Source: Escherichia phage DaisyDussoix. From it: a DNA stretch of 64,000 nucleotides. The DNA is taken from sequence record MZ501058; one strand, given 5' to 3'. A program made the position numbers and the translations under genes. Position 1 is the stretch's first letter; every line of letters begins with the position of its first letter. The notes under the pieces were generated by a model, which was given only the letters and a program-made list of their open reading frames with translations, was not told the origin of the DNA and did no database searches. This document shows, one piece after another, positions 1 to 64,000 of this stretch.

Positions 1-133
1 ATTTTTGGGTGCAAGACATCGACCTCGTACCGCAACGATATGAGGGTCAGACGTTAAACGTCTCATAAGAGGGAGCATTTCTACTAGGGTTTGAGGATCA
101 ACTTCATCAATTACATCAAACTTGAAGGGCATT
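1..133 (-). CDS. hypothetical protein, 5' part only (runs off window edge)
   Basis: Reverse-strand ATG near 133 opens a frame continuing past position 1 (MPFKFDVIDEV...); not in ORF track because truncated. Confidence 0.2.
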
Positions 134-886
134 GAAGCTGGTTTACCTTCAGGATGCTTTGAGGAAAATCTTTTAGCAAAAAGATAGTCTTCTGCTTTAA
201 CTTCTCGCCAATTGCCTGTGGCTAAATCGCGATGAAATCCTGCATGACCTTGTAGGATTGAGAACACAACAATACTCCTGTATTGGAAATGAAATAAGTT
301 TTCTTTAGGACTATTCAGAAAGAATAGAACAACTGTTACTGTCAATTTCTCAACAATTAATCGCAAATACTGAAGGGGGGGTGGCAACTTCCCCTTTCAC
401 GCTACACTGCCGCTTCACTATACCGCACAAATCCTTGAGGATGGCCGCTAAGCCAGATTTGCTCACCTAATGCTTCATGTACTAGCTCATACTAGATGCA
501 GTATACCTTACGTCATCACTTCTCAGAGTTTTTCACTCTTCCCGTCTCACTTCACAACCACCTCACACTAGGTTGCTTCGAGGCCTTACCAGGGTTCCTA
601 CGGGGTGTAGATCGCTAAGTATTCTATTAACTATTTGTTTAAAAACTAACACGTAACAGTTAAAACAACCCTTAATGGGGCAGCCTAACTGTTCCGTATC
701 GCGGATTGTAAACAAGAAAAATTAGCAAAATCAGTTTTTACTAATGTCTCTCAATTCAATATAAATATTATAGCAAGATTTTGAGCATCGTGCAAGTAAA
801 TTTTTAAAGAGAATGCTATCATTGGTCTTGAGTACGGATAAAACCGAGCCAAAATGACTCGGTAATCAGGATTGAGCTAATGAAAA

Positions 887-1282
887 TCAATCATCATTTA
901 GGCCTGGGACATAGATTCCAATGCGATTTAATTGACCTTTAGCTTCTTCGAGAATATCTTCGGTGTACTCCCAAATATCATCTTCTACTTGCAAAAGATA
1001 AGGGGATTCACCAGTTTCGGGGTCACGTGTAATGGCTAAGCCACATGGATGGAATATAGAGAAGTTGAGGGCAACAATCAAGCCCATGCTGGACAATTCA
1101 TTCCAGTCAGCTTCCCAACCATCATCTTCATTTTCGTCCACAAAGACACCTACACTAGGGTCTGTTACAGAAGTAAACGGAAATGTTACACTAACCTTGT
1201 CAACCCCCAACCAACGTGCAAGGAGCCCCTCAGCACGCTCTACCAAACTAGGATCTATCTGACGCCAAAATACTTGTTCCAT
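887..1282 (-). CDS. hypothetical protein, tandem paralog B
   Basis: 131 aa ORF; shares W..D..W.EL..MGL..ALN...F.P......TGE.P....V...W.Y..E.....L.R.G...PGL pattern with the adjacent 142 aa ORF. Confidence 0.6.
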   Translation of the reverse strand: MEQVFWRQIDPSLVERAEGLLARWLGVDKVSVTFPFTSVTDPSVGVFVDENEDDGWEADWNELSSMGLIVALNFSIFHPCGLAITRDPETGESPYLLQVEDDIWEYTEDILEEAKGQLNRIGIYVPGLNDD

Positions 1283-1291
1283 TCTGCCTCC

Positions 1292-1720
1292 TTAAGCAGT
1301 TAAACCTGGGATCATATACCCGAAACGACGAAGTTTCTGAATCCCCTCATTTACTTCCTCGGGCGAATATGACCAGCCCTCACGTTCATTTACCTGGAAA
1401 GCAGGAGCTTCACCAGTGCGATAATTTACAATAAGACGGTGATTTGCAGGCATAAACAGCTTATGATTCAAGGCAAAAACCAGACCCATTTCATCGAGTT
1501 CTTTCCAGTCTACAATCTCTTCTACTCCCTCCCCTAAATCCACGCTAACTCCAATACACGGAGCTTCCTCTAGCGGGCCTTTAAAGGATAAGAAGATATC
1601 GTTATTCTCACACCAAATCTTGAGCAGATTGATGGTTTCATTATACATACCATTAGGGAGAGAGCGCCAGAAGTTGAGAAGCATAGGATTTACCTCTTTC
1701 ATGAAAATATTATTGAACAT
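1292..1720 (-). CDS. hypothetical protein, tandem paralog A
   Basis: 142 aa ORF, paralog of 887..1282; 9 nt gap to the next gene suggests an operon. Confidence 0.6.
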   Translation of the reverse strand: MFNNIFMKEVNPMLLNFWRSLPNGMYNETINLLKIWCENNDIFLSFKGPLEEAPCIGVSVDLGEGVEEIVDWKELDEMGLVFALNHKLFMPANHRLIVNYRTGEAPAFQVNEREGWSYSPEEVNEGIQKLRRFGYMIPGLTA

Positions 1721-1722
1721 GC

Positions 1723-2262
1723 TTATACCTTAAGTTTCTGAAGAGCCTTACACATTTCAAGATCTGGACTAAACTCCAGCATATAGCTGATAGCGTTTAA
1801 ATCTTGAAGGTTTATTCCAGTCCTGCCGTTTACAATAACAGTAGGAAATTGATACATCATAGCACCAGCATCATCTAGGACACACCAATGCTTGAGCTTA
1901 TATTTTTCGACAAAACGTAAAACAGAATTACCCCGAGATAAACCACCTCCAGTAAAATCTGTTGTACCAAGAAAACGATCGATCAAACCGAGTCCGGTCA
2001 TAATCTGAACGTTCTCCATTTCATTTCGTACAGAAAACCATGAAGATACCCCAACAATCATTATTGGGGATGGCTTAAGAAAGTTCTGAAAAGCCTGGAG
2101 TAATGGCTTGTAAACCCAATCACCACCAAAGAATAGCTTCTCACTATCTGGAGCATGATGGTGAGAGATGCTCGAATTGAGCACCCCATCAATATCCAGG
2201 AAAATCACAGGAGTATTACTTATTTCCACCAGTAGCATCCCACGTCCAGACTTTAACTTCAT
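1723..2262 (-). CDS. HAD-superfamily phosphatase/nucleotidase-like protein
   Basis: 179 aa; N-terminal FLDIDGVLN matches HAD motif I (DxDGx). Confidence 0.7.
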   Translation of the reverse strand: MKLKSGRGMLLVEISNTPVIFLDIDGVLNSSISHHHAPDSEKLFFGGDWVYKPLLQAFQNFLKPSPIMIVGVSSWFSVRNEMENVQIMTGLGLIDRFLGTTDFTGGGLSRGNSVLRFVEKYKLKHWCVLDDAGAMMYQFPTVIVNGRTGINLQDLNAISYMLEFSPDLEMCKALQKLKV

Positions 2263-2401
2263 CAGTAAAAGGAACTGGAACCTTCAATTCACCTTTACCC
2301 CACATAACAGATAGGAACAGAGAATAAATGGTAATCATACCGATTAGGTTGACAAACCATACTAGACCTTTCCAGATACCCTTAAAAATCTTCTTCACCA
2401 T
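2216..2401 (-). CDS. small membrane protein
   Basis: Internal start MVKKIFKGIWKGLVWFVNLIGMITIYSLF preceded by AGGAGGG RBS; one hydrophobic helix. Confidence 0.45.
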   Translation of the reverse strand: MVKKIFKGIWKGLVWFVNLIGMITIYSLFLSVMWGKGELKVPVPFTDEVKVWTWDATGGNK

Positions 2402-2561
2402 ATTCTCCCTCCTTAATAAGGAACTCTTTCCACTCTGCTGTATCCTCATAGATAACGCAGAAATCATCACTCTTCCATGAGAAGTCATCAGTAGCAAATT
2501 CGAAACGGTAGCACCAACTACCGTCTGGCCATACTAAAAGATCACACATGCTTTTCTGGGA
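2382..2561 (-). CDS. hypothetical small protein
   Basis: Start MSQKSMCDLL preceded by GGAGGG RBS; overlaps the Sir2-like gene end. Confidence 0.4.
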   Translation of the reverse strand, partial: SQKSMCDLLVWPDGSWCYRFEFATDDFSWKSDDFCVIYEDTAEWKEFLIKEGEYGEEDF

Positions 2562-3393
2562 CATAAATATTTCCCTCCATAAAAGCTTCAACTTGATCAA
2601 TAAAGTGTTTATTACCAAAAACTTCGGCAGCTCCAGCACGCCATACAGTAACACCACGTTTCTCATACTCAAGCTGTTCGTCATAACGAACTTGTGGGTT
2701 AACAACCATCATCTTAGTTCCACGACATACAGCAGGAAATAGCTCCCAGTTGAAGTCGATTACTTGGTTGCTACAACCTACTACAATAACCATATCATTG
2801 CTAGTAAGTGTATCAAACAGGTTAATCTGACCCATATACCACGGAGCCGTCTCACCAAAGAATGTTACGTTTGGTTTTACCCATTCGTAATCCTCAGGGG
2901 CAATAGCAGTATACCCAACATCTTCGATGATTTGGTTGCGACCCTGACGATAGATCACCTCTTTCAAGTACCCGTGAGCGTGAATGATTTCATCACGAGG
3001 GATACCAGCACGTTCCAGAAGGTCATCAACGTTAGTAGTGAAGTTCTTCACGCTATCCGCACCATAACGCTGGAACCATTCTGCAATTCGCAGATGGGCA
3101 ATGTTAGGCTCAACAGTCTGTAATTCCTGACGACGCATGTTGTAGAACTCATGAGTCTTGAGATACAGATCGTTACCATCTTTATCAATGCCAGGGAAAC
3201 GAGCACTGAAGTAGTTAGGATCATCTTCACCACAGAAGCGACGGAAGCCAGCTTCAAAGTTAGGCAAGCTACATACTTCCTCTAGATCGTACTCATCCCA
3301 CAAGGATTTCCCACTAGCAGTATCAGTACGGAAAGCACGAACACCACTATCTACACTCAAACCTGCACCACTAACAACGATTAGTCTACGCAT
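2542..3393 (-). CDS. Sir2-family NAD-dependent deacetylase/ADP-ribosyltransferase-like protein
   Basis: 283 aa; GAGLSVDSGVRAFR (Sir2 GAGIS..GIP.FR), TTNVDDLLERAG...HAHG (TQNID..HG), PNVTFFGE, GCSNQV motifs. Confidence 0.8.
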   Translation of the reverse strand: MRRLIVVSGAGLSVDSGVRAFRTDTASGKSLWDEYDLEEVCSLPNFEAGFRRFCGEDDPNYFSARFPGIDKDGNDLYLKTHEFYNMRRQELQTVEPNIAHLRIAEWFQRYGADSVKNFTTNVDDLLERAGIPRDEIIHAHGYLKEVIYRQGRNQIIEDVGYTAIAPEDYEWVKPNVTFFGETAPWYMGQINLFDTLTSNDMVIVVGCSNQVIDFNWELFPAVCRGTKMMVVNPQVRYDEQLEYEKRGVTVWRAGAAEVFGNKHFIDQVEAFMEGNIYVPEKHV

Positions 3394-3587
3394 TATACGA
3401 TTCCTTGCTTGAATCCTTCGATGATATTTTGGAGCAGAATTGCTTCTTCTGGGCGAACCTTCTCTTGCTTAATAAGCATATCCAAACCAGCAATACAGGT
3501 AGCTACTCCAGCATTATACCCAGCATTCCACTGCTCCATAAGCATATTTTCTAAATTACTTTTTAGATTCTGATTCAAGAAGTCCAT
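3393..3587 (-). CDS. hypothetical small protein
   Basis: ORF track 3393..3671 trimmed to internal Met (MDFLNQNL...). Confidence 0.35.
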   Translation of the reverse strand: MDFLNQNLKSNLENMLMEQWNAGYNAGVATCIAGLDMLIKQEKVRPEEAILLQNIIEGFKQGIV

Positions 3588-3759
3588 AAAGTTTTTCCTC
3601 CAATTCCATAATACGATTTTCGTAAGAAGCACGCAGCTTCTCGATGGACAAAGCACGAACTGTAACTTCATCTGAATTGATCGCTAGCTGAGCTAGATCT
3701 TCTGTTTCCATACGTCCGTTGTAAATTAAGCGATATTTAAGATGTTTTACGTTTTTCAT
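3556..3759 (-). CDS. hypothetical small protein
   Basis: 67 aa ORF in operon context. Confidence 0.4.
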   Translation of the reverse strand: MKNVKHLKYRLIYNGRMETEDLAQLAINSDEVTVRALSIEKLRASYENRIMELEEKLYGLLESESKK

Positions 3760-3768
3760 TCTTGTTCC

Positions 3769-4050
3769 TTAGTTCTGTACTGTAAATTCATTCTTATCAC
3801 AGTGAGCATAATAATACCCATACATACGATAAATTTTCACAGCCTTAGTAGACCCCTTCGATTCTTCATAATCAATCCAGAGCCACTTGTCTTTACCTAC
3901 ATAATGTACCCGAAACTTCTTAACTTTCTTATCATTCCATGTTGCAACAACACGACGATAATCAAATCCGCCCAACCAATCTAGAGCCTTACGTTCTTCA
4001 CTAGGCTCTCCAAGATGGGAAACATCTACTTTCGGAAGCAATTCGCTCAT
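3769..4050 (-). CDS. hypothetical protein
   Basis: 93 aa ORF directly downstream of nrdD; no radical-SAM CxxxCxxC motif, so not NrdG. Confidence 0.5.
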   Translation of the reverse strand: MSELLPKVDVSHLGEPSEERKALDWLGGFDYRRVVATWNDKKVKKFRVHYVGKDKWLWIDYEESKGSTKAVKIYRMYGYYYAHCDKNEFTVQN

Positions 4051-4148
4051 AGCTTTCTCCTCTCAAATTTATAAATCAATTATACATAAGTTTTAGCTCG
4101 AAAGCAAATAAAATAAAAGCCAGGTCGACTAGCAACCTGGCTGATTCA

Positions 4149-6023
4149 TTATTTAGCGCGAATGTCTTGATGTTTCACTCGACCCATAACCTCATGTTGT
4201 TTACCTGGGTTAAACGGACGAGCACCTGGATTTCCAAGATATCCACAAACTCGACGAGTTACCTCAAGAGTCTCAGGATCATGATTGCCACAAATTGGGC
4301 ATTTGAAACCATCCTCAGAAGCTATAGTTTCACCCAAGAACCCACATTCCCCACAAGAGTCTACTGGAGTATTAATACCGAAGTAATGAACTTTACTTGC
4401 AGCATAGTTAATAACCCATTCCAGTGCATCAGGGAATCGTTTCATATCCGGTAATTCCACATAGGAAATGCACCCACCAGAAGCAATAGGAGTAAAGTTA
4501 GACTCATAATCAAACTTCACATTTGGAGCAACCTTACGTTCTACATCAAGGTGATGGGAATTAGTGTAATATCCTTTAGCCAGAATATCTTCATGCTCTG
4601 GGAAATACTCACGGTCTAGGCGACAGAAGCGATCACATAGAGATTCAGATGGTGTAGCATACAGACTATACCCTAATTGAGTCTCTTCCTTCTTCTGATC
4701 AGCACGATCACGCATGTATTGTAGCACACGTTGAACGAACTTGATACAAGACTCAGACATTGTATCTACATCTTTACCAAACATGAGCTGCAACATTTCG
4801 TGGCAACCAATATATCCTAGAGATACAGAAGCACGCTTGTAGAAATGATCAAATACATATTCATCTGGCCCCAGACGTAATCCAAAGGCTCCTGACATAT
4901 AGAGGATGGGCGCAGCTTTAGCTTGAATGTATTTTAAGCGATCAACCCTCCACTCCAATGCTTTTAACGCGGTATCCACACGCAGCTCAAGCAGATCGAA
5001 GAATAGATCAATATTTCCTTCCGCTTCGATAGCGATTCGAGGAAGGTTTACGGAAACAACGCCTAAGTTGTTACGACCAGAAGTTTCACCATCTTCCGCA
5101 GCAGCCAGGAACGAACGACAGCCCATAGAGACTTTGTAGTCCCCCGTAACTTCTACAACCTTATCATAACTGATGTAGTCAGGATACATACGTTCAGCAG
5201 TACATTTCATAGCTAACTTCTTGATATCATAGTTAACATCACCAGGTTTCATGTTTACGCCCTCACGCAAAACAAATACCAGTTTAGGGAAGATAGCTGT
5301 ACGTTTATTGATACCCAAACCATCCATACGTACTTCTAGTATTGCTTTCTGTACAAGACGTGCTTCCCAAGAAGTTCCTAGACCAAAACCAAAGGTAATA
5401 AACGGACTTTGACCATTAGAGTTGAACATCGTATTGATTTCATACTCCAGGCCCTGACAGGCATCGTAAACTTCTTTCTCAGTCATTTCCGTAGCCATTA
5501 CAGATGCTTTAGCTTCATCCTTAGTCCAACGCTTTGCAAACGCATGATTCTTATCATAAGACTTACGAACATAAGGAGCCAATACTTCATCTAATCGGTC
5601 TACAGAAGTACCCCCATATTGATGTGAACTAACCTGAGTGATAATCTGAGCTGTGATAGCAGCCGCAGTAGTAATAGAGTTTGGTGTACTGATTTCAGCA
5701 TTACCAACCTTCATACCATTCTTCAACATATCTTCCAAAGCAACCAGGCAACAGTTAGTCATACCTAACGCAGCGTAATCAGCATCATGGAAGTGAATAT
5801 CACCAATCATGTGAGCATTTCGAATCTGGATGGGCATTTCTTCCAGAATCAGATATTTACTCAATTCCCCTGCAAGCATATCCCTTTGTGTAGGGAAACG
5901 TTCTGAGGGCTTATTGGCATTATTAAACAGCAGCTCTTCATCTGCTGAACCTTCGATAATTTCTTTGCAGTTTCGAATCAAGGACTGCATTCCTTTATAC
6001 TTTAGTTCTTCATTGCGATTCAT
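4149..6023 (-). CDS. nrdD: anaerobic ribonucleoside-triphosphate reductase (class III RNR)
   Basis: 624 aa; C-terminal Zn-ribbon CGECG...CPICG and glycyl-radical motif RVCGYLG. Confidence 0.95.
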   Translation of the reverse strand: MNRNEELKYKGMQSLIRNCKEIIEGSADEELLFNNANKPSERFPTQRDMLAGELSKYLILEEMPIQIRNAHMIGDIHFHDADYAALGMTNCCLVALEDMLKNGMKVGNAEISTPNSITTAAAITAQIITQVSSHQYGGTSVDRLDEVLAPYVRKSYDKNHAFAKRWTKDEAKASVMATEMTEKEVYDACQGLEYEINTMFNSNGQSPFITFGFGLGTSWEARLVQKAILEVRMDGLGINKRTAIFPKLVFVLREGVNMKPGDVNYDIKKLAMKCTAERMYPDYISYDKVVEVTGDYKVSMGCRSFLAAAEDGETSGRNNLGVVSVNLPRIAIEAEGNIDLFFDLLELRVDTALKALEWRVDRLKYIQAKAAPILYMSGAFGLRLGPDEYVFDHFYKRASVSLGYIGCHEMLQLMFGKDVDTMSESCIKFVQRVLQYMRDRADQKKEETQLGYSLYATPSESLCDRFCRLDREYFPEHEDILAKGYYTNSHHLDVERKVAPNVKFDYESNFTPIASGGCISYVELPDMKRFPDALEWVINYAASKVHYFGINTPVDSCGECGFLGETIASEDGFKCPICGNHDPETLEVTRRVCGYLGNPGARPFNPGKQHEVMGRVKHQDIRAK

Positions 6024-6132
6024 TATACCCTCCTTCTCTAACTAAGACTACTATTATAACTCATTCGAAGGCGGATGTCAACAATATTTTACTATAACAT
6101 TCTGTAAATTGATCTGAGTCAAAAAATTTTAT

Positions 6133-6161
6133 TTGCCAACCTCTATTAAAAATAGTATAAT
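6133..6161 (+). promoter_or_regulatory. sigma70-type promoter (upstream of phoH)
   Basis: TTGCCA -35 and TATAAT -10 with AG upstream. Confidence 0.5.
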
Positions 6162-6273
6162 CACGCGCCCGTGTACGCGATATAAAATGATTATCTAGTA
6201 CCATACATCTCCCAATAAAAGCAAGCAAATTTTTTATTTAAATGCAATATCATAGGCTTATTTAAAATTGTAG

Positions 6274-6302
6274 TTGCTTTCTCCCGTATATATTGGTATA
6301 AT
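6274..6302 (+). promoter_or_regulatory. T5-type early promoter (phoH)
   Basis: TTGCTT -35, GGTATAAT extended -10. Confidence 0.6.
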
Positions 6303-6366
6303 ATATTTGTAAGTTGATAAACAAGATCTTTTTGTTGATCCTCTGTTAGCGAAGTACACTATAGGA

Positions 6367-7128
6367 GTGTTATTTATGGGAAAAGCACGTCAAAAAAGAG
6401 AGAACCGCAATGGTTCAAGAAAGCGTGGCAACAAGTACGAGAGTAACGTAATTCAAGCAGATTTCTCTGGTGATTACGCCAATCCAGTTGCTAAATCCCT
6501 AGTTGGTAAAAACCGTGAGCAAAAATCATATATCAATATGATCAAGAACAACACAGTGACTGTGGGTATCGGTGAACCAGGTACTGGTAAAACCTTTATC
6601 CCGTCTGTTCTTGCAGCTCAGGAACTCGTAGACATTCACTCAGATATTGAGCAAGTGATCCTCGTACGTCCTAATGAACCTCTAGGTAAGTCTCTTGGTA
6701 TGCTTCCTGGTGATCTAGCGGAAAAGCTAGAGCCTTGGTTAGAGCCAATAGCTGATGGTATGAAATGGGCCATCGGCGACCATGCCTATAAGGGATATGT
6801 CGAACGTCAGAAAATTAAATTTTTGGCTGTAGAACATGCTCGTGGCAGAACTTTCAACAACTCCTATGTAATTGTCGATGAAGCTCAGAATATTTCCGTT
6901 GAGGCAATGATTTGTCTCCTAACTCGTGTAGGGCAAGACTGCCGTTTAATTATCTGCGGAGATATAGCTCAGAAAGACATTAAAGGTGACTCAGGTCTAG
7001 CACTCCTTATGGAAGTCTATGAGAAATATGAAAATGCCCCATTCTCAATGATCGAATTGATTGATAACGTTCGTTCTATTGAGTCTAAAGCATTCTATGA
7101 TATTTTTAAAGACATGGGGAAGGTGTAA
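6367..7128 (+). CDS. phoH: PhoH-like ATPase
   Basis: 253 aa; Walker A GEPGTGKTF and VDEAQN Walker B-like motif. Confidence 0.9.
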   Translation: MLFMGKARQKRENRNGSRKRGNKYESNVIQADFSGDYANPVAKSLVGKNREQKSYINMIKNNTVTVGIGEPGTGKTFIPSVLAAQELVDIHSDIEQVILVRPNEPLGKSLGMLPGDLAEKLEPWLEPIADGMKWAIGDHAYKGYVERQKIKFLAVEHARGRTFNNSYVIVDEAQNISVEAMICLLTRVGQDCRLIICGDIAQKDIKGDSGLALLMEVYEKYENAPFSMIELIDNVRSIESKAFYDIFKDMGKV

Positions 7129-7129
7129 T

Positions 7130-7351
7130 ATGGGAAACGTCGTTCATCTGAGCCGTAAAACTAAAATACATCGTACTTCACTGAGTGCTGCTAATATGAT
7201 TACACGTAAGGAAGGGGAAGAAAGTCCTAAGACAACCCTAGCGTGGAAAATTGTAACCTCAAATCCAAATAAACCATTCAATTATAACGAGCTGAGCACT
7301 TCCATAGATATTCTATTAAAAGAAGTAGCTAGAGCTAAAGTAATTGAATAA
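7130..7351 (+). CDS. hypothetical small protein
   Basis: Internal ATG of ORF 7061..7351 immediately after the phoH stop. Confidence 0.3.
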   Translation: MGNVVHLSRKTKIHRTSLSAANMITRKEGEESPKTTLAWKIVTSNPNKPFNYNELSTSIDILLKEVARAKVIE

Positions 7352-7426
7352 GCTAAAAAGCTAGACTGGTAATATACGAGGCCTGGGTATGAAAATACTC
7401 GGGCCTTTTCTATCAGAAAATTTTAT

Positions 7427-7454
7427 TTGCCTAATGACCGATAATAAAGTAGAA
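7427..7454 (+). promoter_or_regulatory. putative promoter upstream of nrdA
   Basis: TTGCCT -35 with TAGAAT -10 at about 17 bp. Confidence 0.35.
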
Positions 7455-7493
7455 TATTCCTTAAATCCTGATAACTATAAAAAGGAAAGCCAA

Positions 7494-9824
7494 ATGAGCC
7501 ATCGCATTGAAAAAGTAATTAAACGTGACGGTACTGTAGAAGACTTTGCTCCTGAAAAACTCAATGGTTGGGCAGAGTATGGTTGCAAAACAGTTGATGT
7601 AAGCTGGTCAGCCATTACTATGGCTGCTCAAAAAACTCTACCTAAAGGGGTTGTAGATTCCGACACTCTGATGGATGCATTAATTAAGGCTGCTGAAAGT
7701 CTTATCAAAGATAATCCAGCATACGATGTGCCAGCAAAGGAATTACGTCTTGCGCAAATGCGTAAACGCCTTTATGATTCTTTCGAACCACCTTCTCTAC
7801 GCTTCTTCCATGATCACATGGTTAGCGTAGGTGCATGGGAAGACATGAGTGCATGGATTACCGATGAGCAATTTGAAGCTCTGAATCAGGTTATCGACCA
7901 TGATCGTGACCGTCTTTTTACTAGTGGTGGGCTGAAGCAGTTCTTTGATAAGTATTCCCGTCGTAATATAGCCACTGGTGAAATTTACGAAACTCCGCAA
8001 TTCGCCTACATGGGTATGGCAATGGCGATGTTATCTCAACCTAACTGGACAATTCTAGATGCAATCGACCTCTACAACGCAATGTCGCTCCACAAAATCA
8101 ACGTTCCTACGCCGCCACTGGTTGGCCTGCGCTCTAGTGACCGTGGATTTGCTAGTTGCTGCCTCGTGGATTCCACTGACACGTTGGATTCAATCGACAC
8201 CGCCGAGCACATCGTCTTCAAAATGGTCGCAGCCAGAGCGGGAATCGGGTATCATCTTGAAAGCCGATCAATTGCTGATCCGGTGCGAAATGGGGCATTC
8301 CCGCATTCCGGAAAACTGCCATATTATCGACACATTGACCGCTCAGTAAAGGCCAATACTCAGCAAACTCGTGGTGGTTCTGCTACAGTGTCTTATCCAT
8401 ATTTCGATCCTGAAATCATTCAATTGATGCAGGTTAAGCAACAACGTGCTACAGATGAGAATAAAATCGATAAGATGGATTATTCTCTGAGCTTCAACAA
8501 TCTTTTGTTAAAACGTTATCTGAAAAACGAAGATATTACGCTAATGTCATACTTCTATGCTCCAGAAGTTCATGAGGCGTTTTATAGTGATGACGAGGCT
8601 AAATTTGAAGAAATCTATGTGGCAGCGGAGAAACGTGTGGCATCTCTTACAAAGATCGACCACGAAGGAAAGACAGTTCCAGCAGCTCCTAAGGTCTCTG
8701 CAAAAGAAATCCTAGATACTTGGCTACGTATCCGAATGGAAACAGGACGTATGTATGCTCATCACATCGGGGAATCTAATCGTCACGGTAACTTCCTTGA
8801 TCCGATCCGTATGACAAACCTTTGTGTTGAAATTACTCAGCCTACACGCCCGTTCCATCATATTACAGAGCTGTATAAGACAAAAGAGCAGCTTGATCAA
8901 ATGAAGCCGGAGGATATTGGTGAAGTATCCCTGTGTAACTTAGGTGGTGTTGTACTTGGACGCATGGAATCTCTGGCTGAGTGGGAAAAAACTTGCTACA
9001 TCCTTCTGAAATTCGTTGATACAATTATTGAAATTCAGGATTATCCGTTCCCAACTATGGAATATACGGCTAAGAAACGTCGTAACGTTGGTATTGGCCT
9101 GATGAATGCAGCAGGTGCAATGGCAGCAGAAGGTCTGGCTTACGAAGGTATTGAAGCCCGTAACTGGATTCACCGTGAGGCTGAAAAACTGTCTTACTTC
9201 CTGCATAAAGCCTCTGTACGCCTGGCTAAAGAACAGGGCGCATGTGAGTGGTTTGATCGTACTAAACCATCTAAAGGAATTCTAGTAATCGATACGTACA
9301 AGAAAACTGTTGATGAACTGGTATCCGTAGGTCTAGAAATGGATTGGGAGTCTCTGCGTGCAGATATTCTGAAATACGGCATGCGTAACTCTGTTCTGAC
9401 TGCTCAGATGCCAGGAGAAAGTTCTTCTGTTCTGTTAGGTGTTACTAACTCTATTGAACCGCCTCGTAAGATTGTATCTATCAAGGGTAGTGCAGTAAAT
9501 AAAGTAATTGCAATTGCTCCAGGTGCAACCGATTGGGAAACGTTAATGAGCTATAAATTGGCTTATGATGTAGATCGTATCGAGTGGATCAAATGGGTAG
9601 CAACTATGCAGAAATTCTTCAGTCAGTCTATCAGTACGAATATGTACTATGACTACACCAAGTTTGAGAATGAGATCATTCCTGGTCCAGTAGTAGTTCG
9701 TGATTTCATGACTGCTGTTAAGTATGGGTGGAAAACTTGGTATTACGCTAACTTCAATACTGCAAATGGTGGAGGTGCTGGAGAAGAAGCAGCCGGTTGT
9801 GCATCAGGCGGTTGTACTATTTAA
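7494..9824 (+). CDS. nrdA: ribonucleoside-diphosphate reductase alpha subunit (class Ia)
   Basis: Start MSHRIEKVIKRDG (ATP-cone) preceded by AAAGGAAAG RBS; ORF track extends upstream to 7389. Confidence 0.95.
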   Translation: MSHRIEKVIKRDGTVEDFAPEKLNGWAEYGCKTVDVSWSAITMAAQKTLPKGVVDSDTLMDALIKAAESLIKDNPAYDVPAKELRLAQMRKRLYDSFEPPSLRFFHDHMVSVGAWEDMSAWITDEQFEALNQVIDHDRDRLFTSGGLKQFFDKYSRRNIATGEIYETPQFAYMGMAMAMLSQPNWTILDAIDLYNAMSLHKINVPTPPLVGLRSSDRGFASCCLVDSTDTLDSIDTAEHIVFKMVAARAGIGYHLESRSIADPVRNGAFPHSGKLPYYRHIDRSVKANTQQTRGGSATVSYPYFDPEIIQLMQVKQQRATDENKIDKMDYSLSFNNLLLKRYLKNEDITLMSYFYAPEVHEAFYSDDEAKFEEIYVAAEKRVASLTKIDHEGKTVPAAPKVSAKEILDTWLRIRMETGRMYAHHIGESNRHGNFLDPIRMTNLCVEITQPTRPFHHITELYKTKEQLDQMKPEDIGEVSLCNLGGVVLGRMESLAEWEKTCYILLKFVDTIIEIQDYPFPTMEYTAKKRRNVGIGLMNAAGAMAAEGLAYEGIEARNWIHREAEKLSYFLHKASVRLAKEQGACEWFDRTKPSKGILVIDTYKKTVDELVSVGLEMDWESLRADILKYGMRNSVLTAQMPGESSSVLLGVTNSIEPPRKIVSIKGSAVNKVIAIAPGATDWETLMSYKLAYDVDRIEWIKWVATMQKFFSQSISTNMYYDYTKFENEIIPGPVVVRDFMTAVKYGWKTWYYANFNTANGGGAGEEAAGCASGGCTI

Positions 9825-9832
9825 TAAAAACA

Positions 9833-9857
9833 AGGAGATCTTCGGGTCTCCTTTTTC
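9833..9857 (+). terminator. rho-independent terminator after nrdA
   Basis: GGAGATC-TTCG-GGTCTCC hairpin followed by TTTTTCTTT. Confidence 0.6.
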
Positions 9858-9870
9858 TTTGAAATTTTAC

Positions 9871-9900
9871 TTGCTAATCGCTACCAGATTTGCTATAATA
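9871..9900 (+). promoter_or_regulatory. T5-type early promoter (nrdB)
   Basis: TTGCTA -35, GCTATAAT -10. Confidence 0.55.
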
Positions 9901-9930
9901 TTCCTGAAATAGTGAGAAAGAGGAAAATCA

Positions 9931-11076
9931 ATGACTACTTTACTAAACCTGAACTGGGATCATACTAATGCTGACCTTTTCCTGGGAGATTCTCTCGGTA
10001 TCGCAGATTATGTACGTGTAGCACATCCAGAACTAGAACGTCTGGCACTACTGCAACGCTCTCAATTTTGGACTGAAACTGAAATCAGTCTGGAAGCAGA
10101 TAAGAAACAATGGCCTAATCTCCCACGTGAAATTCAGGAAATTACACTCCTGAACTTAGCATGGCAAACCCAAACCGACTCCTTTATCAGTCGTGCCCCT
10201 GAAGCAGCTATTATGCCGCTTGTAAGTCGTCCAGAATTGGAAGGTATGCTCAAGCAGTGGAGCTACTTCGAAGATCTGCATAGTCGTGCTTATAGTAATA
10301 TTATTCGTAATGTGCTGACTGACCCAGCAGAATTTATTGATTCTGTAACCAAAAACCAAGAAGCATTTGCACGCATCGCTGATTCTGTTGAACTGTTCGA
10401 TGAACTGTACCAGTTAGGTCAGTATTTCATCGCAGTACGTGATCATCGTGGTGACAATACGTATCCAGAAACTGAGTTCCCTGAAGTTAAGCGTGAAACT
10501 CAGGCTAAACTATTAGACGCTTACTTTGCGATCTATGGCCTGGAAGCAATGCAGTTTTACGCATCCTTTGCATGTACCTTTGCATTAGCAGAGAACGATA
10601 TTCTGCAAGGTATTGCTAAAAATCTGCAATTAATCGCTAAAGATGAAGCTCTGCACACTCAGATGTCCAAAGCAATCATCCATATTATGTTTCAGCAATT
10701 TGACAAAGATCTGGTAGATGAAGCAGTGGCTAAAGCACCAGCACAGCTCCTGAAAACTCTGAAAACTGAAATTGAATGGGGTCATTTCATTTTCAAAGGT
10801 CGTAGTCTGATTGGCTTGAATGCAGAACTTCTAGAAGAATATCTGTATTTTGTGGGACGTAATGCATTTATGCACATCGGTGTAGAATGGCCTAGTCATT
10901 TACCAGTAATCACCAAAAACCCTATTCCGTGGATTATGAACTGGTTGGATACTACTTCTCTACAGCCTGCTCCACAAGAAATCCAGATTGGTGCAGCCTA
11001 CCGTGTAGGTCAGGTAACTGAGACCTCTACTGATACTCTGAAAGATCTGGGCAATGAATTTGGAGATTTCCTATGA
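9931..11076 (+). CDS. nrdB: ribonucleoside-diphosphate reductase beta subunit
   Basis: 381 aa, directly after nrdA; typical R2 length and position. Confidence 0.9.
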   Translation: MTTLLNLNWDHTNADLFLGDSLGIADYVRVAHPELERLALLQRSQFWTETEISLEADKKQWPNLPREIQEITLLNLAWQTQTDSFISRAPEAAIMPLVSRPELEGMLKQWSYFEDLHSRAYSNIIRNVLTDPAEFIDSVTKNQEAFARIADSVELFDELYQLGQYFIAVRDHRGDNTYPETEFPEVKRETQAKLLDAYFAIYGLEAMQFYASFACTFALAENDILQGIAKNLQLIAKDEALHTQMSKAIIHIMFQQFDKDLVDEAVAKAPAQLLKTLKTEIEWGHFIFKGRSLIGLNAELLEEYLYFVGRNAFMHIGVEWPSHLPVITKNPIPWIMNWLDTTSLQPAPQEIQIGAAYRVGQVTETSTDTLKDLGNEFGDFL

Positions 11077-11606
11077 TTACAGCAATATATGCAGTTGGGC
11101 CGAGTGGGGAGTTCGGCCTCCGAGGTAAGCTTCCCTGGGGTTCTTTTAAAGAAGAACTAGATGCTTTTTATTCACAATTAGATGTACTAAATCCCGATAA
11201 TATTATTATGGGGGCAGGTACTTATTTAGCTCTTCCATATGCCGTTAGGGAACGTATGATTGGAGCTTCTGACCTATTTATTCGTGCTGATCGTCCACTG
11301 CCAGACGATATTACACATGATATTTACACTCCCATATCAATGATAGGTGATACATTACCTACTTTTCTAAAAGATCAGCAAACAGTAGTTCTAGGTGGAG
11401 CTAATCTTCTTCTAGAAATGTACCAACATGGGCATATAGAGAGTGCTTTTGTATCTACAATCTTTAGCGAACAGAAGCTAGAGGCAGATATATATCTAGA
11501 TAGTATGATACTAGATTATAACTATGAATCCACTCGATTAGTCTATGCAGTTGGCGCAAACAGTGATAACAGCCTGCGATTTGTACAGGAATTGGTTACT
11601 TATTAA
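11073..11606 (+). CDS. frd: dihydrofolate reductase
   Basis: 177 aa; N-terminus MITAIYAVGPSGEFGLRGKLPW typical of DHFR; start overlaps the nrdB stop. Confidence 0.9.
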   Translation: MITAIYAVGPSGEFGLRGKLPWGSFKEELDAFYSQLDVLNPDNIIMGAGTYLALPYAVRERMIGASDLFIRADRPLPDDITHDIYTPISMIGDTLPTFLKDQQTVVLGGANLLLEMYQHGHIESAFVSTIFSEQKLEADIYLDSMILDYNYESTRLVYAVGANSDNSLRFVQELVTY

Positions 11607-12445
11607 TGCAACAATACTTAAAAATTTTGACAGATGTAATTTTACTAGGTGAACCCCGTAATGACCGTACAGGAACAGGCACAGTTTCAATTTTTGATTC
11701 CTATGCTAAGTTCGACCTACGTGAAGGATTCCCGGCTGTAACTACTAAACGCCTGGCCTGGAAATCAGTAGTAGGAGAACTTTTGTGGTTCTTGTCTGGT
11801 TCCACAAATCTTCATGATCTACGTGTATTCACATTTGGTCGTGACGAAGGACAGTGGACCATCTGGACTCCAAATTATGAAGACCAAGCTATAAGTATGG
11901 GGTATGATAAGGGTAATCTAGGACCAGTATATGGTAAACAGTGGCGTAACTTTGGTGGGCGAGATCAGATCCTAGAACTTATTGAAGGAATCAAGAATAA
12001 TCCTCATGGCCGCAGACATCTAGTTTCTGCGTGGAACGTAGCTGAACTTGATAAAATGGCATTACCACCCTGTCATTATGGTTTTCAGTGTTACGTAAGT
12101 AATGATGGATACCTAGATCTTAAATGGACACAACGCTCTGTGGATTGTTTCCTCGGTTTACCTTTCAATATTGCTAGTTATGCTTTATTAACGCATATAT
12201 TAGCAAAACTGACAGGATTAAAACCTCGTTATCTTATCTTTAGTGGTGGTGATACTCATATCTATAATGACCACATGGAACAGGTAGAAGAACAGGTAAA
12301 ACGCAAGCCACGCCCTCTGCCAACTCTAGTAATGCCAGAGTTTGTAGATCTTTACGATTTATTAGAAAATAATACAGCAGCTTGGTCGTTCCATTTAGAG
12401 GGGTACGATCCTCATCCAGCTCTTAAAGCTAAAATGTCCTCTTAA
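11606..12445 (+). CDS. thyA: thymidylate synthase
   Basis: 279 aa; RNDRTGTGT motif and PPCH catalytic-cysteine region. Confidence 0.95.
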   Translation: MQQYLKILTDVILLGEPRNDRTGTGTVSIFDSYAKFDLREGFPAVTTKRLAWKSVVGELLWFLSGSTNLHDLRVFTFGRDEGQWTIWTPNYEDQAISMGYDKGNLGPVYGKQWRNFGGRDQILELIEGIKNNPHGRRHLVSAWNVAELDKMALPPCHYGFQCYVSNDGYLDLKWTQRSVDCFLGLPFNIASYALLTHILAKLTGLKPRYLIFSGGDTHIYNDHMEQVEEQVKRKPRPLPTLVMPEFVDLYDLLENNTAAWSFHLEGYDPHPALKAKMSS

Positions 12446-12449
12446 CTTA

Positions 12450-12478
12450 AATAGCCCTTCGGGGCTATTATATTTAAA
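12450..12478 (+). terminator. rho-independent terminator after thyA
   Basis: AAATAGCCC-TTCG-GGGCTATT hairpin plus T-rich tail. Confidence 0.6.
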
Positions 12479-12484
12479 ATTTCA

Positions 12485-12515
12485 TTTGCTTATTTAGTGA
12501 AATTTTAAATATAAT
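12485..12515 (+). promoter_or_regulatory. T5-type early promoter
   Basis: TTCATTTGCT ... AATATAAT then ACTAAAT leader. Confidence 0.6.
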
Positions 12516-12546
12516 ATACTAAATCAACCAATATGGACAAACAAGA

Positions 12547-12933
12547 ATGAGCAAAGATATAGAATTAGAACACGCCCTGCATAATTATACCTCTTACTTG
12601 GAGGGTAATGAAGTAAAAGAATTAACTAAGGAACAAATCCTACTAATTCTAGATTCTCTAGTTTTAAAGTTTAAAAAACTAGAGGAATACTACTCCGTAG
12701 GTAATGGGGATGAAAGAGTAGAACTATCTCTAAGTCTTCTAGAAGACATGGGGTGGGATGAAGATGACCAAGTAGGGTACTTGGGGATTTCTGTAGAAAT
12801 CTTAGAAAACACAGAACATGAAGATATTTTAGAAGTGAAAAGTAGAACAGCTATTCGTTATGGTACTTATGGAAGTGGAATAACTGGATTAAAAGCGCTT
12901 CTTAGTATGGATCTAGGGTGGTTGGATGAGTAA
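12547..12933 (+). CDS. hypothetical acidic protein
   Basis: 128 aa ORF with RBS. Confidence 0.5.
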   Translation: MSKDIELEHALHNYTSYLEGNEVKELTKEQILLILDSLVLKFKKLEEYYSVGNGDERVELSLSLLEDMGWDEDDQVGYLGISVEILENTEHEDILEVKSRTAIRYGTYGSGITGLKALLSMDLGWLDE

Positions 12934-13471
12934 ACAACCGACACTAGAGAGATTAAAAGAACTTCTAAATTATGATCCTGATACCGGAATATTTACTAAT
13001 AAAATAAGTAGAGGTAAGGGAGGTAAAGCCGGAGCAGTTGCTGGTTATTTAAGAAAAGATGGTTATATAACTATAAAAATAGATAAAGTAGATTATCTAG
13101 CCCATAGACTGGCATTCCTGTATATGACAGGGAGTATTCCTGACTTAGTAGATCATATAAATCGTATACGGTCAGATAATAGATGGAAAAATTTAAGAGA
13201 ATCTACTAGTCAAATTAATAATAGAAACTGCACTGCCTCTAGCAAATCAGGGTACTTAGGGGTACATTGGAATAAGCAACTACAAAAGTGGCAAGTACAG
13301 ATAATAAACTGTGAGGGTAAGAATATTTATGGTGGAATATTCGAATATCTAGACTTAGAGAACGCCGTATTAAAAGCAAATATCTTGAGACACGAGTTAC
13401 ATGGTAAAGATGCTGTAGAAGAAATATTTTATAATAACTATTATCCCACATTAGAGGAACTTAATAGATGA
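12926..13471 (+). CDS. HNH homing endonuclease (AP2-domain type), family A
   Basis: 181 aa; HINRIRSDNRWKNL HNH motif and SGYLGVHWNK..KWQVQI AP2-like segment; paralogs at 39960 and 43998. Confidence 0.85.
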   Translation: MSKQPTLERLKELLNYDPDTGIFTNKISRGKGGKAGAVAGYLRKDGYITIKIDKVDYLAHRLAFLYMTGSIPDLVDHINRIRSDNRWKNLRESTSQINNRNCTASSKSGYLGVHWNKQLQKWQVQIINCEGKNIYGGIFEYLDLENAVLKANILRHELHGKDAVEEIFYNNYYPTLEELNR

Positions 13472-13944
13472 GTACATTTCATATATACACAGATGGTGCT
13501 TGTAAGTCTAATCCAGGTCCAGGTGCTTGGGGTTTTATTGTCTATGATGATAACAACGATCGTTTAGGTTCTAAATCTGGTTATAATCCTAAAACCACAA
13601 ATAACGAGATGGAACTCACAGCTATTGTAGAAGCTCTACGTTGGTCCGTTAAAAAAGATAATAGACCAATTGCTATCTATACTGACTCTGCTTATTGCAA
13701 AAATGGCATGGAAAGTTGGATGTTTTCTTGGCAAAGGAAAGGCTGGAAGAAAGCAGATGGTGAAGTTCCTCTTAATCTAGAACTTTGGCAGGAAGCATTT
13801 AAATTAACACAGCAGTATATCAACTTTCATAATACTAACCCTACCTTTATTAAGGTTAAAGGACATTCTGGTATTAGTGGTAATGAAGCTGTAGATGCAC
13901 TATGTAATACAGTTATTACTGAGCAAGAACTTGCTGAGATGTGA
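13468..13944 (+). CDS. rnh: ribonuclease H
   Basis: 158 aa; MSTFHIYTDGACKSNPGPGAWGF is an RNase HI signature. Confidence 0.9.
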   Translation: MSTFHIYTDGACKSNPGPGAWGFIVYDDNNDRLGSKSGYNPKTTNNEMELTAIVEALRWSVKKDNRPIAIYTDSAYCKNGMESWMFSWQRKGWKKADGEVPLNLELWQEAFKLTQQYINFHNTNPTFIKVKGHSGISGNEAVDALCNTVITEQELAEM

Positions 13945-13964
13945 TAAATAAATTAAAAATTTTC

Positions 13965-13993
13965 TTGCTTAAAGCCCCCTAATTTAGTATAAT
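13965..13993 (+). promoter_or_regulatory. T5-type early promoter
   Basis: TTGCTT -35, AGTATAAT -10. Confidence 0.65.
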
Positions 13994-14020
13994 ATTCGTA
14001 TTGAAAGTGAGGAGGGCTTT

Positions 14021-14299
14021 ATGCGAATTTACAACTCAAATTCATTAGGATTTAAACCTTTGAGAAAACTCGCACAACCTCCGCGTCAGATCAGAAAGGC
14101 AAATATTGGTGAGCCAGAAACTAGGCTTCCACCACCTCCGGAGCAACGTCTAGTTTACCTAGACGAAGAATTAGCCGAAAGGGAACGCAAAGCTCAAGAA
14201 GAAATTGAGCGCAAGAAACTGTGTACTGCTCCAGCGTATAATAAAGGAGCGTATCAATATGTCTCAGATGCCGAACAAGCTAAGATGGTTGGTAGATAA
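14021..14299 (+). CDS. hypothetical protein
   Basis: 92 aa ORF with GAGG RBS. Confidence 0.45.
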   Translation: MRIYNSNSLGFKPLRKLAQPPRQIRKANIGEPETRLPPPPEQRLVYLDEELAERERKAQEEIERKKLCTAPAYNKGAYQYVSDAEQAKMVGR

Positions 14300-14314
14300 T
14301 TTTTAAAAAATTCA

Positions 14315-14344
14315 TTTGCTAAACGCTTCAAATTCTCGTATAAT
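14315..14344 (+). promoter_or_regulatory. T5-type early promoter
   Basis: AAAATTCATTTGCT ... TCGTATAATATACTTCATAAATTGA. Confidence 0.7.
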
Positions 14345-14382
14345 ATACTTCATAAATTGATAAACAAAAAGGAAAACAAATA

Positions 14383-14898
14383 ATGGCTAAGCAGAAAAAC
14401 GCAAAAACTCAAGCAGCTCCGGCAGTTAAAACTTTCCCGCAGACCGAGGCTAATCGCAAAGCTCGTCTGGAACGCCACCTGCGTAAGCATCCTACCGATG
14501 CTCAGGCTGCGCAAGCACTGAATAATCCGGCTCCGATTCGTAAGAAGCCTAAAGCTAAAAATGCCACCCGTAAATCCTACAAAATGGTTATGTATGTAGA
14601 AAATTACGGCCACAAATCTGTCCCAGTTTCCATGAGCTTCAACGCTGGGGCTGAATTATTCTCTCGTAATGGTATGTCTATGAAAGACTATGAGAAGGCA
14701 GTTAACCAGAAGCGTAAACCAACAGCAGATGTATTGCGTGATACTCGTGGACAGTTTGGTTCTGTTAAGCCAAATATCTTTGGCGTAGAGTATAGTAAAG
14801 ATAATGTTCGTGCTCTGTGTTACGGTGTAGGCATTAAGTTCACGGGTGATTCTGCTCGTAAATCTGCTAAACCAGCTCGCAAGCGTAAAGCGAAGTAA
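14383..14898 (+). CDS. hypothetical basic protein
   Basis: 171 aa, Lys/Arg-rich termini; terminator hairpin follows. Confidence 0.55.
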   Translation: MAKQKNAKTQAAPAVKTFPQTEANRKARLERHLRKHPTDAQAAQALNNPAPIRKKPKAKNATRKSYKMVMYVENYGHKSVPVSMSFNAGAELFSRNGMSMKDYEKAVNQKRKPTADVLRDTRGQFGSVKPNIFGVEYSKDNVRALCYGVGIKFTGDSARKSAKPARKRKAK

Positions 14899-14906
14899 TA
14901 GATAAA

Positions 14907-14930
14907 TAGGGGCAGAAGCCCCTACAATCT
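14907..14930 (+). terminator. hairpin terminator candidate
   Basis: AGGGGC-AGAA-GCCCCT hairpin; weak T tract. Confidence 0.4.
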
Positions 14931-14961
14931 ACTAATTCTCTAACTAATCAAGGATATTTTT

Positions 14962-15177
14962 ATGTTCTCTAAGAAACCACGTTCCGTTACTGAAATCGTT
15001 GCTTCCTTTACCACTATCACTGATGAGCTTCAAGCTCGTATTGAGGCTGATCAAAAAATTGCTGCGGATATTCAGAAACAGCAGGAAGAACTCGCTTTAA
15101 AGTTGGCTGAAACCAACAAGAGCGAAAAATCTGCCCAAACTATTATGGAAAATATCCTTAAACTGCTGGGCAAGTGA
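14962..15177 (+). CDS. hypothetical small protein
   Basis: 71 aa ORF followed by GC hairpin terminator. Confidence 0.45.
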   Translation: MFSKKPRSVTEIVASFTTITDELQARIEADQKIAADIQKQQEELALKLAETNKSEKSAQTIMENILKLLGK

Positions 15178-15184
15178 TTTAAAT

Positions 15185-15210
15185 CAGGGGGCGAAAGCCC
15201 CTCTTATTTG
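15185..15210 (+). terminator. rho-independent terminator
   Basis: AGGGGGC-GAAA-GCCCCTCTTATTTG. Confidence 0.55.
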
Positions 15211-15218
15211 GAGAAACT

Positions 15219-15455
15219 ATGCGTAATTTTGTAGCAAAGAATGATTTTAACCGTGCTAGCACCCATAAGTCAGCTAGGGATTATACACGACTTTCTAGTC
15301 ATGAAGTAATGGATACCTGTTATGAAGAGCTGGAAGGTAGCTGGAATGACTGGCCCGACTTCTCTATGGAAGAGAACTGGGATGTCAGTGAGGATATGCT
15401 TCCTGGTTTTAAAGACCCCAAGAAGTGGGAGTCTATTAAAGAGACAGCTCTTTAA
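15219..15455 (+). CDS. hypothetical small acidic protein
   Basis: 78 aa ORF with GGAG RBS. Confidence 0.45.
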   Translation: MRNFVAKNDFNRASTHKSARDYTRLSSHEVMDTCYEELEGSWNDWPDFSMEENWDVSEDMLPGFKDPKKWESIKETAL

Positions 15456-15483
15456 TAGTTTTCTACACAATAAAGGATAAGTT

Positions 15484-16185
15484 ATGAAAGTAAAACCATT
15501 TGGTATGCTAGATATTGAATCTCTAGGAACTCCAGGAGATTGTGGTACTACTCATATCGCAATGCCTTCTTTCGCTTTTGTGGCTATGCATGGGATTGAT
15601 AAAGACCCTGACTTAGTATTTGCTACTTTGGATGTGCAGGATCAGCTTAATTCTGGTGCCAAAGTTACAGCATCTACTCTAGCATTCTGGATGGATCAAG
15701 CTAAAAATAGCCCGTCTGCTATCCACATTATGGAAGCCATGAAGGAACGTAATCCAAAACTGATTGCCTTCCAAAATGGTAAACATCATTGCACTAATAA
15801 ATTAGGCTCAAACTATGCTGCCTTCTCTATGTCTCAAAATATTATGGAGTTGGCTCTAGGTGAAAATGCTTTGTATTATGGCAATGGCCCAGAGTTTGAT
15901 ATGACTATCTACTCTGCAAACACGTTCCATGCTGGAACCAATGAAGAGGTAGTTCCGTGGAAATTCTGGAATTTGGGCAATGTTCGATCTCTTCGTAATC
16001 TCTGGATGCAAGCTGGATACAGTTATAAGGCTCTAGAGACCGAAGGTATTAGCTGGGCAATAGCTAAAATGGAGAAGATGGACACTATTCGTTATGGGAT
16101 CTATCCGGTTAAGCATGATCCTGCATTTGATGCCTTAGTTGAAAGCTATTGTGTTGCAGCTATGATCGAAAAAATGAAAATTTGA
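15484..16185 (+). CDS. DEDD-family 3'-5' exonuclease-like protein
   Basis: 233 aa; FGMLDIESLG (Exo I D-x-E) and KHDPAFDAL (Exo III H..A.DA-like). Confidence 0.65.
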   Translation: MKVKPFGMLDIESLGTPGDCGTTHIAMPSFAFVAMHGIDKDPDLVFATLDVQDQLNSGAKVTASTLAFWMDQAKNSPSAIHIMEAMKERNPKLIAFQNGKHHCTNKLGSNYAAFSMSQNIMELALGENALYYGNGPEFDMTIYSANTFHAGTNEEVVPWKFWNLGNVRSLRNLWMQAGYSYKALETEGISWAIAKMEKMDTIRYGIYPVKHDPAFDALVESYCVAAMIEKMKI

Positions 16186-16186
16186 T

Positions 16187-16215
16187 TTGCTTCCGGCCCC
16201 AAAATTCTGTATAAT
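16187..16215 (+). promoter_or_regulatory. T5-type early promoter
   Basis: TTGATTTGCTT ... TCTGTATAATATATTCATAAATTTGAGA. Confidence 0.7.
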
Positions 16216-16255
16216 ATATTCATAAATTTGAGAAAACAATAAAAGGAAAACATAT

Positions 16256-16438
16256 ATGCCAGTATCTAAAAATGTTCGTAAAAATGGTAAGAAAGCTACT
16301 CGTAATCTGGGTATCCGTCGTATGGCTGAACGTCAATCAGGTATCCAGAAAATCTTTGATCTGCTAAATCGTGCTAATCCTAAAATTGATAACAGTAATG
16401 ATACTGTTCTACGCACTCTGCTGGCAATTGGTCTGTAA
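16256..16438 (+). CDS. hypothetical small basic protein
   Basis: 60 aa ORF with AAAGGAAAA RBS. Confidence 0.45.
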   Translation: MPVSKNVRKNGKKATRNLGIRRMAERQSGIQKIFDLLNRANPKIDNSNDTVLRTLLAIGL

Positions 16439-16491
16439 TAGACCAACTTTAAACAAATTCAAATCTCAAACTTCATATAAGGAAGCAAATA

Positions 16492-17130
16492 ATGACTACT
16501 CGTATTTCTAAAACTCGCGCTCTGGCAACTATCAAATCTCTGGAAGCTAAAATCCGTAAAGCTACTGAACAGCAGCTTCTGATCGCTGTTGGTGAAGGTA
16601 AGGATAAAAACCAAGTTGTAGTTGGCGCTGCAATCGAAGTAGCTGATCTGTCTACTCGTATTAAGACTGATTTCCAGTCTCTGCTGGATATGATGTCCCA
16701 GCGTGATCGTATCAAAGCTGCTCTGATTAAAAGCAATGCGGAAACAATCGTTGAGATTGGCTCTCGTAAGATGACTGTTGCGGAAGCAATTGAAGCTAAG
16801 CGTTCTATGGAACTTAAAGCCCAACTACTGGCTAACATGCGTAAGCAGTTCCATGCCGCTACGGTTAAGTTTAATACGCAGAAAGCACAGTTTGATGCTA
16901 AATATGAGCGTTTGCAGGATAGCATGGCTACCCGCGATAAGAAAACTTCCGAAGATGAAGTTAAAATGCAGCTCAACCTGCTGGAACTCAAGAATACTCC
17001 ATTCTTGATTGATCCGCTGGAACTGGAAAAGCTGATTAAGCAGCATGACGAGGAATATCAGGACTTTGCAACAAATGTTGACTTTGTTCTGTCCGAGTCT
17101 AACGCTTCTACCTTCATTGAAGTAGAGTAA
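16492..17130 (+). CDS. hypothetical coiled-coil protein
   Basis: 212 aa ORF with AAGGAAG RBS. Confidence 0.55.
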   Translation: MTTRISKTRALATIKSLEAKIRKATEQQLLIAVGEGKDKNQVVVGAAIEVADLSTRIKTDFQSLLDMMSQRDRIKAALIKSNAETIVEIGSRKMTVAEAIEAKRSMELKAQLLANMRKQFHAATVKFNTQKAQFDAKYERLQDSMATRDKKTSEDEVKMQLNLLELKNTPFLIDPLELEKLIKQHDEEYQDFATNVDFVLSESNASTFIEVE

Positions 17131-17513
17131 TAATTTAAAAGCTAGTAAATCGGTAGACGAAAGCCCAAGCATCTTACCTCGCAGCAGCGGTTGAAATACG
17201 AGGTTAAATAAGACCGCTGACCATACTATAAAGTATAATCTATTGGAGATTATGTTTATTACATCAGACATTTAATCTGACACGTAAAAACAAAAGGTCG
17301 TTGGTAGTACCAACACAACTTCAAAGATCAACGCTCAAGTATGAAAGCTGAAAAGTTAAAAGCACTCAAACTTCTAACCTTCTAAAGCTAAAAGATGCAA
17401 AGTATTCGTTGATGATTCAAACCCTAGATCAAAGGTACATGGCTCATAAGATATGGCCTGTGGCGCCTCTAGGCTGTTTATCGGTTTACTAGTCTCTCAA
17501 TTTAAAAATGTAT

Positions 17514-17542
17514 TTGCTAATTAGTTTAGTTTTCTATATAAT
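17514..17542 (+). promoter_or_regulatory. T5-type early promoter
   Basis: TGTATTTGCT ... CTATATAATATATTTTTAAATTGATGAGA. Confidence 0.7.
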
Positions 17543-17572
17543 ATATTTTTAAATTGATGAGACGAGGCTATT

Positions 17573-17890
17573 ATGATTTTTCATATTCTTATTGATGATG
17601 TTCGTGTCCTGCATGGGATGGATATTATCATTCGAACCCCCGAAGCCGCTATTGAGTTTCTGAATACAACCGATACCACCGGACATTTCGTTTATATGGA
17701 TAACGATCTGGCTGTAGATGGTATGGAAGGTTATCAAATTCTTCGATTACTCCTAGAATTTGGTCAGAGACCCAAGAAAGTGGTACTAGTAACCTCGAAC
17801 CCAGTAGCTAAAGAGACCATGCGTAATGATCTCCTAGACGAAGGGTATCAAGAAAGCCCTAATCGTATTGAGTACGATTGGCCGGAGTAA
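17573..17890 (+). CDS. receiver (CheY-like) domain-like protein
   Basis: 105 aa; HILIDDV...FVYMDNDLAVDGMEGYQILRLL...VVLVTSNP resembles REC-domain acidic pocket and D/T/K positions; weak. Confidence 0.45.
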   Translation: MIFHILIDDVRVLHGMDIIIRTPEAAIEFLNTTDTTGHFVYMDNDLAVDGMEGYQILRLLLEFGQRPKKVVLVTSNPVAKETMRNDLLDEGYQESPNRIEYDWPE

Positions 17891-17895
17891 ATAAA

Positions 17896-18345
17896 ATGAA
17901 GGCAGCTTTGCTTTTAATAGCTGCCCTAACCTATAGCTTCAATAGTCATGCGACCTACGACTCAAAGCAGATTGATTGCATTGCAAAAAATATCTACTTC
18001 GAAGCACGAGGTGAGGGCACTAAAGGAATGATCGCAGTTGCACAGGTTACTAAAAACCGTGTTAACTCTGGTACTTTTCCTGATTCTTACTGTAAAGTAG
18101 TATATCAGTCTAACCAGTTCTCTTGGGTGGCCAAGAGACCAAAAGTTGATAAAACCGATGAGGCTTGGCAAGTTGCTAAGAATTTAGCTAGAGTGATATA
18201 CTACGTTGATTTACCACAAGATCCAACACATGGAGCGTTATACTTCCATAGTGGTAAAGATAAACCTTACTGGACAAAGAAGTTTAAGAAAACAACGAAG
18301 ATTCAAGGCCATACGTTCTACAAGCCTGTGGTTAAGAAAACTTAA
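17896..18345 (+). CDS. secreted cell-wall hydrolase (SleB/Hydrolase_2-like)
   Basis: Signal peptide MKAALLLIAALTYSFNSHA, then IDCIAKNIYFEARGEG...VAQVTKNRV...YCKVVYQ..QFSW motif. Confidence 0.8.
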   Translation: MKAALLLIAALTYSFNSHATYDSKQIDCIAKNIYFEARGEGTKGMIAVAQVTKNRVNSGTFPDSYCKVVYQSNQFSWVAKRPKVDKTDEAWQVAKNLARVIYYVDLPQDPTHGALYFHSGKDKPYWTKKFKKTTKIQGHTFYKPVVKKT

Positions 18346-18354
18346 AAATTCGAT

Positions 18355-18382
18355 TGCTTAAAGCCTTAAATTTCTGTATAAT
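18355..18382 (+). promoter_or_regulatory. T5-type early promoter
   Basis: TTCGATTGCTT ... TCTGTATAATACTTTCATAAATTAATGAGAGG. Confidence 0.7.
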
Positions 18383-18413
18383 ACTTTCATAAATTAATGA
18401 GAGGAAGCGAAAT

Positions 18414-18584
18414 ATGAAATCAGTTGTAATTATTGGTGTTAATACTCGTGGTATCCGTACTACGAAAACAGTTAAAACTACTAACGTTGCTGAAATTACT
18501 ACAAACCCTAAGAAGTTTGATTTCGCCAAAGTCTCAGCAGTTATGACAGAGCAATCTTTTAACCAAGCACTGGGGATGAAATAA
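18414..18584 (+). CDS. hypothetical small protein
   Basis: 56 aa ORF (MKSVVIIGVNTRG...) with GAGAGGAAG RBS; below the ORF-track cutoff. Confidence 0.35.
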   Translation: MKSVVIIGVNTRGIRTTKTVKTTNVAEITTNPKKFDFAKVSAVMTEQSFNQALGMK

Positions 18585-19033
18585 TGGAAGAGAATATTCT
18601 AGATGTTTTGCGTAGGGCTTTGCAGGAATCTAAGGTTGATGGTTCTGATAAAGAAGTAGCTAAAAGCTACCAGACCATAATCGGAGATCTTCAGCGTGTT
18701 GATAAAGACTTCATTACTTCTGAACAGTTTGTATCTTATCTAAAAGCTCAACTGAAAAGCATTAATCAGACGAAAGCTAAACTTCACGGTCAAGACATTG
18801 ATAATTATAGCTTGCAGTCTGCTCAGTATGAATATATACTGAACAAATGGTTACAACAGTATCTGCCGCCTCAGCTTTCTGATTCTGAGATTCGCAAATA
18901 CTTTGCAGAATTAGTTAAGTTGAACCCTGGGATTACGAAAGGTATGCTGATGAAAGCGATTAAGGAAGAATTCCCTGGTCGTTATGATGGTGGTATTGCT
19001 GCTCAAGTTGCTGGCGAATTCAATAAAAATTGA
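18584..19033 (+). CDS. hypothetical protein
   Basis: 149 aa ORF. Confidence 0.55.
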   Translation: MEENILDVLRRALQESKVDGSDKEVAKSYQTIIGDLQRVDKDFITSEQFVSYLKAQLKSINQTKAKLHGQDIDNYSLQSAQYEYILNKWLQQYLPPQLSDSEIRKYFAELVKLNPGITKGMLMKAIKEEFPGRYDGGIAAQVAGEFNKN

Positions 19034-19034
19034 T

Positions 19035-19063
19035 TTGCTAAACGCTTCAAAATTCTGTATAAT
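19035..19063 (+). promoter_or_regulatory. T5-type early promoter reading into ORF-free block 19081-19920
   Basis: TGATTTGCT ... TCTGTATAATAGATTCATAAATTAGAGA, close to recalled T5 P25/P26-type sequence. Confidence 0.7.
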
Positions 19064-19080
19064 AGATTCATAAATTAGAG

Positions 19081-19920
19081 AACAGCGAGCCGATTACGCT
19101 GAGTGAGTTTAGTGATTCCTAATAGGATAGCTATCCCACTGAATAGAGTCGGTGAGTTGGAGACTAGTAAGTACTCTTAGAGAGGCTACGAGCTAACGCT
19201 TATTGCTATTGATAGGGAACTGAAAATCTGCGGAAAACTCGGGAGCTGTCCCGAAATCTCGTAAACTCTTCTCTAGTTTATGTTAGTGGGGTGTCGAACT
19301 GACTTATGTGATAACACTGCCGTCCTAGTATAAACGGTAATATCAAACCGTAACTGGTGGAAGATGCAGGTTCGAATCCTGCGGTCGGAAAGAATCAGAT
19401 AACTCGGGCTTATACCGGATAAGCATTCGCTGCTGTAGTACATACTATGACGGTTCAGGAGGTACGCCGCCTGATCAGTATTAGGTTAGAATCGAAACAG
19501 CTAAACCACGAGGAAACCTGACGGCCTCAATCAAACTCGGAACTCGGGATCACTGCCTAGTGTGTGCCCCGTTTAACCTGAGACTAGGCATCCAGCTTCG
19601 CATCGAAAATCGGAGGTGCGATTCTAACAGACCGCGTGAATATGAGAGTGGGAAATGCTGACATGAGAGATGTCACTAATGGTGCCCAATAGTACAGGTA
19701 ATTCGCGATAATTCCTGTTGAGCGGCAGCAGTAGGCTGGGAGTCATGACCTAAGCCTAACCGAGTTCTTCACATACGGAGAACATAACCACAAAGTCACC
19801 CTGACTTAAACTGGAGGATATTATCTGACGGAAGGGCTGCAGAGCTTAATCTGAGGGGGCTGACCCTACCTACCGTCGGGTATCTTTAAGAGCTTTTATA
19901 AGAGTTCTTAAAAATACCTA
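19081..19920 (+). ncRNA. ORF-free transcribed block, candidate stable structured RNA(s) of unknown class
   Basis: 840 nt without ORF of 60 aa or more, directly downstream of a consensus T5-type promoter; many GC hairpins (GGATAGCTATCC, CGGGAGCTGTCCCG, GCCTAGT...ACTAGGC) and a tRNA-like T-arm at 19366-19382 that lacks a pairing acceptor strand. Confidence 0.3.
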
Positions 19921-19922
19921 AA

Positions 19923-19994
19923 CGGGGTGTAGTCTAAGGGATAGGCAGGAGTCTTCTAAATTCCTTTATGCAGGTTCGAATCCTGTCACCTCGG
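19923..19994 (+). tRNA. tRNA-Arg (anticodon UCU)
   Basis: Acceptor CGGGGTG/CACCTCG, loop CTTCTAA, T-arm GCAGG-TTCGAAT-CCTGT, encoded CCA. Confidence 0.8.
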
Positions 19995-20023
19995 CCAATT
20001 TTATTAACTGCTAGGAAAATAAA

Positions 20024-20224
20024 GTGAAAACACGATATATAGTAAAAGTAGTAGGTGAACATTCACAAGTAAATACCACCGATGTTACAGCGCTAGCATT
20101 TGAAGTAGTCTCCGGTATAGTCATATTTCATAACGGAGATATCAAAGCTCCTGAATTTGCTGTGGATGCTAGCCTGTTTATTTCTGCAACTAAAGTAACT
20201 GTAGTAGCTAACTCTTCTAAATAA
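20024..20224 (+). CDS. hypothetical small protein
   Basis: 66 aa ORF just after tRNA-Arg. Confidence 0.4.
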   Translation: MKTRYIVKVVGEHSQVNTTDVTALAFEVVSGIVIFHNGDIKAPEFAVDASLFISATKVTVVANSSK

Positions 20225-20235
20225 TAAGGAAATAT

Positions 20236-21180
20236 ATGTTTACTAAAAATATGAAAGAACTGACTTCTGAGCAAAAAGTAATTCGCACTATTAAACGTTG
20301 GGGTATTGGTGCTGTAGTTGGTTTAGCAGGTTTAATCCTAGCTTTTAATTCATATACTATTGTTTCTGATGGTACGGTTAAAACCCAAACATTTCTTGGT
20401 AAAGTAGATCCTAATCCAGTATTACCTGGTTTCCATCTTGTAAACCCATTTGCATCTTTCGATACTTTTAGTACAAAAGATATTGCTGTAAAATTAGATA
20501 AACTTCAGGTTCCTAGCCAGGATAAGTTTAAATCCACTGTTGACCTGACTGTTATGTTGCAGTTTGACGGTTCTAAGGCACCGATCAACCGTATTAATGC
20601 AGGTACTCAGGATCAGGCTCTAGATAAGTACGTAACTGAAAAATTACTGTCTACTATTCGTGAGTTTGGTAAGTCTGTACCTAAAGCACAAGATTTATTT
20701 GATGCTAAAATTCAGGCTCAATTGCAAACTGCAATTCAACAGGAAGTTGAAGAGTATGCACGCCCTTATGGTTACACAGTTAAGCAAGTGTTCCTTCAGG
20801 ATATTACGTTGCCACCGGTAATCATGGAACAGGTACAAAATACCAAAGTTCGTGAAGAACAGGTTAATGCTGCGAAAGCTGAGTTGGCTCGTGTTGAACA
20901 AGAAGCACAGCAGAAGGTTAAACAAGCAGAAGCAGATCGTGAAGCTCGTAACAACCAAGCTATTGCAAACGAACGTGATGCAGATGCTAAACTGTACGCA
21001 GCTAAGAAAGAAGCCGAAGCTAACGCCGCGCTGCAACGTACTATTACTCCTGAGATGATTCGCTGGAAACAACTAGAAGTTGAAATGATTCGTGCTCAGA
21101 AATATCAAGGTGGTGTACCGCAAACAGTGGTTGGCACTGGTTATGATGGCCAGATGATTATGGATATGCGTAACAAGTAA
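20236..21180 (+). CDS. SPFH/band-7 (prohibitin/HflK-like) membrane protein
   Basis: 314 aa; N-terminal TM segment, then SPFH-like core and long Ala/Gln/Glu-rich coiled-coil. Confidence 0.7.
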   Translation: MFTKNMKELTSEQKVIRTIKRWGIGAVVGLAGLILAFNSYTIVSDGTVKTQTFLGKVDPNPVLPGFHLVNPFASFDTFSTKDIAVKLDKLQVPSQDKFKSTVDLTVMLQFDGSKAPINRINAGTQDQALDKYVTEKLLSTIREFGKSVPKAQDLFDAKIQAQLQTAIQQEVEEYARPYGYTVKQVFLQDITLPPVIMEQVQNTKVREEQVNAAKAELARVEQEAQQKVKQAEADREARNNQAIANERDADAKLYAAKKEAEANAALQRTITPEMIRWKQLEVEMIRAQKYQGGVPQTVVGTGYDGQMIMDMRNK

Positions 21181-21204
21181 TATCCGCATGTAATCTCTGA
21201 AGTA

Positions 21205-21240
21205 AACCCTGTGTTCCCTGGAGAGCGCAGGGTTTTTCTG
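21205..21240 (+). terminator. rho-independent terminator after SPFH gene
   Basis: AACCCTG...CAGGGTTTTTCTG. Confidence 0.6.
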
Positions 21241-21275
21241 TATAACGTATTTATAAAATCAACTAGGAGATCAAA

Positions 21276-21795
21276 TATGAGTGTTGATGAGTTGACCCGG
21301 CACCTTCTATCTAGAGGGTTTGATACAGATAAATATCATTGCTGGTTAAGTCCGGAAGGATGGCTAACAGTCCCGTTGTATGATTTCTCTGGGATGTTGA
21401 GGGGCTATCAGACGTATAATCCTTCTGCTCCAAAAGGTCATGGTAAGTGTCCCTTTGAGGCTAAATATTTTACCTACTCTACTACCCAGTGTGTATGGGG
21501 ACTAGAAACTCTCAATGGAGATGAAAAAGTAGTATTGATTGCTGAATCTGTATTTAAGGCAGTTGCATTACATAATGCTGGTTATCCAGCCCTAGCAATG
21601 TTGGGTTCTACCCCAGGAAAAGCGTTATTAAAGCAACTGAAATTACTACCTTTTAAATTGGTAGCTGTCGGGGATAATGATCCTGCGGGTGAAAAATTTG
21701 CTAGAAAATTAAACGGCTTTGTTTCTCCTGTAGATGTGGATGAGATGTCTACCGAAAACTTGAAAAATTTTCTTGCTATGAAGCTAAATTTCTAA
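21276..21795 (+). CDS. Toprim-domain protein
   Basis: Internal ATG (MSVDELTRH) with AGGAGA RBS; VVLIAESVFKAVAL...VGDNDPAGEKFA resembles Toprim DxD region. Confidence 0.5.
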
Positions 21796-21801
21796 TATAA
21801 T
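21773..21801 (+). promoter_or_regulatory. T5-type early promoter driving the tRNA-Ser block
   Basis: TTCTTGCT ... CTAATATAATATATCTTATAAATTCGGAAG. Confidence 0.6.
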
Positions 21802-21816
21802 ATATCTTATAAATTC

Positions 21817-21902
21817 GGAAGAATAGCATAACGGTATTGCAGCAGATTGCTAATCTGTCGGTTTGAAATATAGCCTTGTGGGTTCGATTCCCACTTCTTC
21901 CG
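21817..21902 (+). tRNA. tRNA-Ser (anticodon GCU), type II
   Basis: Acceptor GGAAGAA/TTCTTCC, loop TTGCTAA, long variable arm, T-arm GTGGG-TTCGATT-CCCAC, CCA. Confidence 0.85.
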
Positions 21903-21911
21903 CCAAATTCT

Positions 21912-21986
21912 GGTTCTCAAGCTCATATGGTATGAGCACCCAGCTCATAACTGGAAGGTACGTAGGTTCGAATCCTCGGGGAGCCA
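21912..21986 (+). tRNA. tRNA-Met or Ile2 (anticodon CAU)
   Basis: Acceptor GGTTCTC/GGGAGCC with G-U pairs, D-stem GCTC/GAGC, loop CTCATAA, CCA; T-stem pairs imperfectly. Confidence 0.7.
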
Positions 21987-22009
21987 CCAACTTAATTAGG
22001 GGATTACAA

Positions 22010-22198
22010 GTGGAATTATACATAGTTTATGTTGTGTTTATTCAAGATAGAGAATACCCTGATGAATATAAAAAAGGATATAGGTTAGCCAGAGCTACCT
22101 CTGAAGCCCAAGCTATGGATAAAGTGGCAGATTATATGATTACGGTAGAAAACGTACACTATATCGACTACCTTGAGGCCTCAAAAGTAATTGACTAA
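22010..22198 (+). CDS. hypothetical small protein
   Basis: ORF 21863..22198 trimmed to a GTG start after the CAU tRNA, because its 5' part overlaps two tRNA genes. Confidence 0.3.
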   Translation: MELYIVYVVFIQDREYPDEYKKGYRLARATSEAQAMDKVADYMITVENVHYIDYLEASKVID

Positions 22199-22207
22199 GG
22201 AGACTAT

Positions 22208-22393
22208 ATGTCCAAGTTTCAAGAACTCAAGCAAGAGCTAGAAGAATGTGCCTGCCCTGAGTGTAGGGGAATTGGTGAAAGTTCTGATGCAGAAGCAGGA
22301 GATACTTTTTGCAATATCTGGGTTTGCCCAAATTGCAATGGTACAGGTATTAATCCTAACTGTGGTATTTCTCTAGATATTGAAAGAGGGTAA
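22208..22393 (+). CDS. Cys-rich zinc-ribbon-like small protein
   Basis: 61 aa with CxxC...CxxC pairs. Confidence 0.45.
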   Translation: MSKFQELKQELEECACPECRGIGESSDAEAGDTFCNIWVCPNCNGTGINPNCGISLDIERG

Positions 22394-22493
22394 TATCTGT
22401 GAAACTAAAAGATTATTATATTGGTTGGTTTGTGGGACTAGTAGTAGGATTTTCACTAGGCTATAATATGTATCAACTAATAAACTGATTACA

Positions 22494-22567
22494 CGGGGGT
22501 GTAATCGAATTGGCATAGGTACTGGACTTAAAATTCAGGTTTTGTGGGTTCGAATCCCACCACCCCT
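22494..22567 (+). tRNA. tRNA with anticodon UAA (Leu-like) and short variable arm
   Basis: Acceptor GGGGGTG/CACCCCT, anticodon stem CTGGA/TTCAG, loop CTTAAAA, T-arm GTGGG-TTCGAAT-CCCAC, CCA. Confidence 0.7.
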
Positions 22568-22586
22568 ACCAAATTAAGGAAATAAG

Positions 22587-22754
22587 ATGTATAGACCTCC
22601 ACCTCCGCCAACACGTCGTTCTAGAGAAGTTATCCTCATGGAATTGACTAAAAACTTCAAGGCAACTCTTGAAGATAGAGATTTAGGCACGGATGAAGAC
22701 ATTGATTTTATTTGTAGACTATTAAAGATGAAACTGGAGAAACAACATGGCTAA
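22587..22754 (+). CDS. hypothetical Pro-rich small protein
   Basis: About 55 aa (MYRPPPPPTRRS...) with AAGGAAA RBS right after a tRNA; below ORF-track cutoff. Confidence 0.3.
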   Translation: MYRPPPPPTRRSREVILMELTKNFKATLEDRDLGTDEDIDFICRLLKMKLEKQHG

Positions 22755-22953
22755 TCCTGAAATTACCGCACAACGTTTCATGCTTAAAGGCATGATTGCT
22801 GAAGCAGGTATGACTCAAGAGGTTGCAGACTTTCATAAGCAAATTCTTGATATTATAACCCTAGCTAAAGAGACTGGAGAAAAAGAGCACGCAGCAGCAA
22901 TTATGGCTATATCTCTTATTAGTCTAGACTTGGCTGAAGAATCTGGAGTTTAG
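22747..22953 (+). CDS. hypothetical small protein
   Basis: 68 aa ORF. Confidence 0.45.
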   Translation: MANPEITAQRFMLKGMIAEAGMTQEVADFHKQILDIITLAKETGEKEHAAAIMAISLISLDLAEESGV

Positions 22954-22983
22954 CTCCTCCAAATAGAATTTTTAAAAATGTAC

Positions 22984-23013
22984 TTGCCTTTTGCTTTAAA
23001 TTTCTGATATAAT
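22984..23013 (+). promoter_or_regulatory. T5-type early promoter
   Basis: TACTTGCC ... TCTGATATAATAGTTATATAAATTGATGAAGGAG. Confidence 0.65.
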
Positions 23014-23043
23014 AGTTATATAAATTGATGAAGGAGTTAACTA

Positions 23044-23319
23044 ATGCAAAATCGTGTTATAGCAACTGGTATTGAAAGTGCAATCTGTAAATCCTGGGAA
23101 GGCTGGGAAGGTGAGATTGAATGGCTTTATTTCTACGATGTAGAACTTCTGCCGGAAGTTAAAGCTAAATGTGTTGAAGCTGGAATGGCTCCAGATGCAA
23201 AAGCTGATATTGATATTTCAATGTCTGAACTTAAAGGCCGTGTAATTACTGTTAGTGATGAGGGTGAAGAAGTTTTCGAACTTCCATTCTCCTTAACTGT
23301 CACTCCTAAGTTCGACTAA
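23044..23319 (+). CDS. hypothetical acidic protein
   Basis: 91 aa ORF with AAGGAG RBS. Confidence 0.5.
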   Translation: MQNRVIATGIESAICKSWEGWEGEIEWLYFYDVELLPEVKAKCVEAGMAPDAKADIDISMSELKGRVITVSDEGEEVFELPFSLTVTPKFD

Positions 23320-23354
23320 CTAATACAGCACTGAGCAAGTTCTTTAAAATTTGA

Positions 23355-23384
23355 CTTGCTCAGTGCCTTAAAACTTGGTATAAT
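23355..23384 (+). promoter_or_regulatory. T5-type early promoter driving the Tyr-Glu-Trp-Phe tRNA block
   Basis: TTGACTTGCT ... TTGGTATAATAGTTATCTAATTTGGAA. Confidence 0.65.
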
Positions 23385-23447
23385 AGTTATCTAATTTGGA
23401 AACATATTTAAAAGTGTTTAAACTAGTATTTTAGTACTTTTAAATAT

Positions 23448-23524
23448 GTTGGATTAGTATCGTAGAGGTAGCGAAGCAGACTGTAAATCTGCCGACTCGG
23501 GTGGTTCGACTCCATCATCCAACA
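23448..23524 (+). tRNA. tRNA-Tyr (anticodon GUA)
   Basis: Acceptor GTTGGAT/ATCCAAC, stem GCAGA/TCTGC, loop CTGTAAA, T-loop TTCGACT, CCA. Confidence 0.8.
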
Positions 23525-23534
23525 CCAAATTTAA

Positions 23535-23608
23535 GTCCTGTTAGACAAACTGGTAAAGTCACTACCCTTTCAAGGTAGGATTTGCGGGTTCGATCCCCGC
23601 ACAGGACG
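23535..23608 (+). tRNA. tRNA-Glu (anticodon UUC)
   Basis: Acceptor GTCCTGT/ACAGGAC, stem CTACC/GGTAG, loop CTTTCAA, T-arm GCGGG-TTCGATC-CCCGC, CCA. Confidence 0.85.
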
Positions 23609-23620
23609 CCAATTTCTGCA

Positions 23621-23693
23621 TTCCTAGAGTGTTACTGGACAGCATGTCGGTCTCCAAAACCGTACGGTCTAGGTTCGAGTCCTAGTAGGTTTG
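23621..23693 (+). tRNA. tRNA-Trp (anticodon CCA), acceptor stem with 5'-end mismatches
   Basis: D-stem TGTT/AGCA, loop CTCCAAA, T-arm CTAGG-TTCGAGT-CCTAG, CCA; positions 1-2 appear unpaired in my reading. Confidence 0.55.
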
Positions 23694-23702
23694 CCAAAAT
23701 TT

Positions 23703-23774
23703 GCACCTTTAGCTGAGATGGATTAGCGCTTGCCTGAAGAGCTTGAGAGGTTCGTTCGATACGAACAGGGTGCA
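23703..23774 (+). tRNA. tRNA, probably Phe (GAA); anticodon arm ambiguous
   Basis: Acceptor GCACCTT/AGGGTGC, T-arm GTTCG-TTCGATA-CGAAC, CCA; loop CTGAAGA gives GAA with weak stem, alternative register gives CUG. Confidence 0.6.
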
Positions 23775-23779
23775 CCAAA

Positions 23780-24067
23780 TTGAAGGAGCTGCTGATGCAT
23801 CCTGAAAACTTCTTTATTTACTGCGCGGATAAGTCGCTGAAACGTAGAATTAACAAAGTCTATCATTATCGTGCTAGTCAACAGCCTTATGTATACGCTT
23901 TTGACGGTAATCACATTCCATTAGAACAATTATCCTGTGATTACATGATATTGAAGAACTTTGACGAGACAAAGATCTCAAGCGTTCACAATCGACAGAA
24001 TCCATTAACGTGGAAACATAAGAAGAAAAAGAAAGGTATCAAATTCTTAAAAAATGTAGTTGCTTAG
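23780..24067 (+). CDS. hypothetical protein
   Basis: 95 aa ORF with AAGGAG RBS after the tRNA block. Confidence 0.45.
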   Translation: MKELLMHPENFFIYCADKSLKRRINKVYHYRASQQPYVYAFDGNHIPLEQLSCDYMILKNFDETKISSVHNRQNPLTWKHKKKKKGIKFLKNVVA

Positions 24068-24088
24068 TTTCCAAAAGTTCTGTATAAT
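24060..24088 (+). promoter_or_regulatory. T5-type early promoter
   Basis: GTAGTTGCTT ... TCTGTATAATAATTACATAAATTGAACTGGAG. Confidence 0.65.
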
Positions 24089-24136
24089 AATTACATAAAT
24101 TGAACTGGAGAAGCAACATGACAGAACAAGATAAAC

Positions 24137-24209
24137 CGACCGTTGGCTGAATGGCTTAGGCGAAGGATTGCAAATCCTTTTTATGTGAGTTCAAATCTCA
24201 TGCGGTCGT
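24137..24209 (+). tRNA. tRNA-Cys (anticodon GCA)
   Basis: Acceptor CGACCGT/GCGGTCG, stem AAGGA/TCCTT, loop TTGCAAA, T-loop TTCAAAT, CCA. Confidence 0.8.
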
Positions 24210-24233
24210 CCAAATTACTAAAGGAAAGAAGTA

Positions 24234-24752
24234 GTGCATACAAAAGTTTTTGATAGTTTGGTAAAGAAAGGCGTTGTTACTAATGAGCCCTTCTGTATAA
24301 CCGCAGAACTAATCCAAAGATTTATGGAAGAATATATAAATCTTTCAGGAACCAATGGTAACACCAAAAAGAATACAAATACTATGTATTCGAGAAAACT
24401 TGCTGCACTTTCCTTTATAAAGTTTAAGCAGGAAAATAAACTTCCTATTTCTGAAGGTTTTGTATACTGTATTAGTAATCCTGCATGGAAAAATCAGTAT
24501 AAAATAGGTATGAGTCAAAATCCGAAGGAGAGATTAGCTCAATATCAGACTTATTCCCCTTATAGGGATTATAAGTTAGAGCATTGGTCTTTTTGGTTTG
24601 ACAAACGAAAAGGTGAAAAACTAATTCACCAGTATTTCAAAGATTTAAAAGAACATGAGTGGTTTAGTATAAATTCTAGGGATCTTAGTAAATATCTAGG
24701 ACGTATTAACTCTAGTTCTGACTTATATGGTTCCTTAGCTCTAATTGGTTAG
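24234..24752 (+). CDS. T5orf172-domain (GIY-YIG-related) protein, putative homing endonuclease
   Basis: 172 aa; GFVYCISNPAWKNQYKIGMSQNPKERLAQYQTYSP matches the T5orf172/MUG113 core; 3' end overlaps tRNA-Asn. Confidence 0.75.
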   Translation: MHTKVFDSLVKKGVVTNEPFCITAELIQRFMEEYINLSGTNGNTKKNTNTMYSRKLAALSFIKFKQENKLPISEGFVYCISNPAWKNQYKIGMSQNPKERLAQYQTYSPYRDYKLEHWSFWFDKRKGEKLIHQYFKDLKEHEWFSINSRDLSKYLGRINSSSDLYGSLALIG

Positions 24753-24803
24753 AGCGGCATCTTGTTAAGTTGAGGGTTGCTGGTTCGAATCCAGCAGGAA
24801 CCG
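24729..24803 (+). tRNA. tRNA-Asn (anticodon GUU), weak anticodon stem
   Basis: Acceptor GGTTCCT/AGGAACC, D-stem GCTC/GAGC, loop TTGTTAA, T-arm GCTGG-TTCGAAT-CCAGC, CCA; overlaps 3' end of T5orf172 ORF. Confidence 0.7.
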
Positions 24804-24908
24804 CCAAATTCTGTGTAGAGTTAAGTAAACCGGTAGCCAACCAGCTATCATTGCTGACATCGAATTCAGCCACAGATACCATTTTCATTAATAACTGAGG
24901 AAACAAGC

Positions 24909-25094
24909 ATGTCCAAGAATGTGATTGCGCAGCTAGAAGTTCATCGTGATAGCACTATCAACAACATTGAAGTTGAAAAGAAATACATCGAAGAACTTAA
25001 ACATGATATACTAGTAAGTCTCAACCGTCTTAATGTACGAAAAGAGTTTCTTAAAGAACTTAATGCAGCTATTGAAAAACTCAAAGCTGAGTAA
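24909..25094 (+). CDS. hypothetical small protein
   Basis: 61 aa ORF. Confidence 0.4.
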   Translation: MSKNVIAQLEVHRDSTINNIEVEKKYIEELKHDILVSLNRLNVRKEFLKELNAAIEKLKAE

Positions 25095-25103
25095 ATAAAT
25101 TAT

Positions 25104-25177
25104 GCGACCGGGGCTGGCTTGGTAATGGTACTCCCCTGTCACGGGAGGGAATGTGGGTTCAAATCCCATCGGTCGCG
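25104..25177 (+). tRNA. tRNA-Asp (anticodon GUC)
   Basis: Acceptor GCGACCG/CGGTCGC, stem CTCCC/GGGAG, loop CTGTCAC, T-loop TTCAAAT, CCA. Confidence 0.85.
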
Positions 25178-25205
25178 CCAAATTAATTTAGTATGAGAAT
25201 ATACT

Positions 25206-25553
25206 ATGCGTAATGCAAAAGAAGAGCTGTTACTTGCCTTAAAAAATACTAATTCTGAAGTTAAATGTATTAAAATAGAATTCGGGTATTATGGGGATAA
25301 AAAAGTTTGGGTATTGCCTTTAGGTTACACAGAAGAAGATATTGAGGATTTTCTTAATAACCTAGACTTTAAATATGACTCTGGATATGGTGGACAATTA
25401 CTTTATGGTAATGTATGGTTTGCCGATGGAACTTGGTTAGAACGTGGTGAATATGATGGTTCTGAATGGTGGGAATATAAGGCTACACCAGCAATCCCAG
25501 AAGAATGCCGAACAATTAATGGTGAAGTAGATAATACTTTACGGTTAAACTAA
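25206..25553 (+). CDS. hypothetical protein
   Basis: 115 aa ORF. Confidence 0.5.
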   Translation: MRNAKEELLLALKNTNSEVKCIKIEFGYYGDKKVWVLPLGYTEEDIEDFLNNLDFKYDSGYGGQLLYGNVWFADGTWLERGEYDGSEWWEYKATPAIPEECRTINGEVDNTLRLN

Positions 25554-25561
25554 TAAAATTT

Positions 25562-25672
25562 CAGTGCAGAACACGGAGCTAGCAATTAGGAAGTGCTGAC
25601 TCATGATAAGCTGCCTATGTACTTGCAAAGCGGTCGTGTCCAAGACTCGGACTCTTGCACTGAAAACAATCA
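25562..25672 (+). ncRNA. structured RNA candidate closed by 8-bp terminal stem
   Basis: 5' TCAGTGCA pairs with 3' TGCACTGA enclosing about 95 nt; no ORF; no canonical T-loop. Confidence 0.3.
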
Positions 25673-25674
25673 AA

Positions 25675-25788
25675 CATTCTAGCGTGGTTGATGGGGAAAC
25701 CAGCTTGGCTAGGGCAGAAGCTCGTTCGATTCGAGTGAAAGAATGGTTCTCGTAAGTCCGCACAAGTGATAATAGGTTCGAGTCCTGT
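25675..25788 (+). ncRNA. tRNA-like structured RNA candidate (two T-arm-like hairpins, 7-bp closing stem)
   Basis: 5' ATTCTAG pairs with 3' CTAGAAT; internal CTCG-TTCGATT-CGAG and ATAGG-TTCGAGT-CCTGT hairpins; too long for a tRNA. Confidence 0.3.
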
Positions 25789-25805
25789 CTAGAATGACAC
25801 TATAA

Positions 25806-25930
25806 AGTTTACTTATTATGTAGGTTCCGATAGATCGGAGGGTCTATTCTGGCATTTAAGAGAGGTCTCGCAAACGTCTTTGTCAGCCGTGGGGTTGGTA
25901 GCCTCCAGGTGGCCTACACAATAAGTAAAT
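25806..25930 (+). ncRNA. structured RNA candidate closed by about 16-bp terminal stem
   Basis: 5' TTACTTATTATGTAGG pairs with 3' CCTACACAATAAGTAA with one mismatch; no ORF. Confidence 0.3.
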
Positions 25931-25945
25931 TTATTAAAAATTCAT

Positions 25946-25974
25946 TTGCTATTCTGCTTTATTATCTGTATAAT
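25946..25974 (+). promoter_or_regulatory. T5-type early promoter (HNH gene 26007)
   Basis: AAAATTCATTTGCT ... TCTGTATAATATATTTTATAAAGTGAAGAG. Confidence 0.7.
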
Positions 25975-26006
25975 ATATTTTATAAAGTGAAGAGAAGGAA
26001 AGCTAA

Positions 26007-26582
26007 ATGGAAGGATTTAAGCCAATACCCGAGTATCCAGAATACTTAGTATCTGAGAAGGGAGAAATATACTCTACTATCAGTAATAAATATCTAAAAC
26101 CTACTATAAACGGAAAAGGCTATTACCACTTTGCAGTACGTGAAGATACTAATAAGTATAAATGGCTCCAGCTGCACAGAGTCATATGCAGAGTTTATGG
26201 CAATCTCCCCTCTTTAGATAGTGAAATGGAAGTAGATCATAATGATCGTAATAAGCTTAATATACTCCCTAGTAATTTAGTTGCCAGAGAGAAGAAAGAT
26301 CATTATGATAAAACTACACTGGAGAGAGGAAAAACTATAGGGGGCACTAGATGTATAGTCTGTAATAAGAGGATACACTCTGGTCGAGAATACTGTATAA
26401 ATTGCAGCCCAGTTAAACAGACTAAATCTCCAGAGATTACCGCAGAACAGATAGAATATTGGGTATCAAAGTATTCCTGGACTAGAGCTGCAAAAGAGTT
26501 AAATTTATCTGATAATGGTCTACGAAAACGGTATACTAAATTAACAGGTAAATCCCCAAAAGAAATTAAAAAATCAGGGTAA
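26007..26582 (+). CDS. HNH homing endonuclease, family B
   Basis: 191 aa; N-terminal PEYPEYLVSEKGEIYS module, EVDHNDRNKLN HNH motif, CxxC...CxxC Zn site; paralogs at 27903 and 29338. Confidence 0.85.
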   Translation: MEGFKPIPEYPEYLVSEKGEIYSTISNKYLKPTINGKGYYHFAVREDTNKYKWLQLHRVICRVYGNLPSLDSEMEVDHNDRNKLNILPSNLVAREKKDHYDKTTLERGKTIGGTRCIVCNKRIHSGREYCINCSPVKQTKSPEITAEQIEYWVSKYSWTRAAKELNLSDNGLRKRYTKLTGKSPKEIKKSG

Positions 26583-26649
26583 GGGCGATAAGGTACGCCA
26601 CCTCGTTTGGGGTGAGGAAATCTTTAGAGTTCGAGTCCTGCCGCACTGA
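26575..26649 (+). tRNA. tRNA-Pro (anticodon UGG)-like; acceptor and T-stem imperfect
   Basis: D-arm GGCG-ATAAGGTA-CGCC, stem CCTCG/TGAGG, loop TTTGGGG, CCA present; acceptor has two mismatches; overlaps HNH ORF end. Confidence 0.45.
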
Positions 26650-26658
26650 CCAAACAAC

Positions 26659-26733
26659 TGCGGGTTAGATCTCTGGTAGAGATCGCTAGTCTCATAAGCT
26701 AGAAAGAGGTAGGTTCGATTCCTGCACCCGCTT
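26659..26733 (+). tRNA. tRNA-Met (anticodon CAU) with 1-72 mismatch
   Basis: Acceptor TGCGGGT/ACCCGCT, D-stem GATC/GATC, stem CTAGT/GCTAG, loop CTCATAA, T-arm GTAGG-TTCGATT-CCTGC, CCA. Confidence 0.7.
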
Positions 26734-26756
26734 CCACTTTAATAGAGGATTTCGAA

Positions 26757-26924
26757 ATGAAAGTATTTCGATTAGTAGTAAGTGACAAACGTTTAGGTAA
26801 TAATACATCAAAATCCTTACTCGCTCATTACGGTAAAAATTGGGATGAAGTAATGGCAGAGTTTAGTACTAATCACCCTTACTTGAAAGTTCACTCTATT
26901 AAAGAAGTGTACAATGGTTACTAA
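26757..26924 (+). CDS. hypothetical small protein
   Basis: About 55 aa ORF (MKVFRLVVSDKRLG...) between tRNA genes; below ORF-track cutoff. Confidence 0.3.
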   Translation: MKVFRLVVSDKRLGNNTSKSLLAHYGKNWDEVMAEFSTNHPYLKVHSIKEVYNGY

Positions 26925-26925
26925 T

Positions 26926-27001
26926 AGATCGCTAGCTCAATAGGTTTAGTAGCATCCGACTTTTAATCGGAAGGTTCTGGGTTCGAGTCCCAGGCGATCT
27001 A
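26926..27001 (+). tRNA. tRNA-Lys (anticodon UUU)
   Basis: Acceptor AGATCGC/GCGATCT, stem TCCGA/TCGGA, loop CTTTTAA, T-arm CTGGG-TTCGAGT-CCCAG, CCA. Confidence 0.85.
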
Positions 27002-27008
27002 CCAAATT

Positions 27009-27079
27009 GCTCGGTTAGTTTAATGGGAGAACCCCGTCTTTACACGGCGGTTGAGATAGTTCAATTCTATCACCGAGTA
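27009..27079 (+). tRNA. tRNA-Val (anticodon UAC)
   Basis: Acceptor GCTCGGT/ACCGAGT, stem CCGTC/GGCGG, loop TTTACAC, T-arm GATAG-TTCAATT-CTATC, CCA. Confidence 0.8.
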
Positions 27080-27101
27080 CCAATTAACTCAAAATAAGGA
27101 A

Positions 27102-27461
27102 TTGCAAATGCAATTATCAAGCAAGATTCAAGGTTATTTCGGTCATGTAACAATGGAGTTCGCTATCTCTAAAGGTTGGGACTTCGAACAAGATTTAGCT
27201 GAGTTCTACAAAGATATTGATCTGAACGTACCATACATGGGACTTTCTACTGGTCAGGAGATCACAGAAGCCGATGTATTCAAGGCAAGTCAAGGTGAGG
27301 TAACACCTAGTTTTGCCGAGTTCTGGTTAGGCATTACGTTAAAAGAAGATGCACCAGATAGTGGTGTACTAATGTCTAGTATGCACTCTGGAAGTTCCGA
27401 TTACCTTTTCATTAGCGATGTTAAGGAAATACAAGAAGTCTGCAAAAATGTACTTGCTTGA
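27102..27461 (+). CDS. hypothetical protein
   Basis: 119 aa ORF with AAGGA RBS. Confidence 0.5.
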   Translation: MQMQLSSKIQGYFGHVTMEFAISKGWDFEQDLAEFYKDIDLNVPYMGLSTGQEITEADVFKASQGEVTPSFAEFWLGITLKEDAPDSGVLMSSMHSGSSDYLFISDVKEIQEVCKNVLA

Positions 27462-27482
27462 TGCTTAATTTCTTGTTATAAT
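27454..27482 (+). promoter_or_regulatory. T5-type early promoter reading into structured RNA 27530-27702
   Basis: TGTACTTGCT ... TCTTGTTATAATATTTATATAAATTGATGGGG. Confidence 0.65.
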
Positions 27483-27529
27483 ATTTATATAAATTGATGG
27501 GGAGAAATCCTCATCATAGTTCACTAAGG

Positions 27530-27702
27530 TATTAGCTCGACCTAGGACTGGCTGCCAAAAAGCACGATCCCTACAATTCGGGAGAAGTTCTAGATTAGTC
27601 CACTAGATTCAGCGGCAACTGAATAGTGTATCGGGTTTGCGAGATGACGCAGTTCCTTCCGCTCGAAGCGAAGGTGCTGTAGTTACGCCGAGCTAATAGC
27701 CT
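27530..27702 (+). ncRNA. structured RNA candidate closed by 9-bp stem
   Basis: 5' ATTAGCTCG pairs with 3' CGAGCTAAT; sits between a T5-type promoter and tRNA-Ala; no ORF, no T-loop. Confidence 0.3.
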
Positions 27703-27720
27703 TAGTAAACTAAATAATTT

Positions 27721-27792
27721 GGGCGAATAGTGTCAGCGGGAGCACACCAGACTTGCAATCTGGTAGGGAGGGTTCGAGTCCCTCTTTGTCCA
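27721..27792 (+). tRNA. tRNA-Ala (anticodon UGC)
   Basis: Acceptor GGGCGAA/TTTGTCC with G3-U70, stem CCAGA/TCTGG, loop CTTGCAA, T-arm GAGGG-TTCGAGT-CCCTC, CCA. Confidence 0.8.
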
Positions 27793-27800
27793 CCAAATTC

Positions 27801-27882
27801 GGGGCTATGCTGGAACTGGTAGACAATACGGCCTTAGATTCCGTAGCTTAAATGCGTGGGAGTTCGAGTCTCCCTAGCCCCA
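27801..27882 (+). tRNA. tRNA-Leu (anticodon UAG), type II
   Basis: Acceptor GGGGCTA/TAGCCCC, stem TACGG/CCGTA, loop containing TAG, long variable arm, T-arm GGGAG-TTCGAGT-CTCCC, CCA. Confidence 0.75.
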
Positions 27883-27902
27883 CCAACTCATAGGATTTAT
27901 GT

Positions 27903-28487
27903 ATGCAGTTTGTACCAATAAAAGATGCACCAGGGTATTTAGTAAATGAGGCGGGGGATGTGTTCTCTACATTTACTAATAAAGTTTTATCAAGATATAT
28001 AGTTGATGGATACCCTGCTGTAAAATTACAGATAAATGGTAAACAAACCTCTGTACTTATACACCGAATTATTTCTCATGTATTTGGGGACTTATATAAT
28101 CTATTTGACCCTGAACTAGAGGTAGATCATAAGGATAGAGATAGACTGAATCTATCTAAAGATAATCTTCAAGTCCTATCAAAAATAGAACATCAGAGGA
28201 AAACTAATAAAGATAATGGGTGGTCTGACAGTAGAGTACCTTGCCCCCTATGTGGGAGTCTAATGCTTCAGAGATCTGTAACATGTACAAATTGTAAGCC
28301 AAAACCTACAGGAAGGTTGATAAAACCAGAATTGTCTTTAGACGACATAACTGAAAAGGTTTTATTAATGGGGTGGGTTAAGGCAGCTAAAGAGTTAGAA
28401 GTATCAGAGTCCACTTTGCGCAGGAGGTATACTAAACTAACTGGATTAAGCCCAAAAGTATTAACAGAACAATGGAAAAGCAAGTAG
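27903..28487 (+). CDS. HNH homing endonuclease, family B
   Basis: 194 aa; EVDHKDRDRLN HNH motif, same architecture as 26007 and 29338. Confidence 0.85.
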   Translation: MQFVPIKDAPGYLVNEAGDVFSTFTNKVLSRYIVDGYPAVKLQINGKQTSVLIHRIISHVFGDLYNLFDPELEVDHKDRDRLNLSKDNLQVLSKIEHQRKTNKDNGWSDSRVPCPLCGSLMLQRSVTCTNCKPKPTGRLIKPELSLDDITEKVLLMGWVKAAKELEVSESTLRRRYTKLTGLSPKVLTEQWKSK

Positions 28488-28562
28488 ACTGGCGACTAAA
28501 CCCGATTGGAAAGTGGCTGACTTGTGAAAGCAGGCTTGAGAGTTCGAATCTCTCTTCTTCCG
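28474..28562 (+). tRNA. tRNA-like gene, long type; 3' half canonical, 5' half not confidently folded
   Basis: T-arm GAGAG-TTCGAAT-CTCTC, acceptor 3' strand TTCTTCC-G-CCA identical to tRNA-Ser(GCU) end; 5' strand GGAAAAG has one mismatch; overlaps HNH ORF stop. Confidence 0.4.
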
Positions 28563-28572
28563 CCAAACAATA

Positions 28573-28660
28573 GAAGATAGGACGTAGTGGTACGTAACCG
28601 GTCTTGAAAACCGGCCCGCTGTAGTGATACGGTGTAAGGGTTCGATCCCCTTACCTACCT
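28573..28660 (+). tRNA. tRNA-Ser (anticodon UGA)-like, type II; acceptor pairing not found
   Basis: D-arm ACGT-AGTGGT-ACGT, stem CCGGT/ACCGG, loop CTTGAAA, long variable arm, T-arm AAGGG-TTCGATC-CCCTT, CCA; 5' acceptor strand does not pair in my reading. Confidence 0.4.
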
Positions 28661-29029
28661 CCAAATCTTGAAGTATGCCGAAATCGGTAGACGGGGCTGC
28701 CTAAAAGGTTTATAGGGAACATCCACTCCCTACAACATACCTCATAAAGCGGCTGAGATAAATGGTCTATCTCGTGAAGGTTCAAGTCCTTCTGCTTCTT
28801 GATACATCTATGGCTCAAAGTGTAACGGTGCTATTTGATGCTCTTGGTAAGACTTCCCCGACATGCGTTCGGGAGTAAGCTGCTAAGACTAGAGTAGAAG
28901 AGTTTCTGAGAGCCGCCACAATTGAAAATTCGTACTCGTCTTGAGCTGCGCGCAATAGGAGATAACTTGATTAGTATTCTAGAACATGCTAATTGAGGAA
29001 GGTTTCGCTAACCCTGCGAGTTTTCAATT

Positions 29030-29103
29030 GTGGCTATATCATAATTGGTTAATGATCCTGATTGTGAATCAGGCCTATGTGGATTCGAATTCCACTAGCC
29101 ACC
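29030..29103 (+). tRNA. tRNA-His (anticodon GUG)
   Basis: Acceptor GTGGCTA/TAGCCAC, stem CCTGA/TCAGG, loop TTGTGAA, T-arm GTGGA-TTCGAAT-TCCAC, CCA. Confidence 0.85.
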
Positions 29104-29136
29104 CCAAATTAACTTAACTTAAATAGGAAATAAAAT

Positions 29137-29331
29137 ATGGCTGATTTCTGCAAACAATGCTCCATTGATATGTGGGGCAGAGATACTGGTGATCTTTCTG
29201 GTTTGATTACAGAAGCTGAGGTCAAAGAAGGTTATGGTGCAGTTGTGATTTGCGAAGGATGCGGAGTTATTCGAGTAGATCATGAAGGCAAACGTTTAGA
29301 AGAATCTGAGCCAACAACAATTTTTCCGTAG
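29137..29331 (+). CDS. Cys-rich small protein
   Basis: 64 aa with CKQC...CEGC pairs. Confidence 0.4.
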   Translation: MADFCKQCSIDMWGRDTGDLSGLITEAEVKEGYGAVVICEGCGVIRVDHEGKRLEESEPTTIFP

Positions 29332-29337
29332 AATAAG

Positions 29338-29919
29338 ATGAAATTAGAGAATTTCAAAGTAATTCCTGAGTATCCAGAATACTTAATCTCTCCATACGGA
29401 GAGGTTTACTCTACCAAGAGTAATAAATTACTTACACATCATTTAGGCAGTGCGGGATACCTGTTTGTAACGTTCTATGAACAGGGTAAAAATGTTTCTG
29501 TTGTACTGCATAGATTATTGGCTAGAGTATTTAAAGATTTACCTTCGCTAGAATCTGAACTAGAGGTGGATCACAAAGATAGGAATAAATTGAACTTTGC
29601 CCTGGATAATCTAGTTGTCATGACCAAGGAAGATCACAGAGTAAAAACTACACTTGAAAGAGGACATATAATAGGTGGTAACAAGTGCCCTTATTGTAGT
29701 AAACAAATAAATTCTTCAGCTAAAACTTGTTTTGATTGTAAACCTAAGAGTAACCCTGCTATTACAGCAGAGCAAATAGAATATTGGGTAATAAATTATT
29801 CGTGGGTTAAAGCATCAAAAGAGCTGGGACTATCTGATAATGGTCTACGTAAACGTTATAAATCCTTAACAGGTAAAGATCCAAAAAGTATTAAGAAGAA
29901 GGTTAGCCAAGTCGGTTAA
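29338..29919 (+). CDS. HNH homing endonuclease, family B
   Basis: 193 aa; EVDHKDRNKLN HNH motif; 3' end overlaps the following tRNA. Confidence 0.85.
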   Translation: MKLENFKVIPEYPEYLISPYGEVYSTKSNKLLTHHLGSAGYLFVTFYEQGKNVSVVLHRLLARVFKDLPSLESELEVDHKDRNKLNFALDNLVVMTKEDHRVKTTLERGHIIGGNKCPYCSKQINSSAKTCFDCKPKSNPAITAEQIEYWVINYSWVKASKELGLSDNGLRKRYKSLTGKDPKSIKKKVSQVG

Positions 29920-29968
29920 GGCTGGGGTCTCTGAAATCCTGATCAGTGGTTCAAATCCACTACTTTCT
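29897..29968 (+). tRNA. tRNA-Gln (anticodon CUG)
   Basis: Acceptor AGAAGGT/ACTTTCT, loop CTCTGAA, T-arm AGTGG-TTCAAAT-CCACT, CCA; overlaps last 22 nt of HNH ORF. Confidence 0.65.
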
Positions 29969-29978
29969 GCCAAACAAT

Positions 29979-30053
29979 TGGGGATTAGCTTAGCTTGGCC
30001 TAAAGCTTCGGCCTTTGAAGTCGAGATCATTGGTTCAAATCCAATATCCCCTG
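29979..30053 (+). tRNA. tRNA-Gln (anticodon UUG)
   Basis: Acceptor (T)GGGGAT/ATCCCCT, stem TCGGC/GTCGA, loop CTTTGAA, T-arm ATTGG-TTCAAAT-CCAAT, CCA. Confidence 0.65.
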
Positions 30054-30067
30054 CCAGCCAAATTAAT

Positions 30068-30139
30068 GCGTGATTAGTTCAGTGGCTAGAATAACTGGCT
30101 TCCAACCAGTAGACACGAGTTCGACTCTCGTATCCCGCA
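30068..30139 (+). tRNA. tRNA-Gly (anticodon UCC)
   Basis: Acceptor GCGTGAT/ATCCCGC (one mismatch), stem ACTGG/CCAGT, loop CTTCCAA, T-arm ACGAG-TTCGACT-CTCGT, CCA. Confidence 0.75.
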
Positions 30140-30156
30140 CCAAATAAGGAAACACT

Positions 30157-30408
30157 ATGCACGTTTTTGAGTTTCGTAATAAAAGTACCGATAAGCGAGT
30201 TATCATTATTGGAGAAACATATCGAGCATATGAACAAACTGACGGCTCTGTTATCTTGAATGATGAGAAAGGAGGTTTTAGCTTTTATCCAGAAGAACCT
30301 TATGAAGAGTTTCGAAAACAATTTAACCTAGACTGGAGAAAGCATTTAAACACTGTTGCTTCATCTGTAATATTGCCAACTACCAGTACTGTACTCTCTA
30401 ATGGCTGA
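30157..30408 (+). CDS. hypothetical protein
   Basis: 83 aa ORF with AAGGAAA RBS. Confidence 0.45.
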   Translation: MHVFEFRNKSTDKRVIIIGETYRAYEQTDGSVILNDEKGGFSFYPEEPYEEFRKQFNLDWRKHLNTVASSVILPTTSTVLSNG

Positions 30409-30575
30409 CAACCTAAAAGTAAAGATTGATAAACAAAAGAAACGTGTAGAAGTAGAGATTGGTGAAGAACGTGTTGCCTTTACTTTTGAATTTCTACAGC
30501 AAATGGCAATGACAGTTATGACTGATAAGTCCCCTGTTATTGAAAAAGAAATCCCGTTGAAATAACGGGATCATA

Positions 30576-30647
30576 GCTCCTAAAGCATTGCTGGCGATGC
30601 AGTTGCCTTGTAAGCATCTGAACCGGGTTCGATTCCTGGTGGGAGCA
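30576..30647 (+). tRNA. tRNA-Thr (anticodon UGU)
   Basis: Acceptor GCTCCTA/TGGGAGC, D-stem GCAT/ATGC, loop CTTGTAA, T-arm CCGGG-TTCGATT-CCTGG, CCA. Confidence 0.8.
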
Positions 30648-30665
30648 CCAAATTTAAAAATTCAT

Positions 30666-30694
30666 TTGCTTTCTCTCTTATTTATTGTTATAAT
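30666..30694 (+). promoter_or_regulatory. T5-type early promoter
   Basis: AAAATTCATTTGCT ... ATTGTTATAATAATTATATAAATTAATGAGAGGG. Confidence 0.7.
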
Positions 30695-30724
30695 AATTAT
30701 ATAAATTAATGAGAGGGAAACCAA

Positions 30725-31015
30725 ATGAAACGTTATCTTTCTGTAGTATTCCAAACTGGCGGCCAAAGATACACCTATGAATTTCCACCCTCTTGGAAAA
30801 TCAAAGAGGGTGATCAAGTAGTAGTGTTAACACCGCGTGAAGGATATAAAGTAGTAACGGTTAAACAAGTATTTCTAAAAGATCATGAACCAGCTAAAGG
30901 CATCTGCTATAAGATGATTCATGGTGTGGTTCGTCAAGTACCACGAACTGAGGTAGAAGTAGATAAGACTGGAGAAACTAAATTCCATTATACTTCTTAC
31001 TTAGACAGTGTGTGA
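30725..31015 (+). CDS. hypothetical protein
   Basis: 96 aa ORF with GAGAGGG RBS downstream of a T5-type promoter. Confidence 0.5.
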   Translation: MKRYLSVVFQTGGQRYTYEFPPSWKIKEGDQVVVLTPREGYKVVTVKQVFLKDHEPAKGICYKMIHGVVRQVPRTEVEVDKTGETKFHYTSYLDSV

Positions 31016-31030
31016 TGTAAATATTTTAAT

Positions 31031-31104
31031 GCTTCGGTAGCTTAGCGATCTAAAGCACTCGGCTGATAACCGAGAGATCGGGGGTTTAAATCCCTCCCGG
31101 AGTA
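31031..31104 (+). tRNA. tRNA-Ile (anticodon GAU)
   Basis: Acceptor GCTTCGG/CCGGAGT, stem CTCGG/CCGAG, loop CTGATAA, unusual T-loop TTTAAAT, CCA. Confidence 0.75.
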
Positions 31105-31203
31105 CCAAATTTAGGAATTAAGACTATGCGTCCAGGAAAGTTTAAAAAAGCTAATTGGACTAAAGAGTATAAAGAATACTTACTTAGTCTAGTAAAACAT
31201 AAT

Positions 31204-31276
31204 AGTTAGTTGGCAGAGTGGTTATGCACCTCCTTCATACGGAGTGACTACAGTGGTTCAAATCCACTACTAACTA
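31204..31276 (+). tRNA. tRNA-Met or Ile2 (anticodon CAU), third CAU tRNA
   Basis: Acceptor AGTTAGT/ACTAACT, loop TTCATAC, T-arm AGTGG-TTCAAAT-CCACT, CCA. Confidence 0.7.
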
Positions 31277-31316
31277 CCATTAAAAGAGCTAGAGATAGCT
31301 AAATTTAGGAGCAGCT

Positions 31317-31511
31317 ATGTTAACAATTAAAATAATGTCAGCCAAGAATGGGGAGCAGATTCATACAGGAAAAAGTGTAAGCTTTAATCCTAGAAATAAA
31401 AGATTGGCTATAGTTGGAGTAGACCAAGCCATCTTTTTAAAAGAAGATGAAGTAGCATATGTCATGAACCAAACTGGTAAGACAGTTTCCGTATACTATG
31501 GAAAAGTATAA
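31317..31511 (+). CDS. hypothetical small protein
   Basis: 64 aa ORF with AGGAG RBS. Confidence 0.4.
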   Translation: MLTIKIMSAKNGEQIHTGKSVSFNPRNKRLAIVGVDQAIFLKEDEVAYVMNQTGKTVSVYYGKV

Positions 31512-31553
31512 AGAATAAAGAGCTGAGCCAAATTCTAATATCGTGGAGATCTA

Positions 31554-31922
31554 ATGAAAGCATATCAAAATCTTAAATCCGGCGTAATCAACCTCGTTCA
31601 TGAAAATCAGATTATTCAGCTATACTCCGACAACGGTGAACTTAAACAGAAAGTTCTAGTTGAAGATCTAGAAGGTATCACACCACAATTCGATCCTGAA
31701 GCCTTCCGTGAAGTTAAGGTGGAAGTCGCCCCTCAAATCGAAGGTGGTCAGCACCTAAATGTCAATGTGTTAAGCCGTGATCAGCTTTTGGATGCGCAGA
31801 AACATCTTGAAAAATATCCTCAGTTGACCATCCGTGTCTCTGGCTACGCTGTTCGATTTAATGCACTGACTCGTGAACAACAGAACGACGTTATTAGTCG
31901 TACATTTACTCAGGCGATGTAA
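31554..31922 (+). CDS. hypothetical protein
   Basis: 122 aa ORF. Confidence 0.5.
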
Positions 31923-32003
31923 TGGGGTTTGGATACGATTTCTCCCAGCTACGCAAGGTAGTCGAGCAAACTCCATTTATCTCCCAAGTTTTAGGAGAAA
32001 TGT

Positions 32004-32318
32004 GTGGATCGAGCATTAAGACGTCATCACCGGCAACGTGTGAAGAACAACCGCAAGAAGTATTGGACAGTCTTCCCACATGAAGAAAGCCCTAAGCGGT
32101 TAGGTATTATCACTACTACTCCTTGCATCTGTTCTTGTTGGATGTGTGGGAACCCTCGCAAATATTATAAGAATAGTAAAGCAGGTATGAAAACCTCGGA
32201 GATCAGGAAAATGGAAGCAATGATTATGGGCATTTCAAATGATGAATTTGATGGCTTTGTAGGATTCGGAGAAGGAATCAGCTCAGGCTGTTTCGAAGAT
32301 GAACGCCCCTATCTGTAA
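32004..32318 (+). CDS. hypothetical Cys-containing basic protein
   Basis: 104 aa ORF followed by hairpin terminator. Confidence 0.45.
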   Translation: MDRALRRHHRQRVKNNRKKYWTVFPHEESPKRLGIITTTPCICSCWMCGNPRKYYKNSKAGMKTSEIRKMEAMIMGISNDEFDGFVGFGEGISSGCFEDERPYL

Positions 32319-32327
32319 TTAATAACA

Positions 32328-32363
32328 AACCCCAGCTATTGAATAAGTAGTCTGGGGTTTTTC
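32328..32363 (+). terminator. rho-independent terminator
   Basis: AAACCCCAG...CTGGGGTTTTTCTG. Confidence 0.65.
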
Positions 32364-32439
32364 TGTATAAAGGTACATAATATATGTATAACAAAATTCA
32401 TCCACATTAGGTTAATTTAAAAGACTTAATGGAGGTAAT

Positions 32440-32787
32440 ATGAGCCGTACTTATCGTAAACAATCTGGTGATCAGTGGTGGAAGTCTAAAGCTAATTACA
32501 CCCAGGGATATACTTTCCTCAAAGCAAGTGGCTACTACATTCGTGTTACTTATGCTAAATCCTGGGATGAGGTAGAACAGGAAATGGAAGAAGCAACCAT
32601 TCGTAATGAGAAAAAGGATGGTTATAACTGGAATTCCATTAGTAAGAATGTTAAGTGGCACTCTAATAAAATGGTTCGTCAAGGGAATCGTCAAGAACTT
32701 CACCGCGTGATGAAAGATCCAGAAAATTACGACTATAATCGTGATCATGACATGCGTAAGCGTGGGTTATGGTGGTGCTATGACTAA
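32440..32787 (+). CDS. hypothetical protein
   Basis: 115 aa ORF with GGAGG RBS. Confidence 0.5.
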   Translation: MSRTYRKQSGDQWWKSKANYTQGYTFLKASGYYIRVTYAKSWDEVEQEMEEATIRNEKKDGYNWNSISKNVKWHSNKMVRQGNRQELHRVMKDPENYDYNRDHDMRKRGLWWCYD

Positions 32788-32805
32788 ATTCTGAAATAAT
32801 TCATT

Positions 32806-32833
32806 TGCTAAACCTCTCTTTTCTTGCTATAAT
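32806..32833 (+). promoter_or_regulatory. T5-type early promoter
   Basis: AATTCATTTGCT ... CTTGCTATAATATGTTTATAAATTGATGAGAGAGG. Confidence 0.7.
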
Positions 32834-32863
32834 ATGTTTATAAATTGATGAGAGAGGTTTGAA

Positions 32864-33145
32864 ATGAAAACTCGTCTAGACTGTGCTGTTCATGTTCTTG
32901 AGCATGATGTTGCTGGAACCTGTATGTCTTACCACGAAGCAGGTCGTTTGATTAAAGAACGTGTGGCAGATGTGTGTGGATTGAAGATTACTGCTGAGGA
33001 AGCTGATGATCTTTTAGGTCAAGCACTGGAGAAAACCGAAATGTTCCTCTGCGATTCTTGTTCTTGGTGGTGTGAAGCTCACGAACGTTCTTTCAATGAT
33101 TATGATGTATGTCGTGATTGTAGTGGGGAGGATGAAGATGAATAA
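32864..33145 (+). CDS. Cys-rich hypothetical protein
   Basis: 93 aa ORF with several Cys pairs. Confidence 0.5.
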   Translation: MKTRLDCAVHVLEHDVAGTCMSYHEAGRLIKERVADVCGLKITAEEADDLLGQALEKTEMFLCDSCSWWCEAHERSFNDYDVCRDCSGEDEDE

Positions 33146-33437
33146 GTTTATTATTGCACTGATGATCTCCGCAGTTAGTTTCGGTTCTCTGGCATCTACC
33201 AAAGTTTCTATGAAAAATGGTAATGTTAAAGTCCAACAGAACGGTATTATTACCGAGTATGGTAAAGTTCGTGATGTTAAAGAACGTAATGGTAAAGTAG
33301 AAATCTATACTAATAAAAACTTCTCTACTCCAGCCGTTACTATTGGCAAACGTGGTGAAATAACCACTCAACGTACTAATAGTTCCAGCTCTTTTACTTG
33401 TCGTTATGATTGCGACTTTGAAGGTGAAGATGAATAA
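33138..33437 (+). CDS. secreted small protein
   Basis: MNKFIIALMISAVSFGSLAS signal peptide, internal start of ORF 33072..33437. Confidence 0.5.
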   Translation: MNKFIIALMISAVSFGSLASTKVSMKNGNVKVQQNGIITEYGKVRDVKERNGKVEIYTNKNFSTPAVTIGKRGEITTQRTNSSSSFTCRYDCDFEGEDE

Positions 33438-33825
33438 TTTAGACCCTAGAATTAAATTTGCAATTACGGAAATCCAAGATCAAATTGATGAGGACTTCAC
33501 TGTTTGGTCAAGGTCTGGTAATGGAGAATATTGCCAGCTTTATAGCATGAAAATGGGTATCTCAATTGAGCTTAATATCAACTCTGAAGGCAGAGTAGAA
33601 GCCCAACCCATGTTTAGCGTTCCAGGCTTCTCTGGATTTGTTGCAGGTATAAAATTGTGTCTACCAAATAACCATCTTCATCGAGTTATTTGTCAGCTAG
33701 AGACTATTAAGCATTTCTTGCCAGAAGATAACATTAATGACTACTACCACGAAGTTGTAGCAGCTCATATGATGAAAGAATCTAAACGTCGGAGAGAAGA
33801 ACGTGAAAAGACTAAACATCAATAG
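33430..33825 (+). CDS. hypothetical protein
   Basis: Internal Met (MNNLDPRIKF) of ORF 33406..33825, overlapping previous stop. Confidence 0.5.
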   Translation: MNNLDPRIKFAITEIQDQIDEDFTVWSRSGNGEYCQLYSMKMGISIELNINSEGRVEAQPMFSVPGFSGFVAGIKLCLPNNHLHRVICQLETIKHFLPEDNINDYYHEVVAAHMMKESKRRREEREKTKHQ

Positions 33826-34099
33826 CACAGTGCAGATTCCAGCAACTAAGGATGTTTTAACATTCCTACGAAGTGAAAACGCTCAGTTTTGGCATGATCA
33901 TGTTGTAAAGAACGGTAGTATTCCAGATGTAGTTGCCTTTGCCAAAAAACGTATTGAAGAATATAAAGATCCAGAGATTAAAGATGGGATGATCACTATG
34001 CAATTGTGGGTAGCCATGAATACGTTTGGACCTACTATGAGTCTAGGAGTTACTCCACTGTTTACTAATATTCTAATTAAGGAAAAGGATCTGAAATGA
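33803..34099 (+). CDS. hypothetical protein
   Basis: 98 aa ORF. Confidence 0.45.
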   Translation: MKRLNINSTVQIPATKDVLTFLRSENAQFWHDHVVKNGSIPDVVAFAKKRIEEYKDPEIKDGMITMQLWVAMNTFGPTMSLGVTPLFTNILIKEKDLK

Positions 34100-34380
34100 T
34101 TATCTCTCCATTTGCTCTTTGGTTCGTCATTGGATCTATAGTAGCTATTTACAGCTTGGTTGATGATCTGTATATTTCTAAGAATAAAGATGTAATATTA
34201 TACGTTATACATAAAACTCGACCGTTAGATCTGCCTCCTCTTGATGATAAAACATTACTCAGATGTGCTAGATCTATGATATTTGTTGTGGATATTCTTC
34301 TAGGCCCAACATCTGTGTTTTTCTTTTATAGAAAGACTCGTAATATGAAAAAATTTAAAGCTGAAATGCAGAATACCTAA
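34096..34380 (+). CDS. small membrane protein
   Basis: 94 aa, hydrophobic N-terminus. Confidence 0.5.
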   Translation: MIISPFALWFVIGSIVAIYSLVDDLYISKNKDVILYVIHKTRPLDLPPLDDKTLLRCARSMIFVVDILLGPTSVFFFYRKTRNMKKFKAEMQNT

Positions 34381-34490
34381 AGAACTCGCGTAGGACCGAG
34401 TTGCGTCACCTGCAACTGTTACGGATAAGGGAGTCGTGCCCCTTAGTGCGGTAAGTGGTGAGGTGGCTGCTAGCCATAACTGGAGATAAT

Positions 34491-34835
34491 ATGACTATAT
34501 TACTAATTCTTGTTACAACTTGGTTTTTAATCGGTGCTGTATATGCGATAGCTATTATTAGACATTTGGATGAACATTCTGCTGAATGGTTTGTTAAGTA
34601 TCTACGTATTGATGATCAAGAACAGAAGTTTAAAGATGAAAAGCAGAAAAAAGCAGTAAATAATATGACAGCCAAAGAATGCTTGTTCTACATGCGTATT
34701 GTAGGGTTCTTTGGACTATTAGTTGCTGGCCCAATTGGTTCTACCATTGCTCCATATAAAGAAACAGTTGCTGACATCAAATTGTGGAGAAATGCAGGGG
34801 TACTACGCAAAGCTAGAGAAACTAATATTACATAA
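34491..34835 (+). CDS. small membrane protein
   Basis: Internal Met MTILLILVTTWFLIGAVYAIAII with RBS; two predicted TM helices. Confidence 0.5.
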   Translation: MTILLILVTTWFLIGAVYAIAIIRHLDEHSAEWFVKYLRIDDQEQKFKDEKQKKAVNNMTAKECLFYMRIVGFFGLLVAGPIGSTIAPYKETVADIKLWRNAGVLRKARETNIT

Positions 34836-34878
34836 GATTGATACTAAATCAACTTACTAGCAAAAGCAAATAATGACA

Positions 34879-34916
34879 AAGCCCAGCCTGCACTTTTGCG
34901 ACTGGGCTATTTTTAT
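34879..34916 (+). terminator. rho-independent terminator
   Basis: AAGCCCAGCC...GACTGGGCTATTTTTAT. Confidence 0.6.
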
Positions 34917-34928
34917 AATAAAATTTTA

Positions 34929-34958
34929 GTTGCTTAGATGCCCAAACTTTTGTATAAT
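34929..34958 (+). promoter_or_regulatory. T5-type early promoter
   Basis: TTTAGTTGCTT ... TTTGTATAATATGTTTATAGATTGAGGCAAGAGG. Confidence 0.7.
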
Positions 34959-34989
34959 ATGTTTATAGATTGAGGCAAGAGGATTAAAT

Positions 34990-35688
34990 ATGAGGATTAT
35001 TTCTAAGTTCGCCGATGTGTATGATTTGCAGAACAGTTTGTTCGACCCAGATCGTGTTTGGGAGCGTAAAACTGAAGAGTTGCTGGTTAAAGTAACCGAT
35101 GATGCAGAAAAGAACATTGTGCATACTCGCCAGGTATTTCGTGATGGCTCGCTATCTTTTCGTGGTGATTTCGAATATTTTGTAAACCCACTATTTGTTG
35201 CAGGTGAAGTTTACTGGTTACACGAGCTGTACTGCTGGCATCCAGAGTTTAGCTTCAAAACGTTCGACCTCGACACTATGTTCGATAAAATGGAAGAGAT
35301 GGGATTGCATGCTCGCTCTTATTTAATGGATAAGAGTCGTGGAGATGTTCGTGAAACAATGCGTGATTTGCTAGTTGAAGCAAAACCTAAAGCAGAACGT
35401 ATCTTATCCGAACTGCGTGTACCGATTGCATATGTGAAAGGTATTAAAAAGAACGATAACGATGATGTTCGTAACTTCGTGATTCAGACTAACATTCGTT
35501 TCCATCAATCAGGTATTCCGTGGCAGGAAATTGAAAGTAACTTATACCGTTTACACCAAGTTCTCGAACAGTATATCTTTGGGGTACTAGGAACTGGTGA
35601 GCCTGATATGATTAAAGTATCAGATAAAGACAGGTTAGCAGCGCATGGATTTGATACAAAAACTTCTTTCAGGAATATGGCACGGTAA
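34990..35688 (+). CDS. hypothetical protein
   Basis: 232 aa ORF downstream of a T5-type promoter. Confidence 0.55.
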   Translation: MRIISKFADVYDLQNSLFDPDRVWERKTEELLVKVTDDAEKNIVHTRQVFRDGSLSFRGDFEYFVNPLFVAGEVYWLHELYCWHPEFSFKTFDLDTMFDKMEEMGLHARSYLMDKSRGDVRETMRDLLVEAKPKAERILSELRVPIAYVKGIKKNDNDDVRNFVIQTNIRFHQSGIPWQEIESNLYRLHQVLEQYIFGVLGTGEPDMIKVSDKDRLAAHGFDTKTSFRNMAR

Positions 35689-36094
35689 GTGGTATATCCT
35701 GGGAGCAGGTCTAGCGATAGGCATCGGGTTTGGTGCTTATCACTTAGTAGATAAAGTGGAGACTCTAGCAGGTGATCTTGCAGTAGCTACTAAAAAGATC
35801 TCTTCTCTAGAGACTTCGCTTAATAAGGTGAAAGCTGAAAGTGAACTTCGTGAGACTAGAATGAATCAGTATTTCACGATGAATAATATTTCTCAAGCAG
35901 ATCTAGACAAAAAGATTAAGCAGTTAGATAAAGCACTTAGTCGCCAAGATATTATAGCTGCAAAGCCTGGATTGGTAACATTAATTGCTAAAAAGCAGAG
36001 TAAAGAGTTCGAGGAAAGATTAGCGTGTTTAACTGGAAACTTGGAATACTGCTCGCAGCCGCAATCACAATCACAGGCTGTGCAGAAGAAATAA
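35645..36094 (+). CDS. i-spanin-like membrane-anchored coiled-coil protein
   Basis: N-terminal TM helix (WYILGAGLAIGIGFGAY), then coiled-coil periplasmic region; the next gene overlaps its 3' end, as in Rz/Rz1 pairs. Confidence 0.5.
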   Translation: MDLIQKLLSGIWHGKWYILGAGLAIGIGFGAYHLVDKVETLAGDLAVATKKISSLETSLNKVKAESELRETRMNQYFTMNNISQADLDKKIKQLDKALSRQDIIAAKPGLVTLIAKKQSKEFEERLACLTGNLEYCSQPQSQSQAVQKK

Positions 36095-36378
36095 AACCAG
36101 AGCCATCTCATGAGTTAAAGCAAGCTCACGTAGACTGGCCTAAAGGACTTCAACCTTGTAGCTTTGACTTTAAGTTTGAAAAGAAATTAGCTACAAATGG
36201 AGAAGATGGCGTAGTAGTTGTTGTACCATATAAAGATTGGAATATGTTGGCAAAATGCCGTGAGGCAGAATACTCATATATTTCACGACTGACAAGTATG
36301 GTTTGCTTCTATCGTCAAGATTTACAAGAAAAACGTTGTTTAGTATATTATCCACCAATTAACAATAGGAAAGATTAA
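36025..36378 (+). CDS. o-spanin-like outer-membrane lipoprotein
   Basis: Signal peptide with lipobox LLAAAITITGC; 117 aa; start lies inside the preceding gene. Confidence 0.55.
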   Translation: MFNWKLGILLAAAITITGCAEEIKPEPSHELKQAHVDWPKGLQPCSFDFKFEKKLATNGEDGVVVVVPYKDWNMLAKCREAEYSYISRLTSMVCFYRQDLQEKRCLVYYPPINNRKD

Positions 36379-37130
36379 TGTCAGTATTAGTCGGTTTACA
36401 TGGTGAAGCTGGTTCGGGAAAAGATACCGTTGCAAAATTAATTATCGATTGGTGTAATGACACGTATCCAACGTATTTATATCGTCGTTATAGTTTTGCT
36501 AAGCCCGTTTATGAACTTGCATCCGTAATCCTCGGTGTAACTCCAGAGTTTCTAGGAGAGCGCAGGGGAAAAGAGATTGACCAATGGTTTACGGTCACAC
36601 AATCTCAGTTGGAGCGAGCCAGGGATGTATGGTTTAAGTACGGTATCGATAAGTTCGAAGACTTCTCGTACGTTTGGCCTATTTTTGAGGAAAAATATCT
36701 TAATCCTCAACAACTTATATCAGAGAATAAAGAAGACGGTCTTTATAGCTTATTTATTTCTCCGAGAAAAATGTTACAGCTCATAGGAACAGAGCTAGGA
36801 AGGCAGCTGGTGCATGAACGCATTTGGCTCATAATTCTGGAGCAATCCATCGCTAAAGACGACCCAGATGTCGCCGTAATAACAGATGTTAGATTCCCCA
36901 ATGAAGGAGAGCTACTCAGAGAAACAAACCATTTAGATATGGATTCTTTGATAGTAAATGTAGTACCAGCTGAGCAGAAGTTCACTATTAAATCAGATCA
37001 TCCATCTGAAAGTGGTATTCCTGCAAAATATATTACTCACGAATTAGTTAATAAATTCGATGGTATCAATAACCTTAAACTAGAAGTTTATAACTTCTGT
37101 GACTTAGAGCTAGAACCACTAGTTGGATAA
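36378..37130 (+). CDS. dnk: deoxynucleoside monophosphate kinase-like P-loop protein
   Basis: 250 aa; Walker A GEAGSGKDT at N-terminus; size as recalled for T5 dNMP kinase. Confidence 0.7.
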   Translation: MSVLVGLHGEAGSGKDTVAKLIIDWCNDTYPTYLYRRYSFAKPVYELASVILGVTPEFLGERRGKEIDQWFTVTQSQLERARDVWFKYGIDKFEDFSYVWPIFEEKYLNPQQLISENKEDGLYSLFISPRKMLQLIGTELGRQLVHERIWLIILEQSIAKDDPDVAVITDVRFPNEGELLRETNHLDMDSLIVNVVPAEQKFTIKSDHPSESGIPAKYITHELVNKFDGINNLKLEVYNFCDLELEPLVG

Positions 37131-37142
37131 TCAAGGATCGCT

Positions 37143-37742
37143 ATGACTAATAAAAAAGAAGAAAAGACTAACCTGTTTCACTCCATTCGCCAATCTAATG
37201 AGTATACCTTTTTCTTTGATGAAGAATTAGGCCCGCCGGATGAATACCGTGATTTATCAATGGTACTTATGCAAGCAAATGAGGACGACGAAATTAATCT
37301 GATGATTAATGGCCCTGGTGGTTATGTTGATACTGCTGCACAGTTATCTAACTTAATTGCTAATTGCCGTGGAACAGTTATAGGACATCTGGTTGGTCCT
37401 AGTGCTTCTGCTTACTGCACAATTTTTCTATCCTGTCATGGATGGGTAGTATATCCACATGCTACGCTAATAGGCCACACGTTCTCTGGTGGGTTCTGTG
37501 AGAAAGGTCAGGAAATCAAGAAAGCCTATGAATCTTACAACAAGTTTGTAGAAGATATGATGCTAGATGTCTACTATCCATTTTTCTCAATAGATGAAAT
37601 CGACGAGATGGTAAAAGACAACAAAAATATCTATCTAGATAGCAAGGAAATCCATAAGCGTATTGAAATCTTGGCGAAATATCGATCTGAGCAATATAAT
37701 AAAGCCCAGTTACCTCAATCCGAGGAGCACAACGAAGAGTAA
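37143..37742 (+). CDS. ClpP-like serine protease
   Basis: 199 aa; LMINGPGGYVDTAAQL...GPSASAYCTIF...H pattern resembles ClpP/S14 fold. Confidence 0.55.
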   Translation: MTNKKEEKTNLFHSIRQSNEYTFFFDEELGPPDEYRDLSMVLMQANEDDEINLMINGPGGYVDTAAQLSNLIANCRGTVIGHLVGPSASAYCTIFLSCHGWVVYPHATLIGHTFSGGFCEKGQEIKKAYESYNKFVEDMMLDVYYPFFSIDEIDEMVKDNKNIYLDSKEIHKRIEILAKYRSEQYNKAQLPQSEEHNEE

Positions 37743-37749
37743 GTAATTT

Positions 37750-37790
37750 TAAGCCAGGGTTTAACGACCCTGGCTTTTCTTTTATCTAAA
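37750..37790 (+). terminator. rho-independent terminator after ClpP-like gene
   Basis: AAGCCAGGGT-TTAACGA-CCCTGGCTTTTCTTTT. Confidence 0.65.
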
Positions 37791-37797
37791 ATTCTTC

Positions 37798-37875
37798 TTG
37801 ACAACGACAAAATTTTGTGCTCCAAAGAAAATCTTTAAAAACACATTGTAATTTTCCTCCAAAATTAGTATAATG
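37798..37875 (+). promoter_or_regulatory. promoter region upstream of holin (tandem -35/-10 candidates)
   Basis: TTGACA at 37798 and TAGTATAAT at about 37868 preceding GAGGAGG RBS. Confidence 0.45.
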
Positions 37876-37898
37876 GTACTGGTTAGAGGAGGTTACAA

Positions 37899-38555
37899 TT
37901 GGAAAAGTTCTTACAATTATTAACGGTACTGCTCCAAGAAGCGAAAGATCCAGCATCGCTTCTTAAACGTCTGCTAACTATCTTAGTTGCTGTCATTATT
38001 TTCTTATTTGTTAGTAATACTAGCGAGGTGATGTCATTCTTAAAGACTTTCTCCACGTCTGCGGTTCTACAGGATGTTCAAACTCAAAGGATAGATAACT
38101 TTCCTAATGTAGCTAGAGAAAAGAGCATGGTACTCTTTTCTCAAACGGGTGCGGATGCTGTTTTTGTAGTCAAGTATAAACCCGATGCCATTAATGATTA
38201 TTCTAACATTATTGCATGGGAAAGCAATGCGCAATTAGATAGGGCTGACTTGGCCGATAAAGCAGTAAATAAAACGTCTGAGCTATACAGACGTCACTTA
38301 GAGGGCTTTAACTACGCATCGGATTTAAGTGTAAGAGTAAATAAATATACGGGGTTAAATATACCTGCGTTTAAGAACGTTACTTTTAATTACATATACA
38401 CTTGTCCATATTTCAATCTAAACAATATCTATGCTGGATATATTGGTATTGCTTGGAAAGATAATCCTGTAGATGCAGCCGATTCTGAGAAATTTAAGGA
38501 ATATTTAACAAAGCTCTGTTCCCCACAACAGAGATCTTTAGGTAGATCAATATGA
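37899..38555 (+). CDS. holin-like membrane protein
   Basis: 218 aa with N-terminal TM segment, directly upstream of endolysin; apparent TTG start after GAGGAGG RBS. Confidence 0.65.
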   Translation: MEKFLQLLTVLLQEAKDPASLLKRLLTILVAVIIFLFVSNTSEVMSFLKTFSTSAVLQDVQTQRIDNFPNVAREKSMVLFSQTGADAVFVVKYKPDAINDYSNIIAWESNAQLDRADLADKAVNKTSELYRRHLEGFNYASDLSVRVNKYTGLNIPAFKNVTFNYIYTCPYFNLNNIYAGYIGIAWKDNPVDAADSEKFKEYLTKLCSPQQRSLGRSI

Positions 38556-38965
38556 GTTTTAAATTTGGTAAAAATAGCGAAAAACAATTAGCTACCGTTA
38601 AGCCAGAGCTACAAAAAGTAGCTCGTAGGGCTTTAGAATTATCTCCATATGATTTCACGATCGTACAGGGTATTCGTACAGTAGCACAAAGTGCCCAGAA
38701 TATTGCTAATGGTACTTCATTTTTAAAAGATCCTAGTAAAAGCAAGCATATTACTGGGGATGCTCTTGATTTTGCTCCATACATTAATGGCAAGATTGAT
38801 TGGAATGACTTAGAAGCATTTTGGGCAGTTAAAAAGGCTTTTGAACAAGCGGGTAAAGAACTAGGCATTAAACTTCGTTTTGGTGCTGATTGGAATGCTT
38901 CGGGAGACTATCACGATGAAATAAAACGTGGTACCTATGATGGCGGTCATGTCGAACTAGTTTAA
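38552..38965 (+). CDS. lys: endolysin, L-alanyl-D-glutamate peptidase (M15-like)
   Basis: 137 aa; H..GDALD...DGGH Zn-binding pattern; size matches T5 endolysin. Confidence 0.85.
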   Translation: MSFKFGKNSEKQLATVKPELQKVARRALELSPYDFTIVQGIRTVAQSAQNIANGTSFLKDPSKSKHITGDALDFAPYINGKIDWNDLEAFWAVKKAFEQAGKELGIKLRFGADWNASGDYHDEIKRGTYDGGHVELV

Positions 38966-38974
38966 TTAATAACT

Positions 38975-39000
38975 GAGGCGGGAATATTCCCGCCTTTTTA
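38975..39000 (+). terminator. rho-independent terminator after endolysin
   Basis: AGGCGGGAATATTCCCGCCTTTTTA. Confidence 0.7.
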
Positions 39001-39042
39001 GGCAAAGGGGGCTTTAATAATTTTTGAAGATAGGAGAAAGCC

Positions 39043-39459
39043 ATGTTTGCAGAACTATTCACTATGATGCTGCTAGGTATCTGGAAAATAAGTCTAGTAG
39101 TATTCGTTTTAATGATAGTCTTTACTATCATTGCATTAACTACCCGAAATAGCTTATTAATAAAGGTTATTCACGGACTAGAGTATATAATTATGGGTTC
39201 ATTCGGCGTTTGTAAATGCAATTGCCCTAGAGATACGAAATATTGTTGGTTATGGATGGAACTAGAGAATCCTATATCCATAGCTTTGGCTGTTTCATTC
39301 GGTATGATTCTTATGGCCCTTACTCTAGCATTAATACCTTTGATGTTAGCTGGGGGAGTTACAGCGTATTTCACCCTTTTCTCCCCGATACTTATGTACT
39401 CAATTTACCCAATAACTATGTATCTAGTTAGGAAAAAATTTATACATGCAGTAGATTAA
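39043..39459 (+). CDS. polytopic membrane protein
   Basis: 138 aa with 3-4 hydrophobic segments. Confidence 0.5.
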   Translation: MFAELFTMMLLGIWKISLVVFVLMIVFTIIALTTRNSLLIKVIHGLEYIIMGSFGVCKCNCPRDTKYCWLWMELENPISIALAVSFGMILMALTLALIPLMLAGGVTAYFTLFSPILMYSIYPITMYLVRKKFIHAVD

Positions 39460-39472
39460 GATAAAAAAGTAG

Positions 39473-39501
39473 TTGACTTTTAGCCCTAGTTATTATATAA
39501 T
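39473..39501 (+). promoter_or_regulatory. T5-type early promoter
   Basis: AGTTGACTTT ... ATTATATAATATATACATAAATTAGTTAAGAGAGG. Confidence 0.65.
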
Positions 39502-39534
39502 ATATACATAAATTAGTTAAGAGAGGTATATATT

Positions 39535-39963
39535 ATGTCTGATCGTTTCTATACTCAAATGGCGGAACATTTTCGTATACCACATTACGAGCTAAACATT
39601 GCACTCCGTGATCATGACTCTCCTGAGTACAAAAAGCTCGAAAAGAAAGCGGAAAAATCTATTGATACAAAGGTAGGTGCATCTATGTCTAAGGGCAAAA
39701 AGTTAACTCGTCTTGATCTTAATAAAATTTTAACTGAACTTTTGGGTACTGATATTGAAGGTGCTAAATTACCGCTTCTTGTACTAGAGACTATGATTAA
39801 AAAGGTCAAAAATAAAGAGTATAAGAAGGTAGAAGTCCCAGAAGGCAGATTAAAGGCTCCCTATCAGGAAGCATTAACCGAGTGTTTGGGTGTAAATCTT
39901 GATCTGAGCACCGCAACCGTTAAGTGCATGAAAAACTTCTTAGAAGCTATTAATAAACTATGA
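39535..39963 (+). CDS. hypothetical basic protein
   Basis: 142 aa ORF with GAGAGG RBS. Confidence 0.5.
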   Translation: MSDRFYTQMAEHFRIPHYELNIALRDHDSPEYKKLEKKAEKSIDTKVGASMSKGKKLTRLDLNKILTELLGTDIEGAKLPLLVLETMIKKVKNKEYKKVEVPEGRLKAPYQEALTECLGVNLDLSTATVKCMKNFLEAINKL

Positions 39964-40487
39964 TTACACAGGATACTCTTAAACAGATGTTCAATTACGA
40001 CCCTGAAACGGGAATCTTTACATGGAAAGTAAGTAGAGGACCGAAAAAGAAGGGTGATATAGCAGGAACACTCACTAAAGATGGGTACATTAGGATAACC
40101 ATTAATAAACGCCCTTATTATGCGCAGCAATTAGCATGCCTATACATGACTGGAGAATGGCCAGAGCATGAGATGGACCATGAAAATCGCATAACCTATG
40201 ATAATAGGTGGTGTAATATTCGTAATGCTACTAAACAGGAAAATCTAAGAAATAGGAAAGCATGGAGTAAATCCGGCTATTTAGGAGTTTCATGGAATCG
40301 AGGTAAGTGGCAAGTCTACGTCGTGAACTCAAATGGAGAAAGTATATCCGGCGGGCGTTTTGAACATAAAGATTTAGAATTGGCAGTTAAATCAGCCAAT
40401 ACTTTAAGAGCAAAATTGCACGGGGAACGTGCTATTTTTGAAGAATTTACAGGATATATACCTAATATTGGAGAGTTAAATAAATGA
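39960..40487 (+). CDS. HNH homing endonuclease (AP2-domain type), family A
   Basis: 175 aa; HENRITYDNRWCNIRNATKQENLRNR and SGYLGVSWNRGKWQV motifs. Confidence 0.85.
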   Translation: MITQDTLKQMFNYDPETGIFTWKVSRGPKKKGDIAGTLTKDGYIRITINKRPYYAQQLACLYMTGEWPEHEMDHENRITYDNRWCNIRNATKQENLRNRKAWSKSGYLGVSWNRGKWQVYVVNSNGESISGGRFEHKDLELAVKSANTLRAKLHGERAIFEEFTGYIPNIGELNK

Positions 40488-40774
40488 GTAAATTAGTTTT
40501 TTTATTGAAAGGTTCTACTTGCAATCCTTGCAAAATGTTTGAGCCAGTATTTGATAAAGTAGTCAATGAATATAATTTGGAAGTCCATAAAGAGACTGAT
40601 AATACAGAATTAATGCAGAAATTTGGTGTGCGCCAAGTACCTGTAGTAGTTCTGGCGGATCGCTTACCTAATGGTCGAGTAGAAGCTAATCATATTTTGA
40701 TTGGACGTCAGCTTCGTAAAGAAACTATGCACGAAGCTATTAAAAATTTCCTGGACGATAATCCAGAGGATTAA
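40484..40774 (+). CDS. thioredoxin/glutaredoxin-like protein
   Basis: 96 aa; CNPC redox motif near N-terminus. Confidence 0.6.
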   Translation: MSKLVFLLKGSTCNPCKMFEPVFDKVVNEYNLEVHKETDNTELMQKFGVRQVPVVVLADRLPNGRVEANHILIGRQLRKETMHEAIKNFLDDNPED

Positions 40775-40778
40775 TAAA

Positions 40779-40812
40779 CCAAGCCTGATCTTAGCGGATC
40801 AGGCTTTTATTT
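40779..40812 (+). terminator. rho-independent terminator
   Basis: AAGCCTGATC-TTAGC-GGATCAGGCTTTTATTTT. Confidence 0.7.
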
Positions 40813-40815
40813 TAC

Positions 40816-40844
40816 TTGCTTTTTGCTAAAAATTTTGGTATAAT
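40816..40844 (+). promoter_or_regulatory. T5-type early promoter
   Basis: TTACTTGCTT ... TTGGTATAATATTTATATAGATTGATAGGAGG. Confidence 0.65.
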
Positions 40845-40871
40845 ATTTATATAGATTGATAGGAGGATTAA

Positions 40872-41117
40872 ATGTTAGCAGAGCAAGCAAAACATTTAGC
40901 TAGAGTTAATAGAGCCGCATCCCTTAAGAGCCGAAAGAAAACGTATAGATGGGTTAAGCGGAGGATAGTATCTTCTGTCGAGATTGGAGGTTCTTTTGTA
41001 CAGCTTAATCGTGACGAAATTAGTTATGAAGCTATAAAAGCTCTCAATAAAGAGGGTTATACTCTCCAACTATCTAATGATTATGGCACAACTATTTTAA
41101 CTGTTATTTGGGAATAA
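40872..41117 (+). CDS. hypothetical small protein
   Basis: 81 aa ORF with AGGAGG RBS. Confidence 0.45.
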   Translation: MLAEQAKHLARVNRAASLKSRKKTYRWVKRRIVSSVEIGGSFVQLNRDEISYEAIKALNKEGYTLQLSNDYGTTILTVIWE

Positions 41118-41119
41118 TT

Positions 41120-41983
41120 ATGAAAAAAGAATTTAATGTACATAAAACTCTAGTAGTGCCGGATGATGCCAACTTGTTTTTCGTTGGTGATATTCATGGA
41201 TGCAATGATTTGCTAGAAGATGCGTTGATGTTAGCTGGGTATAATAGCAAAAAAGATTGCCTAGTATGTGTTGGTGACTTAATTGACCGGGGCACACAAA
41301 ACTTACAAGTTTTAGCCAAATTCCTGTATAACCCACGTTTTATCAGTGTCCGTGGCAATCATGATCAATTTATGATTGTGGGAGATTGGGCTAATTGGAT
41401 GTATAATGGTGGTATGTGGGCCATGAATGAACTAGATGCAGACACCATTAAAAATATTGCCGAAGATATGGCTGAAAAAATGCCAGTATTCCTAACTGTT
41501 AGACATCGTGGTAAGAAGTTTGGTGTTGTTCATGGTGGTGTACCTTTTACATACAAAGAATGTGGTAATGAAGTAGAAACCCCAGTATGGGATAATCTTA
41601 TTGCACAAGTAGAAGCAGCTAAGGAAGACCCACATGATCATCCTGGATACCATGTTGAGCCATATTTATGGGATCGAGATGTAATCCAAGAAATAGGCTT
41701 CTACTTGTCCAAAAATGGCGAGGAACACCCGTATTTCCAGCGTTATGCAGGATTTAAGGAAAAATACATGGTAGAAGTGCCAGAAGTTAAAGGGGTAGAT
41801 TTCGTGTTTCACGGACATACTGGGGTTCCTTACCCAATACTCCATAAAAACCGTGTTTATCTTGATACTGGCGGTGTTTTCAACGGGCAGTTGACGGTTG
41901 CGCAAGTTAACGATGAAACAGGTAAAATCACCACATTTACCACAGACAAAAATAATAGCTGCGGTGTACAGAGGACTCTATAA
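41120..41983 (+). CDS. Ser/Thr protein phosphatase (PPP/lambda-phosphatase family)
   Basis: GDIHGC, GDLIDRG, RGNHD motifs; start set at MKKEFNV. Confidence 0.85.
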   Translation: MKKEFNVHKTLVVPDDANLFFVGDIHGCNDLLEDALMLAGYNSKKDCLVCVGDLIDRGTQNLQVLAKFLYNPRFISVRGNHDQFMIVGDWANWMYNGGMWAMNELDADTIKNIAEDMAEKMPVFLTVRHRGKKFGVVHGGVPFTYKECGNEVETPVWDNLIAQVEAAKEDPHDHPGYHVEPYLWDRDVIQEIGFYLSKNGEEHPYFQRYAGFKEKYMVEVPEVKGVDFVFHGHTGVPYPILHKNRVYLDTGGVFNGQLTVAQVNDETGKITTFTTDKNNSCGVQRTL

Positions 41984-42351
41984 TGGAACGTGAAGAACGT
42001 TATGTAGTTATAAAGCTGTCTGATATTGAGAAAGCCCTAGAATTAGGGCATATCACTCAAAGCAACTTTACCACTTTGGAACATATCCTATCTAAACTAC
42101 GGTATAGTCGAGCACAACGTGGTAAGGAGGATCTCAAAACCGTCGTAGTAGAGCATGATTGGCCAGAGTACGAAGAAGTCTGGAAGATGCTAGAGAATCG
42201 TGTTGAATTTGAACAAGCACGACAGGAAGAGATTGACAAAGGCTACCAAGAAGCGAAAGAGCACTATGAGGTTTATGATGAAATATTCAAACTTCGTGGT
42301 ATTAGTAGTTATTGTCAGGGTTGGAATAAATATGCGGAGGAAGTTCTGTAA
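41983..42351 (+). CDS. hypothetical protein
   Basis: 122 aa ORF. Confidence 0.5.
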   Translation: MEREERYVVIKLSDIEKALELGHITQSNFTTLEHILSKLRYSRAQRGKEDLKTVVVEHDWPEYEEVWKMLENRVEFEQARQEEIDKGYQEAKEHYEVYDEIFKLRGISSYCQGWNKYAEEVL

Positions 42352-42458
42352 TGAGAAGGACACGCCAAGAAATTGATGCCGAAGTTCTTCATGGCATTGC
42401 AGTTTGTGTTAGGCTAGCTTTGTTGATGGCCTTACCGTTTATTTTATAAGGATTAAAC

Positions 42459-43049
42459 ATGAAAGTTAAATTCTGGTCAGACTTGCACCTAGACCACCCT
42501 GGAGCGTTACGTTTCCGTCCGTGGTTTAAGAACATGAAAGAGCACGATGAGTATATTCTAGATACTTTGTCCAAGCATATTGGTAAACGAACAAAACTTA
42601 TTTTGCTAGGAGATATTGCAGTAGGTCGTGAAGGTCTAGCTAAATTAAAGTCGGTTATCCACAATGTTCCTAATCAACTGATTATGGGTAATCATGATGC
42701 AGAACGTCAGGGACTGAGTATTAGGGACTTGGCGGAAGTTTATGACGATATTCAGGCTCTAGGTAAACAGACTGGAGGCGGCAAAAAGTTTTGGCTATCT
42801 CACTGTCCTTTGCACCCTAATGAACTTCGTGGCAAACTAAATATTCATGGACACGTACATACTACTTCTCTACGTGATCCACGTTATATCAATGTTTCAT
42901 TTGAAATGAGTAAAACTCCAATTTCATTAGAGGATATTGTGTCTGGTAAGTTTACTAGTTACGATAGAGTAGTTAACTGTACTACCGGCGAGGTATTACA
43001 AATAGGGGAAGACGTAGCTGCTGTATTGCGTGGTGATATAAATGTATAA
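42459..43049 (+). CDS. calcineurin-like metallophosphoesterase
   Basis: 196 aa; SDLHLDH, LGDIAVG, GNHD, GHVHT motifs. Confidence 0.75.
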   Translation: MKVKFWSDLHLDHPGALRFRPWFKNMKEHDEYILDTLSKHIGKRTKLILLGDIAVGREGLAKLKSVIHNVPNQLIMGNHDAERQGLSIRDLAEVYDDIQALGKQTGGGKKFWLSHCPLHPNELRGKLNIHGHVHTTSLRDPRYINVSFEMSKTPISLEDIVSGKFTSYDRVVNCTTGEVLQIGEDVAAVLRGDINV

Positions 43050-43157
43050 GTATATAGCTGAGGCTATTATTAAACGAATCATACAAGCGATAGCAATACT
43101 TATAATCATTTGTATTGCTATTGGCACAGGACTAGGCATTTTAATTAAAAGTTTTAT

Positions 43158-43186
43158 TTGCTAAAATGCTTAAGTTTCTGTATAAT
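43158..43186 (+). promoter_or_regulatory. T5-type early promoter
   Basis: TTTATTTGCT ... TCTGTATAATTACTTTATAAATTGATGAGAAGG. Confidence 0.7.
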
Positions 43187-43216
43187 TACTTTATAAATTG
43201 ATGAGAAGGAATCAAA

Positions 43217-43648
43217 ATGAACAAAGTTGATAAAGCTCTAGTTTTCGCAGCAGCAGATAAGTTTGAACAAGTTAAGGCAACTTTCCGAACCTTGTTCCAG
43301 TCTTACGTTCAGGATAAGTCTAATCCTATCTCTGAACGTTTGATGGTCTGGGAATGTCATGCTTGCAATGCCCTATTAATTGCGGATTATCGTAGCGATA
43401 TAGATAAAGATCTGTGCGAAATTCTTATCGCTGAGGAGGCAGAACGTTATCAGTTAATCTCTTTCCAAGATTTGGCGGAGCATATCATTCCTGATGATCT
43501 TTGGGATAAATACTACGGTGATCCTGAAGATGAGGGAATGACTCCAGAAGCCTGTATTGAGCTGATCTGCAAAGATCATCCTGAAATTGCAGAGAAATTT
43601 GAAAAAGTTTTTGCTTCTGAGTTCTCCGGCGTTGTTAACGATTGGTAA
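43217..43648 (+). CDS. hypothetical protein
   Basis: 143 aa ORF. Confidence 0.5.
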   Translation: MNKVDKALVFAAADKFEQVKATFRTLFQSYVQDKSNPISERLMVWECHACNALLIADYRSDIDKDLCEILIAEEAERYQLISFQDLAEHIIPDDLWDKYYGDPEDEGMTPEACIELICKDHPEIAEKFEKVFASEFSGVVNDW

Positions 43649-43664
43649 GTAATTAAAAATTCAG

Positions 43665-43693
43665 TTGCTTTAAGCCTTAAAATTCTGTATAAT
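43665..43693 (+). promoter_or_regulatory. T5-type early promoter
   Basis: TTCAGTTGCTT ... TCTGTATAATAAGTTCATAAATTAATGAGAGAGG. Confidence 0.7.
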
Positions 43694-43725
43694 AAGTTCA
43701 TAAATTAATGAGAGAGGAAATTCTA

Positions 43726-44001
43726 ATGGAAAACATGACTAAAGACTTCGATGCCTCTAACCTTACCAAGACTGAAATGGCCAATGTATTAGCAATTCTC
43801 CTCGACATGCAAGGATTTGAGGGGCAACTGATGAAAATGTCCATCCCAGCAATGAAAAAGATGTACGATTCTCTTAATAAGAACGCTATGGCCTTTAACT
43901 TAGCGAAACAAGAGGCACGATTTGCTAAGGAGCATCAAGCAGTGGCAGAACGCCGAGCAGCTAGCTTTGAGCGCGAAGTCAAGCAATTAAAGAAAAAATG
44001 A
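43726..44001 (+). CDS. hypothetical protein
   Basis: Internal Met (MENMTKDF) after GAGAGG RBS in ORF 43708..44001. Confidence 0.45.
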   Translation: MENMTKDFDASNLTKTEMANVLAILLDMQGFEGQLMKMSIPAMKKMYDSLNKNAMAFNLAKQEARFAKEHQAVAERRAASFEREVKQLKKK

Positions 44002-44534
44002 TAACACAAGAAAGATTAAAAGAATTATTTGAATACCGCCCGGAAACGGGCGAGTTTATAAGGAAAGTCAGTAGGGGGCGAGGTAAAGCAGGTAGTATTG
44101 CGGGCAGTCCTGATAAGGATGGTTATATATTTATTGGAATAAATAGAAAAAGATATGCAGCCCATAGATTAGCCTTTTTGTACATGGAGGGGTATATTCC
44201 GAATCTAGTACACCACTTAAACAATATAAGAAAAGATAATAGATGGTGTAATTTAAAAGATTGTACGTCCCAAGAGAATAATCGTAGCAAAATCGCTCAA
44301 TCTAATTCAGGGTACTTAGGAGTTACCTGGAAAAAAGATCGACAACAATGGAGAGTCCAGGTCAGAAGCGCCGAAAGTATTACAGTACACGGAGGCTACT
44401 TTAGGTATTTAGATTTAGAGTTAGCAGTTCAAAGAGCTAATGAACTACGTTTAGAACTACATGGGTCTAACGCTGTTATAGAAACTTTTGATCATACAAA
44501 ACCCTTACCTACTTTAGAGGAATTAAATAAATGA
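43998..44534 (+). CDS. HNH homing endonuclease (AP2-domain type), family A
   Basis: 178 aa; HHLNNIRKDNRWCNL and SGYLGVTWKKDRQQWRVQV motifs. Confidence 0.85.
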   Translation: MITQERLKELFEYRPETGEFIRKVSRGRGKAGSIAGSPDKDGYIFIGINRKRYAAHRLAFLYMEGYIPNLVHHLNNIRKDNRWCNLKDCTSQENNRSKIAQSNSGYLGVTWKKDRQQWRVQVRSAESITVHGGYFRYLDLELAVQRANELRLELHGSNAVIETFDHTKPLPTLEELNK

Positions 44535-44812
44535 TTACAGAAATTCTTATTGGATTACTAATTCTTACTACGCTAGCAGCGATTGGTGGGGTTATTGGTA
44601 TTGTAAGCATGCGAAAAAATATAGAGAGTATGCTTACTACTAATAGTGGACTTCACTGCCGCTTAATAGAACAAGAACAAGATATTGAACTAGCACAGAG
44701 ACGCTCAGATATTCTAAAAGAAAAACTAAACAATATTGAAGCAATTGCTGGGAATACAAAACTACCTAATAAAGTAATGCGTGCTCAGATAATTACGGAG
44801 ATTAAAAAATGA
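44531..44812 (+). CDS. membrane-anchored small protein
   Basis: 93 aa, N-terminal TM helix. Confidence 0.45.
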   Translation: MITEILIGLLILTTLAAIGGVIGIVSMRKNIESMLTTNSGLHCRLIEQEQDIELAQRRSDILKEKLNNIEAIAGNTKLPNKVMRAQIITEIKK

Positions 44813-45054
44813 TGATGTTTATTCTAGCGTTTTATCTAATTGTGGTTGGTGTACTGGTTACTAAGTACCACACATGGACACCAAAGAATGTAGCTAAGGT
44901 AGCTTTATTTGTTATTCCAGTTCCACTTATTATCTTTTCTATGTTACTGGTGATGTTAATCGGTAAAATAACAAAAACCGATATTAAACGTATTGCTGAT
45001 GAATTGCAACAGTCTTGTGATATGGTAGAGGATATTCTTAAAGATGAAGCTTAA
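44809..45054 (+). CDS. small membrane protein
   Basis: 81 aa, two hydrophobic helices. Confidence 0.45.
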   Translation: MMMFILAFYLIVVGVLVTKYHTWTPKNVAKVALFVIPVPLIIFSMLLVMLIGKITKTDIKRIADELQQSCDMVEDILKDEA

Positions 45055-45370
45055 TTTTAATGAATTAAATACCTTACATGAGATATTACAGTTTGTGAAT
45101 AATAATATTAGTATTCCAGATGATACACTAGAAGTTCTCATGTTAATCGAGAAAAAGGTAGGAATTGAGATTGAGGACTCTTGGAAACCACTTTCTGTAT
45201 TAACACCACTTAATATGAAAGTGATAGTTAAAAATATTGATACTGGTGAAGAGTGTGAAATGATTCGTAAAGAACTAGCTGATAGCTATTCACCAAAGTC
45301 TGTAGTAATGTACCATGATGATACTGCTAAGACTCTACAGACAGCTAATTACGTATGGCGTCTCCCATGA
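45044..45370 (+). CDS. hypothetical protein
   Basis: 108 aa ORF. Confidence 0.5.
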   Translation: MKLNFNELNTLHEILQFVNNNISIPDDTLEVLMLIEKKVGIEIEDSWKPLSVLTPLNMKVIVKNIDTGEECEMIRKELADSYSPKSVVMYHDDTAKTLQTANYVWRLP

Positions 45371-45469
45371 TTGATTTAGTACCAATTACTGCGGGGCTAA
45401 TAGCACTATTAGTGCTTGCAGTTTTTATTATTGTGGAGCAGGCCAAAGTAATAAGGAGACTTAAAAACA

Positions 45470-45670
45470 ATGGTAAAACGTCTTGTTTATCAGGCACCAA
45501 AGATTGTAACTGAGTATTTTGTATTACTGCCCCAGATTGTATTTCTAACAGCACTATTTAATATACTTTTTCGACATCTAGGAATAACGGAAAATATCTT
45601 CTACACTTCTGAACTACTTCCTTTTATGTACGAAGGCATCATCGTGGCAATTAACGGAGTTCGTAAATGA
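45470..45670 (+). CDS. small membrane protein
   Basis: 66 aa hydrophobic ORF. Confidence 0.4.
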   Translation: MVKRLVYQAPKIVTEYFVLLPQIVFLTALFNILFRHLGITENIFYTSELLPFMYEGIIVAINGVRK

Positions 45671-46128
45671 CAGCACTACAACAACTACAGAATTACTGGT
45701 TTGATAACCAATTTAACGATCTCTTTATCCAGTTATTTGTCGAAACGAACGGACGCTTCAACTACCGATTCTTTAATAAGTTTCACGAAACAAAATTCTC
45801 TCATACAGAAATTAATGCAGCAATTCAAGATCTAACGGGTTCTAAAGTAATTCAGTATCGTGAAGTAGACTTTACACCGGATTGTTTTGGGTTTGAGTTG
45901 TTTAAGAAAGCGTATAAATTTGGTAAGTTTGAAGATGCTCGTCAATGGGTTCACGATTTCTGGTATAATACCGATATTGTCCCTAGTCGTGTGCTGATTC
46001 TTAACTGGATTGCTAAACAACATCCACCTAAAGCTCAATCGTCCTTCTTACCGACTGACACAGGAAACCTCTACCATGACAGAAAAGAAAAATCCATTAT
46101 TGGAGCAGATGAAGGAGTGGGAGAGTAA
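45667..46128 (+). CDS. hypothetical protein
   Basis: 153 aa ORF. Confidence 0.5.
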   Translation: MTALQQLQNYWFDNQFNDLFIQLFVETNGRFNYRFFNKFHETKFSHTEINAAIQDLTGSKVIQYREVDFTPDCFGFELFKKAYKFGKFEDARQWVHDFWYNTDIVPSRVLILNWIAKQHPPKAQSSFLPTDTGNLYHDRKEKSIIGADEGVGE

Positions 46129-46447
46129 TATTGAAACTGGTCTAATAGACGGTGAAGATATTGTTAACTCCATGCTAGAAGTAACAGTAGATAATATTAA
46201 TCCTATTTTGGCTGGAGAAACCTCAGATCTTATAGGACTCTATAGCACATTTGATTCTTTGGCTAAATTAGCTTTAGACGATGAAGAGATAACCAAAGAA
46301 GATCTCGCTACAGCTATGAATATGGCTATTAATGCTTACATCAGTAAACGTACTGATGAACTTGGTAAACAGATCAATAAGCGTGATGCTACGCTAGGTC
46401 TTATGGAAACGGCCACTATGTTAAGAAGTGGTAAACAACTTCATTAA
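46073..46447 (+). CDS. hypothetical acidic protein
   Basis: Internal Met (MTEKKNPLL) of ORF 46010..46447; terminator follows. Confidence 0.4.
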   Translation, partial: TMTEKKNPLLEQMKEWESNIETGLIDGEDIVNSMLEVTVDNINPILAGETSDLIGLYSTFDSLAKLALDDEEITKEDLATAMNMAINAYISKRTDELGKQINKRDATLGLMETATMLRSGKQLH

Positions 46448-46454
46448 TTTTAGG

Positions 46455-46490
46455 GGGCCAGGACTTAATTGTTCTGGCCTTTTATGTTTT
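46455..46490 (+). terminator. rho-independent terminator
   Basis: GGCCAGGAC...TCTGGCCTTTTATGTTTT. Confidence 0.6.
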
Positions 46491-46503
46491 CAAGGAACTT
46501 CAA

Positions 46504-46707
46504 ATGCAAGTATATGTCCTTACTAGAGATATAAATGAGTATAACCAGGATGGTGAATATTTTGTAAAGATATTCGCTGAAAAGCCAAGTAAACAACAAC
46601 TATTAGATGCCGGAGTACCAGAAGACCAGGCTAAGTGTATACTACAAGATAAAGAGTTTACTGGTGATGCTTACGAATGTTTCTACCTTAGCTGTGAGAA
46701 TATCTAA
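46504..46707 (+). CDS. hypothetical small protein
   Basis: 67 aa ORF. Confidence 0.4.
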   Translation: MQVYVLTRDINEYNQDGEYFVKIFAEKPSKQQLLDAGVPEDQAKCILQDKEFTGDAYECFYLSCENI

Positions 46708-46708
46708 T

Positions 46709-47155
46709 ATGAGAGAAAAAGTAAATGAATTATTAATCGAGGAAGCTAACAACTTCCCAATAAATAGGTTTATCAAATCTGATGGATCTATTAATAGAAC
46801 TAAGATTAAGCAGCTACATCCCGACTTTCAGCAAGAAGCACTAAATCTTATATTTATCAAGAAAGCTATTGCAGCTCATGGAGCTTTCTTTGGGTATGAG
46901 CGTGTAAATTATAAAACAATGCAACAGCAAGTCGAGATCTATTGTCCAGATCATGAAGGGTATTATTGGCAAACTGCTAGATCTCATTTAGAAGGGCATG
47001 GTTGTCGACTGTGTGCACACAAGGTTGTGCAGCGTGTCACGGATTATGGAACTTATACCGTACCAGCATGTTATCATAAATTTGTAATTGACGATAATCA
47101 TATAGTTTGGTATAATAAGTTTTCAAAGTTAAGAATGGAGATAAATAGTGAGTAG
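46709..47155 (+). CDS. hypothetical protein with putative Zn-ribbon domain, paralog of the N-terminus of 49176..49904
   Basis: Start MREKVNELLIEEANN; shares NRFIKSDGSINRTKIKQLHPDFQQEALNLIFI...GYERVNYKT...ARSHL.GHGC..CA with the 49176 ORF. Confidence 0.55.
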   Translation: MREKVNELLIEEANNFPINRFIKSDGSINRTKIKQLHPDFQQEALNLIFIKKAIAAHGAFFGYERVNYKTMQQQVEIYCPDHEGYYWQTARSHLEGHGCRLCAHKVVQRVTDYGTYTVPACYHKFVIDDNHIVWYNKFSKLRMEINSE

Positions 47156-47438
47156 CTATATTATATGGTCAAATCCATTAGCAGCACTTAGTAACAAACT
47201 ATTTAAAACAACGTGGGGCTATAATGAAATAGACTTAAGTAGTCGCCCCATACCAAATACATGCTCACTAGTCCCAGATCTGTATAAAGTAGTAATAAAT
47301 AACATAGAATATTTGGTTGACGAATTTGACAGAAGGTATATACTAGAGTGCATTTATGATAACAACACATCAATGAATGAACTGATAGATCATGCCCAAA
47401 TGTGTGATAAAAGCTGGATGTTAATATGGAGATCATAG
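47148..47438 (+). CDS. hypothetical protein
   Basis: 96 aa ORF. Confidence 0.45.
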   Translation: MSSYIIWSNPLAALSNKLFKTTWGYNEIDLSSRPIPNTCSLVPDLYKVVINNIEYLVDEFDRRYILECIYDNNTSMNELIDHAQMCDKSWMLIWRS

Positions 47439-47659
47439 TAATTATTTTAGCAGTTATGTTATTTATTGTAACATTTGTATCATTTGCTATTATGCGCAGA
47501 GCTAAAGAACTAGCGGAAGATATAACAAAATTACGCGGTGAGTTAGCTGCTCTTAAATTACAGCGTGAGGCTTTAAAGTTGTTTGTGGTTCAGGGTAGTG
47601 TAGAGCATACAGCAGAAGACTTCATCATATATCTCAAACGTTACATGGGAGTTAAATAA
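47426..47659 (+). CDS. small membrane protein
   Basis: 77 aa, N-terminal TM helix. Confidence 0.45.
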   Translation: MEIIVIILAVMLFIVTFVSFAIMRRAKELAEDITKLRGELAALKLQREALKLFVVQGSVEHTAEDFIIYLKRYMGVK

Positions 47660-47844
47660 TGGAAACTCTTTTTCTTTTAATGCTCGTAGGTTCCTTGCTA
47701 GTTATATTAGCACTTCTACTGATCTGCAATATTCTTAATAATAAGAATCTAGAGCTAAAGTGTGAGAACCAAATCCTTAATCGTGAACTTAAACAATATA
47801 ACCTAGCAGCCCATAAACTGTTAGACAAACTGGAGAATAAATAA
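47659..47844 (+). CDS. small membrane protein
   Basis: 61 aa, N-terminal TM helix. Confidence 0.4.
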   Translation: METLFLLMLVGSLLVILALLLICNILNNKNLELKCENQILNRELKQYNLAAHKLLDKLENK

Positions 47845-48458
47845 TGTTTACACAACAACCTATTCAAGTAGTACCAGACCATGAACTGAACACATGGGAT
47901 TATAGCTTTAAAGATTTAACGGCTACTGTACAATTCAAATCTATGAAGCTAACATTTGCACACACTGACCTTAGAGCATGTAAAGATCTTGAAAGTAAGC
48001 TCGAAGATGCTCGTAAGATTTTTGGCACGGCCCGCATCCCGGCTGATAACCTGATTAATGCACTAATCGATGCAGGGTACAAACTCGTGAAGACCGAGGT
48101 GAACCGCCCCAGTACTCCAGTGACTATTAGAGATCCGTGGCAATCAGGGCCAATCGCAATGCTGAATAACTCCGATAAAAGATTAATGTCAGATTTGCAC
48201 AATGTTCCATGTGGTGGTGTGGTAAGTAGTACGCAGTCATACAAGTTTGGTGAAGACTACGGCCCTTCTGTACAGCTGAAACATACTCAAGAAGCTTTTG
48301 AATCTGATATGCGAAGCGTAGCACCTGCGGATGCTGGAGTTTCTAGGAGTTCTGTTTGTACTATTCATTTTAATAATCCTAGTAAACATGGAAGCTTAGA
48401 AGATGCTATTATGGAGGCATTGGGAGCTGCTATTAATGAAGATAAGAGGGGTAATTAA
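47844..48458 (+). CDS. hypothetical protein
   Basis: 204 aa ORF. Confidence 0.55.
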   Translation: MFTQQPIQVVPDHELNTWDYSFKDLTATVQFKSMKLTFAHTDLRACKDLESKLEDARKIFGTARIPADNLINALIDAGYKLVKTEVNRPSTPVTIRDPWQSGPIAMLNNSDKRLMSDLHNVPCGGVVSSTQSYKFGEDYGPSVQLKHTQEAFESDMRSVAPADAGVSRSSVCTIHFNNPSKHGSLEDAIMEALGAAINEDKRGN

Positions 48459-49183
48459 TGAGTATAAAAAAGAATTTAGCAGAGATTATTAAGTTAGCTA
48501 GAGCTTGTAATGGAAAATGTGTTTCTCAGCTTAATGAACTAGAAGCACATGCAGTAGCATTTTGTGCAGAGTTTTATCCTGCATACCTTAATGCTAGTGG
48601 GCAACCTAAATATAATAAGGATGCCGAAGAAGTTACGTTAGCTCCTTCATATATTAGCTTGCGTCGTTTAATTCAAACCGTTGATCCTACTATTAAAGGA
48701 TTCTCAGCAGATTCATTCCACGTCTTTGCAGATAAAGAACTCCCGTATTTTAAAGAAGGAAATGCAAAGTCATGTCTAGAATGTTATCCAAATATTCTGA
48801 TGATTCCTCAAAAGCAATGTAAATACGATCATCTTCCTAGACTTACAAAGAAAGTAGAACCACCTTATTCTTCTCTGTCTGAATTAAAGCTAGGAATTGT
48901 ATCTACGCTTGCGCAGGTTCATCTAAGTATAGTTGACGACTCAACAACATCTAACCCTATTCTAGATGCTGCACATTATGAAATCTTACGTGATCCTGAG
49001 CAGGCTAGAAAAGTTGCGAAGTCTGTTAAGTTTGACATCTCAACAATTCTTGACACTAAACAAGAAACTAGACCTAGAGGAAGTGTAGATTATTCTGCGC
49101 TAAATTCCGAGTCATCTTACTTAGCAACATTCCTTTTCATGGCGTCAAAAGGGGTTATTCTAAAGGTTAATAAAGATGGATGA
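48458..49183 (+). CDS. hypothetical protein
   Basis: 241 aa ORF. Confidence 0.55.
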   Translation: MSIKKNLAEIIKLARACNGKCVSQLNELEAHAVAFCAEFYPAYLNASGQPKYNKDAEEVTLAPSYISLRRLIQTVDPTIKGFSADSFHVFADKELPYFKEGNAKSCLECYPNILMIPQKQCKYDHLPRLTKKVEPPYSSLSELKLGIVSTLAQVHLSIVDDSTTSNPILDAAHYEILRDPEQARKVAKSVKFDISTILDTKQETRPRGSVDYSALNSESSYLATFLFMASKGVILKVNKDG

Positions 49184-49904
49184 TTTACGTGCTGAAATTA
49201 ATAAAAAGTTACGAGAGGAAGCCCGGAGGTTTCCTCTTAAAAACTTTTTGAAGTCAAATGGCTCTACTAATATAACGAAGATTAGGCAACTTCACCCTGA
49301 CTTCCAACAAGAGGCCTTAAACCTTATCTTTATTAGGAAAGCTTTAAAAGTCCAGAAAGAAGAGTATGGGTATGAAAGAGTTAATTATAAGACAGCCAAT
49401 CAGTTAGTAGAGATATGGTGCTATAAACATAAAGGATACTTTATGCAAACTGCTAGATCTCACCTAGATGGGCACGGTTGTTTACAATGTGCTAGGGAAA
49501 GCAACCTAAATACACCTATCGAGAAACCGGAGGTAGAAGAAGATGTTCAGTCCCCCACATATCTCTATATCTTCTCTAATAAAGATCAGTCTAGGAAGAA
49601 ATTAAAGACAAAGATTGGGTTTTCTAGAGAGCCACATCAAAGGTTTAAGAATCTAGAGTATGATAAATTGCGTGTGCCGGGTTTTGAAGATATGGAAGTA
49701 TTTGGTATCTACCAGTATAAGAAAGGATCGAAAGAACTCGCTTACAAAATAGAACACCAAGCACATAAATTTTTCGAGAATAAATTTGCTAACCATTATA
49801 AATTCGATGGAGCAAAAGAGATATTCAACATTAAAGCTGTAGAGGCAGAAGAATATCTATTAAGTCAAGGTTGCATAAAAATTTACCCAACTCCAAACTC
49901 ATGA
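49176..49904 (+). CDS. T5orf172/GIY-YIG-like domain protein with N-terminal Zn-ribbon-like domain, putative homing endonuclease
   Basis: 242 aa; C-terminal YLYIFSNKDQSRKKLKTKIGFSREPHQRFKNL resembles T5orf172 core; N-terminus paralogous to 46709. Confidence 0.6.
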   Translation: MDDLRAEINKKLREEARRFPLKNFLKSNGSTNITKIRQLHPDFQQEALNLIFIRKALKVQKEEYGYERVNYKTANQLVEIWCYKHKGYFMQTARSHLDGHGCLQCARESNLNTPIEKPEVEEDVQSPTYLYIFSNKDQSRKKLKTKIGFSREPHQRFKNLEYDKLRVPGFEDMEVFGIYQYKKGSKELAYKIEHQAHKFFENKFANHYKFDGAKEIFNIKAVEAEEYLLSQGCIKIYPTPNS

Positions 49905-49931
49905 CAAAAATTTAAAAGTAACGAAATCTGC

Positions 49932-49961
49932 TTGACATTCGTGAGAATAATGTGTTATAAT
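49932..49961 (+). promoter_or_regulatory. consensus sigma70 promoter reading into the ORF-free repeat block
   Basis: CTTGACA, 17-18 bp spacer, TGTTATAAT; no ORF of 60 aa or more downstream for about 1.6 kb. Confidence 0.55.
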
Positions 49962-50290
49962 AATCTCATAGATTAAAAACATCAACTTGTTTTTACCTCT
50001 AGGCCGTAGATTTACATCATTCCTCGTAGGAAAACACTTGATGACGGTTCTGTTCGCAGGTTCTCGTCAATTGTTCTTCCACACCGAGACTTAGGAGGAT
50101 GTATCAAATCGCACGCGCCTAGAGGGGCTAACTCTCATGAAATGGGGGTATATTAACTTTTAAATAACTGATAAATATTTAAAGGCAATATCTGTGTTCA
50201 AGATGATACACCTGTTGCCGCTCATCTGCTAGGATGGCACAACACTTTCTTCTAGACTCCTAAGTTTCTAGGAAAACTCTGGTTAACTCA

Positions 50291-50363
50291 GGCGGTTTTC
50301 ATGTTCCTAGAAACTCTAGCAATAGGCGGTTAATATAGGGCGGTTATAGGGAGGGCGGTTATT
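50291..50363. repeat. direct repeats of GGCGGTTA (4 copies) interleaved with TCTAGAA motifs
   Basis: AGGCGGTTTT, AGGCGGTTAAT, GGGCGGTTATAG, GGGCGGTTATTT within 75 bp. Confidence 0.6.
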
Positions 50364-50404
50364 TCTAGAAGACATTTTTTGAAAACACATTTCTGGATTT
50401 TACT

Positions 50405-51010
50405 GTCGGATTTGCACATTGTGTTTCTAGAAATTTATGGTCGGATTTGCACAAACGCCTAAGTTTTTAGGAACTCTTACTCTCCTGAAAATAGCAGCAT
50501 TATTTCGGGCCGAAGGCCCGTGATTGCCTGAGTTTTTAGAGCCACAGAAATTTTCACTTGTCAAGCTATTTTGCCCCATTTTGCTAATAAAATTTTACTT
50601 TATCTCCACTAATCTCAAATTAACCCAAATCTTCTCAACTCTTCCCCAAAAACGCAGCAAATCAGGTGCTCCGCACCAAACATGCGCCTCTCTCACAGTT
50701 CCCCCAAGTTTCTCTCGCTCTCTCAACTTCTCCCCAAACCCACACAATCACACACCCTCCAATCGAAGTCACAAAAATCTTGTCGGATTCGCACATCTTA
50801 ATCCTAGAAAAACCGTGTCGGATTTGCACATACCCCACAGGATTCGAACGCAGTTCGAGATTGCTGGAGTTTTTGGGAAAATTCATTGTCGGATTTGCAC
50901 ACTATAAAAATTTTTCGGGTCGGATTTGCACACTACCAAAAATTGTCGGATTCGCACATACATGCCCGCACGTAACACCCGTGGAGCAATGTCGGATTTG
51001 CACAAAAGCG
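50405..51010. repeat. iteron-like array: 8 copies of GTCGGATT(T/C)GCACA
   Basis: Copies near 50406, 50440, 50783, 50815, 50887, 50918, 50943, 50990, all same orientation, irregular spacing; the ORF-track calls here are probably spurious. Confidence 0.7.
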
Positions 51011-51215
51011 CAGGGCAATTGCCCTGCTTGCCTGAATGCGAATGATAATGAGAATCATTCGCATTTAAAAAGCGGAACGAGAATGATAATAATTCGCATT
51101 TAAGAATGGAAGTGAGAATTATTCAGGAAGTGAAACGATTCTCATTTAAAAAGTGGAATGATTATTAGTTAGATAGTGAAATGCGAATGATAATGATTCG
51201 CATTTAAGAATGGAA
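51011..51215. repeat. array of AATGCGAATGATAAT...ATTCGCATTTAA hairpin-forming repeats
   Basis: Palindrome CAGGGCAATTGCCCTG, then three AATGCGAATGA/TCATTCGCATT inverted-repeat units each followed by TTAAGAATGGAAGTGAG-like sequence. Confidence 0.6.
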
Positions 51216-51237
51216 GTGAGTAACACTATTATTTAAG

Positions 51238-51319
51238 TTATCCACAGACTTATTAACAGCACGATTTGACTTGACAAAATCCTAGCCATTTTGAGGCGTT
51301 ATTAACAGACTTATCCACA
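51238..51319. promoter_or_regulatory. DnaA boxes (2 consensus TTATCCACA sites)
   Basis: TTATCCACA at 51238-51246 and 51311-51319. Confidence 0.6.
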
Positions 51320-51328
51320 GGTTATCCT

Positions 51329-51348
51329 ACTGTATAAATATACAGTAT
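51329..51348. promoter_or_regulatory. LexA (SOS) box, near-consensus
   Basis: TACTGTATAAATATACAGTA versus consensus TACTGTATATATATACAGTA, 19 of 20 match. Confidence 0.6.
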
Positions 51349-51540
51349 TCCTACGCAGTGAATAATTCTAATATACAGCTAAAACGCTCTCAAACGCATT
51401 CTAACGCGTTTAATTTTGGTGGGGATACTAAAACAAGGGCAAAATTGGAGGAGGCTTGAAAATTAGTTAGCTCGCTAATGATCACACAAGGCGATACGTA
51501 ACACCCTAATCATTAGCAGGCTAACCATCGCGGGCGCGGT

Positions 51541-51563
51541 CAAATGAGAATCATTCTCATTTG
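51541..51563. repeat. perfect palindrome CAAATGAGAATCATTCTCATTTG
   Basis: 10-bp arms; related to the GAGAATCATTC units upstream. Confidence 0.55.
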
Positions 51564-51604
51564 AAAATTGGGGGGCACTTCCTGATAGTTGCGCCCCGTG
51601 ATTA

Positions 51605-51799
51605 TTAGTCTGGTAGTCGGTGCGTGATTTTCTCCTCCTCCCCGTAGGAATCTACCAAATGTTGATAATAACCATCGTGATCATAAATCACTTTATCATA
51701 CTCGCCACGCTCGACCGCTTGTCGGTTTTCCGGCGTATCGGGCACGTAAAAAACATCAACCATTGTACTGATTTTGGTTACAACAATTTTATTGCTCAT
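51605..51799 (-). CDS. hypothetical protein (pre-early-like module)
   Basis: 64 aa, last gene of the minus-strand operon. Confidence 0.5.
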   Translation of the reverse strand: MSNKIVVTKISTMVDVFYVPDTPENRQAVERGEYDKVIYDHDGYYQHLVDSYGEEEKITHRLPD

Positions 51800-51824
51800 A
51801 ATAACGCCCCGTTACTATATAATC

Positions 51825-52169
51825 TCATTGCGCCACCTTTCGAAATGCTGTTTCAATACTATCAGCGGTGGATTGAATATATGCGCCTTTCATTATCAGG
51901 CGCTCGGTACATACCTTGCGGAAAATATTAATAAAATCATCTTCATTTTCTGCAATTAATGCTTCACCCATAACCTGAACGTCACAAGATGCAAAGGTCA
52001 AAAATTGAAACGCTAGTTCACGGGCAACGACCGCATTGATTTTATAATGCGCCTTGCCCTCATAAATATTAATAACGCCCTTATAGGCTGGGGAAAGCTG
52101 ATTTAAATAGTTTGCTAACAATGCCGGGCGGCAATTAGCAACAAAACGATTGCCCTCATAAATAACCAT
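51825..52169 (-). CDS. hypothetical protein
   Basis: ORF 51825..52208 trimmed to Met (MVIYEGNRF) whose ATG follows the upstream stop by 1 nt. Confidence 0.5.
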   Translation of the reverse strand: MVIYEGNRFVANCRPALLANYLNQLSPAYKGVINIYEGKAHYKINAVVARELAFQFLTFASCDVQVMGEALIAENEDDFINIFRKVCTERLIMKGAYIQSTADSIETAFRKVAQ

Positions 52170-52170
52170 T

Positions 52171-52383
52171 TTATAATACCCCACGAAACGCAGCGTAAAA
52201 GGTGGCAAAGTGTTTAACTGTTTCAGCGATCATGTTGCCGCGCTTGTCAAATTTCTTTTCTGTAACACGAAAGGCATTCTTATTACGTGCTACATATTCG
52301 ATTTTACAATCTTCCCGCTCGAACGTGTTAACGTCCACCAGCTTAAAGCCTTTCGAACGTGCGAGAGAAACATTACGAATCAT
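52171..52383 (-). CDS. hypothetical protein
   Basis: 70 aa ORF. Confidence 0.5.
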   Translation of the reverse strand: MIRNVSLARSKGFKLVDVNTFEREDCKIEYVARNKNAFRVTEKKFDKRGNMIAETVKHFATFYAAFRGVL

Positions 52384-52385
52384 TT

Positions 52386-52535
52386 TTATTCTCCTTTACT
52401 AGTCATGCAGCCCAGCAGATAAGAAAATACAGCGATACCCGCGCCGATAATAACGGCGTGAACACCGAAAGCTATTGCAAACAACGATAAAATAGCGCCC
52501 AAGATACCCGCCAGAATAGCTCGAAAAATAATCAT
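52386..52535 (-). CDS. small hydrophobic membrane protein
   Basis: About 49 aa (MIIFRAILAGILGAILSLFAIAFGVHAVIIGAGIAVFSYLL...) with GGAGAATAA RBS; below ORF-track cutoff. Confidence 0.35.
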   Translation of the reverse strand: MIIFRAILAGILGAILSLFAIAFGVHAVIIGAGIAVFSYLLGCMTSKGE

Positions 52536-52581
52536 TTTTATTCTCCTAGTCAGTGGGGGATATAATATCCCCCGTTATTAA

Positions 52582-52812
52582 TTACATTAAAACAATTTTT
52601 GCAGCTTGTTTTTTAGTGCAATGTTCAGCTTTCAGGGTATCCAGCAAAAAGCCCGCCGTTTGCTGATCGATTTTATCGGCGTTGTATAGTTCCTGAATGG
52701 TATTATAAGTTTTAGCAATGCCGAACTCCTGCACCATTTCATAGATGACAGCACGATTAGATACCCAGCCTTGAGCGGTGAACAGATGAGTAGCAGAAGA
52801 GTAAGCAACCAT
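52582..52812 (-). CDS. hypothetical protein
   Basis: 76 aa ORF. Confidence 0.5.
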   Translation of the reverse strand: MVAYSSATHLFTAQGWVSNRAVIYEMVQEFGIAKTYNTIQELYNADKIDQQTAGFLLDTLKAEHCTKKQAAKIVLM

Positions 52813-52916
52813 TTTAAGCCTCCAAATTTTTGGGAAATTTTCAACCCACCGTTTTGGTGTAAAAGCATTATAACAAAAAAGGCCACCATAAAAGGCGACC
52901 TTTACAAAACTTTACA

Positions 52917-53411
52917 TTAAACTACTTGTAAGGACTCAACATTGAAACATCGTTTCAATTCGTCATGCAAAACGGCATATTCCTCCCATCGGGTATTATC
53001 AGGAATATAAACAAGCTGTTTTAATCGGTTTGCATATATTACCGCTTTGTTATCGACTATCTCGACGCCGCCATATTTAATAATTAATTTCATGACGGAA
53101 TTAATAGGATCGCCGCCGTTTACATATGTGCCGGATTTACTTAGCTGATAATGATAAAGGCTTGCGTATACGTTTTCATTTTCATACCATTCGCCAGTTT
53201 CTTCGTCTTCATAGCCATCGCTACCAAAACGAGAAGCATTATCAACAGCCATTTCATGAGCAAAAGCGTCCAGATCCGTACCAGCAGGAACAAAATATTC
53301 CTCGGTATTCCCTTCCCCGCAATAGCCAGTATGACAATCGACTAAAATGATCATATCATGTTTAGCCGTGCTCACTTCCCCTAGCGAGAAGCCGTATTTT
53401 TCCTCAGCCAT
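52917..53411 (-). CDS. hypothetical acidic protein
   Basis: 164 aa ORF with GGAGG RBS. Confidence 0.55.
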   Translation of the reverse strand: MAEEKYGFSLGEVSTAKHDMIILVDCHTGYCGEGNTEEYFVPAGTDLDAFAHEMAVDNASRFGSDGYEDEETGEWYENENVYASLYHYQLSKSGTYVNGGDPINSVMKLIIKYGGVEIVDNKAVIYANRLKQLVYIPDNTRWEEYAVLHDELKRCFNVESLQVV

Positions 53412-53425
53412 TAGTTAGCCTCCTA

Positions 53426-53743
53426 TTAATTAGCGGGAAAATAAAACTGATTGCCTGTTTCATATTGGTCATTGTCTAAGAATACAACCTCATCCGTGAT
53501 TACTTCCGATTCTGATACTCCTATTAATAACTCACCTTTAAAAACGCAAAGTTTTCCATGACCTAAATCACGAAAGGCATGAAATCCGTTTGCGCTTTCT
53601 GCATGTTGCCATACGTGGGGCCATCCTGCTTTTTTCCATGAATCGGCGGTGTCTACTACTTCCGAAGAATAGTTAATGTGAGGATAGTCATCGCGCTGGA
53701 TTCTACCTTGCAATTGTTCTAGCATTTTTTGGTTAAGCTGCAT
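53426..53743 (-). CDS. hypothetical protein
   Basis: Start MQLNQKMLEQ preceded by AGGAGG RBS. Confidence 0.5.
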   Translation of the reverse strand: MQLNQKMLEQLQGRIQRDDYPHINYSSEVVDTADSWKKAGWPHVWQHAESANGFHAFRDLGHGKLCVFKGELLIGVSESEVITDEVVFLDNDQYETGNQFYFPAN

Positions 53744-53807
53744 AATTAGCCTCCTATTAATTAACAAGGGAATAGTAAAGTGGGGAAATAATCCCCACTA
53801 AATATTA

Positions 53808-54818
53808 TTACTCGATTTCGGTGCTAGTGGTAAAAGTAGAAATATCAATACCTTTCACCATTTCATCAATCATTTCAGCGATGTTGAAACTTTGTACCAT
53901 TTCCAACATTGCCGCCTCCATAGCCGCCCCTGCTACCGCTTTCGCCTTTTGGTTAGTCGGTGCGTACTGGTCAACCGCTACACTCAGCAGGTTAGCGATC
54001 ACTACACGACCAATAGGAGTATCGATATAACCTTTGATCATAAACGGTGCTTTTTTAGCCGCTACTTTCGTAATTTGAGTCAGTGCAATTTTACCCGCTT
54101 CCAGTTTTGCAGCATTTACAACAGCGGATTTATTAGCGGCAACGATGTTAGCAATCTTGGTCATGGTGTTTTTTCCTTTGTTTTCAGTAGTTTGAGTGTT
54201 AACGCTTTGAGTGTTAGAATTTACAGCATGGTTTTCTACGCTGTCAATAATCTGATCTTCATCTTTCCAGAAAGAAAAACCAGCGCTTTCTATATCCCCA
54301 TCATAAATATATGGGTATAGCTCCCGTGGTAACAAAAAATTACCATCGCCATCAAAAGCCATTATACCAGTATATTGAGATCCGTCGTTATCCGGCTTAT
54401 GCCATCCAGCGGGTAAATACTTCCAGATAACATCTAAAAATCCCTCAATGCTAGAAAGTCTATTTATCAGATCAAGCCCAATAAGCTCGAAACCATTTAT
54501 ATTAAATGATTGACGGCCTGAATTGCTATGATACGCAACAATATTATTACCCTGCGCAATAATAAAATCGGTATCCGGCCCCGCTCCCCTGCCTGTAAAG
54601 ATATGGCAATCCCGATTATATAAAACTAGCGTTGCCCCTTGTTTATATAACGGCAAAAAACCATCCATATCATAAGCGTCATAATCATCAAAAAAGTTTT
54701 GATGAATAGTTTCAGCCTTGTTAATAAAATGTTTAATGCTGGTTGACTTGCTACCGTCCAGCAGGTTGCGCAATGCGCCTTTTAAAACGGTGGCATTATC
54801 AGGTTTATACAGCCTCAT
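53808..54818 (-). CDS. hypothetical protein, first gene of minus-strand operon
   Basis: 336 aa; start MRLYKPD preceded by GAGGAGG RBS; no motif recognised. Confidence 0.6.
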   Translation of the reverse strand: MRLYKPDNATVLKGALRNLLDGSKSTSIKHFINKAETIHQNFFDDYDAYDMDGFLPLYKQGATLVLYNRDCHIFTGRGAGPDTDFIIAQGNNIVAYHSNSGRQSFNINGFELIGLDLINRLSSIEGFLDVIWKYLPAGWHKPDNDGSQYTGIMAFDGDGNFLLPRELYPYIYDGDIESAGFSFWKDEDQIIDSVENHAVNSNTQSVNTQTTENKGKNTMTKIANIVAANKSAVVNAAKLEAGKIALTQITKVAAKKAPFMIKGYIDTPIGRVVIANLLSVAVDQYAPTNQKAKAVAGAAMEAAMLEMVQSFNIAEMIDEMVKGIDISTFTTSTEIE

Positions 54819-55084
54819 TTGTTCGGCCTCCTCGTTAATCGGTGAGTGAATGATAAAGGTAATTTTCTAGCATAGGCAAATATTATTTTACCTTTTTATT
54901 TTCCTTGCCTAGCGCCTATTTTTATGCTAATCGCGCAGCGGTGTAATAAAGAGCAAAACACGGCGAAGCCACCAGGCCGCAGCATTGAGGCTTTACTTTA
55001 CTATTACCTTGCAGCGTTTAGCTCGTTAGAATGCGATTTAGGCCGCTTAAAATTGATTGCAGTTGTTAACACTACCTTTTTACC

Positions 55085-55100
55085 CTGTATATTTATACAG
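55085..55100. promoter_or_regulatory. LexA (SOS) box upstream of the minus-strand operon
   Basis: CTGTATATTTATACAG core, CTGT-N8-ACAG, about 270 bp upstream of the 54818 start. Confidence 0.55.
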
Positions 55101-55110
55101 TGGAATAACC

Positions 55111-55192
55111 TGTGGATAAGTCTGTGTAAAAGTCCTTATATCGCCGCCTATCGTGTCAAGTTATTTTGTGCTGTGGATAACGTTGTGGATAA
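55111..55192. promoter_or_regulatory. DnaA box cluster (3 sites, inverted orientation)
   Basis: TGTGGATAA at 55111-55119, 55172-55180, 55184-55192. Confidence 0.6.
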
Positions 55193-55443
55193 CTTAAATG
55201 ATAGTGGTTCTCACTTAGCTAGATGATTTCTTATAGTTATTATTTCTCATTAATTTATATGTATATTATATATCATGAAATAGTTATTTAGCTAATGAGA
55301 TTTTTCGTGATTAATAGTCTGCTAATAGTTTACTCTGTTACAGTCCACCAGCATGATTATCATCCTAGCAATTATTATCCTGCTATCTTTCCGATACATA
55401 CTAGCAAACAAAAGTCAATTAATTTATTTCATAAAATAAGTAG

Positions 55444-55510
55444 TTATCCACTGGAAAATAAAAGTCAAGTGGATAACTAGGAAAATTTCATTTTTGCTTT
55501 TGGGGATAAG
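55444..55510. promoter_or_regulatory. additional DnaA-box-like sites in divergent intergenic region
   Basis: TTATCCAC at 55444, GTGGATAA at 55470, GGGGATAAG at 55502. Confidence 0.4.
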
Positions 55511-55923
55511 TTATCAACAAGGCTAGAATGCGCCTAAAACGCCCTAGAACGCGATGAAGTTTTTAGCCATCCCATCATAAGGGAACACGCCGTTTATCGC
55601 CATCAGGAGGATTCTAGATTTTGTCAAGTATGGCAAAGCAAATATAAATGAAAAAATTACTTGCCTATTTGCTATGTTTTGTGGTATTCGCGCGCCCGTT
55701 TCTTTTAATTTTAGGCCGTCGCCGCACGGTGTCCGGTGAGTTTTACCTTTACATTTCTTTACAAAAATAAGGTTGCGCCATTTTCGGGAATCCCCTATTA
55801 TTTATCACGTAGGGCGGCAATGACGAACTACACGGCGGGAAGTTTACCGCCACGCTCTTTAAAAATTGGGTACATCTTAAAGCCTATCGGCGGTAAACTT
55901 ATACATTATAAGGAATCGACGAT

Positions 55924-56127
55924 ATGAAACAAACGCTTTTGATCACTGGCAAGCCTATTAAGGCACTAGATAGCAAAACAAAAAATTTGTTGACAGTAGC
56001 TCAAAGATCAGTAAAATATAGATTCACGCAGTACAAGAAAGGTCGCCAGCAAGGTCTGGAAATGATCTGGCGAAACATTATGATTGACTTGAAAGAAAAT
56101 CATAAAAAACTGCAAAAAACAGTTTGA
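55924..56127 (+). CDS. hypothetical small basic protein
   Basis: 67 aa ORF. Confidence 0.4.
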   Translation: MKQTLLITGKPIKALDSKTKNLLTVAQRSVKYRFTQYKKGRQQGLEMIWRNIMIDLKENHKKLQKTV

Positions 56128-56354
56128 CAACCTAGCCGATAGGCTTTAAGATGTACTCAGTTCGATAAGAGCGATAACTTGATAAAATTTGACGGTCGGC
56201 ACTTACCATAATGTGTCCCGCCCCCTAACTGGGATATAGCGGCCTACGTGGAGTTCTTTAAATTGATTATAGCGGTGAGCGGATTGTTGCTTATTACCTG
56301 CTACTTTCTAGCAGGTAATGCGGAACAATCCCCAAATAACTAGGAGTTTATATT

Positions 56355-56606
56355 ATGAAAAACGTTATTACCGCGCCTAAAATTGGTCAATCCGTTTTTA
56401 TTCCTTTCGTTACTAAAACGGATGAACTAACCGGAAAAGCCGAACGTATTAAAGGTGCGGCGCTTATGCCGTTTGATACAATCGACGCGGTATACGCTGA
56501 AAATGAACGTAGTAACAACGGCAAAACCGTTTTTAGCGTTCGCGTTAAATCCGGCGACGTTGTAAAGGTTGTTCAACGTAACGAAAAATGGGAAGCTGTA
56601 TTGTAA
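56355..56606 (+). CDS. hypothetical protein
   Basis: 83 aa ORF with AGGAG RBS, followed by perfect palindrome. Confidence 0.5.
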   Translation: MKNVITAPKIGQSVFIPFVTKTDELTGKAERIKGAALMPFDTIDAVYAENERSNNGKTVFSVRVKSGDVVKVVQRNEKWEAVL

Positions 56607-56620
56607 TGTAGTGTTAACTT

Positions 56621-56650
56621 TATATCCCCCTTATTTCAGGGGGATATAAC
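56621..56650. terminator. perfect 10-bp-stem palindrome (terminator or operator) in pre-early region
   Basis: TATATCCCCC-TTATTTCA-GGGGGATATA; no U-tract. Confidence 0.45.
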
Positions 56651-56663
56651 GATTAACATTAGG

Positions 56664-56682
56664 TTAATCTAATCCCTTAAAT
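56664..56682 (+). promoter_or_regulatory. conserved pre-early leader motif TTAATCTAATCCCTTAAAT
   Basis: Same 19-mer about 20 nt upstream of the 56704, 57490 and 59985 start codons. Confidence 0.5.
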
Positions 56683-56703
56683 TAAACTAATAGGAGTTTT
56701 ATC

Positions 56704-57111
56704 ATGACTAACGCTAAAACCGCAAAATTCGGATGGAATGAAGAAAACACTCAGAAAGCTGTTTCCATGTATCAGCAGTTAATTAATGAAAACGGTTTAG
56801 ATTTCGCAAATAGCGACGGCCTGAAAGAGATTGCAAAAGCAGTAGGCGCGGCTTCCCCTGTATCCGTTCGCTCAAAATTGACCAGTGCAAAAGCCTATCA
56901 AAAAAGCGATAAGCCGCGTAAAGTTGGCGGCGGTAGCTCTGTGCGTAAAGCTCACTATGTGCGAGTAATTGCAAAACACGCTATCGATTCCGGCATTATC
57001 AAAGACGCCGATGATCTGGCAAGTCTGGAAAGTGCAAAACTTGAAACGCTGGACGCAGTAGCGCAATTGTTAGGCGTTGCCGATGAAGTAAAACAGGCCG
57101 CAGGGGAATAA
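56704..57111 (+). CDS. pre-early protein, A2-like by size and position
   Basis: 135 aa ORF preceded by the conserved leader motif; placed next to the A1-like gene; A2 identity is from memory of size only. Confidence 0.45.
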   Translation: MTNAKTAKFGWNEENTQKAVSMYQQLINENGLDFANSDGLKEIAKAVGAASPVSVRSKLTSAKAYQKSDKPRKVGGGSSVRKAHYVRVIAKHAIDSGIIKDADDLASLESAKLETLDAVAQLLGVADEVKQAAGE

Positions 57112-57158
57112 TAGTTATATCTTGCCCCCTTCTAGTGAGGGGGCAATAATATAACTGT
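57112..57158. terminator. long palindrome (terminator or operator)
   Basis: TAGTTATATCTTGCCCCCT-TCTAGTGA-GGGGGCAATAATATAACT. Confidence 0.45.
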
Positions 57159-57201
57159 TTAGCGATAGTTATTTTCTTCCCTTAAATCAGGAGTTTTAAA
57201 A

Positions 57202-57399
57202 ATGATTTTCTTCCCTACTGAATCATTAATTCTAGGCTTGTTTATTATGGCGGCCTCGTTATTGTTCGCTTATTTTCAAAATGATTTAGATTCATATTAT
57301 TTTAAACGTAAATCTAAACTAGCAAAACGTTTAGGTCTGCTTTGTTTTATCGCTGCCGTTGCTTGTGGTGTTAGTTCTAGCCTAGTGCCTTTAAATTAA
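57202..57399 (+). CDS. small membrane protein
   Basis: 65 aa with hydrophobic segments. Confidence 0.4.
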   Translation: MIFFPTESLILGLFIMAASLLFAYFQNDLDSYYFKRKSKLAKRLGLLCFIAAVACGVSSSLVPLN

Positions 57400-57406
57400 T
57401 GTTGCA

Positions 57407-57440
57407 AATTATAACGCCTATTATTTGAGGCGTTATATTT
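57407..57440. terminator. palindrome (terminator or operator)
   Basis: AATTATAACGCCT-ATTATTTG-AGGCGTTATATTT. Confidence 0.45.
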
Positions 57441-57456
57441 GGCAATATTGCCATTA

Positions 57457-57475
57457 TTAATCTAATCCCTTTAAT
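57457..57475 (+). promoter_or_regulatory. conserved pre-early leader motif
   Basis: TTAATCTAATCCCTTTAATGGAG upstream of A1-like gene. Confidence 0.5.
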
Positions 57476-57489
57476 GGAGTTTTATTACT

Positions 57490-59160
57490 ATGATTATTTC
57501 CGCAGAAAAACAAACCGTTATCCTGAAAATGGCCGCTGACTTTAATTTCTATGGTAAACGTCTGCGCGCTACTAAACTGGAGGTCTGCGACGATATATCA
57601 AAAGCAGTCTACGATACAACGAAACATTCCACCGCCATTTGTGATTGGCTGGAAGCAAACAAACCAGCGAAACCAAAAGCGGCAAAAGTAGCAAAAGCCA
57701 TTAAAAATGATGAGCGCCCAGAAGCGGCTGGGATTGTTTCTAGTACCGTGGAACAGTGGGAAGTAAAACAGGGTAAACGTTTTATTATTACGTCGATTCA
57801 GAATAATACTTTCCCGCATAAAAACTTTTTGGCCTCACTGGAGCAATTTGCTAAATATATCGGCGCTGATTTGCTGGTTAGCAAGTATATTTATAATAAA
57901 AACGGATTCCAAAATGGGGAAGGTGCGGACGGTATCAAATATGACCCCGCTTTTGATAAATATATTTGCAGCAAAAACGTGTTTTTGAATAATCGCCGTT
58001 TTGCTTTCATGGCTGAAATTAACGTTTTGCCAACCGCAGATTATCCGCTTTCTGGATTCGCTGAAACTGCAACCGCGCTTAATCTTGAAGGTCTGGCAAT
58101 TGGTCACGCTAAAATCACCGCCGAAAGCGTTCCAGCTTTAAAAGGTGAAGTAGTGCGCCGTATGTATTCAACCGGAACGGCAACGCTCAAAAACTACATT
58201 CAGCAGAAGGCAGGACAAAAAGCCGAAGCATTGCATAATTTCGGTGCGCTTGTTGTCGAGTTCGACGAGGACGGTGAGTTTTTTGTTCGCCAGCTTGAAA
58301 CAATGGACGAAAGCGGGGTGTTTTATGATCTGAATGTTTGCGCTACTCCCGCCGGATGCTATGAAACAACGGGGCACGTTTTAGGTTTACAATATGGCGA
58401 CATTCACGCCGAAAAATTAGATGAAGAGTGCGCCGCCGCATCTTGGGGGCATGGTGATACTTATGGGCTTGTGGATATTCTTAAACCAAAATATCAGTTT
58501 GTGCATGACGTGCATGATTTTACGTCCCGCAATCATCATAACCGCGCATCCGGTGTATTCCTAGCAAAACAGTATGCCGCCGGACGTGATAAAGTTCTGG
58601 ATGATCTTATCGATACGGGGCGAGTGCTGGAATCAATGGAACGTGATTTTAGTCAAACGATCATTGTTGAATCGAATCACGATTTGGCGCTATCCCGTTG
58701 GCTTGATGATCGTAATGCTAACATTAAAGACGATCCCGCGAACGCCGAACTATATCATCGCCTGAATGCTGCAATTTACGCGGCAATCGGTGAACATGAC
58801 GAAACGTTTAACGTGCTAGATTATGCGTTGCGCAAGGTTGCAGGTTGTGAATTTAACGCCATTTTTCTAACGACTGACCAATCTTTCAAGATTGCAGGGA
58901 TTGAATGCGGCGTACACGGTCACAATGGCATTAACGGCAGCCGTGGCAATCCTAAACAATTTAAGAAATTGGGCAAGTTAAACACGGGGCATACGCATAC
59001 CGCCAGCATTTACGGCGGCGTATACACCGCTGGCGTAGCTGGTAGTCTGGATATGGGTTACAACGTTGGCGCGTCAAGCTGGACGCAGACGCATTTAATT
59101 ACCTATGCAAATGGTCAAAGAACATTGATTGACTTTAAGAACGGTAAATTCTTTGCATAA
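57490..59160 (+). CDS. A1: pre-early protein A1-like metallophosphoesterase-domain protein
   Basis: 556 aa; C-terminal half has YGDIHAE, ESNHD, GVHGHNG, GHTHT calcineurin-like phosphoesterase motifs; length matches my recollection of T5 A1. Confidence 0.7.
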   Translation: MIISAEKQTVILKMAADFNFYGKRLRATKLEVCDDISKAVYDTTKHSTAICDWLEANKPAKPKAAKVAKAIKNDERPEAAGIVSSTVEQWEVKQGKRFIITSIQNNTFPHKNFLASLEQFAKYIGADLLVSKYIYNKNGFQNGEGADGIKYDPAFDKYICSKNVFLNNRRFAFMAEINVLPTADYPLSGFAETATALNLEGLAIGHAKITAESVPALKGEVVRRMYSTGTATLKNYIQQKAGQKAEALHNFGALVVEFDEDGEFFVRQLETMDESGVFYDLNVCATPAGCYETTGHVLGLQYGDIHAEKLDEECAAASWGHGDTYGLVDILKPKYQFVHDVHDFTSRNHHNRASGVFLAKQYAAGRDKVLDDLIDTGRVLESMERDFSQTIIVESNHDLALSRWLDDRNANIKDDPANAELYHRLNAAIYAAIGEHDETFNVLDYALRKVAGCEFNAIFLTTDQSFKIAGIECGVHGHNGINGSRGNPKQFKKLGKLNTGHTHTASIYGGVYTAGVAGSLDMGYNVGASSWTQTHLITYANGQRTLIDFKNGKFFA

Positions 59161-59175
59161 TTAAATTATTCCCCT

Positions 59176-59199
59176 AGCGGCTTGAAATATAGCCGCTAT
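59176..59199. terminator. palindrome after A1-like gene
   Basis: TAGCGGCT-TGAAATAT-AGCCGCTA. Confidence 0.45.
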
Positions 59200-59215
59200 T
59201 TCAGGAGTCACAAAA

Positions 59216-59473
59216 ATGAAAGTTACATTACCCAAAACACTGGACGAAAAAGTATTCATTTCACCGGATGAAATGGAATCTGATAAAGTTTACAGCTTCG
59301 GGCCTATCCTAGCCGCCAAAACTAATACTGATGGCATTATTTCCGTCGATTCCCGTGATAATGATGTTGTTCCTTTTGATGACGATAGCGCTTTTTATGA
59401 GTGGCTAAGCGATAATAATTTACCCGTAAACGGTGAATTAACGCCGTACCAGATGCAGATTATTATCAAATAA
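59216..59473 (+). CDS. hypothetical acidic protein
   Basis: 85 aa ORF. Confidence 0.5.
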   Translation: MKVTLPKTLDEKVFISPDEMESDKVYSFGPILAAKTNTDGIISVDSRDNDVVPFDDDSAFYEWLSDNNLPVNGELTPYQMQIIIK

Positions 59474-59511
59474 ATTAAATCCATTATTAAACTAATTGGA
59501 GTTTTATAAAC

Positions 59512-59904
59512 ATGAAAAAGCAAAATATTCCATTCGATCGCGCTCAGTCTTCCATTGTTCTGGTTTATTCTAATGGTGAACGTTATCACGTCGAGGCAGG
59601 CCACGTTATTGATGAATTATTAGATTTCAATGATGCGATGCAGGTTACAACATTTGCATATATGCAGGGCAAACTAACCAGCCATATTAAAGCAAAAGGC
59701 GTTTATGTTGACACGATGAAACAAGAAACAATCATTATTGACGCGGTAAAATCTGGTCTAGCCTTTGCAGTTGTCGCGCCTTGCCCCGCTTGCCTTGATG
59801 ATCAGCTAACGAGTGCGAAAGTATATACTTGTGCGGGTATTCGTTCCAGCGTATCCGGTGAGGATGTTAGTTTTATCGCTGATGCGTTGGCTTATGGTCT
59901 TTAA
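59512..59904 (+). CDS. hypothetical protein
   Basis: 130 aa ORF preceded by conserved leader. Confidence 0.5.
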   Translation: MKKQNIPFDRAQSSIVLVYSNGERYHVEAGHVIDELLDFNDAMQVTTFAYMQGKLTSHIKAKGVYVDTMKQETIIIDAVKSGLAFAVVAPCPACLDDQLTSAKVYTCAGIRSSVSGEDVSFIADALAYGL

Positions 59905-59914
59905 TAGTTGATTT

Positions 59915-59946
59915 ATTATTACCCGCTTATAAATAGCGGGTAATGC
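59915..59946. terminator. palindrome (terminator or operator)
   Basis: TTATTACCCGCT-TATAAAT-AGCGGGTAATG. Confidence 0.45.
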
Positions 59947-59950
59947 TGAA

Positions 59951-59969
59951 TTAATCTAATCCCTTAAAT
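59951..59969 (+). promoter_or_regulatory. conserved pre-early leader motif
   Basis: TTAATCTAATCCCTTAAATGGAG upstream of dmp-like gene. Confidence 0.5.
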
Positions 59970-59984
59970 GGAGAACGCAACAAA

Positions 59985-60719
59985 ATGAATAAAGCTATTA
60001 TGAATATTTCCCGCAGCTTCCCGCATATTTCCCGCGTCATGATTTGGGATTTAGACGGCACTATCATTAATTCTTTCCATCGTGTAGCGCCTTGCTTTGA
60101 TAATGAGGGTAATTTAGATTTAAATAAGTATAAAAATGAAGCCTGCAAACATCATTTAATAATGCAAGATACTTTATTACCATTAGTTGAATACATGCGC
60201 CAGTGCATGAATGACTCAAATACTTTAAACATTATTTGCACCGCTCGACTAATGAGCAAATCAGATTATTACTTCCTGCGCAAACAAGGCTTGCGTGGTC
60301 GTGATAAAAGCAATATCCGCGTGTTTTCCCGCGACACACTGCATAAATATTTTAAAGCTGATAAGGTTAGCGAAATATACCACAGCAAGGACGCAGTGTA
60401 TAAATCTTATTATTTTGAGTTATTTAAACAGTTATATCCGAACGCTGATTTTACAATGATTGATGATCATAAAGGCGTGCTATCAGCGGCAGCGTCATAC
60501 GGATTTAAAACACTGGACGCACAAGCCGTTAACGATATTCTATCAATCGGCGTGGCATTAATAGGTGAAACCTTTATTGATGAATCCCTCGACGATGATA
60601 ATGATTATCAATTCCTAGCTGATCGTTTGAAATTATGTTGGGAAGGTATGACCGAGGAAGAACGCGCAGAATATAGTTGCAGCCCGCAACAATACATGGA
60701 GAAATTAAAAGTTGCATAA
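59985..60719 (+). CDS. dmp: HAD-family 5'-deoxyribonucleotidase-like protein
   Basis: 244 aa; IWDLDGTIINS HAD motif I; dmp assignment from position in the A1 cluster. Confidence 0.7.
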   Translation: MNKAIMNISRSFPHISRVMIWDLDGTIINSFHRVAPCFDNEGNLDLNKYKNEACKHHLIMQDTLLPLVEYMRQCMNDSNTLNIICTARLMSKSDYYFLRKQGLRGRDKSNIRVFSRDTLHKYFKADKVSEIYHSKDAVYKSYYFELFKQLYPNADFTMIDDHKGVLSAAASYGFKTLDAQAVNDILSIGVALIGETFIDESLDDDNDYQFLADRLKLCWEGMTEEERAEYSCSPQQYMEKLKVA

Positions 60720-60736
60720 TAATTAAAGTTGAAATA

Positions 60737-60773
60737 GTTTCACCCTGCAATTAAAATGGTTGCAGGGTGAAAC
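60737..60773. terminator. palindrome after dmp-like gene, likely bidirectional terminator
   Basis: GTTTCACCCTGCAA-TTAAAATGG-TTGCAGGGTGAAAC, between convergent gene sets. Confidence 0.55.
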
Positions 60774-60883
60774 AGTTACCCTGATAATAGTAACGGGGGT
60801 GGCGGTTAGCAGACTAAGTATTCTCCCCCAACCCACTGGACACACCTCCATGTGTAATCTTATGAAATTTGGCAAAAGTCAAA

Positions 60884-61129
60884 TTAGCGCATAGAAGGGT
60901 CATCAAACCTGTGTTCTGGTCTGAACTCACGGAATCTCTTCCGCGATGCCCGAGATCCATCCGACCACTCCCGCTCAAACTCCGCACGTTTCTCGTCAAA
61001 CTTCCGCTCCCTTTCCGCAATCTCCCGCGACACTCCCGCAATATATTCCCGATGCTTGTTAATTGCCGCAGTCGCTCCGAAAACTCCCGCGAGTATCCCG
61101 ATAATAAAAGCAATTACAATACTAAACAT
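60884..61129 (-). CDS. small membrane protein
   Basis: 81 aa with N-terminal TM helix. Confidence 0.45.
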   Translation of the reverse strand: MFSIVIAFIIGILAGVFGATAAINKHREYIAGVSREIAERERKFDEKRAEFEREWSDGSRASRKRFREFRPEHRFDDPSMR

Positions 61130-61316
61130 CTAATTCCCTCTCAATTTGCAGAATACGGGTGCTATCACAACGTTGCAGTAGTACTAGCTTTTCTAGAGTA
61201 ACTTGTTGTTGTTTTACCTGAGCTTCTAGAGTTTTTAGGCGAACATACGCGTTATAAGAAACAATGAAAGTTGCCCAGACCAGTATTACTATTAGTGTAG
61301 CTACTACTTCCATCAT
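61122..61316 (-). CDS. small membrane protein
   Basis: 64 aa with N-terminal TM helix. Confidence 0.45.
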   Translation of the reverse strand: MMEVVATLIVILVWATFIVSYNAYVRLKTLEAQVKQQQVTLEKLVLLQRCDSTRILQIERELDV

Positions 61317-61318
61317 TT

Positions 61319-61426
61319 ACGTTTCTCCAGTAATAAGGTTTCAATTCTATCTAAGTGATTATCCAAAATACATTGCCCAATAATCACAATTCCTAGTAGT
61401 GCAATAATTACCCATTCCATTATTTA
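61319..61426 (-). CDS. tiny membrane protein, paralog of 61420..61575
   Basis: About 35 aa (MEWVIIALLGIVIIG...RIETLLLEKRK); shares MEWVII and RIETLLEE ends with neighbour. Confidence 0.3.
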
Positions 61427-61575
61427 CGCTCCTCTAATAAAGTTTCAATTCTAGATAATCTATTACTCAACTGCATTAATTTAATTTCTGTTTGGGTTAC
61501 AGAGGTATCTATTACACGTAAGCCTACAAAGAGAAGTATCAATAAGACGAATATGCCAATAATTACCCATTCCAT
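61420..61575 (-). CDS. tiny membrane protein
   Basis: Internal Met MEWVIIGIFVLLILLFVGL of ORF 61420..61605. Confidence 0.4.
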   Translation of the reverse strand: MEWVIIGIFVLLILLFVGLRVIDTSVTQTEIKLMQLSNRLSRIETLLEERK

Positions 61576-61701
61576 TAAATCCACCCCGCCATAGCTGCTA
61601 ACCAAAAACCTACGAAGATTAGGAATAATACAAAACCAAATCCGTAAATATTAATCCACGCTTCGTACACTTCTCCACGTCTGTTCTTTCTTTTATTTGA
61701 C
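61573..61701 (-). CDS. tiny membrane protein
   Basis: About 42 aa (MSNKRKNRRGEVYEAWINIYGFGFVLFLIFVGFWL...); below ORF-track cutoff. Confidence 0.3.
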
Positions 61702-61880
61702 ATATCTTTCTTGCTCCTATGAGTATGGTATTTTAAAATATTTTATAATTTGTATATAACCAACCATGCTTGTGACTTCCTAGAAGGACTTCTCATTTTC
61801 TTACATAGTGGTTTCTGCCAATATACCATCCAAAAAATAAAAAATTTAGTTTACTTAGATGTCTTTTTGCTTTATACTAA

Positions 61881-62147
61881 TTACAGGTAGTTAGATTGCT
61901 CTAGTTTAAATTTACAATCACCATATTTAAGGTCAAACTGACTGAGATCCCACCATCCAAACTTAGTACGGAGCTGTACTACTGGGAAGCGATCTCCCTT
62001 AATACGAACTTTTTGAACCTTGAGGCCGTAATGTTCTTCTCCCGCACCACCAAAAGATTTTACAAATCCAGTACAAAATGGTTTGGGAGCAGGTGCACAA
62101 CCAGATAACATAACTGCGGCAACTAGTGCAATCACAAACTTTTTCAT
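61881..62147 (-). CDS. llp: Llp-like lipoprotein (candidate receptor-blocking superinfection-exclusion protein)
   Basis: 88 aa; signal peptide with lipobox LSGC; divergent from the adjacent RBP-like gene, as recalled for T5 llp/oad. Confidence 0.6.
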   Translation of the reverse strand: MKKFVIALVAAVMLSGCAPAPKPFCTGFVKSFGGAGEEHYGLKVQKVRIKGDRFPVVQLRTKFGWWDLSQFDLKYGDCKFKLEQSNYL

Positions 62148-62232
62148 ATTTATCTCTCCATTTCTAATTTATGAATCTATTATAGCAAAATAGAGGGATG
62201 AAAGCAAATACATTTTTATAATAGGAGATTAT

Positions 62233-63990
62233 ATGGGTTTTTTCGCTGGAAAATATAGCGATGGTAAGACCGTACTATCTTTAAATACTGAATCTGGTGG
62301 TGACATTAATCGTCACTATAGTCCAAATGCCAATAGTATTTTTCATAGTGATATGCCATTTGTCCTAGTTGATGGTACTTATGAGGCTGGGTTAGGAAAT
62401 GCCGGAAATGGGTTTTTTGTATGTCAGATGCCCTCTGACATAATAAATATTAAATCTAACGATCCTGGTAGAGTTATATTAACTGCTATTGAGATTAATG
62501 GTACTCACAGAGCTTTTCTTAATGGTACTCAGAGTAAGGTGGGTCAAACTATAGTTGCCACTCAAGCAGATCCTTTTAGATCTTTTGCTAGTGTTTCCCA
62601 GACTAGTGGATTTGCATTTGGTAATAGCCTGGCATCTGGTACATATAACTATAATCCATCTATAGGGCATGAAGAATCTATTTCTAGGAATGGTACTGGT
62701 GGAACTACCCTACATAGTACGTATCATGGTATAGTTAGGCCAGGTGCAGGAGCTCCAGTAGGGGTTACTGTTGCAAAAGCTTTTGCACAGTTAGGATTCC
62801 CTACTAATAGTAGTACAGTACCTATAGATGGGAATAACCAAAATTACTGGGACCCAGGATGGATGTCTCCTTTAGGATCAGCACACAGAGGGCACGATTG
62901 GTTCTATGTTTGTAACTCTAACATACGTGGGTATGGTGGGGTAAGACAAGGTCTTCCTGGTAATGTAAATACTATGTATCATGATGGGGGTAATAGGTTT
63001 GTTTGTAGGGGTTCTACAACTAATTTAGCTAATCAATCTGGTGATTCTACAATACTACAAGATTGGTATAACATAACTCCTACTAAAGTTATTTGGTACG
63101 TTTTGAATTTAAGATACTCAAATGGTGGTATGAGTATCTCTGGTAATCCTTTTACTGGTTCAGATATTCTTATATCTCCTTCTAATTTCATAATTAAAGG
63201 GGTTAGTCTTCCCAATACTGGATACAAGTTTATTAACCAGAACGCTTTCGGTAACTTAGGTTATAGACCAGATATGGAATATATTGGAAATAATGCAGCA
63301 TATACTGGGGCCTTTGGGGATACCACCGCAAGGTGCGAACTTGTAGGTTCTAGTAACGGGAGTTTATGGTCTCCTGTGGACTATGGAGGGGCTAAGTCTC
63401 AAATTAGTATTTACAAATTCGGAGCTGGTAAGCAATGGTACGTAAACTCTAATGATAATACTATCGGTAATGGACACGGGGTTGTTTGGGGACCATCAGC
63501 AGTTCCATTACGACTTTTTGGTGGAAATGTAGGTAGTTCTTATATGGGAGATGATATTACCCCCAGCTACCCAGGAACAGGAGATAGATACGTTGGTTTA
63601 TCAACTATTGGGCTAGGTATACCGGGTGGCAATGCTACAGTAATTCTTACCACTGAAGTTATATCAGGTAATCTTAACTGTGCAGGTGTCCCTGCTAATA
63701 CATGGAATAACGGTGTGTTTCAGGTGCAAGGAAGAAGAGCATATAGTTATAGTAATGGTGACGCGATATTCCACCAGATTTTAACATTACCAGTAGGGTA
63801 TTTAGTACCTTTTCATACTACATCTGCTTTTAGATACACACCTAACAATGCCCTAAGTAGAAATAGTTTTATATATACTGCTAAAAATCTGGGGAATGGA
63901 AATGTAGAGTTAGGGGTAGTTATGCACGTAAGTTTAGGTAGTGCAGTTTTTCTACCTAGATTAAGAGTAACAGTTCAACGCCTTACCTAA
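62233..63990 (+). CDS. receptor-binding tail protein (pb5/Oad-like)
   Basis: 585 aa; N-terminus MGFFAGKYSDGKTVLSLNTESGGDINRHYSPNANSIFHSDMP resembles my recollection of T5 pb5; Gly/Asn/Thr-rich. Confidence 0.6.
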   Translation: MGFFAGKYSDGKTVLSLNTESGGDINRHYSPNANSIFHSDMPFVLVDGTYEAGLGNAGNGFFVCQMPSDIINIKSNDPGRVILTAIEINGTHRAFLNGTQSKVGQTIVATQADPFRSFASVSQTSGFAFGNSLASGTYNYNPSIGHEESISRNGTGGTTLHSTYHGIVRPGAGAPVGVTVAKAFAQLGFPTNSSTVPIDGNNQNYWDPGWMSPLGSAHRGHDWFYVCNSNIRGYGGVRQGLPGNVNTMYHDGGNRFVCRGSTTNLANQSGDSTILQDWYNITPTKVIWYVLNLRYSNGGMSISGNPFTGSDILISPSNFIIKGVSLPNTGYKFINQNAFGNLGYRPDMEYIGNNAAYTGAFGDTTARCELVGSSNGSLWSPVDYGGAKSQISIYKFGAGKQWYVNSNDNTIGNGHGVVWGPSAVPLRLFGGNVGSSYMGDDITPSYPGTGDRYVGLSTIGLGIPGGNATVILTTEVISGNLNCAGVPANTWNNGVFQVQGRRAYSYSNGDAIFHQILTLPVGYLVPFHTTSAFRYTPNNALSRNSFIYTAKNLGNGNVELGVVMHVSLGSAVFLPRLRVTVQRLT

Positions 63991-64000
63991 AGGAGGAAAT

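What the first reader, a model, noticed from the sequence alone, without database searches (positions are those of the whole stretch)
19035..19920. 840 nt ORF-free block transcribed from a consensus early promoter, with a tRNA-like T-arm but no tRNA
The longest noncoding stretch in the early region begins right after a T5 P25-like promoter and ends at tRNA-Arg. It contains many GC hairpins and a perfect GCAGG-TTCGAAT-CCTGC T-arm whose flanks do not form an acceptor stem. It may encode one or more stable RNAs, a tRNA-like structure, or degenerate tRNA pseudogenes.
Basis: seen in the sequence. Interest (0 to 1): 0.6.

Follow-up and report, generated by a model that had tools for sequence, protein, structure and literature searches.

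The report
Large structured phage RNA (T5 RNAX)
The gene-free block is this phage's copy of "RNAX", an about 850-base folded non-coding RNA with a built-in tRNA look-alike that T5-like phages carry at the head of their tRNA cluster; it has a GenBank label but no described structure or function.

Summary
The observation mostly holds. Window 19034-19922 has no ORF above 56 aa. A sigma-70 promoter match (TTGCTA-17-TATAAT) lies at 19035-19063, the T-arm at 19366-19382 and tRNA-Arg(UCU) at 19923. One detail is wrong: the T-arm flanks do form an acceptor-like stem. Rfam's tRNA model scores 29.3 bits there (cutoff 29) but skips the anticodon arm.

The block is orthologous to misc_RNA "rnaX/RNAX: stable RNA with unknown functions", annotated in phage T5, Salmonella phage 5 and DT571/2. 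It occurs in about 500 Demerecviridae genomes and matches no other Rfam family. It does not look coding: substitutions lack 3-periodicity and indels are mostly not multiples of 3.

It looks like a multi-domain structured RNA. Covariation supports:
- a closing helix and an H-type pseudoknot in the 5' domain;
- a three-way-junction core with a long arm capped by the tRNA-like module;
- a conserved 3' domain whose hairpin loop holds an invariant palindrome, GUCAUGAC;
- an 11-bp helix and a nearly invariant terminal hairpin.

Modules are swapped or lost between phages: the tRNA-like element, the 5' domain and an extra 170-250-nt domain. Function is unknown. The closest analogues are the GOLLD and ROOL RNAs of phage tRNA islands, by context only.

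The parts
19035..19063 (+). Early-type sigma-70 promoter: -35 TTGCTA, 17-nt spacer, -10 TATAAT. The inferred start is near 19070.
   Evidence: Consensus scan. The homologous site is annotated 'promoter P16-17' in T5 and phage 5. The motif TATAAT-N6-ATAAATT is conserved in all relatives. The start site is inferred, not mapped.
19070..19917 (+). RNAX body, 848 nt: a non-coding, multi-domain structured RNA.
   Evidence: It is 75% identical over 75% of its length to the annotated rnaX of phage 5. There is no coding signal. Covariation supports the fold. The z-score is -2.47.
19070..19281 (+). 5' domain closed by helix P1, AUAAAUUAGAGA (19070-19081) with UCUCUAGUUUAU (19270-19281). It is dispensable: T5-type copies replace 19083-19268 with a short loop, and some phages carry an HNH endonuclease ORF there.
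   Evidence: Predicted by RNAalifold. Sequence variants show GAGAG/CUCUC changing to GAUG/CACC. The T5 deletion is seen; the HNH replacement.
19083..19153 (+). H-type pseudoknot. Stem 1 is CAGCG (19083-19087) with CGCUG (19097-19101). The loop GCCGAUU (19089-19095) pairs with AGUCGGU (19147-19153). A variable hairpin lies in between.
   Evidence: 96% of cells are paired, against 24-46% in slid controls. Three pairs change on both sides, with C-G, U-A and A-U seen at one position. The alignment was built with the variable hairpin replaced by N.
19286..19509 (+). Core domain closed by helix P-alpha, GUGGGGUG (19286-19293) with UAAACCAC (19502-19509). Inside is a three-way junction with P2, CGAA (19295-19298) with UUCG (19426-19429), and P5, GCUGU (19432-19436) with ACAGC (19497-19501). 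P5 carries an inserted hairpin at 19442-19481.
   Evidence: P-alpha has two positions with three pair types each, contributed by Pectobacterium and Providencia phages; 0 of 500 shuffles reach its score. For P2, C-G changes to G-C in T5-type copies (a 1-nt register shift in the alignment hides this). P5 variants are read from sequences: GCUA/UAGC, GCUAGG/CCUAGC, GGCA/UGCC. P5 is tentative.
19299..19407 (+). Long irregular arm P3, 19299-19312 with 19394-19407, plus CU (19317-19318) with AG (19391-19392). It carries the tRNA-like module at its tip.
   Evidence: Twelve pairs, 99% of cells paired, 7 pairs with changes on both sides (helix 2).
19319..19390 (+). tRNA-like module. Acceptor-like stem 19319-19325 with 19383-19389. 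D arm 19328-19331 with 19340-19343, with GG in its loop. Degenerate anticodon arm 19346-19359 with a 6-nt loop GUAACU. T arm 19366-19382.
   Evidence: Rfam tRNA 29.3 bits with the anticodon arm skipped. ARAGORN assigns different 'anticodons' in other phages: Ser-act, Ser-aga, Leu-tag. An unrelated hairpin replaces the module in phage 1-29, L009, L026 and Providencia phages. A hairpin is inserted in the 'anticodon loop' in L028, L030, L045 and L052.
19408..19424 (+). Hairpin P4, GCUUAU-ACCGG-AUAAGC.
   Evidence: Six pairs, 3 with changes on both sides, 96% of cells paired (helix 7).
19510..19647 (+). Variable middle region. Its structure was not resolved here and it differs between lineages.
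   Evidence: Alignments. Only local hairpins are predicted.
19648..19791 (+). Conserved 3' domain. P-beta GUGG (19648-19651) with CCAC (19788-19791) is invariant and therefore tentative. Hairpin P7 is 19659-19675. The outer P8 helix is 19681-19687 with 19722-19729. The inner P8 helix is 19694-19698 with 19714-19718. P9 is 19733-19757. P10 is 19764-19783.
   Evidence: RNAalifold. Thirteen of 35 pairs change on both sides, against 5.6 +/- 1.6 in shuffles (0 of 500). 96% of cells are paired, against 33-48% when slid.
19742..19749 (+). Invariant palindrome GUCAUGAC in the loop of hairpin P9. It is a candidate kissing-loop or self-association site, or a protein-binding site.
   Evidence: It is invariant in all 37 unique full-length copies, while the stem below it covaries: 4 of 8 pairs change on both sides (helix 5). 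Its function is inferred only.
19794..19879 (+). 3' region. Hairpin P11 is 19794-19806. The 11-bp helix P12 is CUGACGGAAGG (19825-19835) with CCUACCGUCGG (19869-19879). P12 encloses hairpins P13 (19840-19853) and P14 (19855-19867).
   Evidence: The P12 duplex is kept in five lineages with different sequences, -9.6 to -19.2 kcal/mol.
19880..19917 (+). Terminal 18-bp A/U-rich hairpin, nearly invariant in sequence. It lies 5 nt before tRNA-Arg.
   Evidence: Eighteen predicted pairs. Pantoea phage AAS21 has a 36-nt insertion in the apical loop. The sequence is conserved from Pectobacterium to Klebsiella phages. It is not a terminator-like site.
19923..19997 (+). tRNA-Arg(UCU). It is the downstream neighbour of RNAX in every lineage examined. 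Its 5' processing would define the RNAX 3' end.
   Evidence: ARAGORN. Rfam 49.3 bits. Synteny. RNase P cleavage is inferred from general tRNA biology.

Best explanation
The block is the orthologue, in an Epseptimavirus-type T5-like phage, of T5 'RNAX': a stable non-coding RNA of about 848 nt (19070-19917).

**Shown by sequence comparison**
- It is homologous to the annotated rnaX.
- It has no coding signal.
- It has a multi-domain fold with covarying helices:
  - a P1-closed 5' domain with an H-type pseudoknot;
  - a core three-way junction whose long arm is capped by a tRNA-shaped module;
  - a conserved 3' domain with an invariant palindromic loop;
  - helix P12 and a conserved terminal hairpin.
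- The tRNA-like module keeps the acceptor, D and T arms, that is the tRNA elbow. It has no 7-nt anticodon loop and no conserved anticodon. Its acceptor stem continues into a paired helix instead of ending in free CCA. It is exchanged for other hairpins in some phages.

**Inferred**
- It is transcribed early from the promoter at 19035-19063 together with tRNA-Arg.
- It is released by RNase P cleavage at the tRNA 5' end and/or by processing at the terminal hairpin.
- It then acts in trans as a stable structured RNA scaffold, RNA-only or as an RNP. This is the same kind of entity as the GOLLD and ROOL RNAs that phages encode beside tRNA islands.
- The tRNA-shaped tip most likely serves as an exchangeable structural cap or handle for tRNA-recognising factors, not as a decoder.
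- The invariant palindromic loop is the best candidate for self-association.

**Sub-claim likelihoods**
- Structured non-coding RNA: about 0.9.
- The tRNA-like module is not a decoding tRNA: about 0.85.
- Trans-acting scaffold rather than a mere leader: about 0.55.
- Self-association through the palindrome: about 0.25.
For: **Homology and annotation.**: rnaX is annotated in T5 NC_005859, in phage 5 AJ604531 and in DT571/2.

**Non-coding.**
- The longest ORF is 56 aa, and ORFs in relatives fall at inconsistent places and strands.
- Mismatches by position mod 3 are flat, for example 37/34/40.
- Between 0 of 8 and 5 of 18 indels per comparison are multiples of 3.

**Structure.**
- Core: 17 of 44 pairs change on both sides, against 7.5 +/- 1.6 in shuffles (0 of 500). 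Slid controls give 0-6.
- Pseudoknot.
- P-alpha.
- 3' domain: 13 of 35 pairs, against 5.6 +/- 1.6.
- P12 is kept in five lineages.

**Strand.** Pairing is better on the + strand than on the - strand, 88.7 vs 81.5% and 95.9 vs 91.2%, with 90 G-U cells.

**tRNA-like module.**

**Family breadth.** A covariance model of the core finds one copy per genome. It also finds divergent, TLS-less copies in Providencia phages at 56-58 bits.

**Context shared with GOLLD and ROOL.** Phage-encoded, beside tRNA islands, sometimes with tRNAs embedded, variable 5' region (PMC12286853, PMC5737381).
Against: - No transcript data were available. 'Stable RNA' rests only on a GenBank note, with no retrievable paper.
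- The TSS and the 3' end are inferred.
- The folding z-score is only -2.47 from 20 shuffles.
- The sequences fall into a few clades, so shuffle controls overstate significance.
- Part of the structure was derived from the same alignments it was counted on.
- The middle region 19510-19647 and the long-range contacts are unresolved. P-beta and P5 are tentative.
- There is no detectable similarity to the GOLLD or ROOL models, so the analogy is contextual only.
- The 5' domain and the tRNA-like module are dispensable in some phages. This weakens any mechanism centred on them.
Confidence: 0.78

Rival explanations
1. It is only a long, structured 5' leader of the tRNA operon. It acts in cis on processing, stability or transcription of tRNA-Arg and the downstream tRNAs, is degraded after processing, and has no trans function.
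For: It always lies upstream of tRNA-Arg on the same strand, with no terminator-like site in between. The terminal hairpin abuts the tRNA.
Against: In phages 1-29, ende and CitS1, and in Klebsiella, Pantoea and Providencia phages, one or more ORFs separate RNAX from tRNA-Arg. RNAX is still conserved there. An RNA of 640-1290 nt with pseudoknots and invariant loops is far more than leaders need. GenBank annotates it as a stable species.
Confidence: 0.12
2. It is an anti-defence decoy or sponge. The tRNA-shaped module, or the whole RNA, titrates a host tRNA-targeting nuclease or another tRNA-binding defence protein.
For: The tRNA region of T5-like phages is an anti-defence island. Several defences active against T5 cleave tRNAs, such as retron Ec78 PtuAB and the bacterial Schlafens (bioRxiv 10.1101/2023.03.15.532788; bioRxiv 10.1101/2025.07.24.666596). 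Frequent swapping of the module resembles arms-race turnover.
Against: The module lacks an anticodon loop, which is the target of most known anticodon nucleases. Several successful lineages, including Providencia phages, lack it entirely. No experiment links RNAX to any defence. The anti-retron factor Rad of that island is a protein.
Confidence: 0.12
3. The tRNA-like element is a real, unusual tRNA that is excised and used. The rest is precursor.
For: It reaches the Rfam tRNA gathering score here, and 33-39 bits in relatives. ARAGORN calls it a tRNA in three relatives. Some GenBank records annotate it tRNA-OTHER, Sec, Pro or Ser.
Against: - The anticodon arm does not fit the model. Its loop has 6 nt or carries an inserted hairpin.
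- The called 'anticodons' differ between orthologues: act, aga, tag.
- The acceptor stem has a conserved U.U mismatch and no CCA.
- Both flanks are paired in a covarying helix.
- The element is replaced in some phages.
Confidence: 0.05
4. It is a graveyard of decayed tRNA genes or neutral spacer DNA, or a DNA-level element.
For: It lies in a tRNA cluster that also holds homing endonucleases.
Against: Only one tRNA-like match was found. Blocks are strongly conserved from Pectobacterium to Klebsiella phages. Compensatory changes, G-U pairs and a strand bias point to RNA-level selection.
Confidence: 0.02
5. It encodes small proteins, as several GenBank records annotate.
For: Some records list 2-4 'hypothetical proteins' under the match.
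Against: There is no conserved frame, no codon periodicity, and indels shift the frame. The annotated ORFs differ between records.
Confidence: 0.01

Closest known systems
T5 rnaX / RNAX (GenBank misc_RNA in NC_005859, AJ604531 and DT571/2: 'stable RNA with unknown functions')
   Same: It holds the same position: after the YqeY-like gene and promoter P16-17, and before tRNA-Arg(UCU). The sequences are homologous: blastn gives 75% identity over 75% to phage 5, and the core model scores 172 bits in the window against 178-179 in T5 and phage 5.
   Different: The window copy is 848 nt against 719 nt in T5. It keeps the roughly 190-nt 5' domain that T5 lacks. It has a 60-nt hairpin inserted in P5 and a different middle region. 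It lacks the T5 duplication near the 3' end.
GOLLD RNA (Rfam RF01998)
   Same: Both are large, often over 800 nt, and encoded by phages or prophages beside tRNA islands. GOLLD sometimes has tRNAs embedded. Both have a conserved 3' part and a variable 5' part. Function is unknown in both (PMC12286853).
   Different: There is no match to the Rfam model at E up to 1. The hosts differ: Enterobacterales phages here, against Lactobacillales, Mycobacterium and marine sources. Nanocage formation was not tested for RNAX.
ROOL RNA (Rfam RF03087)
   Same: Both are phage or prophage RNAs near tRNAs, with multistem junctions and pseudoknots. ROOL averages 581 nt (PMC5737381).
   Different: There is no Rfam match. 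ROOL has no embedded tRNA-like module. The taxonomic range differs.
Bacterial Y RNAs of the YrlA type
   Same: Both contain a tRNA-mimicking module with D and T arms on a longer helix, and both lack a normal anticodon loop (6-nt loops are noted for Yrn1). YrlA is a substrate of tRNA enzymes (PMC4201824).
   Different: YrlA RNAs are about 100 nt and are encoded next to Ro60/Rsr. No Rsr gene was seen in the gene neighbourhoods examined here. In RNAX the rest of the RNA is joined through the acceptor stem. Rfam gave no Y RNA match.
tmRNA
   Same: Both combine a tRNA-like domain with pseudoknots in one RNA of several hundred nt.
   Different: ARAGORN and Rfam find no tmRNA. The tRNA-like domain of RNAX is internal, not formed by the 5' and 3' ends. 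There is no tag reading frame and no CCA end.

Membership tests
T5 RNAX (annotated stable RNA of T5-like phages) | Sequence homology to the annotated rnaX. | tested here: met
   blastn matches rnaX of AJ604531 (75% coverage, 75.5% identity, E = 2e-59) and T5. The core covariance model scores 172 bits.
T5 RNAX (annotated stable RNA of T5-like phages) | Position: downstream of promoter P16-17 and directly upstream of tRNA-Arg(UCU), on the same strand. | tested here: met
T5 RNAX (annotated stable RNA of T5-like phages) | Accumulates as a stable RNA in infected cells. | not testable with these tools
   Only the GenBank note supports this. No paper was found.
Canonical tRNA (Rfam RF00005) | Score at or above the gathering threshold with a full cloverleaf. 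| tested here: inconclusive
   29.3 bits against a cutoff of 29, reached only by skipping the anticodon arm with a local end. Two acceptor pairs are non-standard. ARAGORN is negative.
Canonical tRNA (Rfam RF00005) | A 7-nt anticodon loop with an anticodon conserved among orthologues. | tested here: not met
   The loop is 6 nt, GUAACU, here. Other phages have a GAGA-type loop, a 3-nt loop or an inserted hairpin. ARAGORN calls give act, aga and tag.
Canonical tRNA (Rfam RF00005) | Single-stranded flanks and a 3' CCA end, encoded or addable. | tested here: not met
   No CCA is encoded. Both flanks are paired in helix P3, which covaries.
GOLLD (RF01998) / ROOL (RF03087) | Match to the family covariance model. 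| tested here: not met
   No hit at E up to 1 with permissive filters, in the window or in seven relatives.
GOLLD (RF01998) / ROOL (RF03087) | Phage-encoded, next to a tRNA island, over 500 nt, with multiple junctions or pseudoknots. | tested here: met
   Criteria are taken from PMC12286853 and PMC5737381.
GOLLD (RF01998) / ROOL (RF03087) | Homo-oligomeric nanocage. | not testable with these tools
   The only hint is the invariant palindromic loop at 19742-19749.
tmRNA, RNase P RNA, group I/II introns | Match to Rfam models or to the ARAGORN tmRNA search. | tested here: not met
YrlA-type Y RNA | A roughly 100-nt RNA encoded beside Ro60/Rsr, with a Ro-binding stem formed by the RNA ends. | tested here: not met
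   The neighbours are a cell-wall hydrolase, DUF7616, a YqeY-like protein and an SPFH protein. RNAX is 848 nt. There was no Rfam Y RNA hit.

The most novel reading that the evidence does not exclude
RNAX may be a new class of giant 'ornate' phage RNA, a functional counterpart of GOLLD and ROOL in T5-like phages of Enterobacterales. On this reading it self-assembles through its invariant palindromic loop (GUCAUGAC). It displays exchangeable tRNA-shaped modules and acts in the tRNA-centred conflict between phage and host. Because it sits in phage T5 and E. coli, the long-open question of what such RNAs do would become directly testable by genetics.
Probability: 0.25. Interest if true: 0.85.

Novelty: new member of a known kind. 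Interest (0 to 1): 0.66.

Why it matters
Large structured bacterial and phage RNAs are rare. The two phage classes found beside tRNA islands, GOLLD and ROOL, still have no known function, and they occur mostly in poorly tractable hosts. RNAX has been a bare label in GenBank records of T5 and a few relatives ('stable RNA with unknown functions'). It is absent from Rfam 15, and no paper on it was found in the searchable literature.

This analysis shows that RNAX is a conserved, modular RNA of 0.64-1.3 kb. It has pseudoknots, a tRNA-mimicking tip and an invariant palindromic loop, and it occurs in about 500 sequenced T5-like phages. That gives a concrete structural model and a genetically easy system, T5 with E. 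coli or Salmonella, in which to ask what tRNA-island RNAs do. It should also stop annotators calling spurious ORFs and 'tRNA-OTHER/Sec/Pro' genes in this block.

Tried and rejected
- **Rfam.** Permissive thresholds on the window (17-33 kb, and 19270-19440) and on seven relatives gave only tRNA matches plus antisense-tRNA artefacts such as Plastid-ycf2. GOLLD, ROOL, tmRNA, RNase P RNA, introns and Y RNA were therefore rejected as memberships.
- **Literature.** Searches for RNAX and for a T5 ncRNA found nothing. The 'Rad' anti-retron factor of the same island is a protein and is unrelated.
- **RNAalifold on a 15-sequence, 1859-column alignment** gave only a partial structure.
- **A home-made all-against-all covariation scan** was dominated by clade effects in poorly aligned regions. 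It recovered only the obvious helices.
- **MAFFT misregisters** P2, the D arm and P12. P12 was therefore checked by duplex folding per lineage. The pseudoknot and P-alpha were counted on alignments in which the variable insert was replaced by N.
- **The Y RNA analogy** was considered and dropped as a membership.
- **Public collections scanned with core patterns.**
  - IMG/VR and metagenome hits lie mostly on T5-sized (about 104-123 kb) contigs, the rest being short fragments; their identity was not checked individually.
  - Bacterial and archaeal genomes gave 0 hits with the strict pattern.
  - A looser pattern gave 16 hits, about the number expected by chance. Thirteen are one conserved Clostridia sequence that looks protein-coding, and none matches the core model.
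- **Other phages with a YqeY-like gene.** Vibrio phage Thalassa and 20 other such loci have no RNAX core.
- **Origin of the tRNA-like module.** It is not a recent copy of any tRNA of this phage. The best identity is 69%, against a background median of 62%.
Full report
The queried block (window 19035-19920) is 100% identical to Salmonella phage 3-29 and related Epseptimavirus genomes, so the window comes from such a T5-like phage. It carries the usual tRNA island of T5-like phages: 23 ARAGORN tRNAs between 19.9 and 31.3 kb.

- Between the stop of a YqeY-like gene (18584-19033; Pfam YqeY) and tRNA-Arg(UCU) at 19923-19997 there is no ORF longer than 56 aa on either strand.
- A promoter-like site TTGCTA-17-TATAAT lies at 19035-19063.
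- The T-arm GCAGG-UUCGAAU-CCUGC is at 19366-19382.
GCCGUCC (19319-19325) faces GGUCGGA (19383-19389) with five Watson-Crick pairs, a U.U and a G.A.
- Rfam's tRNA model matches 19319-19390 at 29.3 bits (gathering score 29). It does so only by skipping the anticodon arm.

**Identity.**
blastn finds the block in 468-528 phage records, named mainly as Salmonella, Escherichia and Klebsiella phages, with fewer Shigella, Citrobacter, Yersinia, Pectobacterium and Pantoea phages; every record opened was Demerecviridae or unclassified. In three records the homologous stretch is annotated: phage T5 (NC_005859), Salmonella phage 5 (AJ604531) and DT571/2. The feature is misc_RNA rnaX, 'RNAX: stable RNA with unknown functions'. 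In T5 and phage 5, the two annotated records opened here, it runs from promoter P16-17 to the first base before tRNA-Arg: 719 nt in T5 and 785 nt in phage 5.

Most other records leave the block blank. Others annotate assorted 'hypothetical proteins' and a 'tRNA-OTHER/Sec/Pro/Ser'. I found no paper on RNAX in the searchable library. The claim of stability therefore rests on the database note alone.

**Not coding.**
- Among 12 representative copies the longest ORFs (40-94 aa) lie at different places and strands.
- Substitutions relative to the window show no codon periodicity, for example 37/34/40 and 47/46/39 by position mod 3.
- Only a minority of indels are multiples of three, from 0 of 8 to 5 of 18.

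**Family and modularity.**
From GenBank loci, IMG/VR and metagenomes I extracted 37 distinct full-length copies of 638-1290 nt. Conserved blocks alternate with lineage-specific insertions, and whole modules come and go:

- The roughly 190-nt 5' domain is absent from T5-type copies. An HNH endonuclease ORF replaces it in phage 2-3, CitS1 and L036.
- An extra 170-250-nt domain sits between P1 and the core in Klebsiella, Pectobacterium, Eos, bastian and other phages.
- An unrelated hairpin replaces the tRNA-like element in phage 1-29, L009 and L026. Two Providencia phages each carry yet another element there.
- A variant tRNA-like element with a hairpin inserted in its 'anticodon loop' occurs in both Klebsiella and Tequintavirus copies.

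A covariance model of the core finds exactly one copy per genome. It also finds a divergent copy (56-58 bits) in Providencia phages (Priunavirus). It finds none in Vibrio phage Thalassa or in 20 other phage contigs that share the YqeY-like gene.

Bacterial and archaeal genomes gave no hit with the strict core pattern. A looser pattern gave only chance-level hits. Thirteen of those 16 are one conserved Clostridia sequence that looks protein-coding, and none matches the model.

**Structure.**
1. *P1.* The first 12 nt of the inferred transcript pair with 19270-19281 and close the 5' domain. Variants change GAGAG/CUCUC to GAUG/CACC.
2. *Pseudoknot.* In the 5' domain the hairpin CAGCG...CGCUG (19083-19101) presents the loop GCCGAUU. 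That loop pairs with AGUCGGU (19147-19153), across a variable hairpin. 96% of cells pair, against 24-46% when slid. One position shows C-G, U-A and A-U.
3. *Core.* P-alpha (19286-19293 with 19502-19509) has two positions with three pair types each, from independent Pectobacterium and Providencia lineages. With P2 (19295-19298 with 19426-19429) and P5 (19432-19436 with 19497-19501) it forms a tight three-way junction.
4. *Long arm.* P2 encloses hairpin P4 and the arm P3 (19299-19312 with 19394-19407). P3 has 12 pairs, is 99% paired, and 7 pairs change on both sides. The arm ends in the tRNA-like module. For the whole core, 17 of 44 pairs change on both sides, against 7.5 +/- 1.6 in shuffles (0 of 500) and 0-6 in slid controls.
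5. *3' domain (19648-19791).* It contains P7, a nested P8, P9 and P10. 13 of 35 pairs change on both sides, against 5.6 +/- 1.6 (0 of 500), and 96% of cells pair.
6. *Palindromic loop.* The loop of P9 holds the palindrome GUCAUGAC (19742-19749). It is invariant in all 37 copies although the stem beneath it covaries.
7. *3' region.* An 11-bp helix P12 (19825-19835 with 19869-19879) is maintained with different sequences in five lineages. An 18-bp terminal hairpin (19880-19917) is almost invariant in sequence, and Pantoea AAS21 tolerates a 36-nt insertion in its apical loop.

Further points on the fold:
- Helices pair better when read on the + strand, 88.7 vs 81.5% and 95.9 vs 91.2%, with 90 G-U cells. 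This fits the promoter orientation.
- The whole RNA folds at -264.5 kcal/mol, z = -2.47, and no shuffle of 20 folds as well.

Caveats: the sequences fall into a few clades, so shuffle controls are generous. Part of the structure was derived from the alignments on which it was counted. The middle region 19510-19647 and the tertiary contacts are unresolved. P-beta and P5 are tentative.

**The tRNA-like module.**
- It keeps the elements that build the tRNA elbow: U8, GG in the D loop, UUCGAAU in the T loop, and an A15:U48-type pair (read from the sequence).
- Its 'anticodon' loop has 6 nt here. In relatives it is a tetraloop, a 3-nt loop or an extra hairpin.
- ARAGORN assigns Ser-act, Ser-aga and Leu-tag to orthologues.
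- It scores 26.6-39 bits, against 34.5-74 for the other tRNA-model matches, the phages' tRNAs.
- It has no CCA, and its acceptor stem continues into the covarying P3 helix.
- It is not a recent copy of any tRNA of this phage.

It is therefore a tRNA-shaped structural module, not a decoder. Whether RNase P, TruB, TrmA or other tRNA-recognising proteins act on it cannot be told from sequence.

**How it most likely works.**
Shown: a conserved, non-coding, multi-domain fold on the + strand, beginning at an early-type promoter and ending at a conserved hairpin 5 nt before tRNA-Arg.

Inferred: it is co-transcribed with tRNA-Arg. It is released by RNase P at the tRNA 5' end and/or by cleavage at the terminal hairpin. 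It then accumulates as a trans-acting scaffold.

The nearest analogues by context are GOLLD and ROOL. These are large ornate RNAs of phages and prophages, 'often near tRNA islands'. GOLLD sometimes has tRNAs in its linker and has a variable 5' region, and both form homo-oligomeric cages of unknown function (PMC12286853; PMC5737381). RNAX matches neither Rfam model, so this is an analogy, not membership. The invariant palindromic loop is the obvious candidate for a kissing-loop self-contact, which I put at about 0.25.

Rival readings:
- *Pure cis-acting leader.* Disfavoured, because ORFs separate RNAX from tRNA-Arg in several lineages that still keep it.
- *Decoy for tRNA-targeting defences.* Plausible given the arms race around T5 tRNAs. 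It is weakened by the missing anticodon loop and by lineages without the module.
- *Genuine odd tRNA, decayed tRNA genes, or small proteins.* These are disfavoured or contradicted by the data above.

**Novelty and verdict.**
The locus is a new, unannotated member of a family that already has a name in GenBank, so it is not a discovery of existence. The family has no Rfam entry, and I found no published structure or function for it. The architecture described here appears to be new description: pseudoknot, three-way-junction core, tRNA-mimic tip, palindromic loop and module swapping. Its presence in T5, a classical model phage of E. coli, makes the open question of what tRNA-island RNAs do experimentally approachable. 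Interest 0.66.

Noticed in passing
window 21912-21986 (+): Rfam calls a tRNA here at 38.2 bits, directly after tRNA-Ser 21817-21905. ARAGORN does not list it. It may be a 24th tRNA or another tRNA-like element.
   Followed up: no
window 19742-19749: The 8-nt palindrome GUCAUGAC in a hairpin loop is invariant in all 37 distinct RNAX copies, while the stem below it covaries. It may be a kissing-loop or a protein-binding site.
   Followed up: partly
L040 636-1118 (phage 2-3); L044 736-1218 (CitS1); L036: An HNH homing-endonuclease ORF occupies the place of the RNAX 5' domain, directly after the same promoter. The RNA gene is therefore a target or landing site for mobile endonucleases.
   Followed up: partly
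L039 1482-1991 (phage 1-29); L043 1757-2266 (ende); L044 1835-2344 (CitS1): A 170-aa hypothetical ORF is inserted between the RNAX terminal hairpin and tRNA-Arg in some Epseptimaviruses. Klebsiella phages carry two small ORFs there.
   Followed up: no
L046 about 4005-4060 (Providencia phage PSTCR5); L059, same region: The Providencia RNAX lacks the tRNA-like tip on P3. It has a T-arm-like GAGGUUCGAUUCCUC flanked by CGGG...CCCG in a different, upstream domain. The Rfam tRNA model did not detect it.
   Followed up: no
window 19286-19293, 19502-19509, 19648-19651, 19788-19791: Two GUGG...CCAC helices are present. In Pectobacterium phages both GUGG strands read ACGG and both CCAC partners can be read as CCGU (a CCAC also persists near the second). 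The alternative nested pairing, GUGG1 with CCAC2, cannot be fully excluded. The Providencia data favour GUGG1 with CCAC1.
   Followed up: partly
L003 1250-1640; L016; L026; L038; L041 (between P1 and the core): An additional conserved domain of about 170-250 nt (AGAAAAUGGUGGAAUCUCACUUUAAC...) is present in many relatives but absent from the window copy. It has no Rfam match.
   Followed up: no
(hit lists): A few records named as Campylobacter or Listeria phages contain this T5-type block. These may be mislabelled hosts or contaminated assemblies.
   Followed up: no
window tRNA genes, minus strand (e.g. 26926-27002, 29030-29104): Rfam 'Plastid-ycf2' and 'Plastid-psbl-rps4' matches lie antisense to tRNAs, far below their gathering scores. 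They are artefacts of tRNA-derived models.
   Followed up: yes
L082-L094 (Clostridia MAGs): The loose core pattern hit the same conserved sequence in 13 Clostridia genomes; it looks protein-coding from third-position variation. It is unrelated to RNAX: the best core-model score is 15 bits.
   Followed up: yes

What the first reader, a model, noticed from the sequence alone, without database searches (positions are those of the whole stretch)
19923..31276. Dense tRNA cluster with unusual members: three CAU tRNAs, a UAA tRNA with a short variable arm, and several tRNAs with imperfect acceptor stems
About 26 tRNA or tRNA-like genes are packed into 11 kb, almost all with encoded CCA. Three carry anticodon CAU. 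One has anticodon UAA in a class-I fold, unlike bacterial tRNA-Leu. The Trp, Pro, Ser(UGA)-like and one further Ser-like gene have acceptor or T-stem mismatches in my reading. Some may be pseudogenes or noncanonical tRNAs. The set may serve to reprogram translation or to resist host anticodon nucleases.
Basis: partly seen in the sequence, partly recalled or inferred. Interest (0 to 1): 0.55.

Follow-up and report, generated by a model that had tools for sequence, protein, structure and literature searches.

The report
T5-type phage tRNA gene cluster
This is the long-known tRNA gene cluster of a T5-like phage. Most of its oddities are conserved working features, including a leucine tRNA without the usual long arm, but three genes are broken hybrids made by recombination beside homing-endonuclease genes.

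Summary
Window 19923-31279 holds 26 plus-strand tRNA genes, all with encoded CCA and covering all 20 amino acids. The region is about 93% identical to the phage T5 tRNA region.

- **Three CAU tRNAs:** these are the T5 trio of Ile2, an initiator-like tRNA and elongator Met.
- **UAA tRNA:** it is a real class-I (short-arm) tRNA-Leu, 100% identical to 'tRNAL2' of Salmonella phage 5, whose record says its CUA derivative is an effective amber suppressor. It keeps every E. coli LeuRS identity element. It belongs to a large, strongly covarying, virus-associated family of short-arm tRNA-Leu.
- **Trp:** the two U.U acceptor mismatches are conserved, and this allele is annotated as suppressor-competent.
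- **Pro, Ser(GGA), Ser(UGA):** each is a hybrid of two divergent alleles, with the crossover in a conserved loop or arm, leaving mismatched stems. Pro and Ser(GGA) each directly abut an HNH homing-endonuclease gene; Ser(UGA) lies 6 nt beyond Ser(GGA). They are probably pseudogenes and are private to this genome.
- **Tyr:** it carries a private 11-nt deletion that removes its variable arm.

Codon supply and resistance to host tRNA nucleases are both already published roles for T5 tRNAs. The cluster itself is ordinary. The wide spread of short-arm tRNA-Leu in phages is the one under-described point.

The parts
19923..19997 (+). tRNA-Arg(UCU)
   Evidence: ARAGORN. Rfam 49.3 bits. 98.7% identical to the T5 gene.
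21817..21905 (+). tRNA-Ser(GCU), class II
   Evidence: 60.5 bits. 100% identical to T5.
21912..21989 (+). tRNA-Ile2(CAU), with two T-stem mismatches
   Evidence: Rfam 38.2 bits and relaxed ARAGORN. 100% identical to T5 tRNAI2(CAU), whose note says it is suppressor-competent. It has U12-A23, C29-G41, A37, A38 and A73, like the phage Ile1 (read from the sequence).
22495..22571 (+). Class-I (short variable arm) tRNA-Leu(UAA), equal to 'tRNAL2'
   Evidence: 100% identical to Salmonella phage 5 tRNAL2, annotated as an 'effective amber suppressor'. At least 99% identical in 290 phage records. Family covariation is shown.
23448..23527 (+). tRNA-Tyr(GUA) with a private 11-nt deletion of the variable arm
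   Evidence: No record among 50,697 carries the deletion. Rfam 34.5 bits.
23535..23611 (+). tRNA-Glu(UUC)
   Evidence: 61.1 bits.
23620..23696 (+). tRNA-Trp(CCA) with U2.U71 and U3.U70
   Evidence: Rfam 36.3 bits. 100% identical to phage 5 tRNAW, which is annotated as suppressor-competent. 100% identical in 14 of the fetched loci.
23703..23777 (+). tRNA-Phe(GAA)
   Evidence: 42.4 bits.
24137..24212 (+). tRNA-Cys(GCA)
   Evidence: 48.5 bits.
24234..24752 (+). T5orf172/MUG113-domain ORF whose 3' end overlaps tRNA-Asn by 24 nt
   Evidence: Pfam PF10544 and PF13455. ORF list.
24729..24806 (+). tRNA-Asn(GUU)
   Evidence: 55.4 bits.
24809..24881 (+). Homologue of T5 'RNA3' (tRNA-like stable RNA)
   Evidence: 100% identical to the T5 feature.
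25104..25180 (+). tRNA-Asp(GUC)
   Evidence: 46.7 bits.
25675..25920 (+). Homologues of T5 stable RNAs 'RNA2' (tRNA-like, 25675-25799) and 'RNAIV' (25818-25920)
   Evidence: BLAST to the T5 features. Relaxed ARAGORN hit at 25677-25744.
26007..26582 (+). HNH homing endonuclease (hegB / F-TflIII type), overlapping the 5' end of tRNA-Pro by 8 nt
   Evidence: Pfam HNH_3 plus NUMOD4. Homologous to hegB of phage 5.
26575..26652 (+). Hybrid tRNA-Pro(UGG), probably a pseudogene
   Evidence: Nt 1-60 match the hegB-linked phage 5 allele (1 mismatch) and nt 55-78 match the chee24/BF23 allele. No Rfam hit at E<=1. It does not fold as a cloverleaf (z -0.3), whereas its intact parent does (z -3.0).
26659..26736 (+). 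Initiator-like tRNA-fMet(CAU)
   Evidence: 43.6 bits. 100% identical to T5 tRNAfM. Has a U1.U72 mismatch and A11:U24, but lacks the three G:C pairs in the anticodon stem (read from the sequence).
26926..27004 (+). tRNA-Lys(UUU), BF23/chee24-type allele and not the T5 allele
   Evidence: (60.9 bits).
27009..27082 (+). tRNA-Val(UAC)
   Evidence: 55.3 bits.
27530..27701 (+). Homologue of T5 stable RNA 'RNA2H'
   Evidence: 97.1% identical.
27721..27795 (+). tRNA-Ala(UGC)
   Evidence: 54.9 bits.
27801..27885 (+). tRNA-Leu(UAG), class II, T5-type allele
   Evidence: 39.7 bits. This allele is in 52 records, against 164 for the class-I allele at the same locus.
27903..28487 (+). HNH homing endonuclease (hegC / F-TflI type), overlapping tRNA-Ser(GGA) by 14 nt
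   Evidence: Pfam HNH_3. 99.5% identical to T5 hegC, against about 92-94% for the region as a whole.
28474..28565 (+). Hybrid tRNA-Ser(GGA), probably a pseudogene
   Evidence: Nt 1-39 match the T5 (hegC-linked) allele and nt 33-88 match the L006 allele at 100%. The crossover lies in the anticodon loop. No Rfam hit. Fold z-score +1.0.
28572..28663 (+). Hybrid tRNA-Ser(UGA), probably a pseudogene
   Evidence: Nt 1-63 match the chee24 allele and nt 50-92 match the L006/L003/L010 allele at 100%. Three of seven acceptor pairs are broken.
28667..29028 (+). Homologues of T5 stable RNAs 'RNA1', 'RNAI' and 'RNAIII'
   Evidence: 83-98% identical.
29030..29106 (+). tRNA-His(GUG); the gene has T, not G, at position -1
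   Evidence: 59.9 bits. Sequence read.
29338..29919 (+). HNH homing endonuclease (hegD / F-TflII type), overlapping tRNA-Gln(CUG) by 23 nt
   Evidence: Pfam HNH_3 plus NUMOD4. 91.8% identical to T5 hegD.
29897..29972 (+). tRNA-Gln(CUG); well formed here, although the T5 copy is flagged as a pseudogene
   Evidence: (54.9 bits).
29979..30056 (+). tRNA-Gln(UUG), with U1.U72
   Evidence: (54.5 bits).
30068..30142 (+). tRNA-Gly(UCC), chee24-type allele
   Evidence: (65.5 bits).
30576..30650 (+). tRNA-Thr(UGU)
   Evidence: 47.4 bits.
31031..31107 (+). tRNA-Ile(GAU)
   Evidence: 64.7 bits.
31204..31279 (+). Elongator tRNA-Met(CAU)
   Evidence: 52.5 bits. Equals T5 tRNAM.
19264..19815 (+). Homologue of T5 stable 'RNAX', containing a tRNA-like element at 19318-19391
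   Evidence: BLAST. Rfam 29.3 bits. Relaxed ARAGORN.

Best explanation
The region is the tRNA gene cluster of a T5-like phage (Tequintavirus). It holds 26 tRNA genes for all 20 amino acids, interspersed with small ORFs, stable RNAs and three HNH homing-endonuclease genes.

**What it does (inferred from T5 work).** The genes are transcribed during infection and supply the infected cell with phage tRNAs. These tRNAs (i) read codons that the AT-rich phage uses far more than its host does, such as UUA, CUA, AGA, AUA and GGA. They also (ii) replace host tRNAs that defence nucleases destroy. Both roles are published for T5.

**The 'unusual members' fall into two classes.**

- **Class 1: conserved, working noncanonical tRNAs.**
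  - The UAA tRNA is a leucine tRNA that has lost the long variable arm. It keeps everything E. coli LeuRS is known to need: A73, the A15:U48 Levitt pair, G18G19 and A20a. The arm is dispensable for that enzyme.
  - The same short-arm design is the majority form of tRNA-Leu in T5-like phages and recurs in many unrelated phage tRNA arrays.
  - Trp (two U.U pairs), Ile2(CAU) and the initiator-like CAU tRNA are likewise fixed features of the T5 group.
- **Class 2: recombination casualties.**
  - Pro, Ser(GGA) and Ser(UGA) are each a 5' part of one allele joined to a 3' part of a divergent allele. The joins fall in a shared conserved segment: the T loop, the anticodon loop and the variable arm respectively. 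The two strands of the acceptor, T or anticodon stem therefore no longer match.
  - Pro and Ser(GGA) start inside the 3' ends of the hegB-type and hegC-type endonuclease genes, and their 5' parts carry the endonuclease-linked allele. This is what a homing event leaves behind when its co-conversion tract ends inside the tRNA gene (inferred mechanism).
  - These three genes are most likely dead.
  - Tyr separately lost its variable arm through an 11-nt deletion between CTCGG repeats.
For: **Identity of the cluster.**
- The region is 93.6% identical to T5 over 77% of 12.5 kb, and 587 related records exist.
- Gene order matches the annotated T5, chee24 and phage 5 regions.

**tRNA-Leu(UAA).**
- It is 100% identical to phage 5 tRNAL2. 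That record notes: 'replacement of the anticodon with CUA converts this tRNA into effective amber suppressor'.
- It is at least 99% identical in 290 phage records.
- Its D arm, G13 A14 A15 U16 U17 G18 G19 N A20a N A22, together with U48 and A73, can be read directly from the sequence. LeuRS requirements are taken from PMC9976931.
- A pattern scan fixed the Leu-type D loop and class-I spacing but left the anticodon, position 48 and position 73 free. In viral contigs it returned 103 matches, 92% with Leu anticodons.
- All 67 unique Leu-anticodon sequences have A73 and U48. The 9 non-Leu matches carry G73 (Gln and one His-type AUG anticodon), U73 (Cys) or A73 (UAU).
- On 34 of these sequences, 98.5% of pair cells are paired, against 60% after shuffling and 33-47% after sliding. 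18 of 20 pairs covary.
- The same pattern gives only 22 hits in 596 Gbp of cellular genomes. All are MAG contigs, and several sit inside dense tRNA arrays.
- In the same loci Ser keeps its long arm in 66 of 71 unique genes. That fits SerRS needing the arm while LeuRS does not.

**Hybrid genes.**
- Breakpoints and parent alleles are shown.
- The covariance model fails on them, while the parent Pro alleles of chee24 and T5 score 62.7 and 55.4 bits.
- The window Pro does not fold as a cloverleaf, while its phage 5 parent does.
- HNH domains are confirmed.
- hegC is 99.5% identical to T5 hegC, against about 92-94% for the region.
- Precedent: T4 SegB cuts the TpsiC motif of tRNA genes and co-converts flanking markers (PMC2330249).

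**Function.**
- Codon fractions, phage versus E. coli sample: TTA 0.28 vs 0.10, CTA 0.21 vs 0.04, AGA 0.19 vs 0.02, ATA 0.20 vs 0.04, GGA 0.23 vs 0.08.
- T5 tRNA-Lys counters PARIS, and T5-like tRNA-Tyr counters retron Eco7.
Against: - There are no expression, processing or aminoacylation data for this genome.
- The suppressor statements are GenBank feature notes, not papers I could read. They do not say which amino acid is inserted.
- The family scan fixed the D loop, part of the anticodon loop and the T loop, so it samples only one sequence flavour of short-arm tRNA-Leu. Loci were chosen for containing one, so the 107:39 short-to-long ratio for Leu is biased.
- The codon-usage contrast is not significant when all cognate codons are pooled (Mann-Whitney p = 0.47). 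It holds only for A-ending codons of four- and six-codon families plus AUA.
- All three hybrid genes and the Tyr deletion are absent from every other record searched. That is also what an assembly artefact from a mixed population of T5-like phages would look like.
- The cleavage sites of the three endonucleases were not mapped here.
- The hegB-linked Pro allele is itself atypical. It has A8 and a 7-nt variable loop, gets no Rfam hit at E<=0.01, and is annotated as not suppressor-competent.
Confidence: 0.8

Rival explanations
1. The hybrid Pro, Ser(GGA) and Ser(UGA) genes and the shortened Tyr are not biological. They would be assembly or consensus artefacts from a sample holding several T5-like phages, with the assembler switching template inside conserved tRNA segments.
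For: - None of the four variants occurs in any of 50,697 phage records or in the fetched viral loci.
- Every junction lies in a stretch shared by both parent alleles. That is where assemblers also switch template.
- The combination of hegB, hegC and hegD is found in no single record.
Against: - Natural recombination uses the same shared stretches.
- Another hybrid tRNA gene, a Leu(UAA)/Leu(UAG) mosaic, exists in an independent viral contig (L076).
- Mosaic exchange of tRNA alleles is the norm across T5-like genomes.
- The 5' parts of the Pro and Ser(GGA) hybrids are contiguous with the endonuclease genes they are normally linked to. Homing predicts this; random template switching does not.
- The Tyr deletion lies between 5-nt direct repeats, which is typical of replication slippage.
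Confidence: 0.15
2. The mismatched Pro and Ser genes are not dead. They would be functional noncanonical RNAs, for example decoys that soak up host tRNA nucleases, or tRNAs rescued by modification or by tolerant host enzymes.
For: - They keep intact D arms, anticodon loops, T loops or variable arms, and an encoded CCA.
- The cluster also encodes several conserved tRNA-like 'stable RNAs' of unknown function.
- Trp shows that two acceptor mismatches can be tolerated.
Against: - Unlike Trp, these variants are not conserved in any other genome.
- Their defects are exactly those expected from joining two alleles, with no compensating changes.
- Covariance scores fall below those of the parents, or vanish altogether.
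- The Pro T stem keeps only 2 of 5 pairs, so the T arm that processing enzymes bind is lost.
Confidence: 0.07
3. The class-I UAA tRNA is not a leucine tRNA. It would be charged with another amino acid and would recode UUA/UUG in phage genes.
For: - It lacks the hallmark long arm of bacterial tRNA-Leu.
- One GenBank record labels it 'tRNA-Xle'.
- No direct aminoacylation data are available.
Against: - A73, A14, A15:U48, G18G19 and A20a are all present.
- E. coli LeuRS ignores both the anticodon and the arm.
- Across 67 family members the anticodon is always a Leu anticodon and position 73 is always A. The rare look-alikes with Gln or Cys anticodons carry G73 or U73.
- UUA is the commonest Leu codon in the phage's ORFs, so recoding it would alter most proteins.
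Confidence: 0.04

Closest known systems
Phage T5 tRNA gene region (NC_005859 / AY543070), and the BF23 and Salmonella phage 5 tRNA regions (AJ604530, AJ604531)
   Same: The gene order is the same, and the DNA is about 93% identical. Many tRNAs are identical. The stable RNAs (RNAX, RNA1-3, RNAI, III, IV, 2H) and the HNH endonucleases hegC and hegD (T5) and hegB (phage 5) are shared. tRNAL2 (UAA, 77 nt) and tRNAW are identical to phage 5.
   Different: - This genome combines hegB, hegC and hegD, and lacks hegA and the T5.077-079 module.
- It carries tRNA-Leu(UAA) where T5 itself has hegA.
- It has hybrid Pro, Ser(GGA) and Ser(UGA) genes and a shortened Tyr, none of which is seen in any other record.
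Phage T4 tRNA cluster with the SegB homing endonuclease (PMC2330249)
   Same: A free-standing homing endonuclease gene sits inside a phage tRNA cluster. It cleaves within tRNA genes of related phages and is inherited together with flanking tRNA markers.
   Different: SegB is a GIY-YIG enzyme, whereas these are HNH/NUMOD4 enzymes. Cleavage sites were not mapped here. Hybrid, broken tRNA genes as a by-product were not described in the passages of that paper I read.
Animal mitochondrial tRNA-Leu, and engineered E. coli tRNA-Leu variants without the variable arm
   Same: These are leucine tRNAs with a short variable loop that LeuRS still charges through A73 and the D/T-loop tertiary core (PMC9976931).
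   Different: The ones here are natural, phage-encoded and used in a bacterial cytoplasm. They have a fully canonical D loop and T loop. A 2023 review states that tRNA-Leu has a long arm everywhere except animal mitochondria, so this phage family is not part of the textbook picture.
Phage tRNAs as counter-defence (T5 tRNA-Lys vs PARIS; T5/SP15 tRNA-Tyr vs retron Eco7; anticodon-loop evasion, PMC10264068)
   Same: It is the same gene cluster in the same phage group.
   Different: The window's Lys allele is the BF23/chee24 type, not the T5 allele that was tested. Its Tyr gene carries a private deletion. Whether either still protects the phage is unknown.

Membership tests
T5-type (Tequintavirus) tRNA gene region | DNA homology and shared gene order with the T5, BF23 and phage 5 tRNA regions | tested here: met
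   93.6% identity over 77% of 12.5 kb to T5. The order of tRNAs, ORFs and stable RNAs matches.
T5-type (Tequintavirus) tRNA gene region | About 24-26 co-oriented tRNA genes covering nearly all amino acids, with encoded CCA | tested here: met
   26 genes on the + strand, 20 amino acids, CCA in all 26.
T5-type (Tequintavirus) tRNA gene region | Free-standing HNH homing-endonuclease genes abutting tRNA genes | tested here: met
   Three HNH_3/NUMOD4 ORFs overlap the 5' ends of Pro, Ser(GGA) and Gln(CUG).
tRNA-Leu (substrate of bacterial LeuRS), for the UAA tRNA | Discriminator A73 | tested here: met
   A73 in the window gene and in 67 of 67 family members.
tRNA-Leu (substrate of bacterial LeuRS), for the UAA tRNA | Tertiary core: A14, the A15:U48 Levitt pair, G18G19 and A20a | tested here: met
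   The D loop is GAAUUGGCAUA and the variable loop is GUUUU, ending in U48. U48 is present in 67 of 67 members although the search pattern did not require it. The requirement comes from PMC9976931.
tRNA-Leu (substrate of bacterial LeuRS), for the UAA tRNA | Long variable arm (class II architecture) | tested here: not met
   The variable loop is 5 nt. The arm is a hallmark of cellular tRNA-Leu but is not an identity element for E. coli LeuRS. This weakens 'typical bacterial tRNA-Leu', not 'charged with Leu'.
tRNA-Leu (substrate of bacterial LeuRS), for the UAA tRNA | Actual leucylation and use in translation | not testable with these tools
   The only indirect evidence is the GenBank note that the CUA derivative is an effective amber suppressor.
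tRNA-Ile2 (lysidine, reads AUA), for 21912-21989 | CAU anticodon together with IleRS-type elements (A37, A38, U12-A23, C29-G41, A73) | tested here: met
   All are present and shared with the phage Ile(GAU). Met(31204) has A12-U23, U29-A41 and C38 instead (read sequences). The element list is recalled from Nureki et al. 1994 and was not checked here.
tRNA-Ile2 (lysidine, reads AUA), for 21912-21989 | TilS determinants C4-G69 and C5-G68 (E. coli), and lysidine at position 34 | tested here: inconclusive
   U4-A69 and C5-G68, so one of the two is present. The determinants are recalled from memory. The modification cannot be tested here. ATA makes up 20% of Ile codons in the phage, so an AUA reader is needed.
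Bacterial initiator tRNA-fMet, for 26659-26736 | Mismatch at 1:72 and A11:U24 (formylation determinants) | tested here: met
   U1.U72, G2-C71, C3-G70 and A11:U24 (sequence). T5 annotates the identical gene as the initiator.
Bacterial initiator tRNA-fMet, for 26659-26736 | Three consecutive G:C pairs at the base of the anticodon stem | tested here: not met
   The anticodon stem is CUAGU/GCUAG, with A29-U41, G30-C40 and U31.G39. It is initiator-like in the acceptor and D arms only.
Functional tRNA (Rfam RF00005 / cloverleaf), for Pro, Ser(GGA) and Ser(UGA) | Covariance score at or above gathering (29 bits) and paired acceptor and T stems | tested here: not met
   No tRNA hit at E<=1 for Pro or Ser(GGA). 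Ser(UGA) gets only 34.9 bits against tRNA-Sec, whose gathering score is 47. Broken stems are shown. Intact Ser alleles of T5 and chee24 also fall below gathering on this model (39-43 bits), so for the Ser genes the stems are the stronger evidence.
Homing-endonuclease co-conversion product, for Pro and Ser(GGA) | The endonuclease gene is adjacent. The near part of the tRNA carries the endonuclease-linked allele, and the far part carries an allele from endonuclease-free genomes. | tested here: met
   Pro nt 1-60 match the hegB-linked allele and nt 55-78 the BF23/chee24 allele. Ser(GGA) nt 1-39 match the hegC-linked T5 allele and nt 33-88 the L006 allele.
Homing-endonuclease co-conversion product, for Pro and Ser(GGA) | The endonuclease gene is more similar to the donor lineage than the surrounding DNA is | tested here: met
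   hegC is 99.5% identical to T5, against 92-94% for the region. This does not hold for hegB (about 92%).
Homing-endonuclease co-conversion product, for Pro and Ser(GGA) | The endonuclease cleaves the endonuclease-free allele in or near the tRNA gene | not testable with these tools
   Reported for F-TflI, II and IV by Akulenko et al. 2004. That paper is cited in PMC2330249, but I could not read it.

The most novel reading that the evidence does not exclude
Short-arm (class-I) tRNA-Leu may be a widespread, essentially virus-specific tRNA design that is selected for, not merely tolerated. Losing the long variable arm would let phage tRNA-Leu escape host factors that recognise class-II tRNAs by that arm, such as defence nucleases or toxins, in the way human SLFN11 targets type-II tRNAs and especially tRNA-Leu(UAA). 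The tRNA would remain a full LeuRS substrate. On this reading, the class-I and class-II alleles that segregate at the Leu(UAG) locus of T5-like phages (164 versus 52 records) would be an ongoing arms-race polymorphism.
Probability: 0.12. Interest if true: 0.7.

Novelty: new member of a known kind. Interest (0 to 1): 0.3.

Why it matters
**The cluster itself.** It matters little, because it is a further mosaic member of the best-studied phage tRNA cluster.

**Two by-products are worth keeping.**

1. **Short-arm tRNA-Leu in phages.**
   - A 2023 review states that tRNA-Leu has a long variable arm everywhere except animal mitochondria.
   - The data here show a large, covarying, virus-associated family of short-arm tRNA-Leu that keeps the LeuRS identity set. 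It is the majority form in T5-like phages.
   - In the same tRNA arrays Ser keeps its arm.
   - This is a natural confirmation of the in vitro rule that bacterial LeuRS ignores the arm. It also bears on tRNA annotation and on the design of orthogonal or suppressor tRNAs.
2. **Hybrid tRNA genes.** The hybrid Pro and Ser genes show a concrete cost of homing-endonuclease traffic inside tRNA clusters. Conversion tracts that end inside a tRNA gene produce dead hybrids. This helps explain why tRNA content varies among otherwise near-identical T5-like phages.

Tried and rejected
- **Protein-based locus search.** Searching viral contigs with the T5orf172-domain protein gave only 8 loci, too few for allele statistics. 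I replaced it with DNA pattern scans and BLAST against the phage collection.
- **Promoter and terminator scan.** It found 36 promoter-like sites against 36.8 expected from shuffles, so it is uninformative. It is not used beyond noting that the T5 records annotate promoters here.
- **Single-sequence folding.** It does not recover the cloverleaf even for the well-supported Leu(UAA) and Trp genes. I used it only to contrast the hybrid Pro with its intact parent.
- **Pooled codon-usage test.** Comparing all cognate with all non-cognate codons was not significant (p = 0.47). Only the A-ending codons of multi-codon families and AUA show the excess.
- **Literature searches.** Searches for any description of short-arm tRNA-Leu in phages found nothing relevant. 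This shows absence from the searchable library, not that nothing has been published.
- **Considered and rejected:**
  - That the UAA tRNA is a misfolded class-II Leu or has an 8-nt anticodon loop. The cloverleaf is regular and covaries.
  - That the three CAU tRNAs are redundant Met genes. Their D-stem, anticodon-stem and 1:72 features differ in the expected ways.
  - That the short Tyr gene belongs to the same kind of family as short-arm Leu. It is a private 11-nt deletion of a 91-nt allele.

Full report
**1. What is there**

ARAGORN at default settings finds 23 tRNA genes between 19923 and 31279, all on the + strand. Rfam's tRNA model at gathering score finds 24 in the window, 23 of them in this range. 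The two sets differ by Ile2(CAU) at 21912, found only by Rfam, and Ser(UGA) at 28572, found only by ARAGORN. With a relaxed ARAGORN threshold, Pro(UGG) at 26575-26652 and Ser(GGA) at 28474-28565 also appear.

All 26 genes are followed by a discriminator base and CCA, and together they cover all 20 amino acids. The relaxed run also picks up two tRNA-like elements, at 19318-19391 and 25677-25744.

**2. What it is**

The region is 93.6% identical to phage T5 over 77% of its length. 587 phage records, almost all of them T5-like phages of Salmonella, Escherichia or Klebsiella, share parts of it.

The annotated T5, chee24 and Salmonella phage 5 regions show the same order of tRNA genes, small ORFs, 'stable RNAs' and HNH endonuclease genes. 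This is therefore the classical T5-type tRNA gene region. The two tRNA-like elements correspond to parts of T5's 'RNAX' and 'RNA2'.

Relative to T5, the window differs in four ways:
- It lacks hegA and the three minus-strand genes T5.077-079.
- It carries tRNA-Leu(UAA) plus two small ORFs where T5 has hegA.
- It carries a hegB-type endonuclease that T5 lacks.
- No single record contains its combination of hegB, hegC and hegD.

**3. The three CAU tRNAs**

They are identical or nearly identical to the T5 genes annotated as tRNA-Ile2(CAU), initiator tRNA-fMet and elongator tRNA-Met. The sequences fit these labels:
- The 21912 gene shares U12-A23, C29-G41, A37, A38 and A73 with the phage's own Ile(GAU).
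- The 26659 gene has a U1.U72 mismatch, G2-C71, C3-G70 and A11:U24, which are formylation-type features. It lacks the three G:C pairs in the anticodon stem that canonical initiators have.
- The 31204 gene has none of these features.

ATA makes up 20% of Ile codons in the phage's ORFs, against 4% in an E. coli sample, so an AUA reader is useful. Three CAU genes is the normal T5 complement, not an anomaly.

**4. The UAA tRNA**

It is 77 nt long, with a regular cloverleaf and a 5-nt variable loop. It scores 57.4 bits against RF00005.

*Identity and function*
- It is absent from T5 proper but 100% identical to 'tRNAL2' of Salmonella phage 5. That GenBank record states that replacing the anticodon with CUA gives an effective amber suppressor.
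- It is at least 99% identical in 290 phage records and is usually annotated tRNA-Leu.
- Its D arm is that of E. coli tRNA-Leu: a 3-bp stem and the loop G13 A14 A15 U16 U17 G18 G19 C A20a U A22. It has U48 and A73.
- According to the identity review PMC9976931, E. coli LeuRS needs A73, the A15:U48 pair, G18G19 and A20a. It needs neither the anticodon nor the long arm, and arm-less variants remain active. Leucine identity is therefore the best-supported reading, though it is inferred.

*The wider family*
- chee24, BF23 and phage 5 carry a second short-arm Leu, with anticodon UAG, at the locus where T5 and this window have a class-II 85-nt gene. Among phage records the short-arm UAG allele is in 164 and the long-arm allele in 52.
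- I scanned viral contigs for the Leu-type D loop at class-I spacing from the T loop, leaving the anticodon and positions 48 and 73 unspecified. This gave 103 matches and 57 unique sequences, 92% of them with Leu anticodons.
- Pooling these with the cellular-genome scan gives 67 unique sequences with Leu anticodons, and all 67 have A73 and U48. The nine with other anticodons carry G73 (Gln and one His-type AUG anticodon), U73 (Cys) or A73 (UAU).
- On 34 gap-free members the cloverleaf is paired in 98.5% of cells. The figure is 60% after shuffling and 33-47% after sliding the partners. There are 266 double-sided changes, and 18 of 20 pairs covary.
- The same pattern gave only 22 hits in 596 Gbp of bacterial and archaeal genomes. 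All are in MAG contigs, and several sit inside dense arrays of 9-27 tRNA genes, which look like phage DNA.
- In the flanks of all these loci, 33 further short-arm Leu genes do not match the pattern. Ser keeps its long arm in 66 of 71 unique genes, and Tyr in 29 of 34.

Short-arm tRNA-Leu is thus a common, selected and essentially virus-associated design, and it occurs where synthetase rules permit it. I found no paper that says so. The review cited above states that tRNA-Leu has a long arm everywhere except animal mitochondria.

**5. The imperfect tRNAs**

*Trp.* It has U2.U71 and U3.U70. It is 100% identical to phage 5 tRNAW, annotated as convertible to an amber suppressor, and it is unchanged in 14 of the fetched loci. 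It is odd but conserved.

*The three hybrids.* Pro, Ser(GGA) and Ser(UGA) are a different matter. Each is a hybrid of two alleles that occur intact in other phages.

| Gene | 5' part | 3' part | Crossover | Resulting defects |
|---|---|---|---|---|
| Pro | nt 1-60, hegB-linked allele of phage 5 (one mismatch) | nt 55-78, BF23/chee24 allele | T loop | T stem keeps 2 of 5 pairs; acceptor stem keeps 5 of 7 |
| Ser(GGA) | nt 1-39, T5 allele | nt 33-88, allele of Salmonella phage LVR16A (L006) | anticodon loop | pair 31:39 and pair 5:68 are lost |
| Ser(UGA) | nt 1-63, chee24 allele | nt 50-92, L006 allele | variable arm | three of seven acceptor pairs are lost |

- Rfam gives no tRNA hit for the hybrid Pro or Ser(GGA) even at E<=1. 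The Pro alleles of chee24 and T5 score 62.7 and 55.4 bits.
- The phage 5 Pro parent folds as a cloverleaf (z -3.0). The hybrid does not (z -0.3).
- None of the hybrids occurs in any other record.

*Link to the endonucleases*
- The ORFs at 26007-26582, 27903-28487 and 29338-29919 carry HNH_3 (plus or minus NUMOD4) domains.
- They overlap the 5' ends of Pro, Ser(GGA) and Gln(CUG) by 8, 14 and 23 nt respectively.
- The 5' parts of the hybrid Pro and Ser(GGA) are exactly the alleles normally linked to hegB and hegC.
- hegC is 99.5% identical to T5's copy, in a region that is otherwise about 92-94% identical.

This is the footprint expected when an endonuclease gene homes into a related genome and the co-conversion tract ends inside the neighbouring tRNA gene. 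The closest documented precedent is T4 SegB. It recognises the TpsiC motif of tRNA genes and drives co-inheritance of the T4 tRNA region (PMC2330249). The T5 enzymes F-TflI, II and IV are cited there. The homing step is inferred; the hybrid structure is shown.

**6. Tyr**

It is 80 nt long, whereas the otherwise identical allele in phage 5, LVR16A and others is 91 nt. Eleven nucleotides (GAAGGGTCTCG), lying between CTCGG repeats, are missing, which removes the variable-arm hairpin. No record among 50,697 has this deletion.

This matters because tRNA-Tyr of T5-like phages is what defeats retron Eco7 (PMC11555353). Whether the shortened tRNA is still charged by TyrRS is unknown.

**7. Function**

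- *Codon supply.* For the A-ending codons read by the U34 tRNAs and for AUA, the phage's synonymous fractions exceed those of an E. coli K-12 sample by 1.2 to 8.3 times in the four- and six-codon families (GAA and AAA, in two-codon families, show no excess). Examples are TTA 0.28 vs 0.10, CTA 0.21 vs 0.04, AGA 0.19 vs 0.02 and GGA 0.23 vs 0.08. The pooled test over all cognate codons is not significant (p = 0.47).
- *Counter-defence.* This is published for T5. tRNA-Lys resists the PARIS nuclease AriB (PMC11464382), and tRNA-Tyr rescues phage from retron Eco7. Anticodon-loop evasion has been proposed in general (PMC10264068), and a bacterial Schlafen cleaves both host and T5 tRNAs (PMC13056530).
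- *This genome.* The window's Lys allele is the BF23/chee24 type, not the T5 allele that was tested. Nothing here tests either role for this genome.

**8. Verdict**

The cluster is a new mosaic member of a well-known kind. Its 'unusual' tRNAs are of two sorts:
- conserved T5-group features: short-arm Leu, Trp, Ile2 and the initiator-like tRNA;
- private damage: three recombinant hybrids and one deletion.

The main caveat is that the private variants could be assembly artefacts, which only the reads or resequencing can settle. The one point of wider interest is how general short-arm tRNA-Leu is in phages.

Noticed in passing
window 23448-23527: tRNA-Tyr(GUA) is 80 nt instead of 91 nt. An 11-nt deletion (GAAGGGTCTCG, between CTCGG direct repeats) removes the variable-arm hairpin of an otherwise identical allele. 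The deletion is not present in any of 50,697 phage records.
   Followed up: yes
window 29029-29106: The tRNA-His gene has the E. coli-like acceptor stem GUGGCUA/UAGCCAC and C73, but it encodes T rather than G at position -1. Bacterial tRNA-His normally carries an encoded G-1 that HisRS requires. The sequence is 100% identical in T5 and phage 5, where the CUA derivative is annotated as an effective suppressor.
   Followed up: partly
window 26659-26736: The 'initiator' CAU tRNA has the 1:72 mismatch and A11:U24. It lacks the three G:C pairs in the anticodon stem that define bacterial initiators, and it has U73 instead of A73. It is identical in T5.
   Followed up: partly
window 19264-19815 (tRNA-like element at 19318-19391): The homologue of T5 'RNAX' contains a tRNA-like cloverleaf without CCA. 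It scores 29.3 bits against Rfam tRNA here and 38.3 bits in T5. It is about 92% conserved among T5, chee24 and phage 5, and its function is unknown.
   Followed up: partly
window 24234-24752: An ORF with T5orf172/MUG113 domains overlaps the 5' end of tRNA-Asn by 24 nt. This is the same arrangement as the three HNH genes show with their downstream tRNAs. By my recollection, not checked here, these domains are related to GIY-YIG nucleases.
   Followed up: partly
L076 (IMGVR_UViG_2974642025_000001), match at 1305-1355: Another T5-like contig carries a hybrid short-arm Leu gene. Its acceptor 5' strand and D arm come from Leu(UAA). The 5' strand of its anticodon stem, its T arm and its acceptor 3' strand come from the class-I Leu(UAG) gene. 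This shows that hybrid tRNA genes arise elsewhere in this phage group.
   Followed up: partly
L002 (phage chee24) 6696-6789: The chee24 tRNA-Glu gene is 94 nt because of a tandem duplication of about 17 nt (GAGAATCGGAGTTCAAT) spanning the variable region and T arm. It is another damaged tRNA allele in a relative.
   Followed up: no
window 21181-21235 and 21990-22494: Compared with T5, the window lacks the minus-strand module T5.077-079 between the Band-7 gene and the Toprim gene. It also lacks hegA; two small ORFs plus tRNA-Leu(UAA) occupy that position. No phage record has this window's combination of hegB, hegC and hegD.
   Followed up: partly
window 18584-19033 and 31554-31922: Two ORFs flank the cluster. 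One is YqeY-like and is annotated 'tRNA amidotransferase' in T5; it scores 25.4 bits against Pfam, just below the 27-bit cut-off. The other has a glycyl-radical domain and is GrcA/pyruvate formate-lyase-like.
   Followed up: no
window about 6000 and about 50000: GC skew changes sign near 6 kb (negative to positive) and near 50 kb (positive to negative). This is consistent with blocks of oppositely transcribed genes.
   Followed up: no
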